A DNA stretch of 40,866 nucleotides from Clostridiales bacterium (lineage in GTDB: Bacteria; Bacillota; Clostridia; Oscillospirales; Oscillospiraceae). Under the pieces are notes generated by a model, which did not search any database, was not told the DNA's origin, and was given only the letters and a program-made list of their open reading frames with translations. The stretch covers positions 1 to 40,866 of the forward strand of contig JAHZEF010000002.1 of NCBI GenBank assembly GCA_019422005.1. The letters are read 5' to 3'. This document shows positions 1 to 40,866 of this stretch, one piece after another. A program made the position numbers and the translations under genes. How positions within the stretch are numbered: the stretch's first letter is position 1; the number at the start of each line of letters is the position of its first letter.

Positions 1-44
1 AGGGTGTTTGCCCTGGCCCCCTTGGTATAGATATGGTCTCTCAT
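1..44 (-). CDS. uvrA: Probable excinuclease ABC subunit A, N-terminal fragment (runs off window)
   Basis: AAGGAGG RBS then MRDHIYTKGARANTL, resembling the UvrA N-terminus (IxIKGARxNNL); an SOS-box-like palindrome lies upstream. Only 14 full codons are visible. Confidence 0.55.
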   Translation of the reverse strand, partial: MRDHIYTKGARANT

Positions 45-108
45 GCGCTCCTCCTTATTGATCATCGGGGCCGCCGGCCCCGGAATGGCTGAATTCTGAC
101 AGCGTTTT

Positions 109-137
109 ATTATATCAGAGATTTCCCGGGCTGACAA
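109..137 (-). promoter_or_regulatory. Sigma-A promoter for uvrA-like gene
   Basis: Minus strand TTGTCA-17bp-TATAAT with TG extended -10. Confidence 0.75.
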
Positions 138-146
138 CCGGAAATT

Positions 147-160
147 CAAACAAATGTTTG
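147..160. promoter_or_regulatory. LexA/DinR (SOS)-box-like palindrome
   Basis: CAAAC-AAAT-GTTTG, a variant of the Firmicute GAAC-N4-GTTC box, just upstream of the -35 of the uvrA-like promoter. Confidence 0.5.
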
Positions 161-224
161 GGTGAGCCCGGCCGGGCGTCCAGGCCGGCCGCGGCCGCCG
201 CAGCAAGCAAGGGAGGAACCACAC

Positions 225-791
225 ATGCTTCGAGAACTGCTTTTAAAAACACGCTCCTGCCGCCGGTTTGACGAAAGCCGGCCCGTCCCGCCGGAACTGC
301 TGCGGGAACTGGTGGAGCTGACCAGATGGATTCCGTCCGCCAACAACGCCCAGGCGCTGCGGTACCGGCTGGTCAGCGCCCCGGAGGAGCGGGAGAAGGT
401 ATTCCCCACGCTGCGCTGGGCCACGGCCCTGCCCGGCTGGCACGGGCCGGAGGCCGGGCAGCGGCCCACGGCGTATATCGTACTCCTGTGCGACCTGCGG
501 CTGGGCCGGGACCGTCGGTATGACGACGGCATCGCCGCACAGACGCTGCTGCTGGGCGCGGCGGAGCGCGGATACGGCGGCTGCATGCTGGGTCTGGTGG
601 ACCGGCCGGTGCTGGCCAAAGCGCTGGGAATCGACCCGCAGCGTTACCAGGTGGATCTGGTGGTGGCGCTGGGTGTTCCGGCGGAAGAGATCCGCCTGAC
701 GGAGGCCGGCCGGGACGGGGATGTGACGTATTACCGCGACGGCCAGGTTCACTGCGTGCCCAAGCGCCCCCTGGACGCGCTGATCGTCTGA
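225..791 (+). CDS. Nitroreductase family protein
   Basis: GGAGG RBS before ATG 225; TRSCRRF, PSANNAQ, DDGIAAQTLLLGAAERGYGGC and C-terminal VPKR motifs. Confidence 0.9.
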   Translation: MLRELLLKTRSCRRFDESRPVPPELLRELVELTRWIPSANNAQALRYRLVSAPEEREKVFPTLRWATALPGWHGPEAGQRPTAYIVLLCDLRLGRDRRYDDGIAAQTLLLGAAERGYGGCMLGLVDRPVLAKALGIDPQRYQVDLVVALGVPAEEIRLTEAGRDGDVTYYRDGQVHCVPKRPLDALIV

Positions 792-813
792 CCTCCGCAG
801 GCCGGAACGCGGC

Positions 814-842
814 TTGACACCCTGCAGCGCAGCTGGTATAAT
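814..842 (+). promoter_or_regulatory. Consensus sigma-A promoter
   Basis: TTGACA(814-819)-17bp-TATAAT(837-842) with TG extension. Confidence 0.85.
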
Positions 843-893
843 TTCAGAAACTTTGCCGCGGGTACCCTGCGGCATTTCGGAGGTATCCCCTTG

Positions 894-1844
894 ATGAAAC
901 AGTTGAAATGGCTCCTGGCTGCGGCCGGGATGTTAGCGGTGCTGACAGCCTGCAGCTCCGCGGCCACCGAAACACCGGAGCTGCAGGATCCGCCTCCGGC
1001 GGAGAGCGCCGGCACCCAGACGCCGGAAGACGCCGCCTGGAATACCATCACCGCCGAGGAAGCAAAAGCCCGGATCGACAGCGGGGATCCCGTAACCGTC
1101 GTGGACGTCCGGACGGCTGCGGAGTATGAAGAAGGCCACATTGAACACGCGCTGCTTCTGCCCAATGAGGAGATCGGCAGCAGCCGGCCCGCGCTGCTGC
1201 CGGATCCGGATGCAGAACTGCTGGTCTACTGCCGGACGGGCCGCCGCAGTGCCGAGGCCGCCAAAAAGCTGGCCGCCCTGGGGTATACGAACGTCAGCGA
1301 TTTCGGCGGAATTACCGATTGGCCCTACGGCACGGTGGAAGGCACTTTCGAAACACCGGAAGCGCTGAAGGCCCCCGGCGTACTGTCGGAGTTCTCCGCT
1401 GAGGACCTGTACGGGAACCCGGTGGACAGTTCCATCTTTGCAGGGTATCCGATCAATATGATCAACGTCTGGGCCACCTTCTGCGGCCCCTGCATCAATG
1501 AGATGCCCGATTTGGGAGAGCTGGCGGCGGAATACGCCGACCGGGGCGTTCAGATCATCGGCGTGGTCAGCGATCTGGCCAAGCGGGACGGCACCTACGA
1601 CGAGGAGCTGACCGAGCTGGCCCGGGACATCGTGGAGGCCACCGGCGCGGCGTACCTGCATCTGATGCCCTCGCCGGATCTGGTGGAAAAAAAGCTGCAG
1701 AATATCCAGGCGGTGCCGACCACGTTTTTTGTGGACGAGACCGGCGCAGCCATCGGCTCGGCCTATGTGGTAGGCGCGCAGTCCAAGTCCGACTGGGAGG
1801 CCACGCTGGACGCGCTGCTGGCAGAACTGGAGGAGACGCCGTGA
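894..1844 (+). CDS. Lipoprotein: rhodanese domain fused to TlpA/thioredoxin-like domain
   Basis: Signal peptide with lipobox LTAC; rhodanese DVRTAAEY..GHI..YCRTGRRS; thioredoxin WATFCGPC..EMP and VPTT. Start is TTG 891 or ATG 894. Confidence 0.88.
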   Translation: MKQLKWLLAAAGMLAVLTACSSAATETPELQDPPPAESAGTQTPEDAAWNTITAEEAKARIDSGDPVTVVDVRTAAEYEEGHIEHALLLPNEEIGSSRPALLPDPDAELLVYCRTGRRSAEAAKKLAALGYTNVSDFGGITDWPYGTVEGTFETPEALKAPGVLSEFSAEDLYGNPVDSSIFAGYPINMINVWATFCGPCINEMPDLGELAAEYADRGVQIIGVVSDLAKRDGTYDEELTELARDIVEATGAAYLHLMPSPDLVEKKLQNIQAVPTTFFVDETGAAIGSAYVVGAQSKSDWEATLDALLAELEETP

Positions 1845-1978
1845 GGCGCCCGGCCGCAGCCTGGGGCGTCCTGGTGCTGGGCGCGCTGCTGACTGCGCTG
1901 GGCGTCTGGCGGGGCGAAGCGGAAACCGTGCTGCAGAAGGCAGTCATGATCTGCATGGAGTGTATTGGAATTGGGTAA
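1841..1978 (+). CDS. 45-aa membrane protein with C-terminal CxxC (CD1871A-family-like); absent from ORF track
   Basis: GTG overlaps the upstream stop (GTGA), RBS GGAGGAG; MRRPAAAWGVLVLGALLTALGVWRGEAETVLQKAVMICMECIGIG*. Confidence 0.85.
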   Translation: MRRPAAAWGVLVLGALLTALGVWRGEAETVLQKAVMICMECIGIG

Positions 1979-2870
1979 CATTCGAAAACATCTGCGGCTG
2001 TGGTGCCAGGCGGCGTTCACCGCCCTGTCCAACGGCTATCTGAAGGGATTCGCCAAAGGCGAGATTTTCACCGGCGGATCCAAGGTGATCTGCGTGCCCG
2101 GGCTCAACTGCTATTCCTGCCCCGGCGCGCTGGGCTCCTGCCCCATTGGATCGCTGCAGGCGGTGCTGGGCAGCCGGAAATTTCAGGTTTCCTTTTATGT
2201 GCTCGGGTTTCTGATGATGGTGGGGGCAATCTGCGGCCGCGCAGTCTGCGGCTGGCTGTGCCCTTTCGGGCTGGTGCAGGATCTGCTTCACAAAATCCCG
2301 GGCGTGAAAAAATGGAAGCGCCTGCCGGGCGACCGGTTCCTGAAATGGCTGAAATATGGGATCCTGGCGGTCTTCGTCATTCTGCTGCCCATGTTCGCTG
2401 TGGATCTCGTCGGCCAGGGTTCCCCCTGGTTCTGCAAATATATCTGCCCCAGCGGCACCCTGCTGGGCGGCGTCCCGCTGACGGCCGCCAATGCGGGGCT
2501 CCGCTCCGCAATCGGCTGGCTGTATACCTGGAAGCTGGCCATCCTGATCGGGCTGCTGGTGCTGTCGGTGTTTGTTTACCGGCCGTTCTGCCGGTATCTC
2601 TGCCCGCTGGGCGCAATCTACGGCCCGTTCAACCGGTTCGCACTGTACCGCTTCCGGGTGGAGCAGGATCAATGCGTCGCCTGCGGGAAATGCCAGAAAG
2701 CCTGCAAGCTGGACATTCCCGTATGGCAGAAGCCCAACAGCGCCGAATGCATCCGCTGCGGCGACTGCCGCCGGGCCTGTCCCCACAGCGCCATTCATAC
2801 CACGTTTGAGAAGCAAAAGGCCGCCCGGAACGCCTGCCCCTCCCGAGACTGCGGCGGCGCCGGGCGCTGA
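1965..2870 (+). CDS. 4Fe-4S-binding polytopic membrane protein (NapH/MauN-like)
   Basis: CxxxCP motifs (CGWLCP, CKYICP, CRYLCP), TM segments, two CxxCxxCxxxC ferredoxin motifs. Start is TTG 1965 or 1971. Confidence 0.88.
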   Translation: MELGNIRKHLRLWCQAAFTALSNGYLKGFAKGEIFTGGSKVICVPGLNCYSCPGALGSCPIGSLQAVLGSRKFQVSFYVLGFLMMVGAICGRAVCGWLCPFGLVQDLLHKIPGVKKWKRLPGDRFLKWLKYGILAVFVILLPMFAVDLVGQGSPWFCKYICPSGTLLGGVPLTAANAGLRSAIGWLYTWKLAILIGLLVLSVFVYRPFCRYLCPLGAIYGPFNRFALYRFRVEQDQCVACGKCQKACKLDIPVWQKPNSAECIRCGDCRRACPHSAIHTTFEKQKAARNACPSRDCGGAGR

Positions 2871-2877
2871 GGGAAAC

Positions 2878-2915
2878 AAAACGGGAGCCTGCGCAGCCGC
2901 GCAGGCTCCCGTTTT
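2878..2915. terminator. Intrinsic terminator (bidirectional type)
   Basis: AAAA-CGGGAGCCTGCGC-agcc-GCGCAGGCTCCCG-TTTT. Confidence 0.85.
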
Positions 2916-3474
2916 ATGCAGGGCGGTTTCAAGCCGTACCCCGGCGCAGCGGCTGTAACCCGAAGCCGGGAAGCTGCAAAATCCGCAGCGCCGGCCCGCT
3001 CCACCGGCATGGCCGACGGCTCGTACAGGCCCTGCAGGAGGTTCCGTGCCGGCAACGCCGCCAGGCGTTTGAACGATTCCTCCATTGCGGAATGTTCTCT
3101 GGCCGGCCTCCCCATGGGGCGCTTCCTTCATTTGCCCCTGTTTTCCGGCCCGCCTGTAAACGGGTGTGTATCTTCTTCCATGCTGATTGGATCCGCCGCC
3201 ATGGCTTCCTGCCGCCGGCCCTTTGCGTACCCGCTGGCCGCCTTTTCCTTCCCCCCGGCCGGATCCCCATCATACCCCCGATTCCTGAAATATCGGTTCC
3301 CGCATGTGTGCCCGGGATTTACGGGCCGCTCTTTCCCCTGAGAGATCCCGCCGCGCACGCCGCCCCGGGCTTTCCAAGGGATGAAAACAGGCCGTGAAGC
3401 GGGCTGACGGCGCTGCTGCTTCAAGTACCGCTGCCGCCGGGGAATTCGGAGCGGCAGGAAAACAGGGCAACGGG

Positions 3475-3735
3475 TAACTGTCAAGGCCGAAAGGAACGGG
3501 TTCATACCCGTCCTTGACTGCCGCCCGCCGTCCCGCTGAATGGGTGGACAAGGCGGCCAATCCCTCAAAGTGCTTGGCCGCACTCTTTCTAATTTCGGAG
3601 CGTTTTCTTTCTCAAAATTGAAATGGGCGGGAAAGCCATTTTAGGGCTTTTCTGCCTTGATTACCCGTTAGCAAAGACGGGTGAGGCTGTCAACAGCGGC
3701 GCATGAAATGCGCCGTTCATCTTGACCGTTGATTA
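3475..3735. repeat. Two nested inverted-repeat units, possible mobile-element cis-site relic
   Basis: GTCAAGG..ACGGGT-tcat-ACCCGT-CCTTGAC (3480-3518); GTCAAC..CGGCGCAT-gaa-ATGCGCCG..TTGAC (3689-3726); GCGGCCAA..TTGGCCGC (3553-3581). Confidence 0.5.
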
Positions 3736-3790
3736 GTTCGGCTGGTTTTGCTATTTCCCCGATAACCGGGATTTATCTTTTCATTTCATA

Positions 3791-3950
3791 TTAAAATTTC
3801 ATGTTTTCATATACTTTTATAAGAGCCTGTGTGCCATAGTTTGCTCCCCCATCTTCCTCTAATTGTTCAAAAAGAGAAAGTACCTTTTCCAGCACAGGTA
3901 AATGCCGGTTCTTATCAGACAATTCCTCCACGTCCAATACTTCATTGGTC
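3791..3950 (-). pseudogene. 3' remnant of an NAD(P)-dependent oxidoreductase (3-hydroxyisobutyrate dehydrogenase family)
   Basis: LPVLEKVLSLFEQLEEDGGANYGTQALIKVY* resembles the C-terminus of YkwC/MmsB-like proteins; no N-terminal Rossmann domain upstream; AT-rich. Confidence 0.55.
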
Positions 3951-4447
3951 ATTCTACCACAATTCCGAAAACCTGGAAACAGGGCATTTTCCGGTCTGTT
4001 TTCCCACCTTTTGGGCCTACGGCACAGGCGGTCAAACAGGTCTGCGCTGAAATCCACTCATCGGTGGACGGCACCTTGCAAACAGAACAACCGTCTGAAA
4101 AGGAAGATCCGGCGGGGGAAGCGTACAGGGCGCCGGCTTCCGGACAGGCTGTCCAGAGACAGCTTCGGGCCGCAATGGCCCGAAACTGCGGGGAGCGTGC
4201 CTCGTCGCCACAGGCTGCGGATTGATGGGTGCGCTCCCTTCGTATCGCTGCCTGCGATATTTCGTCGCACACGCATTGTCAATAAATGTAAACACTTTTT
4301 TAATCAAAAATAGCCTATCACGCGATAGAGCAAAATTAAACCGCTGCAAACACTCATTTTTTCATTTTGGCAGCAGAAGTCCGTTTCATGTTTATGTTAT
4401 TTTTTACGCCACCTATAAACCGGGTTTGGATCGCCAAAACCATTTCG

Positions 4448-4651
4448 TCATTTTAACACGGTTTTAGCAAAATCTTCAAACGTATCTCCCGTTCTGTTCT
4501 CTGCCCCTTCTATTTTGTTAAAGAAGCAGTTTGGCATTTCTCCCAGTTTTAAATTTTTTGCAATGCAGGGAGCGCATCCATTATCATGCTTGGTTGGATG
4601 AAGTGGACATTCCAGGTTTTTGCAAGTACAAAAGCCGCTCAATCTTCCCAT
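4448..4651 (-). CDS. Small Cys/His-rich putative metal-binding protein (67 aa; DUF6485-like from memory)
   Basis: AGGAGG RBS; CTC-x4-CPLHP..H..GCAPC..MPNCFF. Confidence 0.75.
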   Translation of the reverse strand: MGRLSGFCTCKNLECPLHPTKHDNGCAPCIAKNLKLGEMPNCFFNKIEGAENRTGDTFEDFAKTVLK

Positions 4652-4938
4652 ATGAAAACCTCCTGAACTTCCAATTTGCTTTTTCTTATGATAACCCTCA
4701 GGCGGAATAAGCACAAGCGTGTGATTCCTCTACCAAAATGATATCTAAAATATGCTATCTTTACAATCCCATTTTGTGCGTTGCTGAACCGCTGCTGCCC
4801 ATTGGGGCGGCCTCCCTTGATCCTGTTTGCGTCTGCGGTCGGCGGTTCTGCTTTCGCCCTATCATCGGAACTTTTCTGCCCGCTTAGTATCACTTTTCCG
4901 CACCACCGGCAAAGCCAGCGACATTCATCTGCAAACAG

Positions 4939-4972
4939 AAAACCAGCTGGGCGTAATCCCGGCTGGTTTTTT
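4939..4972. terminator. Intrinsic terminator-like hairpin
   Basis: AAAACCAGCTGGG-cgtaat-CCCGGCTGGTTTTTT. Confidence 0.6.
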
Positions 4973-5096
4973 GACGGTTTGCCTGTGGTGATCGCCGTGT
5001 GCAGTTGCGTGTGCAACTCTGCGTAAAAAAGCTCCGCTGCTGCATGCGGAACAACGGTAAGCTGTGGAATACGCGGAAAGCCGCATGAATACAGGG

Positions 5097-5135
5097 AACA
5101 GCCCCTGAATCCATTGAGAATCCAGGGGCTGTTTT
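5097..5135 (-). terminator. Hairpin immediately downstream of tRNA-Gly
   Basis: AACAGCCCCTG...CAGGGGCTGTT inverted repeat. Confidence 0.65.
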
Positions 5136-5136
5136 C

Positions 5137-5210
5137 TGGAGCAGGGTACGGGAATCGAACCCGCCTTCTCGGCTTGGGAAGCCGATGCACTACCGATGTA
5201 CTAACCCTGC
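5137..5210 (-). tRNA. tRNA-Gly(CCC)
   Basis: GCAGGGT/ACCCTGC acceptor stem, anticodon arm TCGGC-TTCCCAA-GCCGA, T-loop GGTTCGATTCC, encoded CCA; 74 nt. Confidence 0.97.
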
Positions 5211-5238
5211 GTTGGCTGCAGCAAATTGCTGTAGCTAT

Positions 5239-5267
5239 AGTATAGCAGATTCTTTTGCAAAATTCAA
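5239..5267 (-). promoter_or_regulatory. tRNA promoter
   Basis: TTGAAT-17bp-TATACT with TG extension. Confidence 0.65.
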
Positions 5268-5287
5268 CCGGATTTTGACGGCTGTTT

Positions 5288-6052
5288 TTAAAGTTTAATC
5301 CGAAACAGCCTGGAGGCATTTTCCCAGGTGATCCGGGCAATCTCCTCCGGGCTTACGCCGCGCAGTTCCGCCAGCTTTTCCGCCGTACGGTGCAGCATGC
5401 CCGAATCGCAGCGCCGCCCCCGGAACGGTTCCGGCGCCATATAAGGGCAGTCGGTTTCCAGCAGGAGCCGGTAAAGCGGGACATTTTCCGCCACCTCCAG
5501 CGCTTTGCGGGCATTTTTAAACGTCAGAACGCCGGTAAACCCCACGTACCACCCCAGGCTCACCAATTCCCTGGCCATTTCCAGCGACCCGGAATAGCAG
5601 TGAAACACGCCGGTCACCTCCGGATAGCGGCGGATGATCTCCATGCCGTCGCCGTGCGCCTCCCGCTCGTGGACAATCACCGGGAGCTGCAGTTCCCTGG
5701 CCAGCTCCAGCTGACGGATAAACGCCTGTTTCTGAATCTCCCGCGGAACGTCCTCGTAATGGTAATCCAAACCGATTTCCCCGATGGCCACCACACGTTC
5801 GTCGGCGGCAAGCCGCCGGTATTCCTCCAGCAGCGCGTCGTCCACGTGGTCGGCGTCATCGGGGTGGGATCCGACAGCAGCCCAGAGAAACCCATATTGA
5901 TGGGCCAGCGCCGCGGCGGCCCGGCTGGAGGCCAGGTCGCATCCGGCGTTGAGGATCCGGCCAACGCCGCAGTCGGGCATGGATGCCAGCAGCTGGTGCC
6001 GGTCGCTGTCAAACCGGGTGGAATCGTAGTGGGCATGCGAGTCAAACAGCAT
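5288..6052 (-). CDS. tatD: TatD family hydrolase
   Basis: GGAGG RBS; DSHAH, GSHP, AIGEIGLDY, HCYSGS, ETDCPY motifs. Confidence 0.93.
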   Translation of the reverse strand: MLFDSHAHYDSTRFDSDRHQLLASMPDCGVGRILNAGCDLASSRAAAALAHQYGFLWAAVGSHPDDADHVDDALLEEYRRLAADERVVAIGEIGLDYHYEDVPREIQKQAFIRQLELARELQLPVIVHEREAHGDGMEIIRRYPEVTGVFHCYSGSLEMARELVSLGWYVGFTGVLTFKNARKALEVAENVPLYRLLLETDCPYMAPEPFRGRRCDSGMLHRTAEKLAELRGVSPEEIARITWENASRLFRIKL

Positions 6053-6108
6053 GGGAATTCCTCCTGAGACGATCGTTCGTCTGTATTTTCTCGTTCCGGC
6101 GTGCAGGT

Positions 6109-6678
6109 TCAGCGCGTAAATTGGACAACATAGGCGCCCAGCACCTGCACGCAGGGGATGGCCGCGGCATGTTCTGCCGTGAACGCCTGCCGGGGATAGC
6201 GGATCCGAACCTCCGCCGGCACGGCAGGCAGCGTCTTTCCCACGCTGCATCCGTGGGCGCCGCCGCTGAAGCGCCATGCAAAGCTGCAGTCGCAAAATTC
6301 TTTTCCGGCCGTTATCTTCTCCGGCGGCCTGACTGCGGGCGTCTTCCCGGGGAAGAAGCAGCCCCCGTCATCCTGCTCCGCCGGACAGCCTCCTGCAATC
6401 CCGGTGCGGGTGAAGGAGAGCTTCAGGAACGGCGTTTCAAAGACGGTGGTCTTTCCGGATTCCGCTGCGGGCACCTGATCCCAAAGCCCGATATTCAGCC
6501 ATCCCTTTATTCCGCCGGCTTCGGCGGCCGTGTTGAATTCCACTGCCCCTGCGCCGCCGTCCCGAATCTCGGCGTTAATCCGGAGAACCGGCCGCAGAGA
6601 GCGGAAGCCCTCCGGCAGAATGGCGCGGAGCCGGTCATGATCCACACCGTACGCCATTACAAACTGTTTCACCTTCAT
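6109..6678 (-). CDS. Hypothetical protein (189 aa)
   Basis: ATG overlaps the mnmG stop (ATGA), with an RBS-like GGAG upstream; co-oriented between mnmG and tatD. Confidence 0.75.
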
Positions 6679-8576
6679 TCTCCGCGCCTCCCGCTGCGGC
6701 TGTCCGCAGCCTTGTCCTGCTCCAGCCAGATGAGGAGCACGGCGATATCCGCAGGGCTGACGCCGGAAATCCGGGAAGCCTGTCCGATATTCAGCGGGCG
6801 GATGGCCGCCAGCTTCTGGCGCGCCTCCAGCCGCAGGCCGCCGATGGCCCCATAGTCCATGTCCGGCGGCAGCAGGCGCGTTTCGGCGCGGCGGAACTCC
6901 TCCACCTGTTTCTGCTGCCGGGCCAGGTAGCCGGCATATTTGACCTGAATCTGCACCTGTTCGGTCACGGCAGACGGAAGCGCGGGCCGTTCCGGGTCAA
7001 ACGGAGCCAACATCCCATAGGTTACGGCGGGCCGGCGCAGCAGGTCGGCCAGCCGCGCCGAAGTCTTTACCGGCTGTTCGCCGGCCGCAGACAGCATCCC
7101 GTTCAGCGCGGGGGAGGCGGGAATTCCCCGCGCCTCCATGCGGGCGATCTCCCGGGCCACGGCGGCATACTTTTCTTCCACCGCCGCCAGACGCGCGCCG
7201 GATACCAGCCCGATCCTGTGCCCGACGGAGGAAAGGCGCTGATCCGCATTGTCCTGGCGATGCAGAAGCCGGTACTCGCTGCGGGAAGTCATGATGCGGT
7301 ACGGCTCGTTGGTCCCCTTGGTCACCAGATCGTCGATCAGCGTGCCGATATAGCACTCGGACCGGCTCAGGATCATGGGCGGCTCGCCTTTGAGCTTCAG
7401 CGCCGCATTGACGCCGGCCACAAAGCCCTGGACAGCCGCCTCCTCATAGCCGGAGGATCCGTTGAACTGCCCGGCTCCGTAGAGGCCGGAGACCTTTTTG
7501 GACTCCAGCGTCGGCAGCAGCTCCGTGGGATCGACGCAGTCATACTCGATGGCATAGGCGGGACGCATCATTTCCGCATGCTCCAGCCCGGCCACAGTGT
7601 GCAGCATCTCCATCTGCACATCCACCGGCAGGCTGGAGGAAAATCCCTGCAGATACAGCTCGTCCGTATTCAGGCCGCAGGGTTCCACAAACAGCTGATG
7701 CCGCGGCTTTTCGGCAAACCGGACCACCTTGTCCTCTATGGAAGGGCAGTACCGGGGGCCGACGCCGGTAATGACGCCGGAAAACAGCGGGGAACGGGAG
7801 AGATTGTCCCGGATGACCTGATGGGTGCGCTCGTTGGTATAGGTCAGGTAGCAGACGGCACGGTTGGCCGGCGCCGTCTCCGCAGAGAACGAGAAGGGCT
7901 CCGGACAGTCGTCGCCGCGCTGGACCTCCATGCGGGAAACATCGACGCTGCGGGCGTTGAGGCGCGGCGGCGTACCGGTCTTAAAGCGCCGCAGGGAGAG
8001 GCCCAGCCGCTGCAGGCAGCCGGACAGGCCCAGGGCGGCGTGCATGCCGTCCGGGCCGGACGCATAGGCGGTTTCTCCAATGATGACGCGGCTGTCGAGA
8101 TAGGTGCCCGTGGCGACAACGGCCGCCCGGACGCGGTATTCCAGGCCCAGGCGCGTGACTACGGCGCTGACCGCGCCGTTCTCCGTCCGGATCTCCGTGA
8201 CCAGATCCTGTTTCAGCTCCAGGCGCTCCTGCCGCTCCAGCACATGCTTCATATACTCCTGGTATTTGCGCCGGTCCGCCTGCGCCCGCAGGGAGTGGAC
8301 GGCAGGCCCCTTGCCGCGGTTGAGCATGCGGTACTGAATGCAGCAGGCGTCGGCCGCCCTGGCCATCTCGCCGCCCAGCGCGTCCAGCTCCCGCACCAGA
8401 TGCCCCTTGCCCGTGCCGCCGATGGCGGGGTTGCAGGGCATATTGCCCACGGCGTCCAGATTGATGGTGAATACCACCGTCTTCAGTCCCAGCCGGGCGC
8501 AGGCCAGGCCGGCCTCAATACCGGCATGGCCTGCGCCGATCACCGCCACGGCGTATTCTCCGGCAAAACAGCCCAT
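6675..8576 (-). CDS. mnmG: tRNA uridine-5-carboxymethylaminomethyl(34) synthesis enzyme MnmG
   Basis: [71 protein letters not shown]. Confidence 0.97.
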
Positions 8577-8608
8577 ATGCTTCAGTCCCTTGCAAGAAAA
8601 ATCAAATT

Positions 8609-8637
8609 ATTATAGCAGGATTTTCACAGGAATGCAA
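8609..8637 (-). promoter_or_regulatory. mnmG promoter
   Basis: TTGCAT-17bp-TATAAT with TG extension. Confidence 0.7.
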
Positions 8638-8682
8638 ATTCTCTTCACAAACCATTTTTTCTGCGCTTGCCCATAAAAACCC

Positions 8683-8714
8683 AAAACGCGGCACCGTACC
8701 ACGGTGCCGCGTTT
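8683..8714 (-). terminator. Terminator after thiolase
   Basis: AAACGCGGCACCGT-acc-ACGGTGCCGCGTTT; T-run on the minus strand. Confidence 0.8.
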
Positions 8715-8795
8715 CAAAGCGCTTCCGGTTTTCAGGTCCCGCCGTTCTCTGCAGCCGTACCGGAGAGGCTGCGCCGGATCTCATTGCAGGGAAAG

Positions 8796-9980
8796 TTATT
8801 GAAGGTTTCGGAACAGGGCTGCAATCCCCTGCCCGCCTCCGATGCACATGGTCACCAATCCCAGGCTGGCGCCGGTGTCATTCATTGCGTACATCAGCTT
8901 GACCGGCAGCAGGCAGCCGCTGGTCCCTACGGGATGCCCCATGGCGATTGCTCCGCCGTAAATATTGACTTTTTCCATGGGGAGCCGCAGCTCGCGGATT
9001 ACGGCAAGCGACTGGGAGGCAAACGCTTCGTTCAGCTCAATCAGATCCAGATCCTCCACAGCCAGGCCGGCTTTCCCGAGCAGTTTCCGCGTGGCCAGCG
9101 CGGGCGCAAATCCCATATACTCCGGTTCATTGCCTGCCACAGCATACGACAGCAATTCCATTTTCGGCTTGCAGCCCAGAGCCTCCGCCCTTTCTCTGGT
9201 CATCAGCACCACAGCTGCCGCGCCGTCATTGATCCCTGAGGAATTCGCCGCCGTAACCGTACCGCCTTCCTGAAATGCAGGGCGGAGCTTCGCCAGCTTT
9301 TCCATGGTAAGGCCCCGGCGGACATGTTCATCCGTGTCAAACAGGAATTTTTCTTTTTTCCGGCTGACCTCTACAGGGAGAATCTGGCCCCGAAACTTTC
9401 CGCGGTCCATTGCAGCCAGCATTTTTTCATGGCTCTGCAGCGCAAACATATCCTGATCTTCACGGCTGATCCGGTACTTCCGGGCCACCGCTTCCGCTGT
9501 GGTCCCGTTATGATACGGCCCCAGGGGCCACGTCAAAATATCTATGAGACCGTCTTCCAGCGTCTGGTGCCCCATACGCAGCCCTTCGCGGGCGCCTTTG
9601 ACATAATAGGGAAGCCGGCTCATATTTTCCGTGCCGCAGGCAACAACAATATCAGCGTTGCCGGTCAGAAGTTCCAGAGACCCATCCACGATTGCCTGCA
9701 GCCCAGACCCGCACTGGCGGTTGACTGAATAAGCCGTGGTCTCAATCGGAAGGCCTGCTTTGAGCATAGCAGCCCGGGCCAGGAAACCGCTTTCAGCAAT
9801 CTGCCCCACATTGCCCACAATCACTTCATCGACGGCTTCCGGCGGGATCTCCGCCCGGCGAACAGCTTCCTGAATCACCAGGCCCGCCAGGTCAATCTGG
9901 TCTACCGAAGAAAGGGATCCCATAAAACTTCCGACGGCAGTACGGACGCCGCTGACAATGACTATATCCTTCTGTCCCAT
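8796..9980 (-). CDS. Thiolase (acetyl-CoA C-acyltransferase)
   Basis: NRQCGSG, NEAF, GHPVG, CIGGGQG motifs; GGAGG RBS before ATG 9980. Confidence 0.95.
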   Translation of the reverse strand: MGQKDIVIVSGVRTAVGSFMGSLSSVDQIDLAGLVIQEAVRRAEIPPEAVDEVIVGNVGQIAESGFLARAAMLKAGLPIETTAYSVNRQCGSGLQAIVDGSLELLTGNADIVVACGTENMSRLPYYVKGAREGLRMGHQTLEDGLIDILTWPLGPYHNGTTAEAVARKYRISREDQDMFALQSHEKMLAAMDRGKFRGQILPVEVSRKKEKFLFDTDEHVRRGLTMEKLAKLRPAFQEGGTVTAANSSGINDGAAAVVLMTRERAEALGCKPKMELLSYAVAGNEPEYMGFAPALATRKLLGKAGLAVEDLDLIELNEAFASQSLAVIRELRLPMEKVNIYGGAIAMGHPVGTSGCLLPVKLMYAMNDTGASLGLVTMCIGGGQGIAALFRNLQ

Positions 9981-10046
9981 AGTTCTGATTCCCTCCATAA
10001 TTCAAATCGTTTTGTTTAGTATACCTGTCATTCAGGCGGCCCTGCA

Positions 10047-10062
10047 ATGTCAAAACTGACAA
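10047..10062. promoter_or_regulatory. Putative CdaR/PucR-family operator (TTGT-N8-ACAA type)
   Basis: ATGT-CAAAACTG-ACAA between divergent thiolase and SDR; a weaker copy TTGT-N8-CCAG at 10110-10125. Confidence 0.5.
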
Positions 10063-10229
10063 AAAAACGGCCTCATCCCTGTCAAAACAGAGGATAGGCC
10101 GGGATCATTTTGTGCAAACCGCCAGTATGATACAAAAAAATCATGCATTCGGCCATAGTTTTTAAACCTGCGGCAGGGTATGATGAAGGAAAGCGATGCA
10201 GTGCAATTCAGCAAGGAGGCGTTGGAACA

Positions 10230-11048
10230 ATGAGCAGGAACGGAAAGGCAGTTTTGGTTACAGGCTCCAGCAGGGGGATCGGGCGGGAAATTGCCCTGTC
10301 GTTCGCCCGGGCCGGTTATGATGTGGCAGTTCACTACAACGGTTCCCGGGAAGCCGCCGCCCAGGTCATGCGCCAGGCAGAATGCCTGGGAGTCCGGTGC
10401 TGTGCAATCCAGGGCGACACCGGCGATCCGGAGGTACCGGGGCGCCTGGTCAGGGAGGCTGTTGCCGCCTTAGGGCGTCTGGATGTGTTTGTGGCCAACG
10501 CCGGCTTTTTCGCCAAGGAGGCTTTGACCAGCATGACAGTGGAGCTGATGGACAAATTATACAGCGTAAATTTTCGCGGTATGATCCTCGGCGCACAAGC
10601 CGCTGCGCGGTATTTCCTTCAGGCCGGCATCGCAGGATGCATCCTGATCAATACCAGCGTCCGGGCCTACAGCGCTCACACAGACGACTGTATATATGGC
10701 GCGCTGAAAGCTGGCATGAACCGAATCATCCAGTCCTTCGCCATGGAACTCGGGCCGGCCGGAATTCGTGTATGCGGCTTCGCCCCCGGCATTATCAACG
10801 TCACCTGTCCGGATGCCGCTGCGGAAAAGAAGGATTCCTTTTATGCCGATACGCACCGCTTCGTGCCTTTACGGCGGAACGGCTATGCGGAGGATTTGGG
10901 GGAGCCGGTTGTTTTCCTGGCCTCGGATGCCGCACGGTATATCACCGGGACAGTATTGCAGGTGGACGGCGGCCTCAGTGCAGTGGGTGCTCCGGAGGAT
11001 ATTGCGGGACTGCGCCAGGCATTTGATTTAGACGGATTGCATCAGTGA
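10230..11048 (+). CDS. SDR family oxidoreductase
   Basis: AAGGAGG RBS; TGSSRGIG, NAG, YGALK catalytic YxxxK, ITG..L.VDGG. Confidence 0.93.
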   Translation: MSRNGKAVLVTGSSRGIGREIALSFARAGYDVAVHYNGSREAAAQVMRQAECLGVRCCAIQGDTGDPEVPGRLVREAVAALGRLDVFVANAGFFAKEALTSMTVELMDKLYSVNFRGMILGAQAAARYFLQAGIAGCILINTSVRAYSAHTDDCIYGALKAGMNRIIQSFAMELGPAGIRVCGFAPGIINVTCPDAAAEKKDSFYADTHRFVPLRRNGYAEDLGEPVVFLASDAARYITGTVLQVDGGLSAVGAPEDIAGLRQAFDLDGLHQ

Positions 11049-11058
11049 GGAGCGGTAT

Positions 11059-12231
11059 ATGGAAAAGTTTTGCTATTGTAAGCCGACAAAAGTGATTTAT
11101 GGCGCAGGAGAGTTTTCAAAATTGGGGGCCGAGGCTGCAGCCTGGGGGCGGAAAGCCTTATTGGTAAAGGACGCCGGCCCTCTGGAGGAACTGGGAATCT
11201 ACCGGCGGGCGCTCCGGTATCTCGAAGCGGAGGGAATCACCGTCCTTGAACTGGAGGGTATCGCCTCAAATCCCCGCCTCACTAAAATCGACGAAGGCAT
11301 TGCCCTTGCCAAAGACGCGCATATCGAACTTGTAATTGCCGTGGGCGGAGGGAGCTGTATTGATACAGCCAAAGCGATTGCACTGGGAGCCGCAGACAGC
11401 GGAGACGTTTGGGACTTTTTCTGCGGCCGGCGAACGCCCAAAGCCGCATTGCCTGTGGGTGTCGCAACAACCATTGCCGGCACGGGATCCGAGACCGATG
11501 ATACGGCCGTCGTCTCCTATGACCGTTCCGAACCGCATGCAAAGTGGGATTGCTTCAGTTTTCTGAACTATCCCAAATTTGCAATCCTGGATCCGGAGCT
11601 GCATGTGACTGTCCCCAGAAGCCTGACGGCAGCAGGGATGGCCGACGCGATTTCCCACGCTGCTGAGGCATATTTCTTTGATTTCTCTGACGAACCATTC
11701 CAGGATCAGTACGTGGAGGGCCTGGTCCGAACAATCATCTCCTGTCAGGACGTACTGAACCGGCCGGATGACCTGGAACTGCGCGGCAGGCTATGCTGGT
11801 GCGCCTCTCTGGCCATTGACGGCCTTGGAAACCTGGGCCGCAGAGCACATCCGGTGAGCAGCTGGCCCGGCCATCTCGTATTGGCAGGGATCACCGCCGT
11901 CAGCGATACCCATCATGGGAAGGGCATGGCCGTGATGCTGCCCGCCTGCTGCGAGACGGCAAATGAAGAAAACCCTGTCAAGACAGCCCGGTTTGCAAGG
12001 GAAGTATTCGGCATTCAGCAGGCGCCCGGCATGACAGACCGGGAGCTCGGGCAATTGGGAATCGATTGTTTGCGCAGCCTGTATAAAAGCTGGGGACTGC
12101 CGACCACACTGCCGGAACTGGGTGTACAGAGGGCGCATCTTCCGCAGATCTTGGAAGCAGTCCGGCAGCACCCCGGCAAAGGGAATATGACGGCAGCCCA
12201 GGCTGAAAACCTGCTCAGCAAGTGCTTCTGA
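11059..12231 (+). CDS. Iron-containing alcohol dehydrogenase (BdhA/YqhD-like)
   Basis: GGGSCIDTAK, TIAGTGSE, ILDP, DAISHAAE, later His ligands. Confidence 0.92.
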   Translation: MEKFCYCKPTKVIYGAGEFSKLGAEAAAWGRKALLVKDAGPLEELGIYRRALRYLEAEGITVLELEGIASNPRLTKIDEGIALAKDAHIELVIAVGGGSCIDTAKAIALGAADSGDVWDFFCGRRTPKAALPVGVATTIAGTGSETDDTAVVSYDRSEPHAKWDCFSFLNYPKFAILDPELHVTVPRSLTAAGMADAISHAAEAYFFDFSDEPFQDQYVEGLVRTIISCQDVLNRPDDLELRGRLCWCASLAIDGLGNLGRRAHPVSSWPGHLVLAGITAVSDTHHGKGMAVMLPACCETANEENPVKTARFAREVFGIQQAPGMTDRELGQLGIDCLRSLYKSWGLPTTLPELGVQRAHLPQILEAVRQHPGKGNMTAAQAENLLSKCF

Positions 12232-12242
12232 CGCGCTGAGTC

Positions 12243-13343
12243 TCAAATCACAGTCATGGTATATTGCGGCGCATCCAGGCCACGCTTTACCAGCAAATAG
12301 TGCACAACCGCAGTGTACAAATAGAAGAGATCCTCAAGGTTTTGGGGGTCTCTTTTTGTAATTTCAAAAATTTTGTCCAGTCGGTACTTCAGTGTGTTCC
12401 TGTGAATGAACAACGCCTGTGCAGTCGGAGTAATCTCGCCGCTGCATTCCACAAATGTCAGAAGCGTTCCGATCATATCCACGCCTCTCCCTTCCGCTTC
12501 CAGCGTCTCCATTTCCTGCAGCATTTCCGGCGTGCCGATATTGGACAGCTGATGAATAAAACTGAAATCACGGTAATGATAAATTGACGTATTCGGAGCA
12601 AACACAGGCCCGAAGCGGAGCGCTTCCAGCGCCTGTGTCAGGGATTTGTAAATGATATCCGTAACGTTGCCAATACCGACCGCGCTGGAAAACAGCAGCT
12701 GCATTTCATGAATCATATTGTGATAATGCTCAGAGTCACAGGTTGCGACAGCCAGAATCCGGCTGTTGACCTTGACCCATAAATCCAGCGGCTGGAGGCA
12801 ATTGGCGCGGATCAGCGGGAGCAGCTCGTCAATGTCGGGGCAATCATGCTGAAAAAGCACAAGGAAGTATGGCTTGTCCACATGGATTCCCAGCGCCTTC
12901 CCCCGGTTCAGGAAGGAAGTCGTGTACTCCTTCGCCTGAAACAGCCATTCATGCATGAAATCGTTGATCGACTGGCCCTTCATCTGTTTTTTCCGCAAAG
13001 ATTGCGCCTGCAGTACAAGCAGCTCTGCAGTCGTGCAGGTCAAATTCACATACGGCTCCGTTTCCGATACTTCCCCATATACGGCAATCGCCCCGATCGG
13101 AACCTCCTCCAGGCAGAGCACGGAGTAAAAGCCGCCGACATCCATGGTGCTTTGGCTGGAAACCCGGATGTTGGTGCATCCCACCAGGCACTGCTGCGCA
13201 GCAGGGCTGATGCTGCCGACCAATTCCGCGCGGGTACTGGAGAGGATCATGCCGTGATCATCCATCATGGCCAGCTCGAATGGCACCAGTTCCCGAAGCT
13301 TACTGACGGCAATGTCAGCAATATCACGATGCAGAAACTTCAT
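12243..13343 (-). CDS. CdaR/PucR-family transcriptional regulator
   Basis: N-terminal MMDDHGMILSST sensor region; C-terminal TAQALFIHRNTLKYRLDKI HTH; GGAGG RBS. Confidence 0.92.
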   Translation of the reverse strand: MKFLHRDIADIAVSKLRELVPFELAMMDDHGMILSSTRAELVGSISPAAQQCLVGCTNIRVSSQSTMDVGGFYSVLCLEEVPIGAIAVYGEVSETEPYVNLTCTTAELLVLQAQSLRKKQMKGQSINDFMHEWLFQAKEYTTSFLNRGKALGIHVDKPYFLVLFQHDCPDIDELLPLIRANCLQPLDLWVKVNSRILAVATCDSEHYHNMIHEMQLLFSSAVGIGNVTDIIYKSLTQALEALRFGPVFAPNTSIYHYRDFSFIHQLSNIGTPEMLQEMETLEAEGRGVDMIGTLLTFVECSGEITPTAQALFIHRNTLKYRLDKIFEITKRDPQNLEDLFYLYTAVVHYLLVKRGLDAPQYTMTVI

Positions 13344-13386
13344 ATACAGCCTCCATTTCCGCGTTTTACAGAACGCACTTTTTTCT

Positions 13387-13418
13387 ATCATATTCTCTCT
13401 CATTGTAGATTGCAACAA
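13387..13418 (-). promoter_or_regulatory. Regulator promoter overlapped by TTGT-N8-ACAA box
   Basis: TTGCAA-17bp-TATGAT on the minus strand; TTGT-AGATTGCA-ACAA at 13403-13418 covers the -35. Confidence 0.6.
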
Positions 13419-13454
13419 GGAACGTCGAAATTAAGCCTCATTTTTTAAAAATCA

Positions 13455-13530
13455 TAGTGCATTATGACAATGAACATGGAGCAAGATCGTTTCCAGGGCC
13501 AATGCATATCATCCGATGGCCCGATATAAT
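13455..13530 (+). promoter_or_regulatory. Putative activator-dependent promoter of the main catabolic operon
   Basis: TAGT-N8-ACAA (13455-13470), weak TCGT-N8-CCAA (13487-13502), poor -35, TATAAT at 13525-13530. Confidence 0.5.
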
Positions 13531-13592
13531 GGTGGTAGGGAAAAACGGGTGGCCGTTTGAAGTTCGTGTATGTGAAAAGGAGATGCATAAGT

Positions 13593-14444
13593 ATGGAACA
13601 AGTTATGGTGGTCGGTTCCGGGCTGATGGGCACAGGAATTGCGCAGACCTGCGCTCAGGCGGGTTTTGACGTTTTGCTTGTGGATATCCGGCAGGAATTT
13701 TTGGACCGTTCCCTGGAACGCCTGGACCGCCAGCTGTCAAAGCTGGTAGCAAAAGGGAAGTTTGCAGCGGAACAAAAAGAAGCGATCCTTTCCCGGATTC
13801 ACCCGACGCTGGAGCTGGCAGACGGAATGCGTGCAGCCCTGGTAATCGAGGCAGTCAGCGAAAATCTGGATCTGAAAAAGAAGGTCTTTTCTCAGATCGA
13901 TGCCGTTTGCGGCCCCGACGCCATTATCGCCAGCAACACCTCCACGCTTTCCATTGCGGCGCTGGGCGGCGCGACAAAGCGTCCGGAGCGCTGCATCGGG
14001 CTGCATTTCTTCATCCCCGCCCCGGTCATGAAGCTGGTCGAAATCATCCCTTCCCTGAGGACGGACAAGGCGGTCGTTGCCTTTATGCAGGATTTTGCTG
14101 TTCGGATCGGCAAGACAAGCGTACTGTGCAATGACTACCCGGGATTCATTGTCAACCGCCTTGCGGTCCCCATGTGGAACGAAGCCATGTTCCTGGTCAT
14201 GGAGGGCGTCTCTCCAGAGGACGTGGATACCGCTCTGACTTTGGGAACCAATATGGCCATGGGCCCGTTGGCAACGGCAGATTTTGCCGGTTTGGACACG
14301 GTTCTTGCCACCATGACCGCCCTGTGGGAGGGATATCGGGATCCCAAATTCCGCCCCTGCCCGCTTCTGGTAAAAATGGTGGAGTCCGGCAACCTGGGCC
14401 GCAAGACAGGACGGGGCTTTTATGCATATGACGAACAGGCGTGA
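13593..14444 (+). CDS. 3-hydroxyacyl-CoA dehydrogenase (Hbd-like), copy 1
   Basis: GSGLMG..LVDI, IEAVSE, SNTST, GLHFF, PGFIVNR, GRKTGRGFY. Confidence 0.93.
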   Translation: MEQVMVVGSGLMGTGIAQTCAQAGFDVLLVDIRQEFLDRSLERLDRQLSKLVAKGKFAAEQKEAILSRIHPTLELADGMRAALVIEAVSENLDLKKKVFSQIDAVCGPDAIIASNTSTLSIAALGGATKRPERCIGLHFFIPAPVMKLVEIIPSLRTDKAVVAFMQDFAVRIGKTSVLCNDYPGFIVNRLAVPMWNEAMFLVMEGVSPEDVDTALTLGTNMAMGPLATADFAGLDTVLATMTALWEGYRDPKFRPCPLLVKMVESGNLGRKTGRGFYAYDEQA

Positions 14445-15324
14445 GAAAGCGCCGGACAGGGCCGTTTCAGAAGGGCGGATCCTGGTGGCCGGGGCCGGGA
14501 CCATGGGATATGGGATCGCGGCGGCGTGTGCTCTGGGCGGATTTCAGGTTGTAATGACCAGCCGCCGAAAAGAGTCGCTGGACAAAGGCCTGTCCAATGC
14601 CCGGCGGGATTTGTCACAAATGGCGAAGGACGGGCTGATCACACGGGAAGAGGCGGCCGCAGCACTGGAGCGGATCCAGGTTTCCACAGACCTGTCGGCA
14701 GGCCGCAGCGCCGCCTTTGTGCTGGAAACAATCACCGAGGATCTCGCCGCGAAGCAGGAGCTTTTATCCCAGCTGGACAAGCTATGCCCCCCGGAGACCA
14801 TCTTTGCGTCTGATACCTCCACCCTTTCCATTGCGGCACTGGGGAGGGCCACAAAGAGGCCGGACCGCGTCATTGGGCTTCATTTTTTCACCCCCGTACC
14901 GATTCAGAAACTGGCGGAAGTCATCCGCAGCGTCGATACCTCGGACGGGACGTTTTCGGCTGCCTGCCGCCTGGCAGGGCAGTTGGGAAAAACAGTTGTC
15001 CAGGCCCCGGACCGGCCCGGTTTTATTGTAAACCGCGTCGCTTCGCACACCTGGAACGAAGCGCTGCAGCTGATCGCGGAGGGAGTGTCCCCCCAGGATA
15101 TCGATACGGCCATGAAGCTTGGAACCAACGCGCAGCTGGGTCCGGCAGAACTGATCGATCTTTGCGGGGCCGATACCATGCTGCATGTGATTGAAACGCT
15201 CTATGACGGATTCCGCGATCCTAAATTCCGCCCCAATCCCCTGCTGAAAAAAATGGTGGAAGCGGGCCGCCTGGGCAGAAAGACCGGGCGTGGATTTTAT
15301 GATTACAAGGAGGGAGCCACTTGA
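14428..15324 (+). CDS. 3-hydroxyacyl-CoA dehydrogenase (Hbd-like), copy 2
   Basis: GAGTMG..MTSRR, SDTST, GLHFF, PGFIVNR, GRKTGRGFY. Start is 14422 or 14428. Confidence 0.9.
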   Translation: MTNRREKAPDRAVSEGRILVAGAGTMGYGIAAACALGGFQVVMTSRRKESLDKGLSNARRDLSQMAKDGLITREEAAAALERIQVSTDLSAGRSAAFVLETITEDLAAKQELLSQLDKLCPPETIFASDTSTLSIAALGRATKRPDRVIGLHFFTPVPIQKLAEVIRSVDTSDGTFSAACRLAGQLGKTVVQAPDRPGFIVNRVASHTWNEALQLIAEGVSPQDIDTAMKLGTNAQLGPAELIDLCGADTMLHVIETLYDGFRDPKFRPNPLLKKMVEAGRLGRKTGRGFYDYKEGAT

Positions 15325-16511
15325 AACTGCTGTCCTGTAACGCCGGCAGCACCTCTCTGAAATTCCGGCTCTATCAAATGCCGGAAGAGCGGGAGCTTCT
15401 GACGGGCAAGATGGAGAAGATCGGCTCGGACCAGGCCGTCATAACCGTGACCCGGGGCACGGAGCGCCGCCGCCTGACCCGGCCGGTAGCCAATTTCCTC
15501 GCGGGCGCCCGCCTGGCTGTATCGCTTTTGGCAGACTGCGGCGTATTGTCGTCAGAGCAGGATCTGGACGCGGTCGCCTTTAAGACTGTACACGGAGGTT
15601 CCATTGTCGATCCCTGTATCATCGACAGCCGCGTGATGGAAGCGCTGGAGGAATACATTACCGTGGCCCCCCTGCACAACCGCATCTATGTCGATCTGAT
15701 CAGGGCTTTTCAAGCCACGCTTCCTGAAACGGCACTGATTGCAGTCTTTGAGACAGCGTTTCATAAGGATGCGCCGGAGGAGATGCAGTATTACGCCGTG
15801 CCGTTTGCGTGGAGGGAGCAATATGGGATCCAACGCTACGGATTCCACGGCGCTTCTCACAGTTACATCAACACGCGCCTTCAGCAGCTGCTGAAGATTC
15901 AGAATCCATCCGGGTTCCATGCGATTTCCTGCCATTTGGGCGGCAGTTCCTCCCTGTGTGCACTGCGGGACGGAATCTCCATAGGCGCCACGCAGGGCTT
16001 TTCGCCCCAGTCCGGTATCGCCATGGGGACAAGAACCGGGGATTTGGACGTCTATGCCGTTTTCCATCTGCTGAAAAAGGGGTTCACTCCGGATGAACTT
16101 GACCGGACCCTGTTCCATGAGAGCGGCCTGAAAGGCCTTTCAGGCCTCAGCGACGATATCCGGGAACTGGAAGCAGCCGCTTCAGCCGGAAACCGGCGGG
16201 CGCGCTTGGCTTTGGACGTTTACTGTTATGATGTGAAACGCTATCTGGGCCAATATATGGCCCTGCTCGGCCGAACGGACGCCATTGTTTTTACCGGAGG
16301 GATCGGGGAAAACAGCGCCGGGATCCGAAGCCGCATTCTGTCGGGAATGGAGCCGCTGGGGATTCGTCTGAGCGAAGAACGCAACCAGTCCAACAGCCCG
16401 GAGTCACGCATCTCCGCCGACGATTCGCCCATCGCCGTTTATGTGGTGCCAACGAATGAAGAAGTCGTCATCGCACGTCAGGCTTACGCCGTCTGGGAGG
16501 GAGCAAACTGA
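15321..16511 (+). CDS. Acetate/propionate kinase family (variant)
   Basis: NAGSTSLK, APLHN, RYGFHGASH, GTRTGD, FTGGIGENS, PTNEE; TTG start overlaps the upstream stop. Confidence 0.92.
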   Translation: MKLLSCNAGSTSLKFRLYQMPEERELLTGKMEKIGSDQAVITVTRGTERRRLTRPVANFLAGARLAVSLLADCGVLSSEQDLDAVAFKTVHGGSIVDPCIIDSRVMEALEEYITVAPLHNRIYVDLIRAFQATLPETALIAVFETAFHKDAPEEMQYYAVPFAWREQYGIQRYGFHGASHSYINTRLQQLLKIQNPSGFHAISCHLGGSSSLCALRDGISIGATQGFSPQSGIAMGTRTGDLDVYAVFHLLKKGFTPDELDRTLFHESGLKGLSGLSDDIRELEAAASAGNRRARLALDVYCYDVKRYLGQYMALLGRTDAIVFTGGIGENSAGIRSRILSGMEPLGIRLSEERNQSNSPESRISADDSPIAVYVVPTNEEVVIARQAYAVWEGAN

Positions 16512-16512
16512 T

Positions 16513-17289
16513 ATGGGAGAAACTGTTTTGCTGCAGTCTGCAGGGCATATCGCAACATTGCGGCTGAACCGTCCGCAAACCTTCAATGCACTGGATGAAG
16601 AAAGCCTGAAGCTGCTGCTCGAAAAAGTAAACGCCGTTGCGGCAGATCCGGAAATCAGGGTGCTGATTGTCGGCAGTACAAGCCCAAAGTCCTTTGCTTC
16701 CGGTGCAGATATCGCTCAAATGCTGCACAACTCCCCTGCGCAGTCGGAGCGATTCTGTGATCTGGGCTTCTGGGCATTCCAGGCCCTGGCAGACCTTCCG
16801 CAGCCGGTAATCGCGGCGATTGGCGGCCACTGCCTCGGCGGCGGCCTGGAACTGGCCATGGCCTGTGACCTGCGCATCGCATCCCGCCGGGCAAAGTTCG
16901 GATACCCGGAAGTCCGGTTGGGGATTCTGCCGGGCTGGGGCGGGCTCCATCGGACTGCTTCCGCAATTGGAATGGCCCGCGCAAAGGAGATGATGTTCAC
17001 CGGACAGGCAATCACCGCCGAGGAGGCTCTGCGGATCGGATTGGTCAACCAGGTGGTGGAGCCGGAAGCCCTGGAGGACGTCTGCATGCAGCTGGCGCAA
17101 ACCATTGCCGCCAACGCCCCGCTGCCGATCCGGCTGATCAAGCAGACGATCGGCGCGGCCGCTTCCGCACCTCCCACCGCCAACGCGATTGCAGACCGGG
17201 CCATGGGGCTTTGTTTCAGCAGCGAAGATCAAAAGGAAGGTATGCGCGCATTTCTGGAAAAACGCCCGCCTGTCTTCCGTGGCCGATGA
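16513..17289 (+). CDS. Enoyl-CoA hydratase (canonical crotonase)
   Basis: ASGADI, GGGLELAMACD, PEVRLGILPGWGG (both catalytic Glu), EGMRAFLEKR. Confidence 0.93.
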   Translation: MGETVLLQSAGHIATLRLNRPQTFNALDEESLKLLLEKVNAVAADPEIRVLIVGSTSPKSFASGADIAQMLHNSPAQSERFCDLGFWAFQALADLPQPVIAAIGGHCLGGGLELAMACDLRIASRRAKFGYPEVRLGILPGWGGLHRTASAIGMARAKEMMFTGQAITAEEALRIGLVNQVVEPEALEDVCMQLAQTIAANAPLPIRLIKQTIGAAASAPPTANAIADRAMGLCFSSEDQKEGMRAFLEKRPPVFRGR

Positions 17290-17298
17290 GGAGGAAGC

Positions 17299-18105
17299 AT
17301 GGAATATACAAATTTCAAATTATCTGTCGCCGACGGCGTGGCGGCCATTACGCTCAGCCGTCCGGAAAAGCTCAACGCGCTGACCGCAGTGATCTGGGAG
17401 GAGCTGGACAGGGTATTGAGCGCACTCCAATGCGACAGCGCCGTGCGCGCGCTGCTGCTCTGCGGCGAGGGGCGCGCTTTCTGTGCCGGTTTTGACCTGA
17501 AGGCGTCCTCGGAAGAGGAGGATAGCGGCGTGTTTGAGCAGTGGGAAGGCATTCAGCGGCAGCATGATATCATGCTGCGGTTGTGGGATTTCCCCAAGCC
17601 AGTGGTGGCTGCTGTACAGGGATACTGCCTGGGCGGCGGCTACGAACTGGCAAACCTGGCCGACCTGATCATAGCGGCAGACGACGCGGTGTTTGGCCTG
17701 ACTGAAATGCGCTATTCCCTGGTGCCGAAACCCAATACGGTCTGGCTGGTCGGGGCGCGCAAGGCGAAGGAGATCCTGCTGCTGGCAGAAAAATTCGACG
17801 CCTGGGAAGCGCAGCGAATCGGCCTGATCAACCGGGTTGTTCCAAGGAATCAGCTGGAAACCGAAGCGCGGCGCATGGCGGTGAAGCTCGCAAGAATGCC
17901 GGAGGAAACCATGCGCATGACAAAGCGAATCATCAACAAGGCCATTGATGCACAGGGCTTCCGTGAAACAGGCGATTGGGGCTGGGACCTGTTTCTGCTG
18001 AGTAAGCTCACGGAAACCAAGCTCCGTGCGGAATTCGACAAAATCGGTTCAGAGCAGGGGATGAAAGCGGCTTTCCAATGGATAAACAGCCGCTTTGATG
18101 TATGA
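17299..18105 (+). CDS. Crotonase-superfamily protein (non-canonical)
   Basis: FCAGFDL, PKPVVAAVQGYCLGGGYEL, LTEMRY. Confidence 0.9.
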   Translation: MEYTNFKLSVADGVAAITLSRPEKLNALTAVIWEELDRVLSALQCDSAVRALLLCGEGRAFCAGFDLKASSEEEDSGVFEQWEGIQRQHDIMLRLWDFPKPVVAAVQGYCLGGGYELANLADLIIAADDAVFGLTEMRYSLVPKPNTVWLVGARKAKEILLLAEKFDAWEAQRIGLINRVVPRNQLETEARRMAVKLARMPEETMRMTKRIINKAIDAQGFRETGDWGWDLFLLSKLTETKLRAEFDKIGSEQGMKAAFQWINSRFDV

Positions 18106-18132
18106 CAATCAAAAAGGAGACGATCAGGTGTC

Positions 18133-20265
18133 ATGAAACTAGATTTGCACGCGCTCTTAAATCCCAGGACAATCGCCATTGTCGGCGCATCCGAACGAAG
18201 TGATTTTACTGACAAGGTGCTGAGAAACAACAACAGCCGGGGCTTTTCCGGAAAGATTTACTTGGTTAATCCCAAACGGGAAACGGTCTTCGGCCAGAGA
18301 TGCTACAGAAGCCTGGAGGAGGTTCCGGAACCTGTTGACGTGGCGGCGCTGTCGATTCCGGCCGCGTCAATTCTGGACGTGGTACGCCAGGGGATCGCCT
18401 GCGGCGTCAAGCATTTTGTGATCAACGCCGCAGGCTTTGGCGAGGCAAGCGAAGAGGGCAAGGCACGCCAGAAAGAATTGAAAGCGCTTTGTGAAGCACA
18501 TAACGTCGGGGTAATCGGGCCCAACTGCCTGGGATATGCAAATGTGAAAGACAGCGTGTACATCTACGGGGCAGGCGTGCCGGATTGTCTCCATGCCGGG
18601 AACGTCGGGGCGATCTCCCAAAGCGGTTCTGTTTCAATCGCCCTGTTAAACAATGGGCACAACTTTGGATTCTCTTATGTCGTCTCCACCGGAAACGAGA
18701 TGGTCATTGCCGCCGAAGACCTGCTGGAATACTACATCCATGACCCTGACACCAGGGTAATCGCCATGTTTTTGGAAGGGATCCGCCATCCGAAGCGGTT
18801 TATGGAACTGGCTTCCCGGGCACTGGAGGCAGGCAAGCCGATTGTTGCCCTGAAAGTCGGCCTGACCGACCGCGGAAGCCGGATCTCCAAAGGCCACACC
18901 GGATCCCTGGCAGGTTCCGGGCGCGTCAATGAGGCGGCTATGGAAAAAGCGGGCGTCATTCAGGTCTACGATCTTGATGAGATGTTTGAAACCGTAGAGC
19001 TCCTGAGCAAAGTGCGCCGGCCAAAGGGGCCCAGAATTGCATTGACGAGTATTTCCGGCGGAGAGTTGGGAATTTGTGCGGATATGTGCGAGCGGCTGCA
19101 CTTAAACCTTGCAGAATTTACCGACGCAACCAAGTCGGCCGTCCGCAGGCACATGGGCCTGGGCGAACTGGTGCCTGTGATGAACCCTTATGACGCCGGC
19201 GCCGGCTGGCGGCCAACCGGGTTTGAAGAGCGGCTTTCCGAATGCCTCCGCATGCTGGCGGACGACCCCAATGTGGACTCTCTGATTGTGATGCAGCAAT
19301 CCCAGGCGTCATTTGATCAGGGCCAGGTCAGTTACTATACCACAATCGCCCGTGCAGTCGCCCAATGCTCCAAAATTACCGAGAAGCCGGTGATCTATAC
19401 CTCCAATGTGGCGGCCGGGTTCCACAGGGGCATTACCTGTCACATTGAGGAAGCGGGGCTTCCGCTTCTTCAATCCATGGGTACGGCACTGCTGGCCGTC
19501 TCCCATATGAACTGGTATTATGCGCAGCAGAACAAAACCCGACCCGAAGCCGGACTGCCGGATCCGGCGCGCGTTTCAGCTGCAATCCAATCCCTGCCGG
19601 CCGGAACAGCTTATCTGGGCGAGCGGGAAACCAAGCGGCTGCTGGCTGACTACGGCATCCCCGTGACAAAGGAGAGGCTGGCCGTTTCCGCTGAGGAAGC
19701 TGCTGCGGCCGCCGAAGAGATCGGCTTTCCCGTTGTAATGAAAATCGAATCGCCGGATATCATCCATAAATCCGACGCAGGCGGCGTCATACTGAACCTT
19801 TCCAATGGAAACGCAGTCCGCAGGGCATTCGGCCATATGATGGAAACCGTTGCGGCCAAACGGCCGGACGCAGCGTTGAAGGGGGTTGTCATAAGCCGGC
19901 AGGCGCCGTCCGGCGTTGAGCTGATTCTGGGCGTCAAGCAGGACGCGCAGTTCGGGCCTGTCGTCATGCTGGGATTGGGCGGCATTATGGTGGAGGCGCT
20001 GAACATGGTGAAGCTGGCATTGCCGCCGTTTAACCGGGAAACTGCGCTGGAATTCATCCGCGCCATCCCCGGCGCCAGGGTATTGGACGCGTTCCGCGGC
20101 CAGCCGGCACGGGATCTGGAGGCGTTGGCTGACGCAATCGTGCGGCTGGGGCAGCTGGCAATCGATGGTCAGAACCTGTTCTCCGAACTGGACATCAATC
20201 CAATCGTGGTCTTTCCGGAGGGCGAGGGCTGCTGCGCGCTGGACGGGAGGATCATTCTGAATTAG
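18133..20265 (+). CDS. Acyl-CoA ligase (ADP-forming), fused CoA-binding + ATP-grasp
   Basis: GPNCLG, ISQSG, STGNE, HTGSLAG phospho-His, HKSDAGGV, FGPVVMLGLGG, ELDINP. Confidence 0.93.
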   Translation: MKLDLHALLNPRTIAIVGASERSDFTDKVLRNNNSRGFSGKIYLVNPKRETVFGQRCYRSLEEVPEPVDVAALSIPAASILDVVRQGIACGVKHFVINAAGFGEASEEGKARQKELKALCEAHNVGVIGPNCLGYANVKDSVYIYGAGVPDCLHAGNVGAISQSGSVSIALLNNGHNFGFSYVVSTGNEMVIAAEDLLEYYIHDPDTRVIAMFLEGIRHPKRFMELASRALEAGKPIVALKVGLTDRGSRISKGHTGSLAGSGRVNEAAMEKAGVIQVYDLDEMFETVELLSKVRRPKGPRIALTSISGGELGICADMCERLHLNLAEFTDATKSAVRRHMGLGELVPVMNPYDAGAGWRPTGFEERLSECLRMLADDPNVDSLIVMQQSQASFDQGQVSYYTTIARAVAQCSKITEKPVIYTSNVAAGFHRGITCHIEEAGLPLLQSMGTALLAVSHMNWYYAQQNKTRPEAGLPDPARVSAAIQSLPAGTAYLGERETKRLLADYGIPVTKERLAVSAEEAAAAAEEIGFPVVMKIESPDIIHKSDAGGVILNLSNGNAVRRAFGHMMETVAAKRPDAALKGVVISRQAPSGVELILGVKQDAQFGPVVMLGLGGIMVEALNMVKLALPPFNRETALEFIRAIPGARVLDAFRGQPARDLEALADAIVRLGQLAIDGQNLFSELDINPIVVFPEGEGCCALDGRIILN

Positions 20266-20268
20266 GCG

Positions 20269-21075
20269 GTGGAAAAATTGGATTTTATAATTTATGAAAA
20301 AAAAGACTGCTTTGCCTCCATTGCGCTGAACCGGCCGAAAAAGCTGAACGCTCTCAACGATCAGATGCTCACGGAGGTACGGGAAGCCCTGCTTGATGCG
20401 GATGCGGACGAGCAAATCAGGGTGGTGATCCTCAAAGGGAACGGACGCGCATTTTCCGCAGGTTTCGACGTGTCGGCAGACCAGACGCCAAAGGTCACAC
20501 CGGCCGACTGGAACGGGCATTTTTCCAATGCATGGAAGACGTTTATGACAATCTGGGACATGGAAAAGCCGGTAATCGCGCAGGTGCAGGGGCATTGCCT
20601 GGGCGGCGGCTTCGATCTGACAATGGCTTGTGATCTGACAATCGCAGCAGAAAACGCCCAGTTCGGAGAACCGGAAGTCCTTTTTGCCGGCACCTGCATG
20701 TTTCTGCTGCTGCCCTGGCTGACAACAATGAAACTCTGCAAGCAGATTCTGCTGACCGGTGAACCGATCAGCGCTGAGCGGGCCCTGGAACTGGGCCTGA
20801 TCAATCAGATGGTCCCTCTGGAATCCCTGGAACAGGCCGTTCTGAATCTGGCCAAAAAACTGGCGCGCCTCCCGCTGGGAACGCCAAACCAAAACAAGCG
20901 CCTGATCAACCGGGCCTACGAATTGATGAATGTCCGTGAAGCACTGACGCTCAGCAGGGATCACGCCGTCCATGTTCTGCTCTCAAAGGACGGGGAAGCT
21001 TTGGAGTTCGACCGGATCGTAGAGCAGGAGGGTTTAAAGGCGGCCCTTCGCTGGCGGGAAGCGAAATTCCCATGA
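20269..21075 (+). CDS. Crotonase-superfamily protein (non-canonical)
   Basis: FSAGFDV, GHCLGGGFDL, FGEPEV; similar to 17299-18105. Confidence 0.9.
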   Translation: MEKLDFIIYEKKDCFASIALNRPKKLNALNDQMLTEVREALLDADADEQIRVVILKGNGRAFSAGFDVSADQTPKVTPADWNGHFSNAWKTFMTIWDMEKPVIAQVQGHCLGGGFDLTMACDLTIAAENAQFGEPEVLFAGTCMFLLLPWLTTMKLCKQILLTGEPISAERALELGLINQMVPLESLEQAVLNLAKKLARLPLGTPNQNKRLINRAYELMNVREALTLSRDHAVHVLLSKDGEALEFDRIVEQEGLKAALRWREAKFP

Positions 21076-21117
21076 AAATACAAATCTGCAAAATTATATC
21101 GTGTTATTTTCTGCAGA

Positions 21118-21133
21118 TTGTGCAATTCTACAA
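21118..21133. promoter_or_regulatory. Putative CdaR/PucR-family operator upstream of the ABC transporter
   Basis: TTGT-GCAATTCT-ACAA in an AT-rich intergenic region. Confidence 0.55.
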
Positions 21134-21240
21134 AAAACAGCTCCATTTTTCTTGCTTTAGCATGATGTAATGATCAAATCAGACAATGTAAAATAAGGAT
21201 GGTCAACAGTCTCAGCTTACACGAACAAAGGAGGAACATC

Positions 21241-22395
21241 ATGAAAAGAAAACTCGCTCTGCTTCTTGCCGTCATTCTATGCCTTGCATTTACGCTCAGC
21301 GCCTGCAGCGGGCCGGCCGGCTCCGACGCCGGTCAGGATGCATCGCCTTCCGGCACAGACGGGCCGGCGCCGTCAGACGACGGAGGCGTAATGCCTGTGA
21401 AAATCGGTTTCGCATTCAACGGCGTCGTCAACAGTTCCGCCTGGCTGAAAACCTTGGACAATGCCCGTATATACGTGGAGGAAAACTGCGAGGACGTCAC
21501 AACTGTCTCCGTGGAAAACGTTATGGACGGTTCCGATGTTGTTCGCGTATTCAACGAATTCATCAACGACGGCTGCAACATCGTGGTCGGAACGTCGTTC
21601 TCCTTCCTGGAATATATGCATGAAATCGCCGCAGAACATCCGGACGTGGTATTCCTGAACGCCTCCGGCTATGACACGGCAGAAAACCTGTCTATTTTTA
21701 TCGGGCGCCTGGAGGACGCCAAATTCCTGGCCGGCATGGTGGCGGGCAGCGTCACGGAATCCAACATGATTGGATATTGTTCCAGCATGCCGTTTGCAGA
21801 TCCCGTCAAGCAGGTCAATGCTTTTGCATTGGGCGTAAAGGCAGTGAATCCCGACGCAAAGGTCCATCTGCTTTGGTCAAATTCCTTCTACGATCCCGCT
21901 ACAGACCGGCTCTGTGCCAATACGCTGATTGATCAGGGCTGCGACGTGATCACACAGGATCTGGATTCCGCCGTCCCCGTACAGACAGCGGAAGAGCGCG
22001 GCGTTTGGGCCATCGCTTCGCATTACGATATGATCGAATACGCGCCCACAAAGCAGCTTACAGCGACAATCTGGGATTGGGGCCCCTGGATGGCCAAGAC
22101 CATTGAGGAAGTCCGCGCAGGCACCTTCCAAGGCAGCTGGAATGAATTGACCTTTGCCGACGGCGCCATGCGCCTGGCCGAGTTTAACGAAGCCGTCAGC
22201 CAGGAAACCATCGCTTTGGTGGAGGAGACGCAGGAGCTGTTTGCAAACGATGAAAAATGGGTGTTTGAAGGGCCGCTTTACGACAATGAGGGAAATCTGA
22301 AAGTCGCTGAAGGGGAAGTCCTGAAAGGGGAAGACTTGTATGTAATGGACTGGCTGGTGGATAACGTGGTGGGAAGCGTAACCAGCACCCAGTAA
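21241..22395 (+). CDS. BMP-family ABC substrate-binding lipoprotein
   Basis: AGGAGG RBS; lipobox LSAC; GTSFSF, NAFALGVKAVNP, SFYDP, LIDQGCDVI. Confidence 0.92.
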   Translation: MKRKLALLLAVILCLAFTLSACSGPAGSDAGQDASPSGTDGPAPSDDGGVMPVKIGFAFNGVVNSSAWLKTLDNARIYVEENCEDVTTVSVENVMDGSDVVRVFNEFINDGCNIVVGTSFSFLEYMHEIAAEHPDVVFLNASGYDTAENLSIFIGRLEDAKFLAGMVAGSVTESNMIGYCSSMPFADPVKQVNAFALGVKAVNPDAKVHLLWSNSFYDPATDRLCANTLIDQGCDVITQDLDSAVPVQTAEERGVWAIASHYDMIEYAPTKQLTATIWDWGPWMAKTIEEVRAGTFQGSWNELTFADGAMRLAEFNEAVSQETIALVEETQELFANDEKWVFEGPLYDNEGNLKVAEGEVLKGEDLYVMDWLVDNVVGSVTSTQ

Positions 22396-22421
22396 GCCGC
22401 ATCCCTGGTTTCCAATGAAAA

Positions 22422-22463
22422 GCGGGCCGGGCCTTGTTCCTGTATGACTGGGGCCCGGCCCGC
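22422..22463 (+). other. Intercistronic stem-loop after binding-protein gene
   Basis: GCGGGCCGGGCC...GGCCCGGCCCGC, no U-tract. Confidence 0.6.
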
Positions 22464-22532
22464 CTGCAGCAAAACCTGATCTGCCGCCGGTTCAAAACAC
22501 GAAAAATTTATTCGGTGAGGGAGGAATTGGCC

Positions 22533-24065
22533 GTGCCTGCACCAACAGTAGAGATGAAACACATTACAAAGCGGTTTCCCGGCACACTTGCCAATAACAG
22601 TGTGGATTTTACGGCTTATCGAGGAGAAATACACGCACTGTTGGGCGAGAACGGAGCCGGGAAAAGCACGCTGATGAGCATTTTGACAGGGGTTCTGCGA
22701 CCGGATGAGGGAGAAATTCTCATCCGCGGCAAAAAAATGATCATGAGGGCGCCGAAAGATTCCCTCGCCTGCGGCGTCGGTATGATCTATCAGCATTTTA
22801 AACTGATCCGTCCCTTTACCGTCGCTGAGAATATTGTAATGGGCCTGGATACCGTTCGTGTGCTGCGCCGGCGGAAGATCGAGAAAAGCGTACAGGCAAT
22901 CGCCCAAAAGTATGACCTGGAAATTTCCCCCTCCAGCTATATTTGGCAGCTTTCAGTGGGGGAACAGCAGCGTGTTGAGATCATCAAGGTCTTATATCTG
23001 GGGGCAGATATTTTAATACTGGATGAGCCCACGGCAGTTCTGACGCCGCAGGAAGTAACCGCGCTGTTCCGAACGCTGCGGAAAATGGCGGACGACGGCT
23101 GTACCATCATATTTATCACACATAAAATGAGCGAAGTGATGGAGTACGCCGACCGTATCACCGTGCTCCGCGGCGGGGAAACGGTAGCCACCATGTCAAA
23201 GCAGGAGACCACGCCCCAGGAGCTGGCCCGGCAAATGGTGGGCCAGGAAGTCAGCACGGTACGGATCAATCAAAAGAACACCGTGAGCGACGTCGTGCTG
23301 AAAGTACGGGATCTGTGTGTAAGAAACGACAAGGGCCTGGAAGCGGTTGATCATTTAAGCTTCGATCTCCGGGCCGGTGAAATCCTCGGGATCGCCGGCG
23401 TCTCCGGCAATGGGCAGAAGGAATTGTGCGAAGCGTTGACCGGGCTGCGGAAAAAAGAAGCCGGAACCGTCACGCTGAGAGGCGGGCGGATCGAGAAATT
23501 TACCGCACGGCAGATCCTGGATGCCGGTGTATCGTTTATTCCGGAGGACCGTTACGGCACCGGCCTTATTGCAGAACTGTCCGTGCTGGAAAATGCCAGC
23601 ATCCGCTGTTATTACAAGCCGAAATTCTGCAGGCATAAGGTTTTAAACCGGAAAAAACTGTTGGAACAGGCCCGGCAGTTCATCGGCACCTTTCAGATCA
23701 AGGTCAACGGTCCGGAAGCCCTGGTAAAAAGCATGTCGGGAGGCAACGCCCAGAAGCTGATCCTCGCAAGGGAAACGGCAGAGGCCCCGGCCGTTATCAT
23801 TGCCGCCTACCCGGTCCGCGGCCTGGACATTCTTGCAACGGACTTCATCCACAGAACATTGGTTCAAGAAAAAAATAACGGCGCAGCAATCCTGCTGGTC
23901 TCCGAAGATCTGGACGAAATTTTTTCCTGCGCAGACCGGGTAGCAGTTCTGTATGAAGGCAATTTCACGGCGGAAATGCCGGTTGAACAAGCAGAGCGCG
24001 AAACGTTGGGTCTGGCAATGGCCGGCACAAAGATGGGAAGGTATGATTATGAAACCCAGAAATGA
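22533..24065 (+). CDS. ABC transporter ATP-binding protein (two-domain, CUT2/nucleoside type)
   Basis: GENGAGKST, LSVGEQQRVEI, LDEPT, GVSGNGQ, MSGGNAQK; GTG start after GGAGG. Confidence 0.93.
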   Translation: MPAPTVEMKHITKRFPGTLANNSVDFTAYRGEIHALLGENGAGKSTLMSILTGVLRPDEGEILIRGKKMIMRAPKDSLACGVGMIYQHFKLIRPFTVAENIVMGLDTVRVLRRRKIEKSVQAIAQKYDLEISPSSYIWQLSVGEQQRVEIIKVLYLGADILILDEPTAVLTPQEVTALFRTLRKMADDGCTIIFITHKMSEVMEYADRITVLRGGETVATMSKQETTPQELARQMVGQEVSTVRINQKNTVSDVVLKVRDLCVRNDKGLEAVDHLSFDLRAGEILGIAGVSGNGQKELCEALTGLRKKEAGTVTLRGGRIEKFTARQILDAGVSFIPEDRYGTGLIAELSVLENASIRCYYKPKFCRHKVLNRKKLLEQARQFIGTFQIKVNGPEALVKSMSGGNAQKLILARETAEAPAVIIAAYPVRGLDILATDFIHRTLVQEKNNGAAILLVSEDLDEIFSCADRVAVLYEGNFTAEMPVEQAERETLGLAMAGTKMGRYDYETQK

Positions 24066-25146
24066 GCTTCCGCGTTTGGTATTGGAGAAAAGGCTGTCGT
24101 GTCCCAAATGGCTGCGGATGGTCAATCCGGTGATTGCCGTAATCCTGGGATTGCTGTTTTCAGCCGTATTCATTCGCGCCAGCGGCGTAAGGCCGCTGGA
24201 AGTCTATGCGGCCATGTTTGAAGGCAGCTTCGGTTCCGTGTATGCACTCAGCGAAACCGGCGTGAAAATGATTCCGCTTCTCATGATTGCCGTCGGCTGC
24301 TGCATCTCCTTCCGTATGGGCCTGTGGAACGCCGGCGCCGAGGGGCAGATCTACATTGCAGGCGCTGTATCCACATGGGTCATTATCTCACTCCCGGCTT
24401 CCACACCGACTGCCGCCACTTTGCTGCTCGCATTTTTGGCCGCCTTCGTGTCGGCAGGTTTTTACGGGCTGATTGCAGGGATCCTGAAGCTGAAATGGGG
24501 CGTCAGCGAACTGATCGTCACATTGATGCTGAACTATATCGGAACACTGTTCATCAACTATCTGCTCCAGGGCCCCCTGAAAGATCCGGACACCTATACG
24601 CCGATGGTCTCAAAAATGTTTGCGTCCAACGGCCAGCTTCCCACATTGGGGAACACCCGGCTGCATTATGGATTATTCATCGCGCTGTTTCTGGCCTTGG
24701 GCTGCTGGTGGATTTTTCAGAAAACCACATGGGGATTTGAATCAAAACTGATCGGCAGTTCCCAGCAGGTGGCGCTCTATTCAGGGATCTCTGTAAACAA
24801 ATACATCATTGTGGGCATGTTCATCAGCGCGGGCATCTGCGGTATGGTGGGCGCCAACGAGGTCTGCGGCATCACGCACCGCTTGAGCACGCGGTTCGCC
24901 AATGATTTGGGATTCTCCGGCATGACGGTGGCCTATCTTGCCCAATTGAATCCTCTGGCATGCATTCTGGTCGCCTTCCTGTTCGGCGCACTGATGGTGG
25001 GCGGCAGTTCCATGCAGCGGATCGGCCTTCCGACCACAGGCGTCCAGATGCTTCAGGGCGCAATTTTGTTCTTTGTGGTCATGGGAGACGTACTGACAAA
25101 ATACCGGGTCGTGCTGAAGGGCAGCAGGAGGGCAAGCGATGTTTGA
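24043..25146 (+). CDS. ABC transporter permease
   Basis: Polytopic; WNAGAEGQ, SELIVTLMLNY motifs of nucleoside-type permeases. Confidence 0.9.
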   Translation: MIMKPRNELPRLVLEKRLSCPKWLRMVNPVIAVILGLLFSAVFIRASGVRPLEVYAAMFEGSFGSVYALSETGVKMIPLLMIAVGCCISFRMGLWNAGAEGQIYIAGAVSTWVIISLPASTPTAATLLLAFLAAFVSAGFYGLIAGILKLKWGVSELIVTLMLNYIGTLFINYLLQGPLKDPDTYTPMVSKMFASNGQLPTLGNTRLHYGLFIALFLALGCWWIFQKTTWGFESKLIGSSQQVALYSGISVNKYIIVGMFISAGICGMVGANEVCGITHRLSTRFANDLGFSGMTVAYLAQLNPLACILVAFLFGALMVGGSSMQRIGLPTTGVQMLQGAILFFVVMGDVLTKYRVVLKGSRRASDV

Positions 25147-26071
25147 GGCAATTTTATTGGGGGTTTTGACCTCTATGGTGGTGCAGGGCACGCCCCTGCT
25201 CCTGACCGCCATGGGTGAAATTGTAGACCAACGTGCCGGCACGCTGAATCTGGGATTGGAAGGCCTGATGCTGGTCGGAGCCATTTGCGGCTTTATCACC
25301 GCACAGAACACCGGGAATCTGGCGCTGGGTTTTCTGGCCGGTGGGGCCGCCGGCGCCGGTCTGGCGGTAATTCACGGTTTCCTTTCAATTTCTTTTCGTG
25401 TTCATCAGGCCATCTGCGGCCTGGCGCTCAACATGTTTGCCAGCGGGCTCAGCGGTTTTATCGGGCGAAACTACCTGGGACAGGCAATGAGCGTCTCCAT
25501 GGAAAACCATGCAATCCCGCTGCTCTCCAAAATTCCTTATATCGGCCCTGTATTTTTCAACACGGATTTCATGGTATATTTCACTTACCTCCTCGTTCCC
25601 GCCCTGATGTTCTTTCTCTTCAAAACACAGGCCGGTCTGCGGCTGCGCGCCTGCGGTGAAAACCCGACTGCGGCATATTCCCGTGGGATTCATGTGAACA
25701 GGATGCGGTATCTGGCAGTGATCTTCGGCGGCTTTATGGCCGGCCTGAGTGGCGCATACCTGGTCTTTAAAGCGGTTCCGACCTGGGTGGAGGGGCTGAC
25801 CGGAGGACGGGGATGGATTGCGCTGGCCGTCGTCACCGTCTCCATGTGGAAGCCGTCCACCGCAATGATTTATGCATTTTTATACGGCTGCGTGGAATCC
25901 CTTGCCTATCAGTTTCAGGGGATCGGCGTGGGCATTCCGGCGGTTATTTTAAAAATGCTTCCTTATGCGTTTACCATTCTGGCCATGTGGGTCGTCTCCA
26001 TCCGCAGTAAGCGGCACGGGATCGTAGGGCCGGCTGCCTGCGGCAGCGCTTTTACACCGGAGGAGGGATAA
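25139..26071 (+). CDS. ABC transporter permease
   Basis: GTLNLGLEG, GLRLRACGENP, GRGWIALA, MLPY. Confidence 0.92.
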   Translation: MFEAILLGVLTSMVVQGTPLLLTAMGEIVDQRAGTLNLGLEGLMLVGAICGFITAQNTGNLALGFLAGGAAGAGLAVIHGFLSISFRVHQAICGLALNMFASGLSGFIGRNYLGQAMSVSMENHAIPLLSKIPYIGPVFFNTDFMVYFTYLLVPALMFFLFKTQAGLRLRACGENPTAAYSRGIHVNRMRYLAVIFGGFMAGLSGAYLVFKAVPTWVEGLTGGRGWIALAVVTVSMWKPSTAMIYAFLYGCVESLAYQFQGIGVGIPAVILKMLPYAFTILAMWVVSIRSKRHGIVGPAACGSAFTPEEG

Positions 26072-26073
26072 AC

Positions 26074-26832
26074 GTGGCTCTGACCGTGACCGCATTAAAA
26101 ATGGGCGTTCTCCTGTTGGAAAAGGCATTCGACGGCATCCAAAAGCGAACGCCGATTCGTCAGCCCGTCTGGGCCGCCGCCATTTCCGGCGGGGAGCGAA
26201 AAATCCTTGTGGATACCGGGCTCCACGACAGCCAATGGATTTCCCAAAACTGTGTTCCATGCGAGATTGGGCCGGAGGAAACCATGGAAGCCTCGCTTGC
26301 CCGGATTGGCTGGCGCCTGGAAGATGTGGAGATTGTTGTCAATACGCATCTGCATTACGACCATGTGGGAAACAACCCGCGGTTTCCAGGCGCGCTGTTT
26401 TACACCGGATATCAGGAATGGGAAACGGCATTCCATCCCCCGGCCTCGCAGGCATTCCTCTATGAAAACACGCGCCAGCTTTATGACCAGCGCGGCGTCC
26501 GGCCGGACCACTGGATCCTCGTGAGCCAGGAGCTGGAATTGATTCCCGGCGTCCGGCTGCTTCCAACGCCGGGCCACACGGAGGGGCACTTGTCCGTTCT
26601 GGTGGAGACAGCGGAAGGCGTCGTTTGCATTGCAGGCGATGCGGTTATGTTTATGGAAAATCTGGAAGCAGGCTACGTCAATCTGCTGCACACCGACCGG
26701 GACGCCTGCCTGCGTTCCTACCATCTGATTCAAGCCCGCGCAGACCGGGTGTTCCCGGGCCATTCCGAACGAATCTTCCCGTTTCAAACCCGGGGGTTTC
26801 CATTGATTCCAAACCATAAAAAAGGCGGTTGA
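26074..26832 (+). CDS. Metallo-beta-lactamase-fold lactonase (AHL-lactonase family)
   Basis: LVDTG, THLHYDH, TPGHTEGH, AGDA, PGH. Confidence 0.88.
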   Translation: MALTVTALKMGVLLLEKAFDGIQKRTPIRQPVWAAAISGGERKILVDTGLHDSQWISQNCVPCEIGPEETMEASLARIGWRLEDVEIVVNTHLHYDHVGNNPRFPGALFYTGYQEWETAFHPPASQAFLYENTRQLYDQRGVRPDHWILVSQELELIPGVRLLPTPGHTEGHLSVLVETAEGVVCIAGDAVMFMENLEAGYVNLLHTDRDACLRSYHLIQARADRVFPGHSERIFPFQTRGFPLIPNHKKGG

Positions 26833-26838
26833 TATACC

Positions 26839-27258
26839 ATGGCATTTCAAATTACAAAAGCGCTGGCAGCTGCGTTTGCCTGTGACTGGTATAACGCTGT
26901 GGACAGTCATACACCCGTTCAGCTGTTGATGGAGCGGACGGTCGGATCAGAATTTCGGGTGCATTTTCCGGGAAGGGATCTGCGCTATGATGACTTTCTG
27001 GCCTGGTATGAAAATGATATCCACACCCATTTTGACGGACGGCACAGAATCCACTCCATGGAAATCGAGACAACCGGGGATCAGGCTGTTGTTCTGCTGC
27101 ATATCACCTGGAAGGCACGGCGCTGGACGCCGCCGGCAGCCTACAGTGAAGAAGTAACCTTGACGCCTGATGTGACAATGCATATAGAAGCATGCGGGGA
27201 GGAAAGCAAAATACTCCTGCGCTCTTATCATGTTGCAGACCGGGAGGCAGAGACATGA
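26839..27258 (+). CDS. SnoaL/NTF2-like protein
   Basis: 139 aa; WYNAVD..F..WY..H pattern and beta-rich C-terminus; in operon. Confidence 0.65.
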   Translation: MAFQITKALAAAFACDWYNAVDSHTPVQLLMERTVGSEFRVHFPGRDLRYDDFLAWYENDIHTHFDGRHRIHSMEIETTGDQAVVLLHITWKARRWTPPAAYSEEVTLTPDVTMHIEACGEESKILLRSYHVADREAET

Positions 27259-28394
27259 GACGATTTTACTTTCCGACCCAGCTGTTTTCCGGCGCCGGAT
27301 GCATACGCCAGCTGCCGCAGTTCCTTTCCGGCGGACTCCGCATCCTGATGGTCACAGACGAAAACCTTCTGCGCACTGAAGCTGCGGCCCGGATCCTGGC
27401 CCTCATAAAATCAGCCGGAGCGGCAGCCGTCATCTTCTCAGATGTTATGCCGAATCCGGAACTCTCCATGGTTTATCGGGCTGTAACCCTCTGCCGTTCC
27501 AATGAGATCGGGGCCGTTCTTTCCTTGGGAGGCGGCAGCGTGATGGATACAGGCAAGGCAGTTGCCATGCTGGCAGCCCAGCCTGACCCCATCGCGCGTT
27601 TCGCCGAATCGGGCCTGAAACCGGCCTGTCCCTCCATCCCCCATTATGCGGTTCCCACTACCTGCGGTACCGGCGCCGAAGCCTCCAGCGTAGCCGTAAT
27701 TTCTTACGGGAACACAAAGCGCGGCTTATGGGCGGATTCCCTTTTTCCAACGGCGGCCTTCGCAGATCCGGAGCTCCTCGCCTCCTTGCCGGAGCGTATT
27801 TTAACAGAGACGGCCATGGACGCCCTGAGCCATGCACTGGAATCTTTTATCGGAAAGGAACGGCAGGGCATTCTGCAGGCCCTGGGCCTGGAAGCAGCGC
27901 GGATGATCTTCCTCTCCCTGCAGGCAGCGCGGGCCGGGGATCCGGAAGCGCGGGCCAGCCTGTGCGAGGCTGCCTCCATGGCCGGTATCGCCATGGGGCA
28001 AAGCGGCACCGGCATGGTACATGCCATGAGCGACCAGCTGGGAGAACAATTTCATCTCTCTCACGGCGCAGGCATTGCGGTACTGCTGCCCCATTGTCTC
28101 CGATTCAATTTGCCCGCTGCGCAGGATCAGCTTGCCCGCTTTGCCGACGCCGTCGGAATTGCAAAATCGCAGCCGGAGGAAACCAGGGCTTCCGCAGCTG
28201 TGGACGCCCTGGAAGCGCTGTGCAGAAATTGCGGAATCCCTGCCAGGCTGCAGGATTGCGCCGCCAGCGACGAACAAATTTCCGCTATGGCACAGTCTGC
28301 CTGCAGCAGCTTCATCATCGAGAACAATCCGCGCCCGGTCACGCCGGCTGCTCTGAGTGAAATTTTCCGTGATCTGATACCAAAACAGATATGA
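27255..28394 (+). CDS. Iron-containing alcohol dehydrogenase
   Basis: GGGSVMD, PTTCGTGAE, DALSHALE, VHAM..SHG, NNPR. Confidence 0.92.
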   Translation: MRRFYFPTQLFSGAGCIRQLPQFLSGGLRILMVTDENLLRTEAAARILALIKSAGAAAVIFSDVMPNPELSMVYRAVTLCRSNEIGAVLSLGGGSVMDTGKAVAMLAAQPDPIARFAESGLKPACPSIPHYAVPTTCGTGAEASSVAVISYGNTKRGLWADSLFPTAAFADPELLASLPERILTETAMDALSHALESFIGKERQGILQALGLEAARMIFLSLQAARAGDPEARASLCEAASMAGIAMGQSGTGMVHAMSDQLGEQFHLSHGAGIAVLLPHCLRFNLPAAQDQLARFADAVGIAKSQPEETRASAAVDALEALCRNCGIPARLQDCAASDEQISAMAQSACSSFIIENNPRPVTPAALSEIFRDLIPKQI

Positions 28395-28409
28395 GAAAGG
28401 CACAAATAT

Positions 28410-28982
28410 ATGAAGGAACTGCAAGCCATTGTCGGCGTCTCCAATCGCCACGTCCATCTTTCAGCGGCAGACAGAGATATTCTATTCGGAAAAAACGCCC
28501 CCTTGGAATTCAGGAAACCGCTGCGGCAGCCCGGGCAATACGCTGCAGAGCAGGTGGTAACTCTGGCTGGTCCAAAAGGGCGGATCGACCGCGTGCGGGT
28601 CTTATGCCCATTGCGTACACAAAGCCAGGTGGAACTTTCCCGAACAGACACCTTTACACTGGGTATTGAACCATGCTTCCGCCAATCCGGCGATCTGAGC
28701 GGCAGTCCGGGGATCTGTATAATCGGCCCCAAGGGATGCGTCCAACTGTCAGAAGGCGCCATTGTCGCTTTGCGGCACCTTCATCTGGATCCGCTGACCG
28801 CAGAGGAATACGGGCTGAACGATCAGCAAATGGTCTCTGCACGTACAGACGGCGCAAGGGCCGTCATATTTGAAAAAATACTGGTTCGGGTATCGGAACT
28901 CTTTGTCCCCGAGTTTCACGTGGATACGGATGAAGCCAACGGGGCAGATCTTGTTACGGGGGATCAGGTCCATATTTTCTGA
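28410..28982 (+). CDS. pduL: Phosphate propanoyltransferase (PduL-type phosphotransacylase)
   Basis: VSNRHVHLS, QPGQYA, R.SGDL.GSPG, RHLHL, HVDTDEAN. Confidence 0.92.
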   Translation: MKELQAIVGVSNRHVHLSAADRDILFGKNAPLEFRKPLRQPGQYAAEQVVTLAGPKGRIDRVRVLCPLRTQSQVELSRTDTFTLGIEPCFRQSGDLSGSPGICIIGPKGCVQLSEGAIVALRHLHLDPLTAEEYGLNDQQMVSARTDGARAVIFEKILVRVSELFVPEFHVDTDEANGADLVTGDQVHIF

Positions 28983-29018
28983 CCGGCGGCCTTATCATCC
29001 GGCAGACAACAGAAAACC

Positions 29019-29056
29019 GCGGAGGGTATGCTGCAAAACAGCAGCATACCCTCCGC
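29019..29056. terminator. Terminator between convergent pduL and lysR
   Basis: 16-bp perfect stem GCGGAGGGTATGCTGC-aaaaca-GCAGCATACCCTCCGC. Confidence 0.8.
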
Positions 29057-29146
29057 AGCCTTTATCTGAATACCGCCTGAAACAGGCCCCGGATCCTGCA
29101 CATGGAAACGGCTCCAGCACGCATCGGGCAACGGCAGGGAAACAGG

Positions 29147-30022
29147 CTATGAAAGATCCGCCACGGTCTGGCTGGCGCACTGGATCAGATCCTGTACGGC
29201 GGGCTTCAGTTCCTTCTTGCTGCGGACGATCATCCCCAGCTCCCGGTGCGCCCGGGGTTCGATGGGAAGCGTCAGCACCGTTTTCGGGCGCCCCTCCATA
29301 ATAAGCGCCGTCATAATGCTGACGCCCAGGCCATGGGCGACCATGGAAATCACCACGGGGTCGTCCACCGTGGTTTTCCGGATGCGCGGATGGACGCGGT
29401 GCCGCTTGAACATGGGCATGATATCGCGGGTAAATCCCAGCGCCGGCATCAGGAATTCCCGACCTTCAAATGCGCTGACCGGAAAGGACTCCCAGTCGCC
29501 GTACCGGTCGTCCGGCGGCAGGATCGCCACCAAAATATCCTCCTTGAGCGGATAAAACTCCGCCTTCAGATCGTCCTGCCGGCTGACAAACGCCAGGTCG
29601 ACCTCCCCGGTCCGCACCCAGCCGTACAATTCCTCGATTCCGCCCATCTGCACATCCACGCGAACGTCGGGGCAGACCGCACGGAACTGCTGCAGGATCG
29701 CCGGCAGCCAGTGCAGCGCCATGCTGGAATAGGCGCCCACGCGGATCCACTGGCTTTCCTGCCGGCGGATGGATTCCGCCTCCGCCTCCAGCGCCTGCCC
29801 GGCCTCCAGGAAGCGGCGGATGGCCGGCTCCAGCTGCGCGCCTCGCCGGGTAAGCCGCGTGCCGTAATGCCCCCGCTCCAGCAGCGGAAAGCCGATCTCC
29901 TGCTCCAGCGCGTTCATCATATGGGTCAGGCCGGACTGGGTATAGCCCAGCTCCTGCGCCGACTTGGTGAAGGAACCCAGCCGCGCCGAGGTCAGCAGGG
30001 CCTCCAGTTTCTTTGTATCCAT
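29147..30022 (-). CDS. LysR family regulator
   Basis: GSFTKSAQELGYTQSGLTHMMNALEQEIG HTH; 291 aa. Confidence 0.95.
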   Translation of the reverse strand: MDTKKLEALLTSARLGSFTKSAQELGYTQSGLTHMMNALEQEIGFPLLERGHYGTRLTRRGAQLEPAIRRFLEAGQALEAEAESIRRQESQWIRVGAYSSMALHWLPAILQQFRAVCPDVRVDVQMGGIEELYGWVRTGEVDLAFVSRQDDLKAEFYPLKEDILVAILPPDDRYGDWESFPVSAFEGREFLMPALGFTRDIMPMFKRHRVHPRIRKTTVDDPVVISMVAHGLGVSIMTALIMEGRPKTVLTLPIEPRAHRELGMIVRSKKELKPAVQDLIQCASQTVADLS

Positions 30023-30043
30023 CCCGAAGCCTCACTCTGTTCC

Positions 30044-30093
30044 ATGAACGTTTCTCATAATCCGATTATAGGGCGCGCCGCCCCAAAGTGCAA
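30044..30093 (-). promoter_or_regulatory. lysR promoter and candidate autoregulatory box
   Basis: TTGCAC-17bp-TATAAT (30093-30065); ATG-N9-CAT (T-N11-A) at 30044-30058. Confidence 0.6.
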
Positions 30094-30114
30094 GAAAAAG
30101 TTCTCAGGCCGCGG

Positions 30115-31131
30115 TCAGACGCTGCGGCCCATGCAGGCGGCAATGGGCTGCAGACGGCGCATCAGATCGTCAAACGCAGCGGGAGTAATGGACTGCGGCC
30201 CGTCGCACAGGGCGTTTTCAGGGTCATTGTGGACCTCAATGATCAGCCCGTCGGCGCCGGCGGCGATGGCCGCCATGGCCATACGCTCCACCATCCAGGC
30301 CTGGCCGCAGGCGTGGCTGGGATCCACAACCACCGGGAGATGGCTCAGCTTTTTCACCGCCAGAACCGCCGACAAATCCAGCGTGTTGCGGGTATAGGTC
30401 TCGAAGGTGCGGATCCCGCGTTCACAGAGAATCACGCGGCTGTTGCCGCCGGCCATGATGTATTCGGCCGACATCAGCCATTCCTCGATGGTGGAGGACA
30501 TTCCGCGCTTGAGCAGGATCGGCTTTGTCGTCCTTCCCATATGCTTGAGCAGGTCAAAGTTCTGCATGTTCCGGGCGCCGACCTGAATCACATCCACATG
30601 CTCCTCAAACAGCTCCAGATCCTCTGTGGACATGATTTCTGAAACAATGGGAAGGCCGGTCTGGCTGCGGGCCTCCTCCAGCAGGCGGATTCCGTCGGTC
30701 CCCATGCCCTGGAACGAATAGGGGGACGTCCTGGGTTTGAACGCGCCGCCGCGCAGCGCGCAGGCGCCGGCCCGGCGGACCCGCTCCGCTATGTCCACAA
30801 TCTGCTCCCGGCCCTCCACAGAGCAGGGCCCTGCAAACACTGCCAGCCGGTTTCCGCCGACGCTCCGGCCGCCCGGCAGTTCGATGACCGTATCATCCGG
30901 ATGGTACTTGCGGTTTGCCATTTTGAACGGCTCCGACACCCGCATTACGCGCTCTACGCCGGGGAGAAGGGAGAGCCGGTTTTGGTCAATGCCGGCCGCA
31001 TTGCCCTCCGCGCCCAAAATTGTGGTCTCCGAGCCTTTGGAGATCATAACCCGGACGCCGCCCTCCTCCATGACGCGGACGGCCGCCTGCATCTGCTCCG
31101 GCGTATAATTGGATTTCATAACAACAATCAT
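30115..31131 (-). CDS. aroF: DAHP synthase, class I-beta, with N-terminal regulatory domain
   Basis: AGPCSVE, GGAFKPRTSPYSFQG, GARNMQNF, CERGIRTF, DPSH, EVH..ALCDG. Confidence 0.95.
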   Translation of the reverse strand: MIVVMKSNYTPEQMQAAVRVMEEGGVRVMISKGSETTILGAEGNAAGIDQNRLSLLPGVERVMRVSEPFKMANRKYHPDDTVIELPGGRSVGGNRLAVFAGPCSVEGREQIVDIAERVRRAGACALRGGAFKPRTSPYSFQGMGTDGIRLLEEARSQTGLPIVSEIMSTEDLELFEEHVDVIQVGARNMQNFDLLKHMGRTTKPILLKRGMSSTIEEWLMSAEYIMAGGNSRVILCERGIRTFETYTRNTLDLSAVLAVKKLSHLPVVVDPSHACGQAWMVERMAMAAIAAGADGLIIEVHNDPENALCDGPQSITPAAFDDLMRRLQPIAACMGRSV

Positions 31132-31160
31132 GCTGCAGCACTCCTTTCAGATTTGAAATT

Positions 31161-31191
31161 AAAAAACGCGGCAGCCCTTCGGCTGCCGCGT
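31161..31191 (-). terminator. Attenuator terminator in the aroF leader
   Basis: ACGCGGCAGCC-gaag-GGCTGCCGCGT-TTTTT, 30 nt upstream of the aroF start. Confidence 0.9.
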
Positions 31192-31221
31192 GTATACGCT
31201 GGGACACAACACGGTCGGCGT

Positions 31222-31293
31222 CTATGGGCACGGCAAAGCGCTTCTGCAGCTGCAGAAGTACCAATCGCCATCATAGATTGCCCGTCTGTCCAT
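31222..31293 (-). CDS. Putative leader peptide MDRRAIYDGDWYFCSCRSALPCP (23 aa)
   Basis: GAGGA RBS, ATG at 31293, TGG-TAC-TTC codons, TAG at 31224-31222; lies between the promoter and the leader terminator. Confidence 0.8.
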   Translation of the reverse strand: MDRRAIYDGDWYFCSCRSALPCP

Positions 31294-31334
31294 ATCCCAA
31301 TTCCTCTTTCATGAATTGCATCGTTTATGTGTTA

Positions 31335-31363
31335 AAGATATCACAGGCACACCGGGTTGTCAA
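31335..31363 (-). promoter_or_regulatory. aroF leader promoter
   Basis: TTGACA-17bp-TATCTT with TG extension. Confidence 0.8.
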
Positions 31364-31458
31364 GTGCTTTTTGGATAACTGCTCAAAAAGCGCAGATACT
31401 TTTTGTGACAATTGCGAAGACAACCGGAGGCCGGCAGCCTGATTTGGGGCGCTTGCGG

Positions 31459-31487
31459 TTGCAAAAAGCCTATCGGTATGATATGAT
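31459..31487 (+). promoter_or_regulatory. Promoter of DUF2156/GNAT genes
   Basis: TTGCAA-17bp-TATGAT with TG extension. Confidence 0.65.
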
Positions 31488-31523
31488 ATTCAAAAATATG
31501 GAACGCTGCAAAGGAGAATGATT

Positions 31524-32438
31524 TTGAGTATTGAATTCCGACATCCCACTCTCGAAGACCGGGGATGGATCACTGAGCTGTATCATAAAACCGGCTGCCG
31601 CGGCAGCGAATGCAGCTTTGTGAACCTGTATCTCTGGGGGCGCGGTTATGGCCAGATCGCCAGGGTGGGCGATTACATGGTCCAGTTCATCAAGTATAAC
31701 GGCGTAAAATATTACGCGTACCCCGCCGGATCCGGCGACCTGCGCAGCGTCATTGACCAGCTGATCGAGGACGCCCGGGCCTACGGTCATCCCATGCGCC
31801 TGCTCGGAATCACCTGCGACCGGAAGTCCGAACTGGAGGCGCTGTATCCGGGGCAGTTCCGATTTGAGGAAAACAGGGCTTCCTTTGATTACCTGTACGA
31901 CGTCAACCGGCTGGCGGATCTGGGCGGGAAAAAGCTGCAGTCCAAGCGGAACCACTGCAACCGCTTTGAGCAGAACCATCCGGACTGGTCCACGGAACCG
32001 GTAACAGCCGCCAATCTGGGCCTGTGCCGCGCCATGGCGGAGGAATGGTTTGCACAATACAACGGGGAGACCTCGGAAGAGCATGACTTCCGGATCGAAA
32101 AAATCGCGCTGGGGCGCGCATTTGACGACTTCGAAGCCCTGGGGCTGGAGGGGCTGCTGCTGAAGGCCGAAGGCCGCGTTGTGGCGTTCACCATGGGCAA
32201 CCAAATCCAGCGGGACACCTTTGACGTCAACTTTGAAAAAGCGTTCGCCGAAATACAGGGCGCATATCCGGTCATCAACCGGGAATTTGCGCGGCACATC
32301 CGCGCCAGGTACCCGGAGATCGTCTATCTGAACCGGGAGGACGACATGGGGCTGCCCGGCCTGCGGCGGGCCAAGGAATCCTATCATCCGGATATCCTGC
32401 TCTGCAAGGCCTCGGCCGTTCTGGAGGCGTCGCTGTGA
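31524..32438 (+). CDS. DUF2156 / soluble phosphatidylglycerol-lysyltransferase-like domain protein
   Basis: SFVNLYLW, DYLY..L..L.GKKLQSKRNHCNRF, FEKA..GAY..IN, NREDDMGLPGLRRAKESYHP. TTG 31524 fits the RBS better than ATG 31518. Confidence 0.85.
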   Translation: MSIEFRHPTLEDRGWITELYHKTGCRGSECSFVNLYLWGRGYGQIARVGDYMVQFIKYNGVKYYAYPAGSGDLRSVIDQLIEDARAYGHPMRLLGITCDRKSELEALYPGQFRFEENRASFDYLYDVNRLADLGGKKLQSKRNHCNRFEQNHPDWSTEPVTAANLGLCRAMAEEWFAQYNGETSEEHDFRIEKIALGRAFDDFEALGLEGLLLKAEGRVVAFTMGNQIQRDTFDVNFEKAFAEIQGAYPVINREFARHIRARYPEIVYLNREDDMGLPGLRRAKESYHPDILLCKASAVLEASL

Positions 32439-33256
32439 GCATTCAAACCGGAACCTCGCTGAACACCGACATCCCGGCGCTCCGGCAGCTTTGGAAGCAG
32501 GCCTTCGGCGATGAGGACGCGTGTATCGACGCCTTTTTCAATACGGCCTATACGCCGGAACGCGTGTTGGTCCTGCGGGAGGACGGGCAGGTGCGGGCCA
32601 TGGCCTGCTGGCTGCCCATGACAGTCTGCCAGGCGTCCAGAGGCTGGCCGGCCGGGTATTTATACGCCGTTTCCACCGAGGCTTCCGCCCGCGGACGCGG
32701 TTTCTGCCGGCAGCTGCTGGCCTTTGCAGAAGAATTTCTGGCGGCCCGTAGGATCAAGGTATTGCTGCTGGTGCCCGGCGAGCCGTCTCTCCGGCAATTT
32801 TACCGGCGCTGCGGCTATGCGGATTTCACCACTGTGGATATGGAGGAGCTGCGCGTCACTGCGGCGCAGGGCCAGGCAGAACCCATTGCCGCTCCGGAAT
32901 ACCTGGAGCTGCGGGAACAGCTCCTGTCCGACCGGCCCTACGTATCCTGTCCGGTGCCTGTGCTGGAATTTCAGGACGCGCTGGCGCGGCTGTACGGCGG
33001 CGGCCTGGTCCGCCTGTCCGGCAGCGGCGCAGAGGGCTGCGCATGCGTTGCCAGAGACGCCGGCGGCCGGGCCGTCGTGTATGAGCTGCTCTGGCCCGGA
33101 GACCGCGCCGAGGGCGCATCGCTGGCGGCAGGCCTGGTGGGCGCGGAGCGCGCGCTGGTGCGGGCGCCGGGCAGCGCCGCGCCGTTCGCCATGGCAAACT
33201 GGCTGATAAAACAGCCCGAATGCCGGCCGCCCTATCTGGGCCTCGCCCTGGACTGA
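32435..33256 (+). CDS. GNAT family N-acetyltransferase
   Basis: LWKQAFGD, YLYAVST..ARGRG, LVPGEPSLRQFYRRCGY; GTGA coupling to upstream gene. Confidence 0.88.
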   Translation: MSIQTGTSLNTDIPALRQLWKQAFGDEDACIDAFFNTAYTPERVLVLREDGQVRAMACWLPMTVCQASRGWPAGYLYAVSTEASARGRGFCRQLLAFAEEFLAARRIKVLLLVPGEPSLRQFYRRCGYADFTTVDMEELRVTAAQGQAEPIAAPEYLELREQLLSDRPYVSCPVPVLEFQDALARLYGGGLVRLSGSGAEGCACVARDAGGRAVVYELLWPGDRAEGASLAAGLVGAERALVRAPGSAAPFAMANWLIKQPECRPPYLGLALD

Positions 33257-33321
33257 CCGCAGGGAAAGGGTGATATGGCGTGCTCCATGGCCAGCGGGCG
33301 GCAGCGGCGGGCTCCCGGATT

Positions 33322-33830
33322 ATGACAACAGAGCGGCTGATTCTGCGGGAGATGCGGCAGGCAGGCTTTGCCGCTCCGGCAGAAATTCTGCAGGATCCCG
33401 CTGTGATGTATGCCTGCGGGCATACCTTTACAGCGGAGGAGGTGCAGGCCTGGCTTGACCGCCAAAAAAGCAGATACCGGCAATACGGGTTTGGCCTGCA
33501 GGCCATACAGCTCAAAGCATCGGGCCGCATGATCGGCCAGGCCGGCCTGACCATGCAGGCTTACAGAGATACCCAGGCGCCTGAAATCGGGTATCTGCTG
33601 AAAAAACGCTTCTGGCACCGCGGGTACGCCGTCGAGACGGCCGCCGCCTGCAGACAATATGCATTTGCGCACCTCCATGCAGAGCGCGTCTTCTCCATCA
33701 TCAGGCCCGGCAATGCCCCGTCTGTCCGGGTGGCCGAATCCATCGGCATGCAAAAGGCGGATGAATTGACAGCGCAGTATGATCACGGCCCGATGCGGCA
33801 TGCTCTCTATTCCGTCCGGAACCCTGACAT
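33322..33830 (+). CDS. RimJ/RimL-type GNAT domain (frame stays open to 34380; possibly degenerate)
   Basis: TERLILRE, EIGYLLKKRFWHRGYAVE, IRPGNAPSVRVAESIGM. Start and end are uncertain. Confidence 0.7.
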
Positions 33831-34036
33831 TGGAATCCCGTTCATTCGGCCTGTGCCGAACGCCCCGCGGGTTTTCCGTTCCGGAAAACCCGCCGGAAAT
33901 ACAGGCAAAGGCCCGGAGCTGTCAAAAGCCCGAAAAAAATGCCGCCCCAGGGGGGCACGGGGGGCAAACCGTCCCTCTGCGCATCCAATCAAACTATCAT
34001 TTTGCAGCTTGCCGAAAAAGGCTCTTTCGACAGGCC

Positions 34037-34077
34037 AAGCCCGCCGCAGACGGCAGAAACAGTCTGCGGCGGGCTTT
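34037..34077. terminator. Terminator-like hairpin between convergent genes
   Basis: AAGCCCGCCGCAGAC-N10-GTCTGCGGCGGGCTT. Confidence 0.7.
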
Positions 34078-34088
34078 CCTTGCACAGG

Positions 34089-35093
34089 TCACAGTTCCGG
34101 AAGGAAGGCTGCGGCCTCCGGCTCCGCTTCCGTCTGCGGCTCCTCTGCCGCGGCGCCGCGGCCCGGCATGTCGGCCAGCGTCTCCAGTACGGAAGACGCG
34201 CCTGCAATGTCGGTATACGCATTGCGGCGGATCCTTCCCCAGCTGATCCACAGGCCCAGCGCCATGAAAACGGCGGACATCCACATATCCTGCAGCATCA
34301 TCGACGGCGTTGCAATGGAAAAATACAGCCGCATGCTGTCAAAAATACTGGGCCAGATTTCAAATTCCTGCACCAGATAAATATAAAAGATCATCTGTTC
34401 CATGGAAAACAGGTGAACCACAGACGCAATGCAGGTGCAGACAAAGGCGCCGTGGTTCATACGGCCGTGAAGCAGGCGGTACCCATAATACGCCCCCAGC
34501 GGAATCAGCGCATACAGATACGCCACCAGCCAGCCGGCATAATAGGCAAGGATCGTTGGGATGCAGGCCACCAAACCGCCCAAAAGCGCCCCGATCAGCC
34601 CGGTTACATAGCTGCCGGTCTGCAGGGCCCGCTTCGCCTCGTGGGCGGCGTCGGCCGTCCGGCTTTCCGCGCAGGCCCGGTGAATCGCGCCATAGCCGCC
34701 GAAGTCGGCCCAGGCGTCGCAGCCGCTTCGCCGGCAGATCGGACAGACGTCCGACGGCAGGATCCCGGCCTCCCGCAGCCCCCGCGTGAACGTATCCAGG
34801 ATTCCGCTCAGCGAGCAGTCCTCCCGGTCAAACCGCTTCCCCTGCACGCTCACCTGATACGTGCTGCCTCCAACCGCCAGTACGGATGCGCACCTGGGCA
34901 TCTGCCCGCGCAGCTGCTTCAGCGCGCCGGTTTCCAGCGTGGCCGCCAGCCGAAATGAAAACGTCACGCTCCCCCTGCCGCTGGGCGCCGCCGCTGCCGA
35001 TACCGGAAACCCCTGCCAGACGCCGTAGTACCGCCCTCCGGCCCTGCGGAAATCCTGGCTCTGCGCCAGGCGCTGAAACTCATCCATCAGCAT
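34089..35093 (-). CDS. Hypothetical membrane protein with CxxC..C..HxxC motif
   Basis: AAGGAG RBS; CPICRRSGCD..HRAC followed by about 4 hydrophobic segments. Confidence 0.8.
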   Translation of the reverse strand: MLMDEFQRLAQSQDFRRAGGRYYGVWQGFPVSAAAAPSGRGSVTFSFRLAATLETGALKQLRGQMPRCASVLAVGGSTYQVSVQGKRFDREDCSLSGILDTFTRGLREAGILPSDVCPICRRSGCDAWADFGGYGAIHRACAESRTADAAHEAKRALQTGSYVTGLIGALLGGLVACIPTILAYYAGWLVAYLYALIPLGAYYGYRLLHGRMNHGAFVCTCIASVVHLFSMEQMIFYIYLVQEFEIWPSIFDSMRLYFSIATPSMMLQDMWMSAVFMALGLWISWGRIRRNAYTDIAGASSVLETLADMPGRGAAAEEPQTEAEPEAAAFLPEL

Positions 35094-35201
35094 GTTTCAT
35101 CCACTCCTTTTCCTCTTGAACTCCTAAGTCAGATTGTAGCATACCCTTCCGCGCCTGTACAGGCCTCTTTTCGAACCGGGCCGATCCGCGCCGCGCTTCA
35201 G

Positions 35202-35229
35202 TTCACGCGGATTTAACGGTTTTTTATCG
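35202..35229 (+). promoter_or_regulatory. Pho-box-like direct repeats
   Basis: TTCACG/TTAACG/TTATCG at 11-bp period (35202, 35213, 35224); TATGAT at 35257 with no good -35. Confidence 0.6.
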
Positions 35230-35308
35230 GAAACCCGGCAGACCGGCGGCGCAGTTTATGATAGACTTCCAGTGCTGATCATTATCAACTGAAAAGGAGA
35301 ATTTCACG

Positions 35309-36889
35309 ATGAAGCATACGAAGCTGATCGCCCTGCTGCTCGTCCTGGCCGGACTGCCGGCCATCTTTGCGGGCTGTGCCGCCGGCACGGCGTCCCCGCC
35401 CGCCGATCCCGCGCCGCAGGCCGCCGCGCCCGCCGCGCAGCCCGAAGCCGCACCGGCTTCAGAATCCGCCGCCCCCAAATACGTCTTCCTGTTCATCGGC
35501 GACGGCATGAGCTACCCCCAAATCCAATCCACCTCGGACTTTCTCGGCGCGCTGAACGATGCGGATTACCGCATGGCCCAGCCCAGCCTGGACGACAACC
35601 AGGGCGCTGTCCTGGACGGCCCGGAATACCTGAACTTCATGAACTTTGAGGCGGCCGGTTCCGCCGTTACCTTCGACTCCAATTCCTTTGCTCCGGACTC
35701 CGCCTCCACCGCCACCTCCATCTCCACCGGCCACAAGACCTATTCCGGCTCCATCAACGTGGACGAGACCGGTTCCGTGGCCTACGAAGCGATCACCGAG
35801 CAGGTGCATGACCAGCTGGGCATGAGCGTCGGCGTGATCACCTCGGTCAATCTCAACCACGCCACGCCTGCAGCCTTCTACGCGCACCAGGCCAGCCGGA
35901 ACGACTATTACGAAATCGGCCTGGAACTGGTGGAATCCGGCTTTGAGTACTTCGCCGGCGGCGGCCTGCTCAAGCCCGACGGCGCCGACCCCGCCGCCCC
36001 CTCGGACAACCTGTACAGCCTGGCCGAGCAGGCCGGGTACCGGGTGGTGCGCACCCAGGCGGAGGCGGAAGCTGTTTCCGCCGGCCCGGTGATCATCATC
36101 GGCGAGCAGCTGGCAGATTCCGACGCGCTTCCCTATGAGCTGGACCGCAGCGACGATATGTGGGCGCTCTCCGACTATGTGGCCAAGGGCATTGAAGTCC
36201 TCTCCCAGGACGAAGACGGCTTCTTCCTGATGTGCGAAGGCGGCAAAATCGACTGGGCCTGCCATGCCAATGACGCCGCCTCCACCATCCGCGACACCGA
36301 AGCCCTGGCCGACGCGGTACAGGTGGCCGTCGACTTCGCGGCGGAACATCCCGACGAGACCCTGATCCTGGTTACCGGCGACCATGAGACCGGCGGCCTG
36401 ACCATCGGCTTTGCCGGCACCGACTACGACACCTATCTGGATCTCCTGGAGGCCCAGAAGATCTCCTACGCCAAATTTGACAGCGATTACGTGGCCGCCT
36501 ACAAGGAGCGCAAAACGCCCTTTGCCGACGTGCTCCGGGACGTGGAAGCGCTGTTCGGCCTGAAAGCCAGCGGGGAAGAGGGCGACCGCCTGGTGCTCAC
36601 CGAGTATGAACTGGAGCAGCTGCGCACCGCCTACGAAAAGAGCGTCCACGGCACCGCCGCCAGCCCCTATGAGCAGGAGGAAGCCGTACTCTACGGCACA
36701 TATGAGCCTCTGAGCGTCACAATCACCCATATCATCAACAACAAGGCCGGCATTTCCTTCACCTCTTACAGCCATACCGGCCTGCCCGTGGCCGTACTGG
36801 CCGACGGCGTCAACGCCGGGGTCTTCAACGGCTACTACGACAACACCGAGCTCTACAGCAAGCTGGCGGGGATGCTGGGCGTCGGATAA
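35309..36889 (+). CDS. Alkaline phosphatase lipoprotein
   Basis: Lipobox FAGC; IGDGM, DSAST (catalytic Ser), HATPA, EGGKIDWACH, GDHETGG, SHTG. Confidence 0.95.
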   Translation: MKHTKLIALLLVLAGLPAIFAGCAAGTASPPADPAPQAAAPAAQPEAAPASESAAPKYVFLFIGDGMSYPQIQSTSDFLGALNDADYRMAQPSLDDNQGAVLDGPEYLNFMNFEAAGSAVTFDSNSFAPDSASTATSISTGHKTYSGSINVDETGSVAYEAITEQVHDQLGMSVGVITSVNLNHATPAAFYAHQASRNDYYEIGLELVESGFEYFAGGGLLKPDGADPAAPSDNLYSLAEQAGYRVVRTQAEAEAVSAGPVIIIGEQLADSDALPYELDRSDDMWALSDYVAKGIEVLSQDEDGFFLMCEGGKIDWACHANDAASTIRDTEALADAVQVAVDFAAEHPDETLILVTGDHETGGLTIGFAGTDYDTYLDLLEAQKISYAKFDSDYVAAYKERKTPFADVLRDVEALFGLKASGEEGDRLVLTEYELEQLRTAYEKSVHGTAASPYEQEEAVLYGTYEPLSVTITHIINNKAGISFTSYSHTGLPVAVLADGVNAGVFNGYYDNTELYSKLAGMLGVG

Positions 36890-36907
36890 AATCTGCCCGC
36901 ACAGGGC

Positions 36908-36971
36908 GCCGCCCGGTCCGGCCGGACCGGGCGGCATTCCCCCACGGCGGCCTCTGCAGCGCAGAGGGCCG
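36908..36971. repeat. Two intercistronic hairpins
   Basis: Perfect 28-bp palindrome GCCGCCCGGTCCGGCCGGACCGGGCGGC, then CCTCTGC-agc-GCAGAGG. Confidence 0.6.
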
Positions 36972-37004
36972 CCCTCTCAATTTGAAAACAAGGAGCCTCC
37001 GCCT

Positions 37005-38168
37005 ATGCTGCGACAAACAACCCTGCGCGCCGTACGCCGCCATGCGCCTGCCCTTTCCTGCCTTCTGGTCATCGCCGTTCTGCTGCTTCTGCCCACAGGT
37101 TTTGAAGGGGCGCGGCTCTATCAGGAGGCGGAACGCTGCACGGCCAGAGTGCTGTCCGTGGACGATTCCACCATTGTGGACACCGGCCTGATCCGGTCCG
37201 GCGAACAGCGCTGCAGGCTGGAACTTCTGAACGGCAGATTCCAGGGGCAAACCGTAACCGGCGTCAACATGCTCAACGGCTCGCTGGAACAGGACAAGCT
37301 TTTTTCACCGGGCGACACGGCCATGGTCGTGGTCAGCCATGACGGCCGCGACATCACCAATGTCACCATGTCCGACCATTTCCGGCTGGGCTGGGAAGCG
37401 GTCATGGCGGCCGGCTTTGCCCTGCTGCTGATCCTGTTTGCCGGACGCGCCGGCGTCCGGGCCATCCTCTCTTTCATCCTGACTGTCCTGTGCCTGTGGA
37501 AGGTGCTGGTGCCGCTGTATCTCAAAGGCTGGAACCCCATCTGGACCGGGCTGGCCATCACCCTGTTTCTGACGCTCCTGATCCTCGCCCTGGTCTACGG
37601 CTTTGACCGCCGCTGCGCCTCCGCGGTATCCGGCTCCTTCCTGGGGATCCTGGTCACCTGTGTGCTGGGAATTCTTTTCACCGACCTGTTTCAAATCCAC
37701 GGCGCCGTGATGTCCTACGCGGAGAGCCTGCTCTATTCGGGTTATTCCCATCTGAACCTGACACAGATCTTTATGGCCTCCATCTTTTTGGGAGCCTCCG
37801 GCGCAGTGATGGATCTGTCTGTGGATATCACTTCCGCCGTCCACGAGGTTGTGGAAAAGCGGCCGGATCTGGGATGGAAAGAGGCCTGCCGCTCCGGGCT
37901 CAATGTGGGCCGGGCGGCCATGGGCACCATGACCACCACGCTCCTCTTCGCCTACTCCGGCGGCTATGCGGCGCTCCTGATGGTATTCATGGCCCAGGGG
38001 ACGCCCATCCTCCATATTCTCAACTACAAGTATGTGGCGGCAGAGCTGATCCACACGGTCATCGGTTCCTTCGGGCTGGTCACTGTCGCGCCGTTTACCG
38101 CCCTGTGCGCCGGCCTCCTCCTAACCCGGAAGGCCCCCGAGCTGCCGGACCGGCAGCACACAACGTAG
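37005..38168 (+). CDS. YibE/F family membrane protein
   Basis: GAVMDLSVDI, SGLNVGRAAMGTMTTTLLFAYSG; polytopic. Confidence 0.88.
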   Translation: MLRQTTLRAVRRHAPALSCLLVIAVLLLLPTGFEGARLYQEAERCTARVLSVDDSTIVDTGLIRSGEQRCRLELLNGRFQGQTVTGVNMLNGSLEQDKLFSPGDTAMVVVSHDGRDITNVTMSDHFRLGWEAVMAAGFALLLILFAGRAGVRAILSFILTVLCLWKVLVPLYLKGWNPIWTGLAITLFLTLLILALVYGFDRRCASAVSGSFLGILVTCVLGILFTDLFQIHGAVMSYAESLLYSGYSHLNLTQIFMASIFLGASGAVMDLSVDITSAVHEVVEKRPDLGWKEACRSGLNVGRAAMGTMTTTLLFAYSGGYAALLMVFMAQGTPILHILNYKYVAAELIHTVIGSFGLVTVAPFTALCAGLLLTRKAPELPDRQHTT

Positions 38169-38186
38169 AACCTTTCATTACAGCAC

Positions 38187-38216
38187 AAAAAGGCCAGCCG
38201 CCGGCTGGCCTTTTTT
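38187..38216. terminator. Bidirectional terminator
   Basis: AAAAAGGCCAGCC-gcc-GGCTGGCCTTTTTT. Confidence 0.85.
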
Positions 38217-38235
38217 CTATACAACGCCCTGTTCT

Positions 38236-38571
38236 TCAGGTATCCTCGGGTATTTTCATCAGAAATAATTTCAGCACATCCTCCGCCAATTTCAGTTCCC
38301 GGGGCATGCACCGCTGAAGCAGATCAATGACCGCCGAGGGATCCCCCGGCTCATATCCGTTGCCGAACAAAATGTATTCCATCGGCAGATGCATGGATCT
38401 GGAGAGCTTGATGAGGGTGTCGATGGACATCTGAGAAGTACCAACCTCCAGCTGCCCGTAGTAGCCGGTGCCGATGTCAGCCAGTTCCGACATCCTCTCC
38501 CGGGTCAGGCCCAGCTCCTGCCGCCGCTGCCGCAGCCGTTGGCCGATCGCAATCAGTTGCTGTTTCTCCAT
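38236..38571 (-). CDS. XRE family HTH regulator
   Basis: IGQRLRQRRQELGLTRERMSELADI..YYGQLEVG..MSIDTLIKL. Confidence 0.9.
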   Translation of the reverse strand: MEKQQLIAIGQRLRQRRQELGLTRERMSELADIGTGYYGQLEVGTSQMSIDTLIKLSRSMHLPMEYILFGNGYEPGDPSAVIDLLQRCMPRELKLAEDVLKLFLMKIPEDT

Positions 38572-38612
38572 TACGCTGTACCGCCTCTTTTTTATTACTT
38601 TCTGACGACACT

Positions 38613-38840
38613 TTGGCTCGGGTTTCCAACGGGCAGAATAACCTTGTCTGGTATGACAGAAGAGATGGCGTATGGTATGGCAGTGTGAACGGCTTGGATT
38701 TTATTGACGACCAGATTATCGTCGGAATGGACGTGCGGGGCTACGACGGCATCAGCTTTGAGACGGTTTGGATGTATGCAAACGCAGGGTATTACGGCAT
38801 CTGGCAGTTGACATCCTCCGGCTGGACGCGGGTTGGATAG
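38613..38840 (+). CDS. Possible small protein or 3' gene fragment (W/Y/G-rich)
   Basis: Protein-like composition but no RBS before the TTG; the frame stays open upstream. Confidence 0.35.
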   Translation: MARVSNGQNNLVWYDRRDGVWYGSVNGLDFIDDQIIVGMDVRGYDGISFETVWMYANAGYYGIWQLTSSGWTRVG

Positions 38841-38914
38841 CGGGCTGATCCTGTGGGATATTGCCTGTCCGGCAATCCCGATCAAGGAATTCCGTATCTC
38901 CGGCAGCATGCCGC

Positions 38915-38956
38915 AAAAGCAGCCCCCTCGATTCGGTGGGAATCGAGGGAGCTGCT
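38915..38956 (-). terminator. ppdK terminator
   Basis: GCAGC-CCCTCGATTC...GAATCGAGGG-GCTGC stem with T-run on the minus strand. Confidence 0.8.
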
Positions 38957-38987
38957 GTTTGGATTACGCCAGGAAACCCGGAGGAAT

Positions 38988-40866
38988 TTATTTCCTCGGA
39001 TTCTTGATGTTGGCCTGGGCGGCAGCCAGACGGGCGATGGGCACGCGGAAGGGGCTGCAGCTGACGTAGGTCAGGCCCACGTTGTGGCAGAACTCCACGG
39101 TGCTGGGATCGCCGCCCTGCTCGCCGCAGATCCCCAGCTTGATATCCGGCCGGGTCTGACGGCCCAGTCTGCAGGCCATTTCCACCAGGCGGCCGACGCC
39201 GATCTGATCCAGGCGGGAGAAGGGGTCGGACTCGTAAATCTTGCGGTCATAGTAAGAAGCCAGGAACTTGCCCGCATCGTCGCGGGAGAAGCCGAAGGTC
39301 ATCTGCGTCAGGTCGTTGGTGCCGAAACTGAAGAACTCGGCCTCCTTAGCGATGTCGTCGGCGGTCAGCGCGGCGCGGGGAATTTCGATCATGGTGCCGA
39401 CCTTATAATGCATGTCGGAGCCGGCTTCTTTGATGATCCGCTTGGCGGTGGCGTCAATGACCGACTTGACATAGGCCAGCTCGCGGGCTTCGCCGACCAG
39501 GGGAACCATGATTTCCGGCTCGATCTTCCAGGCGGGACGGCGGCTGCGGACGGCCAGCGCCGCTTTGATGATGGCGGCGGTCTGCATCTTGGCGATTTCC
39601 GGATACGTCACGTCCAGACGGCAGCCGCGGTGGCCCATCATGGGGTTGAACTCATGGAGGGAAGCGATGACGCTCTGCAGATGGTCGCCGCTGATCTTCG
39701 TCTCCTTGGCCAGGGCGATGATGTCCTCTTCCTCGGTGGGGACAAACTCATGGAGCGGGGGATCCAGCAGGCGGATGGTCACCGGGCGGCCCTTCATGGC
39801 TTCGTAAATCGCCTCAAAATCGCCCTGCTGCATGGGTTCCAGCTTCTCCAGCGCCTTTTCACGCTGCTCCACCGTATCAGACACGATCATCTGCCGGATC
39901 GCGGCAATCCGGTCGGGGTCAAAGAACATATGCTCGGTGCGGCACAGGCCGATGCCTTCCGCGCCGAAGTTGAACGCCTGGCGGGCGTCCTTGGGGGTGT
40001 CGGCGTTGGTGCGCACCTGCAGGGCACGGAACTTGTCCGCCCAGGCCATAATACGGCCGAACTCGCCGGAGATCTCCGCCTCGGCGGTATGCAGGCGCTC
40101 GCCATAGATGTTGCCGGTGGAACCGTCCAGGGAAATCCAGTCGCCTTCCTTATAGACCTTCCCGCCCAGCTCAAACTTCTTGTTGGCCTCATCCATCTTG
40201 ATGGCGCCGCAGCCGGAGACGCAGCAGGTGCCCATGCCGCGGGCAACGACGGCCGCATGGGAGGTCATGCCGCCGCGGACCGTCAGGATGCCGCGGGCAA
40301 AGTGCATGCCTTCAATATCTTCGGGGCTGGTCTCCAGGCGGACCAGAATGACCTTGTGGCCCTTCTCCACCCAGTCGACCACGTCGTCAGCAGTAAACAC
40401 AATCTGGCCGGCCGCTGCGCCGGGGGACGCGGCCAGGCCCTGGCCCACGGGCTTCACCCGCTCCAGCTCCTCCTTGGGGAAGGTGGGATGCAGCAGGGAA
40501 TCCAGGCTCTTGGGATCGATCATGCACACGGCCTCTTCCTCGGAGATCATGCCCTCGTCCACCAGGTCGCAGGCGATCTTCAGCGCGGCGGCGGCGGTGC
40601 GCTTGCCGTTGCGGGTCTGGAGCATGAACAGCTTCTTGTTCTCAATGGTGAACTCCATATCCTGCATGTCGCGGTAATGGTACTCCAGCTTGTGGCAGAT
40701 GTCCACAAACTGCTCATAAACCTCGGGCATGACTTCCTTCAGCTGGTCGATGGTCTGCGGCGTACGGACGCCGGCCACCACGTCCTCGCCCTGGGCGTTC
40801 ATCAGGAATTCGCCGAACAGCTTCTTCTCGCCGGTGGCGGGGTTGCGGGTGAAGGCCACGCCGGTG
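38988..40866 (-). CDS. ppdK: Pyruvate, phosphate dikinase (5' part outside window)
   Basis: NAQGEDVVAGVRTP, LQTRNGKR, GGMTSHAAVVARG phospho-His, FSFGTNDLTQ, GICGE. Confidence 0.97.
   Translation of the reverse strand, partial: TGVAFTRNPATGEKKLFGEFLMNAQGEDVVAGVRTPQTIDQLKEVMPEVYEQFVDICHKLEYHYRDMQDMEFTIENKKLFMLQTRNGKRTAAAALKIACDLVDEGMISEEEAVCMIDPKSLDSLLHPTFPKEELERVKPVGQGLAASPGAAAGQIVFTADDVVDWVEKGHKVILVRLETSPEDIEGMHFARGILTVRGGMTSHAAVVARGMGTCCVSGCGAIKMDEANKKFELGGKVYKEGDWISLDGSTGNIYGERLHTAEAEISGEFGRIMAWADKFRALQVRTNADTPKDARQAFNFGAEGIGLCRTEHMFFDPDRIAAIRQMIVSDTVEQREKALEKLEPMQQGDFEAIYEAMKGRPVTIRLLDPPLHEFVPTEEEDIIALAKETKISGDHLQSVIASLHEFNPMMGHRGCRLDVTYPEIAKMQTAAIIKAALAVRSRRPAWKIEPEIMVPLVGEARELAYVKSVIDATAKRIIKEAGSDMHYKVGTMIEIPRAALTADDIAKEAEFFSFGTNDLTQMTFGFSRDDAGKFLASYYDRKIYESDPFSRLDQIGVGRLVEMACRLGRQTRPDIKLGICGEQGGDPSTVEFCHNVGLTYVSCSPFRVPIARLAAAQANIKNPRK

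Follow-up and report, generated by a model that had tools for sequence, protein, structure and literature searches.

A block of 19 genes occupying 20 kb of the chromosome of one gut bacterium (Clostridiales bacterium, contig JAHZEF010000002.1) was analysed within a window of 40,866 nucleotides, the whole stretch of DNA under study, and every gene is present at the coordinates given here. Domains were assigned with Pfam and families with NCBIfam models and their cut-offs, in a genome that is 89% complete. The block (8577..29146, no strand assigned) lies between mnmG (6675-8576, minus strand) and a LysR regulator gene (29147-30022, minus strand). In the congener G006, a LysR homologue (81% identity) directly adjoins mnmG (83% identity) with zero genes between them; because the flanking genes are adjacent there, the 20-kb block is an inserted island, a finding that goes beyond the first-pass annotation of this DNA. 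The island lactonase was found in none of the nine congeners searched. The first-pass annotation had correctly named the gene types, all of which are present according to Pfam and NCBIfam, and had described the block as low in GC and bounded by terminators. Indeed, GC content is 0.52-0.60 inside the island (9001-29000) and 0.62-0.65 outside it (over mnmG and over 29001-31000). A terminator-like hairpin with an 18-bp stem, 9 GC pairs and a T-run lies 3' of the thiolase gene (8680..8718, minus strand), and a strong hairpin with a 20-bp stem followed by a T-run is situated between the convergent PduL and LysR genes (29014..29061, unstranded). Sequencing runs labelled mouse, rat and chicken gut contain short contigs, at least 99% identical, spread across the cluster.

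As also noted previously, Pfam detects acyl-CoA dehydrogenase, ETF, CoA-transferase or aldehyde dehydrogenase in none of the 19 ORFs. Elsewhere in the 89% complete genome there is no homologue of the thiolase, either 3-hydroxyacyl-CoA dehydrogenase (Hbd), the three crotonases, the ligase or the lactonase, and the acyl-CoA dehydrogenase family has no match in the genome, indicating that the island genes serve neither butyrate synthesis nor fatty-acid oxidation. The listed starts of four ORFs, encoding the SDR, crotonase 1, permease 1 and the second iron-dependent alcohol dehydrogenase (Fe-ADH 2), are probably too far upstream.

Comparison with other genomes was based on a census of 80 lactonase-anchored loci, two of which, L031 and L032, carry counterparts of many island genes. 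The classical SDR (10143..11048, plus strand, adh_short_C2; true start probably near 10230) shares 60-62% identity with its counterparts in L031 and L032, but its N-terminal 30 residues are not conserved. Its best NCBIfam models, L-rhamnose 1-dehydrogenase (190 bits) and glucose 1-dehydrogenase (177 bits), both score below cut-off, and from these similarities it is likely a lactol or sugar 1-dehydrogenase. Adjoining the SDR in every case is the YqhD-like Fe-ADH 1 (11059..12231, plus strand, Fe-ADH and ADH_Fe_C domains), which reaches 169 bits on PRK15138, below cut-off, and is 55% identical to its L031 and L032 counterparts. Fe-ADH 2, with the same domains, resembles lactaldehyde reductase (27192..28394, plus strand, true start probably near 27255; TIGR02638, 229 bits against a cut-off of 523) and is 42-43% identical to genes that also lie 3' of the lactonase in L031 and L032. 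Divergent from the long operon is a CdaR/PucR-type regulator gene (12243..13418, minus strand; Diacid_rec, GGDEF_2, HTH_30), whose Diacid_rec is a sugar-diacid recognition domain; regulators with the same domains occur in L031 and L045.

The genes for CoA esters and acyl phosphates begin with a BktB-like thiolase (acetyl-CoA C-acyltransferase; 8796..9998, minus strand, Thiolase_N and Thiolase_C), the sole thiolase homologue found in the genome, which scores 451 bits on TIGR01930 (cut-off 240) and is 66% identical to the L031 gene. Hbd 1 (13557..14444, plus strand, 3HCDH_N and 3HCDH) reaches 363 bits on PRK05808 against a cut-off of 408 and is 71% identical to its L031 counterpart. Its paralogue Hbd 2 (14422..15324, plus strand, 50% identity to Hbd 1), a second copy that L031 lacks, is closest among solved structures to clostridial 3-hydroxybutyryl-CoA dehydrogenases (258 bits). 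Crotonase 1 resembles short-chain enoyl-CoA hydratases (16441..17289, plus strand, ECH_1; true start probably near 16513), is 51% identical to the L031 and L032 genes and retains both positions of what we take to be the catalytic-Glu motif. Crotonases 2 (17299..18105) and 3 (20269..21075), both on the plus strand with ECH_1 domains, are a paralogous pair (37% identity) on either side of the ligase gene; the former retains both catalytic Glu positions and is most similar to structures 4k29 and 5zai, a 3-hydroxypropionyl-CoA dehydratase, and the latter has Asp at the first position and 4k29 as best solved relative (191 bits). The acetate/propionate-family acyl kinase (15321..16511, plus strand; TIGR00016, 350 bits, cut-off 293) shares 53% identity with the L031 gene and only 43% with the other acetate kinase of the genome, and the PduL-type phosphate acyltransferase (28410..28982, plus strand, PTAC; NF011652, 239 bits, cut-off 209) is 55% identical to the L031 gene and 45-46% identical to the genome's two further PduL copies. 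Both enzymes are thus cluster-specific paralogues, which suggests that their acyl group is not acetyl.

The fused ADP-forming (NDP-forming) acyl-CoA ligase (18133..20265, plus strand; CoA_binding_2, Succ_CoA_lig, ATP-grasp_5) has its nearest relative among species-representative genomes at 40% identity and, in a large protein set, relatives at 78, 59 and 47%. It aligns full-length with the ADP-forming 4-hydroxybutyrate (425 bits) and 3-hydroxypropionate (414 bits) ligase models, raising the question of a small diol or hydroxy-aldehyde substrate (1,3-propanediol/3-hydroxypropanal or 1,4-butanediol/gamma-butyrolactone/4-hydroxybutyrate), in which Fe-ADHs would form the aldehyde, the SDR would convert its cyclic hemiacetal to a lactone, the lactonase would open the latter and the acid would be processed as a CoA ester. 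The two Fe-ADHs, like YqhD and FucO/DhaT-type enzymes, and the 3-hydroxypropionyl-CoA dehydratase among the best solved relatives of crotonases 2 and 3 are compatible with this, as is the pairing of PduL with a propionate-type kinase, by which propanediol-utilisation systems yield 3-hydroxypropionate and ATP. However, these ligase scores are only about a third of the 1300 cut-offs, an acryloyl-CoA or 3-oxopropionyl-CoA route requires steps covered by no island gene, and the route does not account for the sugar-type surroundings of the lactonase family. The key enzyme of the gamma-butyrolactone analogy drawn in the first-pass annotation is also missing, the 4-hydroxybutyryl-CoA dehydratase family having no match in the 89% complete genome, and we consider a small diol an improbable substrate.

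Ligase genes with crotonases of the same subfamily on either side occur in 14 of 80 ligase-anchored loci. In the two of these loci that were annotated, the genes adjoin those for a Rieske oxygenase, a P450, a TauD-family enzyme and an amidohydrolase_2, an aromatic-acid context like that of FerA/FerB. The island might accordingly act on an already unsaturated acid or lactone (coumarin, o-coumarate, hydroxycinnamates, sorbate or parasorbic acid), the side chain being cut by one beta-oxidation-like round of ligase, crotonase hydration, Hbd and thiolase to acetyl-CoA and a second acyl-CoA, both yielding ATP. The flat aromatic rings bound by relatives of the importer's binding protein would suit such substrates, and crotonases 2 and 3 reach 122-146 bits on the hydroxycinnamoyl-CoA hydratase/lyase model, but its cut-off is 276; a dihydrocoumarin hydrolase is found among solved relatives of the lactonase, but as a weak match (E = 1.4e-6). 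In the ligase-crotonase loci, moreover, ligase identity is 31-39% and no other island gene is present, neither the ligase nor the crotonase pair belongs to the core conserved in L031 and L032, and the SDR, Fe-ADHs and sugar-acid-type regulator are left without a role. The FerA/FerB likeness suggested earlier thus holds for the ligase and crotonase sub-module and does not extend to the rest of the island, and an unsaturated substrate is doubtful.

Import would depend on an ABC system comprising a BMP-family substrate-binding protein (21199..22395, Bmp domain, 152 bits), an ATPase (22434..24065, two ABC_tran stretches) and two BPD_transp_2 permeases (23953..25146 and 25139..26071), all on the plus strand. 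The best solved relatives of the binding protein are the purine/hydroxyatrazine binder AtzT (6pi5, 224 bits) and 3s99. In the predicted binding-site map, Ser97-Phe98 are kept and Tyr45 is replaced by Trp82, Glu165 by Asp201, Trp194 by Phe230, Asn218 by Asp254 and Asn220 by Asp256. The predicted site therefore retains the aromatic sandwich and contains three acidic residues, which is compatible with a ring bearing several OH or NH donors. The best NCBIfam matches of the ATPase and permeases are parts of a 'putative B6 ABC transporter', each scoring below its cut-off (446 vs 670, 187 vs 400 and 186 vs 465). Next to the importer lies the metallo-beta-lactamase-fold (MBL) lactonase (26074..26832, plus strand, Lactamase_B, 252 residues), the sole copy found in the genome, in which His92, His94, Asp96, His97, His172, Asp189 and His230 are invariant across 24 family members. 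Its best named relatives, AiiA (91 bits) and 4-pyridoxolactonase (90 bits), both score far below cut-off, and no experimentally named member of the family exceeds 48% identity. The neighbouring 139-residue ORF (26839..27258, plus strand) has no Pfam match of its own and a word-index search with it returned only three relatives; its annotation as SnoaL-like is nevertheless borne out by remote homologues and predicted structure, with SnoaL_4 in 22 of 48 aligned remote homologues and SnoaL_2 in 14, and an AF2 model built from the alignment (pLDDT 95.2) that Foldseek matches to NTF2-like structures at TM 0.75-0.79.

The transporter models, together with 4-pyridoxolactonase scoring level with AiiA, bring to mind a vitamin-B6-type pyridine, as the first-pass annotation did by analogy: Fe-ADH would convert pyridoxine to pyridoxal, the SDR its lactol to 4-pyridoxolactone, the lactonase would open the lactone, and Fe-ADH 2 with an Hbd-family enzyme would oxidise the second hydroxymethyl group. 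All three families of the aerobic B6 pathway (SDR, MBL lactonase and 3HCDH-family dehydrogenase) are present in the island, and relatives of the BMP protein bind flat N-heterocycles. Every model concerned is far below its cut-off (90 vs 325, 68 vs 400, 446 vs 670 and 158 vs 500), the SDR's 60 best solved relatives include no pyridoxal 4-dehydrogenase, a plausible oxygen-free ring cleavage is wanting, and the thiolase, crotonases and ligase would have no role, making this substrate very improbable.

Neighbourhoods of the lactonase family are characterised by sugar-type importers and 3-hydroxy-acid cleavage, performed by a cleavage enzyme for beta-keto acids (BKACE) or by CoA-transferase, Hbd and thiolase. 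BKACE adjoins an SDR in 49 of the 80 lactonase-anchored loci, CoA-transferase and thiolase each occur in 12 and Hbd in 9; sugar-type binding proteins are found in 12, with LacI, GntR or CdaR regulators, and glycerate kinase in six, and L037 has a glycerate kinase of MOFRL type. In Paraburkholderia, a second cluster, whose arrangement resembles that of the P. bryophila deoxyribonate cluster, carries an SDR and a BKACE that share 58-61% identity with the two beside the lactonase. Judged by these neighbourhoods, the known pathway that comes closest in logic is the acyl-CoA route for deoxyribonate in Klebsiella michiganensis, which Price et al. (PMC6365646) demonstrated genetically and which comprises a CoA-synthetase, hydroxyacyl-CoA dehydrogenase, thiolase, CoA-transferase, lactonase, transporters and glycerate kinase. 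Type-B lactonase loci have the same function set. The P. simiae/K. michiganensis lactonase, 39 kDa when purified, probably belongs to a different family from the 252-residue island protein. In the tree, the island lactonase lies on a long branch (0.9), loosely grouped (83/95) with L031, L032, L037 and L055 and apart from the type-A and type-B lactonases, so that transfer of function from type-A or type-B loci is weak.

The same neighbourhoods also bear on a six-carbon triketide-type ring (phloroglucinol, a hydroxy-pyrone such as triacetic acid lactone, or a dihydropyrone) fermented to three acetates via CoA esters. The SDR would reduce or oxidise the ring, the MBL enzyme would release 3-hydroxy-5-oxo- or 3,5-dihydroxy-hexanoate, the ligase would activate it, and two rounds of Hbd and thiolase, with a crotonase acting on the C4 remainder, would lead to ATP via PduL and the kinase. 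The pair of Hbd paralogues, with a near-canonical thiolase/Hbd/crotonase trio, suits two successive C2 cleavages to acetoacetyl-CoA, acyl-CoA dehydrogenase is not required, a flat ring with three OH groups suits the predicted BMP site, and the habitat is apparently the animal gut. An SDR accompanied by an NTF2-like protein recalls naphthol reductase and scytalone dehydratase, which are paired in this way. The Burkholderiaceae BKACE beside the lactonase family scores 563 bits on the NCBIfam model '3,5-dioxohexanoate:acetyl-CoA acetone transferase', but all five other Paraburkholderia BKACE paralogues, including one from a deoxyribonate-type cluster, pass this model as well, and its name therefore has no diagnostic value. 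The known phloroglucinol pathway (PMC10470551) shares with the island an SDR, a 3HCDH-family dehydrogenase, a thiolase and an acetate kinase; the genome, however, has no match to the cyclase family or to BKACE, the defining C-C cleavage enzymes of the described pathway, and no phloroglucinol reductase ranks in the SDR's top 60 solved relatives. Nor does this route account for the glycerate kinases, sugar-type importers and sugar-acid regulators that surround the lactonase family. We know of no MBL enzyme that opens phloroglucinol- or pyrone-type rings, and the triketide route appears rather unlikely.

Ten of the 19 genes (SDR, both Fe-ADHs, lactonase, Hbd, crotonase, kinase, PduL, thiolase and regulator) recur together among the 80 lactonase-anchored loci only in the two other genomes, L031 and L032. 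The ligase, two crotonases, second Hbd, BMP importer and NTF2-like gene are found in none of the 80, close relatives of these nine are very rare, and they are placed mid-way in the conserved gene order. Co-conservation of the cluster, a check proposed in the first-pass annotation, is thus only half borne out. The island may then be a mosaic, a core of SDR, Fe-ADHs, lactonase, Hbd, crotonase, thiolase, kinase and PduL with an unrelated add-on of importer, ligase, crotonase pair, second Hbd and NTF2-like gene interrupting it. Against this, the add-on lies within a tightly packed same-strand run (13557-28982) flanked by conserved genes, no strong internal terminator was found in the part of the run scanned, and it supplies what the core lacks, an importer and a CoA-activating enzyme, so we regard two or more separate modules as unlikely.

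Combined, these results partly support the first-pass interpretation. A compact, anaerobic-type catabolic cluster combining lactone opening, CoA activation, beta-oxidation-like steps and an acyl-phosphate/ATP end is upheld, and the island matches no described pathway exactly, literature searches having returned none. Its three proposed analogies are not the closest system, the oxidative deoxyribonate pathway with acyl-CoA intermediates being closer (PMC6365646). The block looks like a self-contained unit in which a lactone is opened, the hydroxy acid is broken down to acetate and ATP is made. We tentatively favour, at somewhat less than an even chance, a fermentative pathway for a ring-shaped, poly-hydroxylated, lactone-forming compound, with a 2-deoxy sugar, or the corresponding lactone or acid, as the most likely substrate (e.g. 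deoxyribose/deoxyribonate). The best reading by analogy is an ATP-yielding fermentative variant of the acyl-CoA deoxyribonate logic acting on this putative substrate.

Several observations argue against a deoxy sugar. Six of the 19 genes (three crotonases, the second Hbd, the NTF2-like gene and at least one Fe-ADH) fall outside the scheme, the nearest solved relatives of the BMP protein bind flat purines and triazines rather than sugars, the genome already has a DeoC-family gene adjoining another BMP importer, and the L031 and L032 clusters lack a ligase or CoA-transferase. With respect to deoxyribonate itself, the crotonase conserved in L031 and L032 implies an enoyl-CoA intermediate for which that substrate has no need. 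Hbd-family enzymes usually act on (S)-3-hydroxyacyl-CoA, and by our own stereochemical reasoning 2-deoxy-D-ribonyl-CoA is of opposite configuration.

The route proposed for a deoxy sugar is assembled from enzyme families. The ring compound would be imported by the BMP-type ABC system, its alcohol or lactol converted to a lactone by an Fe-ADH and/or the SDR, and the lactone opened to a 3-hydroxy acid by the MBL lactonase. The ADP-forming ligase would then form the CoA ester, an Hbd would oxidise this to 3-oxoacyl-CoA, and thiolase would release acetyl-CoA and a short hydroxyacyl-CoA, which in the case of deoxyribonate would be glyceryl-CoA. From the acyl-CoAs, PduL and the dedicated kinase would make acyl-phosphates and then ATP. 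The CdaR-type regulator may sense the hydroxy-acid intermediate. In favour of a deoxy sugar, the best named relatives of the SDR are sugar 1-dehydrogenases, the regulator carries its sugar-diacid recognition domain and the predicted BMP site has its aromatic sandwich and acidic residues. The genome also encodes, on another contig, a glycerate kinase through which glycerate would enter glycolysis.

Pfam and NCBIfam scans of the window resolve 19 tightly packed genes at 8796-28982, and every gene family that the first-pass annotation, made from the sequence alone, had named for this block was recovered. A thiolase gene on the minus strand, an SDR and Fe-ADH pair on the plus strand (both by Pfam and NCBIfam) and a divergently transcribed gene for a CdaR/PucR-type regulator (Pfam) are accompanied by a long plus-strand run at 13557-28982. 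The first half of this run encodes, in order, Hbd1, Hbd2, an acetate/propionate-family kinase, crotonases 1 and 2, a fused ADP-forming acyl-CoA ligase and crotonase 3, and the second half a BMP-type binding protein, an ABC ATPase, two permeases, an MBL-fold lactonase, a 139-aa ORF, a second Fe-ADH and PduL. Strong hairpins with T-runs at 8680-8718 and 29014-29061 confirm the terminators reported at both bounds, and GC content is lower than in the surroundings, as had also been stated, at 0.52-0.60 within the cluster versus 0.62-0.65 outside. Pfam detected no acyl-CoA dehydrogenase, ETF, CoA-transferase or aldehyde dehydrogenase among the 19 ORFs, an absence claimed on first reading and borne out here.

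The block is an inserted island, because the homologues of its flanking genes, LysR (81% identical to window 29147-30022) and mnmG (83% identical; window 6675-8576), directly adjoin one another in the congener G006, which represents the empty site, and lie 20.5 kb apart in the window. Three other congeners have different neighbours at this site. Direct repeats were not found at the island ends, nor an integrase among the 19 ORFs. The lactonase was not found in any of nine congeners; matches to it occur in two of 41 genomes, the window's own included, those in the other genome being at most 32% identical, while ligase matches occur in three of the 41, again counting the window's own, the other two being a congener's relative at 31-39% identity and a fragment of 46 residues.

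In the genome assembly (2.58 Mb, 242 contigs, 89% complete), absence from which does not amount to proof, tblastn with all island proteins detected no thiolase, Hbd, crotonase, ADP-forming ligase or lactonase beyond those of the island, and the acyl-CoA dehydrogenase family gave no matches. The thiolase, Hbd and crotonase genes clearly do not belong to butyrate or fatty-acid metabolism. Of the kinase and PduL the genome has further copies, to which the extra island paralogues are 43-46% identical; on contig C79 (8998-17550) an additional Fe-ADH is located within some 8 kb of a further PduL copy, and the two may belong to a propanediol or ethanolamine-type locus. On contig C1 (17435-23980), genes for another BMP-type ABC importer (binding protein, ATPase, two permeases) immediately precede that of a DeoC-family aldolase, the usual nucleoside/deoxyribose-phosphate arrangement; the importer of the island is therefore an additional one.

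Conservation of the cluster was investigated by neighbourhood searches anchored on three genes, those for the lactonase, the SDR and the ligase. The lactonase anchor returned 80 loci from species-representative genomes at 37-46% identity, only two of which, L031 in a Christensenellaceae MAG and L032 in a Bacillota MAG, contain a cluster of the window type. Identities to the window in these two loci are 61-62% for the SDR, 55% for Fe-ADH 1, 69-71% for Hbd, 53-54% for the kinase, 51% for crotonase 1, 44-45% for the lactonase and 42-43% for Fe-ADH 2; values of 66% for the thiolase, 55% for PduL and 34% for the regulator come from L031 alone because the L032 contig is short. Gene order is kept in three stretches, SDR then Fe-ADH 1, Hbd, kinase then crotonase, and lactonase then Fe-ADH 2. 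The SDR anchor recovered L031 and L032 again and otherwise three unrelated matches at 23-26%. Neither L031 nor L032 contains a ligase or CoA-transferase within the cluster; elsewhere, the L031 genome has only a split, generic ADP-forming ligase, near which distant Fe-ADH matches were the only island-gene homologues detected. With the ligase anchor, the nearest relative in species-representative genomes is 40% identical and 66 of 80 loci are without any other island gene, and in a 5.8-billion-protein set the nearest ligase relatives are 78, 59 and 47% identical. The ligase alone as query returned only 27-30% relatives from Roseibium and Pseudovibrio and was set aside as uninformative. In a metagenome scan with the lactonase alignment, the near-full-length sequences among the matches listed were all at most 37% identical. 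The conservation check proposed by the first-pass annotation therefore gave a divided answer, as the core recurs in L031 and L032 but none of the 80 lactonase-anchored loci has the ligase, crotonases 2 and 3, Hbd2, the BMP importer or the NTF2-like 139-aa ORF, which were encountered in the window only. Judged from these comparisons, roughly half of the island makes up a conserved, very rare core, the other half being unique so far. That the island is a mosaic of unrelated modules rather than one pathway has, in our estimation, a slim chance of being correct. A large serine recombinase (Resolvase, Recombinase, Zn_ribbon_recom and DUF4368 domains; L032, 5-1594) adjoins the related cluster in the Bacillota MAG, a neighbour which hints at transfer of the core cluster by a mobile element.

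AiiA-like MBL-fold lactonases are defined by an HxHxDH motif with later His, Asp and His metal ligands. In the island enzyme this set comprises His92, His94, Asp96, His97, His172, Asp189 and His230 and is invariant in 24 aligned members; no named NCBIfam model reaches its cut-off (AiiA, 91 vs 375 bits; 4-pyridoxolactonase, 90 vs 325; AttM, 57 vs 390; YtnP, 52 vs 425). In the tree, the enzyme sits on a long branch and groups loosely (83/95) with those of L031, L032 and the Oscillospiraceae loci L037 and L055, apart from two further types. Neighbours across the 80 lactonase loci include BKACE (49), SMP30 lactonase (48), a 3HCDH-like gene (45), CoA-transferase, thiolase and sugar-type binding protein (12 each), Hbd (9) and glycerate kinase (6). 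Type A, from Burkholderiaceae, has the order GntR, SDR, BKACE, lactonase, ABC importer, 3HCDH-like, SMP30, whereas type B, from Firmicutes and Chloroflexi, combines thiolase, one or two CoA-transferases, a FabG-like SDR, lactonase, sugar ABC importer and Hbd, often with glycerate kinase or AMP-forming ligase, and with LacI or CdaR regulators. In L037 the lactonase lies beside a BMP importer, GntP, an altronate/galactarate dehydratase and a MOFRL glycerate kinase, and in L055 beside LacI and a sugar importer. The recurring theme of the family, as suggested by gene context, would be a sugar-like lactone whose acid is cleaved at the 3-hydroxy/3-oxo position.

The conserved GntR, SDR, BKACE, MBL lactonase, sugar ABC importer, 3HCDH-like dehydrogenase and SMP30 lactonase cluster of Caballeronia/Paraburkholderia (49 loci within L053-L110) is apparently uncharacterised and is paralogous to the deoxyribonate-type cluster of these organisms. 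In Paraburkholderia, a second cluster (SDR, 332-aa ORF, MFS transporter, BKACE, regulator), arranged like the P. bryophila deoxyribonate cluster, holds paralogues of the type A SDR and BKACE at 58-61% identity. All six Burkholderiaceae BKACEs tested (L060, 8991-9923; L294-L298), one of them from a deoxyribonate-type cluster, score 464-563 bits against NF053538 (3,5-dioxohexanoate:acetyl-CoA acetone transferase, cut-off 430), a model which looks over-inclusive. Its name is not diagnostic because five of five other Paraburkholderia paralogues pass the cut-off, and it was dropped as evidence for the function of the type A BKACE (563 bits).

Two deoxyribonate routes were identified through mutant fitness, according to the passages of Price et al. 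(2019, PMC6365646) that describe them. In Pseudomonas simiae and Paraburkholderia, an SDR oxidises deoxyribonate and BKACE cleaves the product, while the cluster of Klebsiella michiganensis M5al comprises CoA-synthetase, hydroxyacyl-CoA dehydrogenase, thiolase, CoA-transferase, lactonase, transporters and glycerate kinase, with acetyl-CoA and glyceryl-CoA as the products proposed by its authors. The Pseudomonas/Klebsiella lactonase (PS417_07255/BWI76_RS23720) is given there as 39 kDa, compared with 252 residues here, and therefore probably belongs to another family than the MBL fold. The island resembles the K. michiganensis acyl-CoA route, as these passages present it, in its proposed combination of lactonase opening, conversion of a 3-hydroxy sugar acid to its CoA ester, 3-hydroxyacyl-CoA dehydrogenase oxidation and thiolysis to acetyl-CoA and a short hydroxyacyl-CoA, in having Hbd-family genes (two) with one thiolase, and in being without an acyl-CoA dehydrogenase. 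It differs in that its ligase is ADP-forming, the Klebsiella enzyme being described only as a putative CoA-synthetase, in having a BMP ABC importer in place of MFS transporters, in lacking CoA-transferase and glycerate kinase among its 19 ORFs, and in adding PduL with a dedicated kinase, three crotonases, two Fe-ADHs, an SDR and the NTF2-like protein. No homologue of the CoA-transferase of L045 was found in the genome, and its glycerate kinase is on another contig, C188. The uncharacterised type B loci (e.g. L045, L051), which hold the same function set as the K. michiganensis cluster, share with the island the MBL lactonase family (38-47% identity), Hbd (49-62%), thiolase (48-66%) and, in some, the CdaR-type regulator. 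Unlike the island, they carry one or two CoA-transferases, a FabG-like SDR, a sugar-type binding protein and often glycerate kinase, and are without crotonase, Fe-ADH, PduL, kinase and ADP-forming ligase. The P. simiae/Paraburkholderia pathway, so far as it is set out in the same passages, is similar in that a lactone-derived 3-hydroxy acid is oxidised and then split into C2 and C3 units, and is linked to the lactonase family by the paralogous SDR and BKACE beside the lactonase in 49 of 80 loci; however, its BKACE cleaves the free acid, and the window's genome has no BKACE match.

Taking the enzyme families as a guide, we infer every step and the substrate of a route in which the island would be a fermentative, ATP-conserving variant of the acyl-CoA deoxyribonate logic, acting most likely on a 2-deoxy sugar or its lactone or acid, a reading to which we give somewhat less than even weight. 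A ring compound would first be imported by the BMP-type ABC system, the lactol would be oxidised to the lactone by the SDR, perhaps after an Fe-ADH step, and the lactonase would then open the ring. The ADP-forming ligase would form the CoA ester, which would undergo Hbd oxidation and thiolysis by the thiolase, and ATP would be recovered from acetyl-CoA and a second acyl-CoA via PduL and the dedicated kinase. With deoxyribose or deoxyribonate as the substrate, glyceryl-CoA would arise as the second product, glycerate passing to glycolysis via the glycerate kinase on C188. The sugar-diacid recognition domain detected by Pfam in the regulator would fit a hydroxy-acid effector. Six genes are outside this scheme, those for the three crotonases, Hbd2, the NTF2-like ORF and at least one Fe-ADH.

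Conversion of a six-carbon triketide ring, phloroglucinol or a hydroxy-pyrone, to three acetates via CoA esters would find a neat use for both Hbds, the thiolase and a C4 crotonase. Like the island, the anaerobic phloroglucinol pathway of Clostridium scatologenes (PGR, DPGC, TfD, TAL), as outlined in the sections of PMC10470551 that cover it, is a redox-balanced conversion of a ring to acetyl units with an SDR, a 3HCDH-family dehydrogenase, a thiolase and an acetate kinase, and its ring-opening part is without acyl-CoA dehydrogenase. Both enzymes that define the pathway in those sections, the cyclase-family dihydrophloroglucinol cyclohydrolase (PF04199) and the BKACE-family triacetate lyase (PF05853), gave no matches in the 89%-complete genome, and the island has the MBL lactonase, CoA ligase and crotonases in their place. 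The island has an SDR, and the best 60 solved relatives listed for it included no phloroglucinol reductase. The sugar-type context of the lactonase family would also be left unexplained, and we regard the triketide route as unlikely.

The ligase has fused PF13380, PF13607 and PF13549 domains across residues 12-709, the architecture of ADP-forming (NDP-forming) acyl-CoA synthetases, and falls below the equivalog cut-offs for acetate (427 vs 1200 bits), 3-hydroxypropionate (414 vs 1300) and 4-hydroxybutyrate (425 vs 1300). Both catalytic Glu motif positions are kept in crotonases 1 and 2, and crotonase 3 has Asp at the first. FerA/FerB consists of an ADP-forming ligase and a crotonase-fold hydratase/lyase. 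The analogy drawn to it on first reading holds in so far as crotonases 2 and 3, of the same subfamily, flank the ligase and such pairings recur in 14 of 80 ligase-anchored loci, two annotated examples of which have a FerA/FerB-like context (Rieske oxygenase, P450, TauD-family enzyme, amidohydrolase_2); it fails in that identity is 31-45%, the hydratase/lyase cut-off is not reached and the island is without aromatic-ring enzymes. An unsaturated or aromatic acid route, while accounting for some of the genes, founders on the same missed hydratase/lyase cut-off and is very unlikely.

PduL passes its NCBIfam model (NF011652, 239 bits, cut-off 209; PF06130, 231 bits). In propanediol utilisation, PduL/PduW convert acyl-CoA via acyl-phosphate to ATP, and the island kinase is likewise of the acetate/propionate kinase family; unlike that system, the island is without genes for a diol dehydratase, an aldehyde dehydrogenase or a microcompartment shell. 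It is improbable that a small diol or hydroxy-aldehyde is the substrate, as this would explain some genes but 4-hydroxybutyryl-CoA dehydratase (HpaB-like, PF11794) has no match in the 89%-complete genome, a result which also speaks against the gamma-butyrolactone analogy offered earlier.

The nearest solved relatives of the binding protein are AtzT, a purine/hydroxyatrazine binder, and 3s99. When the AtzT ligand residues, taken from the portion of PMC6834077 that lists them, are mapped onto the HMMER alignment, the aromatic sandwich is kept (Tyr45 to Trp82, Trp194 to Phe230), as is Ser97-Phe98, and three positions are changed (Glu165 to Asp201, Asn218 to Asp254, Asn220 to Asp256). A ring carrying several OH or NH donors, be it a sugar, a polyphenol or a heterocycle, would fit the predicted site. 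A vitamin-B6-type route would explain some genes, and had been among the first analogies, but is highly improbable; every model of B6 degradation pathway I (4-pyridoxolactonase, FHMPC dehydrogenase, B6 ABC transporter parts) remains below cut-off (90 vs 325, 158 vs 500, 68 vs 400, 446 vs 670, 187 vs 400, 186 vs 465).

The 139-aa ORF matches no Pfam family in its own scan, and by sequence no solved structure below E = 0.1. Exhaustive HMMER searching found 160 remote relatives, and among 48 aligned, SnoaL_4 is detected in 22 and SnoaL_2 in 14. The model built from this alignment (pLDDT 95.2; a single-sequence AF2 model with pLDDT 46.5 was discarded) has a TM of 0.75-0.79 to NTF2-like structures. 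Because of these family matches and the model's similarity, the original SnoaL-like call was right, and the protein is predicted to adopt the alpha+beta cone fold of the NTF2/SnoaL-like superfamily.

No description of this gene combination, nor of an anaerobic or Firmicute deoxyribonate acyl-CoA route, was found in the literature searched, the supplements of PMC6365646 and PMC10470551, which may hold the lactonase family and cluster maps, lying outside it; this agrees with the initial statement that the combination was not recognised as a described pathway. Overall, the observation of the first-pass annotation is confirmed and its interpretation partly supported. We classify the island as a new form of lactone-derived hydroxy-acid cleavage via CoA esters, coupled to substrate-level phosphorylation, with an unexplained crotonase/ligase/NTF2 module. 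It is possible, if rather doubtful, that through it a gut Clostridia-type bacterium carries out an undescribed ATP-yielding fermentation of a ring compound and that at least two of the enzyme activities would be new, those of the heteromeric crotonase pair and of the PduL/kinase pair. In such a fermentation, the heteromeric crotonases flanking the ligase would dehydrate, epimerise or, in a retro-aldol reaction, cleave a hydroxylated acyl-CoA, and PduL with the acetate-kinase paralogue would conserve as ATP the energy of the thioester bond in a hydroxyacyl-CoA, for example glyceryl-CoA; in ligase-less clusters of the L031 type, this pair could run in reverse to activate the hydroxy acid.

Short, low-depth contigs span the island in four sequencing runs from four studies, with shares of sampled words in the listed runs all 0.14 or less and no RNA run among them. 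At least 99% identity is observed in 24 of 25 pieces in mouse gut (X1; 24 of 30 bins covered), 13 of 21 in a run with a coded organism (X2; 22 of 30), 6 of 11 in chicken gut (X4; 12 of 30) and 9 of 14 in rat gut (X5; 16 of 30). One of the four runs may be the source sample, and the labels point to the animal gut as the habitat. If the reading of the island as a fermentative route is true, some gut anaerobes gain ATP from lactone-forming hydroxy acids, with deoxy-sugar acids from DNA turnover or plant ring compounds as candidate substrates, without acyl-CoA dehydrogenase or aldehyde dehydrogenase, and an oxidative logic known so far in aerobic or facultative Proteobacteria alone would extend, with substrate-level phosphorylation, to strict fermenters. 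The MBL lactonase family defined here is widespread, uncharacterised and consistently tied to 3-hydroxy-acid cleavage systems, and substrate finding can draw on the compact set of soluble enzymes in the island, for which the empty-site strain is a clear control.

Outside the island, three minus-strand ORFs (1944-3131, 3128-3583 and 4639-5340) match no Pfam family and have a local GC of 0.49-0.55 versus 0.64 around them; the stretch at 1944-5340, which lies upstream of TatD and mnmG, is possibly another foreign insert. At 31518-34380, a protein with an MprF-like C-terminal domain (LPG_synthase_C) is followed by two GNAT acetyltransferases, unrelated to the island.

Follow-up and report, generated by a model that had tools for sequence, protein, structure and literature searches.

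A Probable Leader-Peptide Attenuator Family Upstream of aroF in Clostridia and Their Relatives, with a Probably Eroded Tyrosine-Type Member

Organization of the aroF Locus

The DNA analyzed here (the window) is a stretch of 40,866 nt from a Clostridiales bacterium. Its minus strand carries an aroF gene whose product, a DAHP synthase of type I-beta, has a ferredoxin-like (ACT) regulatory domain at its N terminus (TIGR01361, PF00793, PF18152); named relatives of the protein at 70–77% identity come mostly from Oscillospiraceae. The features of the locus are as follows.

31335..31363, minus strand: sigma-70-type promoter TTGACA-17-TATCTT with an extended TG, matching the consensus at 10 of 12 positions
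31302..31307, minus strand: Shine-Dalgarno (SD)-like site AGAGGA of the leader uORF; in aligned leaders the SD region at this position is rich in purines
31222..31293, minus strand: leader uORF of 23 codons, MDRRAIYDGDWYFCSCRSALPCP, ending in Cys-Pro-stop like most of the clade
31275-31273 (Tyr7), 31263-31261 (Trp11), followed by Tyr12 and Phe13 (to 31255), minus strand: aromatic codons of the uORF
31223..31275, minus strand: 1:2 leader hairpin with the sensing codons on its 5' strand; outer helix 31275-31268 with 31230-31223, inner helix 31258-31253 with 31246-31241
31173..31230, minus strand: putative antiterminator, from constrained folds and helix covariation
31161..31191, minus strand: intrinsic terminator of 11 pairs (9 G-C) with a GAAG loop, covarying stem at 31191-31166, U-tract to 31161
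31141..31146, minus strand: SD site of aroF
30115..31131, minus strand: aroF, ATG at 31131

An initial annotation, made from the letters alone, had proposed here a promoter, ribosome-binding site, 23-codon uORF, terminator and aroF ribosome-binding site, and each was found at the minus-strand position claimed for it. The Trp, Tyr and Phe codons that it had pointed out in the uORF are also present, but it had overlooked a fourth aromatic codon, Tyr7. Taken alone, the uORF is modestly unusual: a filter for aromatic-rich peptides (at least 4 aromatic codons in 12) passes 9 of the 133 placed uORFs of the same genome, two of the nine being those of its two aroF genes. As far as sequence comparison goes, the decisive support for it is conservation at aroF loci rather than its own composition. 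Public RNA libraries, sampled as contigs from five runs at shares of only 0.06–0.16, four of which were aligned, yielded a single, identical 224-nt contig over 31392-31169 (depth 2.5), which ends within the terminator. Because this contig begins upstream of the promoter and may be DNA, it is no evidence of expression.

The window aroF is an orphan copy within a clade whose usual arrangement is aroF-tyrA. The genome encodes all three aromatic branches (trp, tyrA, pheA and aroA/B/C/K genes); its tyrA lies on a separate contig behind a short leader of its own, and a contig end falls inside trpE of the trp operon. The leader of a second aroF (L037, region G000:C214:10126-10285) is rich in Phe (6 Phe, 1 Tyr) and comes with a terminator; this aroF, too, is detached from the aroB-aroA-aroC-pheA-aroK block (contig C227).

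Among the neighbors of the window aroF, a LysR-family gene (29147-30022, minus strand) follows it with its own consensus promoter TTGCAC-17-TATAAT at about 30085-30055, an arrangement that recurs only in L003. A promoter-like site at 31459-31487 accompanies a divergent gene pair on the plus strand (31518-33256), whose products are a PF09924 (lysyltransferase C-terminal-like) protein and a GNAT acetyltransferase. The product of 28410-28982 (plus strand) we take to be a PduL-like protein; judging by their translations, the genes before it (24000-28400, plus strand) encode a nucleoside-type ABC transporter, a metallo-beta-lactamase-fold protein and an iron-type alcohol dehydrogenase. The sole Rfam match of the window is one tRNA gene at 5140-5210 (minus strand).

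T-box and TRAP

Aromatic amino acid synthesis in Firmicutes is usually described as controlled by T-boxes or TRAP. Consistent with the initial annotation, which saw no T-box motif, Rfam at the gathering score gave no match at the leader, and at E <= 1 the only match over it was an opposite-strand SurA hit of 19 bits against a cut-off of 100. The scan at E <= 1 did recover a genuine T-box at another aroF locus (L013). The window genome has 12 T-box matches, none of them on the contig of the window. Covariance model and motif searches at the locus thus found no T-box (RF00230) that would explain the terminator. A TRAP-controlled attenuator likewise found no support: a search for TRAP (mtrB, PF02081) gave no match in the window genome, which is 89% complete, and did match the Bacillus subtilis control. 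Across 192 aroF loci, a T-box motif takes the place of the leader peptide in four (L013, L079, L095 and L097), with Rfam confirming L013.

A Leader Family across aroF Loci

The distribution of the element was analyzed in 204 aroF loci, 192 of which were distinct and had enough upstream DNA. A terminator was detected in 171 of these, and 158 have an SD-led uORF placed ahead of it. Aromatic-rich uORFs account for 145 of the 158, compared with the 9 of 133 genome-wide; this comparison is the non-circular test of enrichment, because the figures for leader composition given below come from a set selected for aromatic content. That set comprises 143 leaders, after removal of 8 duplicates and of two false-positive leaders (L047 and L068). 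Family members were found in Oscillospirales, Clostridium, Megasphaera, one Synergistaceae genome and others, and their peptide sequences vary widely between clades. For Tyr and for Phe, both codons are in use (TAT 303, TAC 183, TTT 506, TTC 140), and all three of Trp, Tyr and Phe are held by 59 of the 143 leaders. A Trp-rich short ORF before an ECF-type S component in the window genome (L222:492-557, G000:C9) proved to be a false positive lying inside the upstream gene.

To examine the reading frame, 35 of 40 leaders from the clade of the window aroF were aligned (alignment A1), leaving out L051, L131, L142, L144 and L196, whose ends are longer or divergent. In all 35, the distance between the first Tyr codon and the Cys codon at the end is divisible by three, whereas the noncoding spacer after the stop codon is spread over the three frames (11/10/14). 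A coding span that keeps frame beside a spacer that varies freely points to selection on translation. In addition, both the 1:2 hairpin and the terminator covary in this clade (see below). Family conservation and covariation, together with the searches in which neither T-box nor TRAP was found, support the central proposal of the initial annotation, a leader-peptide transcription attenuator on a Firmicute DAHP synthase. The window element is a member of a widespread and apparently unnamed family of probable aroF attenuators.

Tyrosine Codons and Linkage to tyrA

The aroF protein of the window falls into a clade of 54 proteins with a FastTree support of 1.0, in a tree that excludes the partial L039 protein. 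In 73 of 88 distinct loci of this clade (10 duplicates removed), tyrA follows aroF, which accounts for the Tyr codons of its leaders. Of 67 clade leaders, 50 have at least five Tyr codons, mostly five or six, and two leaders, the window among them, have exactly two. Tyr makes up 20.6% of codons in the clade leaders against a background of about 3.2%, a contrast that is partly circular since leaders had been preselected for aromatic content. Outside the clade, the Tyr fraction is 0.44 before aroF-tyrA (n = 31) and 0.26 otherwise (n = 67), with few independent contrasts.

The two aroF copies of a genome differ in the same sense. Both paralogues were fetched in 42 two-copy genomes, and both leaders are present in 27; in 27 of these 27 the leader of the window clade is the more Tyr-biased one. 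Mean numbers of Tyr/Phe/Trp codons are 5.2/1.7/0.2 in this clade and 1.2/5.3/0.8 in the other copy, whereas 29 leaders from 30 single-copy genomes (loci picked by hand, mostly leader-bearing) are mixed, with means of 2.9/4.7/0.6. The 27 contrasts are not independent: on the tree, the Tyr state arose once, and the Phe-rich partners belong to two clades.

The type of leader also tracks the enzyme. Residues 29 and 31 of the regulatory domain (window 31047-31039), which we take to be its ligand-selecting positions, are M/S in this clade, G/T in the common partner and H/S in Thermotoga maritima, and the Tyr fraction of the leader follows these types (0.78, 0.24 and 0.43, respectively). No paper confirming a role for these residues was found in the literature. 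The G/T partner clade has a Phe-rich leader with a single conserved Trp codon in 33 of 40 cases (L157-L193). Leaders of Clostridium (L052-L067) were also observed to retain one Trp within a Phe/Tyr run.

A second conserved feature lies over the promoter. A similar promoter motif is found upstream in 47 of 53 clade loci, leaderless orthologues included, and a 26-bp palindrome, ACTTTARC-N10-GYTAAAGT, overlaps its -35 and -10 boxes (e.g., L224:1501-1526). It is present in 44 of 46 clade loci from outside the genus of the window, in none of the 6 loci of that genus and in 3 of 137 other aroF loci. Leaders have been lost repeatedly in the clade (L002, L005, L007, L009, L132, L143, L200 and L201), the promoter then standing close to the start of aroF. 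Several leaderless loci keep the palindrome, and control by a repressor alone may suffice there.

The same palindrome was observed in five relatives (L223-L237) before a TrpX-like ABC binding protein, iorA and threonine ammonia-lyase, as well as before a pair of genes for a sodium symporter and an acyl-CoA ligase; looser matches precede hisZ and another binding protein. From their gene content, these sites look like an unnamed aromatic regulon. The palindrome resembles two overlapping HisR-type sites, according to the consensus in the available text of PMC9413887. Its regulator was looked for and was not found; a second HisR/TrpR-family paralogue precedes iorA in only two of the five. In the window genome the single palindrome site (G000:C167:11715-11740) stands directly ahead of a T-box, which would amount to double control.

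RNA Structure and Proposed Mechanism

The initial annotation had described three helices in the leader, and all three are present in its minimum free energy fold. The 197-nt leader is unusually stable (z = -3.90; none of 200 shuffles as stable), and its 1:2 hairpin folds with -27.2 kcal/mol (z = -2.36). Across the clade, 84.5% of cells in the 1:2 hairpin are paired, with 26 two-sided changes, a result equaled by 0 of 500 shuffles; the stem of the terminator covaries as well.

Two alternative pairings had been suggested for the antiterminator. Both can form in constrained folds, but the helix between UGCCGUG and CGCGGCA is not conserved: 65.7% of its cells are paired compared with 66.4% in shuffles, and 411 of 500 shuffles match it. 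Specific capture of the 5' arm of the terminator was considered too and rejected for this clade, in which a leader's own arm exceeds the shuffle mean in 20 of 40 cases and the best of 10 shuffles in 3 of 40; across all 143 leaders the signal is weak (106 and 35, respectively). In the window, 37–69 of 200 shuffled arms are equally good.

The constrained folds suggest a different helix. In these, the Cys-Pro-stop segment (GCCC, 31230-31224) pairs with the loop and the inner 3' arm of the terminator (31178-31173), and inside this pairing the post-stop segment forms an inner helix with the 5' arm of the terminator. In the textbook 2:3 geometry, the antiterminator captures only the 5' arm. Paired cells of the Cys-Pro-stop helix reach 79.0%, with 7 two-sided cells (0 of 500 shuffles), although the helix was chosen by inspecting the same sequences on which it was scored. 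Its two-sided changes fall on only 3 pairs (59 of 500 shuffles), a slide by +1 still gives 57.6% paired and 6 two-sided cells, and its core in the window has just 4 pairs. The pairing of Cys-Pro-stop with the 3' arm is thus a candidate antiterminator, better supported by these comparisons than UGCCGUG:CGCGGCA.

Based on these structures, the following mechanism may be proposed. RNA polymerase would start near 31328, and a ribosome would load on the uORF. In the 1:2 hairpin the Cys-Pro-stop segment is the 3' strand, and it also overlaps the stop codon, so it should be hidden without a ribosome, covered when translation finishes and free when a ribosome stalls upstream. Without a ribosome, the 1:2 hairpin would hold the 3' end of the uORF, the terminator would form and transcription would stop; a ribosome at the stop codon would cover the segment, with the same outcome. 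A ribosome stalled at about codons 6–16 would instead cover strand 1 and free the Cys-Pro-stop and post-stop segments, which could then pair across the 5' arm, loop and inner 3' arm of the terminator and allow read-through into aroF. Ancestrally, in an aroF-tyrA operon with five or six Tyr codons, the stall signal would be uncharged tRNA-Tyr. In the orphan copy of the window, Tyr7, Tyr12 and Phe13 remain and Trp11 would be incidental; the response is expected to be weak and mainly to shortage of Tyr or Phe, the element otherwise damping expression.

Energetics agree with this scheme in part. With a ribosome footprint assumed to extend 12 nt past the A-site, the gap between the terminated and the best nonterminated fold of the window is 15.2 kcal/mol without a ribosome, 6.8–9.7 kcal/mol for stalls at the aromatic codons and 17.2 kcal/mol at the stop codon. 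The gap is smaller on the aromatic run in 38 of 40 clade leaders relative to no ribosome and in 40 of 40 relative to the stop codon (85 and 95, respectively, of 103 leaders in other clades); the advantage over the stop codon follows in part trivially from the longer free segment. In the window, stalls at those of codons 8–16 that encode Asp, Gly, Ser or Cys give similar gaps (8.5–10.1), hence the geometry fails to single out Trp-Tyr-Phe. Moreover, at equilibrium the terminator wins in every ribosome state (P >= 0.93), so switching must be kinetic. The anatomy of the locus, the kept frame, the covariation of hairpin and terminator, and the Tyr bias and tyrA linkage of the clade are shown by the sequences; we infer that the uORF is translated, that ribosomes stall on it and allow read-through, how the antiterminator competes kinetically and which amino acid the window copy senses.

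One could suppose instead that the conserved hairpin is the target of an RNA-binding protein or of an arrest peptide that depends on a ligand, and that the aromatic codons are a by-product of RNA constraint, since RNA pairing explains the Cys-Pro end and the Tyr-Arg-Tyr/Cys features and equilibrium folding by itself does not switch; but this is very improbable given that both Tyr and both Phe codons are in use across leaders, that the composition of a leader varies with the gene downstream and with the paralogue, that the peptides differ widely between clades and that there is no TRAP match.

Probable Erosion of the Window Leader

All six copies of this aroF clade in the genus of the window lack both a downstream tyrA and the palindrome. 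In two of the six, including the closest orthologue (88% identity), the leader is deleted and the promoter kept. Three of the four remaining leaders have 2–4 Tyr codons and one has 6; Trp occurs in two of the four, at differing places. With regard to closer relatives, the genus provided 9 other genomes, and a scan of metagenomes gave none above 79% identity. The window copy is very probably an eroded Tyr-type leader that descends from a working attenuator. Given the erosion and loss across the genus, it may have ceased to regulate.

If so, the element would be a decaying relic, a homologue of attenuators with no useful response to amino acids, acting as a leaky terminator, fixed in its effect, that keeps down the expression of a spare DAHP synthase. 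The window leader is in the lowest Tyr-count class of its clade, the tyrA link and palindrome are gone from 6 of 6 genus copies and the leader itself from 2 of 6, and the Phe-rich leader of the second aroF in the same genome is intact, all of which would suit such a relic. On the other hand, SD site, start, frame, Cys-Pro-stop end and a strong 1:2 hairpin have been retained despite divergence of the codons, and the stall-dependent gap of the window (6.8–7.3) is near the clade median of 6.05. We regard such a relic as rather unlikely. The reading that we favor, and consider probably correct, is that of an eroded Tyr-type, ribosome-dependent transcription attenuator which remains a weak sensor of Tyr and Phe.

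The initial annotation had gone further in proposing that adjacent Trp, Tyr and Phe codons, one for each end product, form an OR gate on the first enzyme of the pathway. One way to accommodate this is that, after loss of tyrA, the enzyme took on the role of a general DAHP synthase and selection remodeled its leader to hold one adjacent codon of each kind. Trp11, Tyr12 and Phe13 do lie within the stall window, Tyr12 and Phe13 giving the smallest gaps, and the genome makes all three amino acids. The codons themselves are not conserved, however. The column of the window Trp is Tyr in 26 of 34 orthologues and Trp in none, and the column of its Phe is Arg in 26 of 34; the exact register may be off by one codon, but under either alignment a conserved Tyr has disappeared. 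Trp amounts to 1.3% of clade leader codons (background about 0.9%), and an adjacent trio of Trp, Tyr and Phe occurs in 3 of 67 clade leaders. A gain of Trp after loss of tyrA was considered on the basis of an early count of 5 of 7 leaders without tyrA against 7 of 33 with it, but with more loci the excess became 5 of 11 against 13 of 56 and was not significant (Fisher's exact test, P = 0.15). Trp in only two of four genus leaders, at different places, and the like gaps from stalls at neighboring codons also argue against selection for a gate, as does aroR of Corynebacterium glutamicum, whose single Tyr is reported, in the available text of PMC11802643, to give no response to Tyr.

Thus, a selected gate with one codon of each kind did not hold up for the window, where we consider it quite improbable, and its own Trp-Tyr-Phe run is probably a by-product of leader decay. 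With 59 of 143 leaders holding all three residues and Trp conserved in 33 of 40 leaders of the G29/T31 partner clade, the idea of three-residue sensing fits other branches of the family better than this locus. Leaders of the partner clade and of Clostridium would, by their codon content, be more promising than the window as places to look for true sensing of three residues.

Comparison with Known Systems

Most sampled aroF loci of clostridia and their relatives carry an unannotated, probable leader-peptide attenuator. The split between Tyr-type and Phe-type paralogues and the link to tyrA offer testable predictions for the control of aromatic flux in clostridia of the gut and anaerobic habitats, and the family is a natural series for changes of attenuator specificity and for decay. 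The value of the window copy is as an entry point to this family. A search of full-text literature, covering open-licence papers, found nothing on the clostridial leaders as a family, on their Tyr-type form or on the split between paralogues.

Leader peptides before DAHP synthase genes nevertheless have precedents, contrary to what the initial annotation implied. In C. glutamicum, the published aroR leader contains Phe-Tyr-Phe before aroF, and ribosome stalling raises expression (PMC11802643, PMC7356990); in the available text of these papers, the response is to Phe and not Tyr in the former and is described as translational control by Phe and Tyr in the latter. Compared by description only, aroR and the window element are alike in having adjacent aromatic codons in a leader peptide ahead of DAHP synthase, but aroR is actinobacterial, whereas the clade of the window is dominated by Tyr and tied to tyrA. 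The second precedent is the predicted motif uORFC-13-1 (Brewer et al. 2021, PMC8632094), which according to the available text comprises 24 Phe-centered sequences from Acholeplasma and environmental DNA. As in the present family, uORF, promoter, ribosome-binding site and terminator lie exclusively upstream of aroF, and control of termination by ribosome speed was proposed; the comparison is again by description, and the available text describes no Clostridia, Tyr-type form or paralogue split.

In few aroF loci (4 of 192 by motif), a T-box (RF00230) stands as regulator where the others have the leader; the window locus has none. Leader-peptide attenuators for His have been predicted in some Firmicutes, according to the available text of PMC9413887 and PMC4833913. 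Like trpL, pheL and hisL, the window element has a uORF with cognate codons, a 1:2 hairpin and an intrinsic terminator, and it would resemble them in its putative antiterminator and three-state logic. The window element differs from them in having no Rfam match and in an antiterminator that, as modeled, reaches over the loop into the 3' arm of the terminator.

With respect to tyrA, attenuation of aroF-tyrA by sensing of tRNA-Tyr has been proposed for Escherichia coli, Shewanella and Vibrio (PMC2659441, PMC1173090), and putative attenuators have been noted at aroA(I-beta)-tyrA loci of Thermus and Thermoanaerobacter (PMC1173090), in each case as given in the available text. The gammaproteobacterial systems resemble the clade of the window in placing DAHP synthase and tyrA under a putative Tyr signal, but their enzyme is of type I-alpha, and the available text offers predictions or an old hypothesis and describes no leader peptide. 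A broader scenario would be that clostridia like the Oscillospiraceae rebuilt in RNA the isozyme control of DAHP synthase known from E. coli: leaders of duplicated aroF genes would have been recoded for Tyr (aroF-tyrA) or Phe, the stop-codon segment would serve as antiterminator strand, few codon changes would retune the switch when the operon changes, and the window copy would be a working switch that also answers Trp and Phe. Taken as a whole, we think this scenario unlikely.
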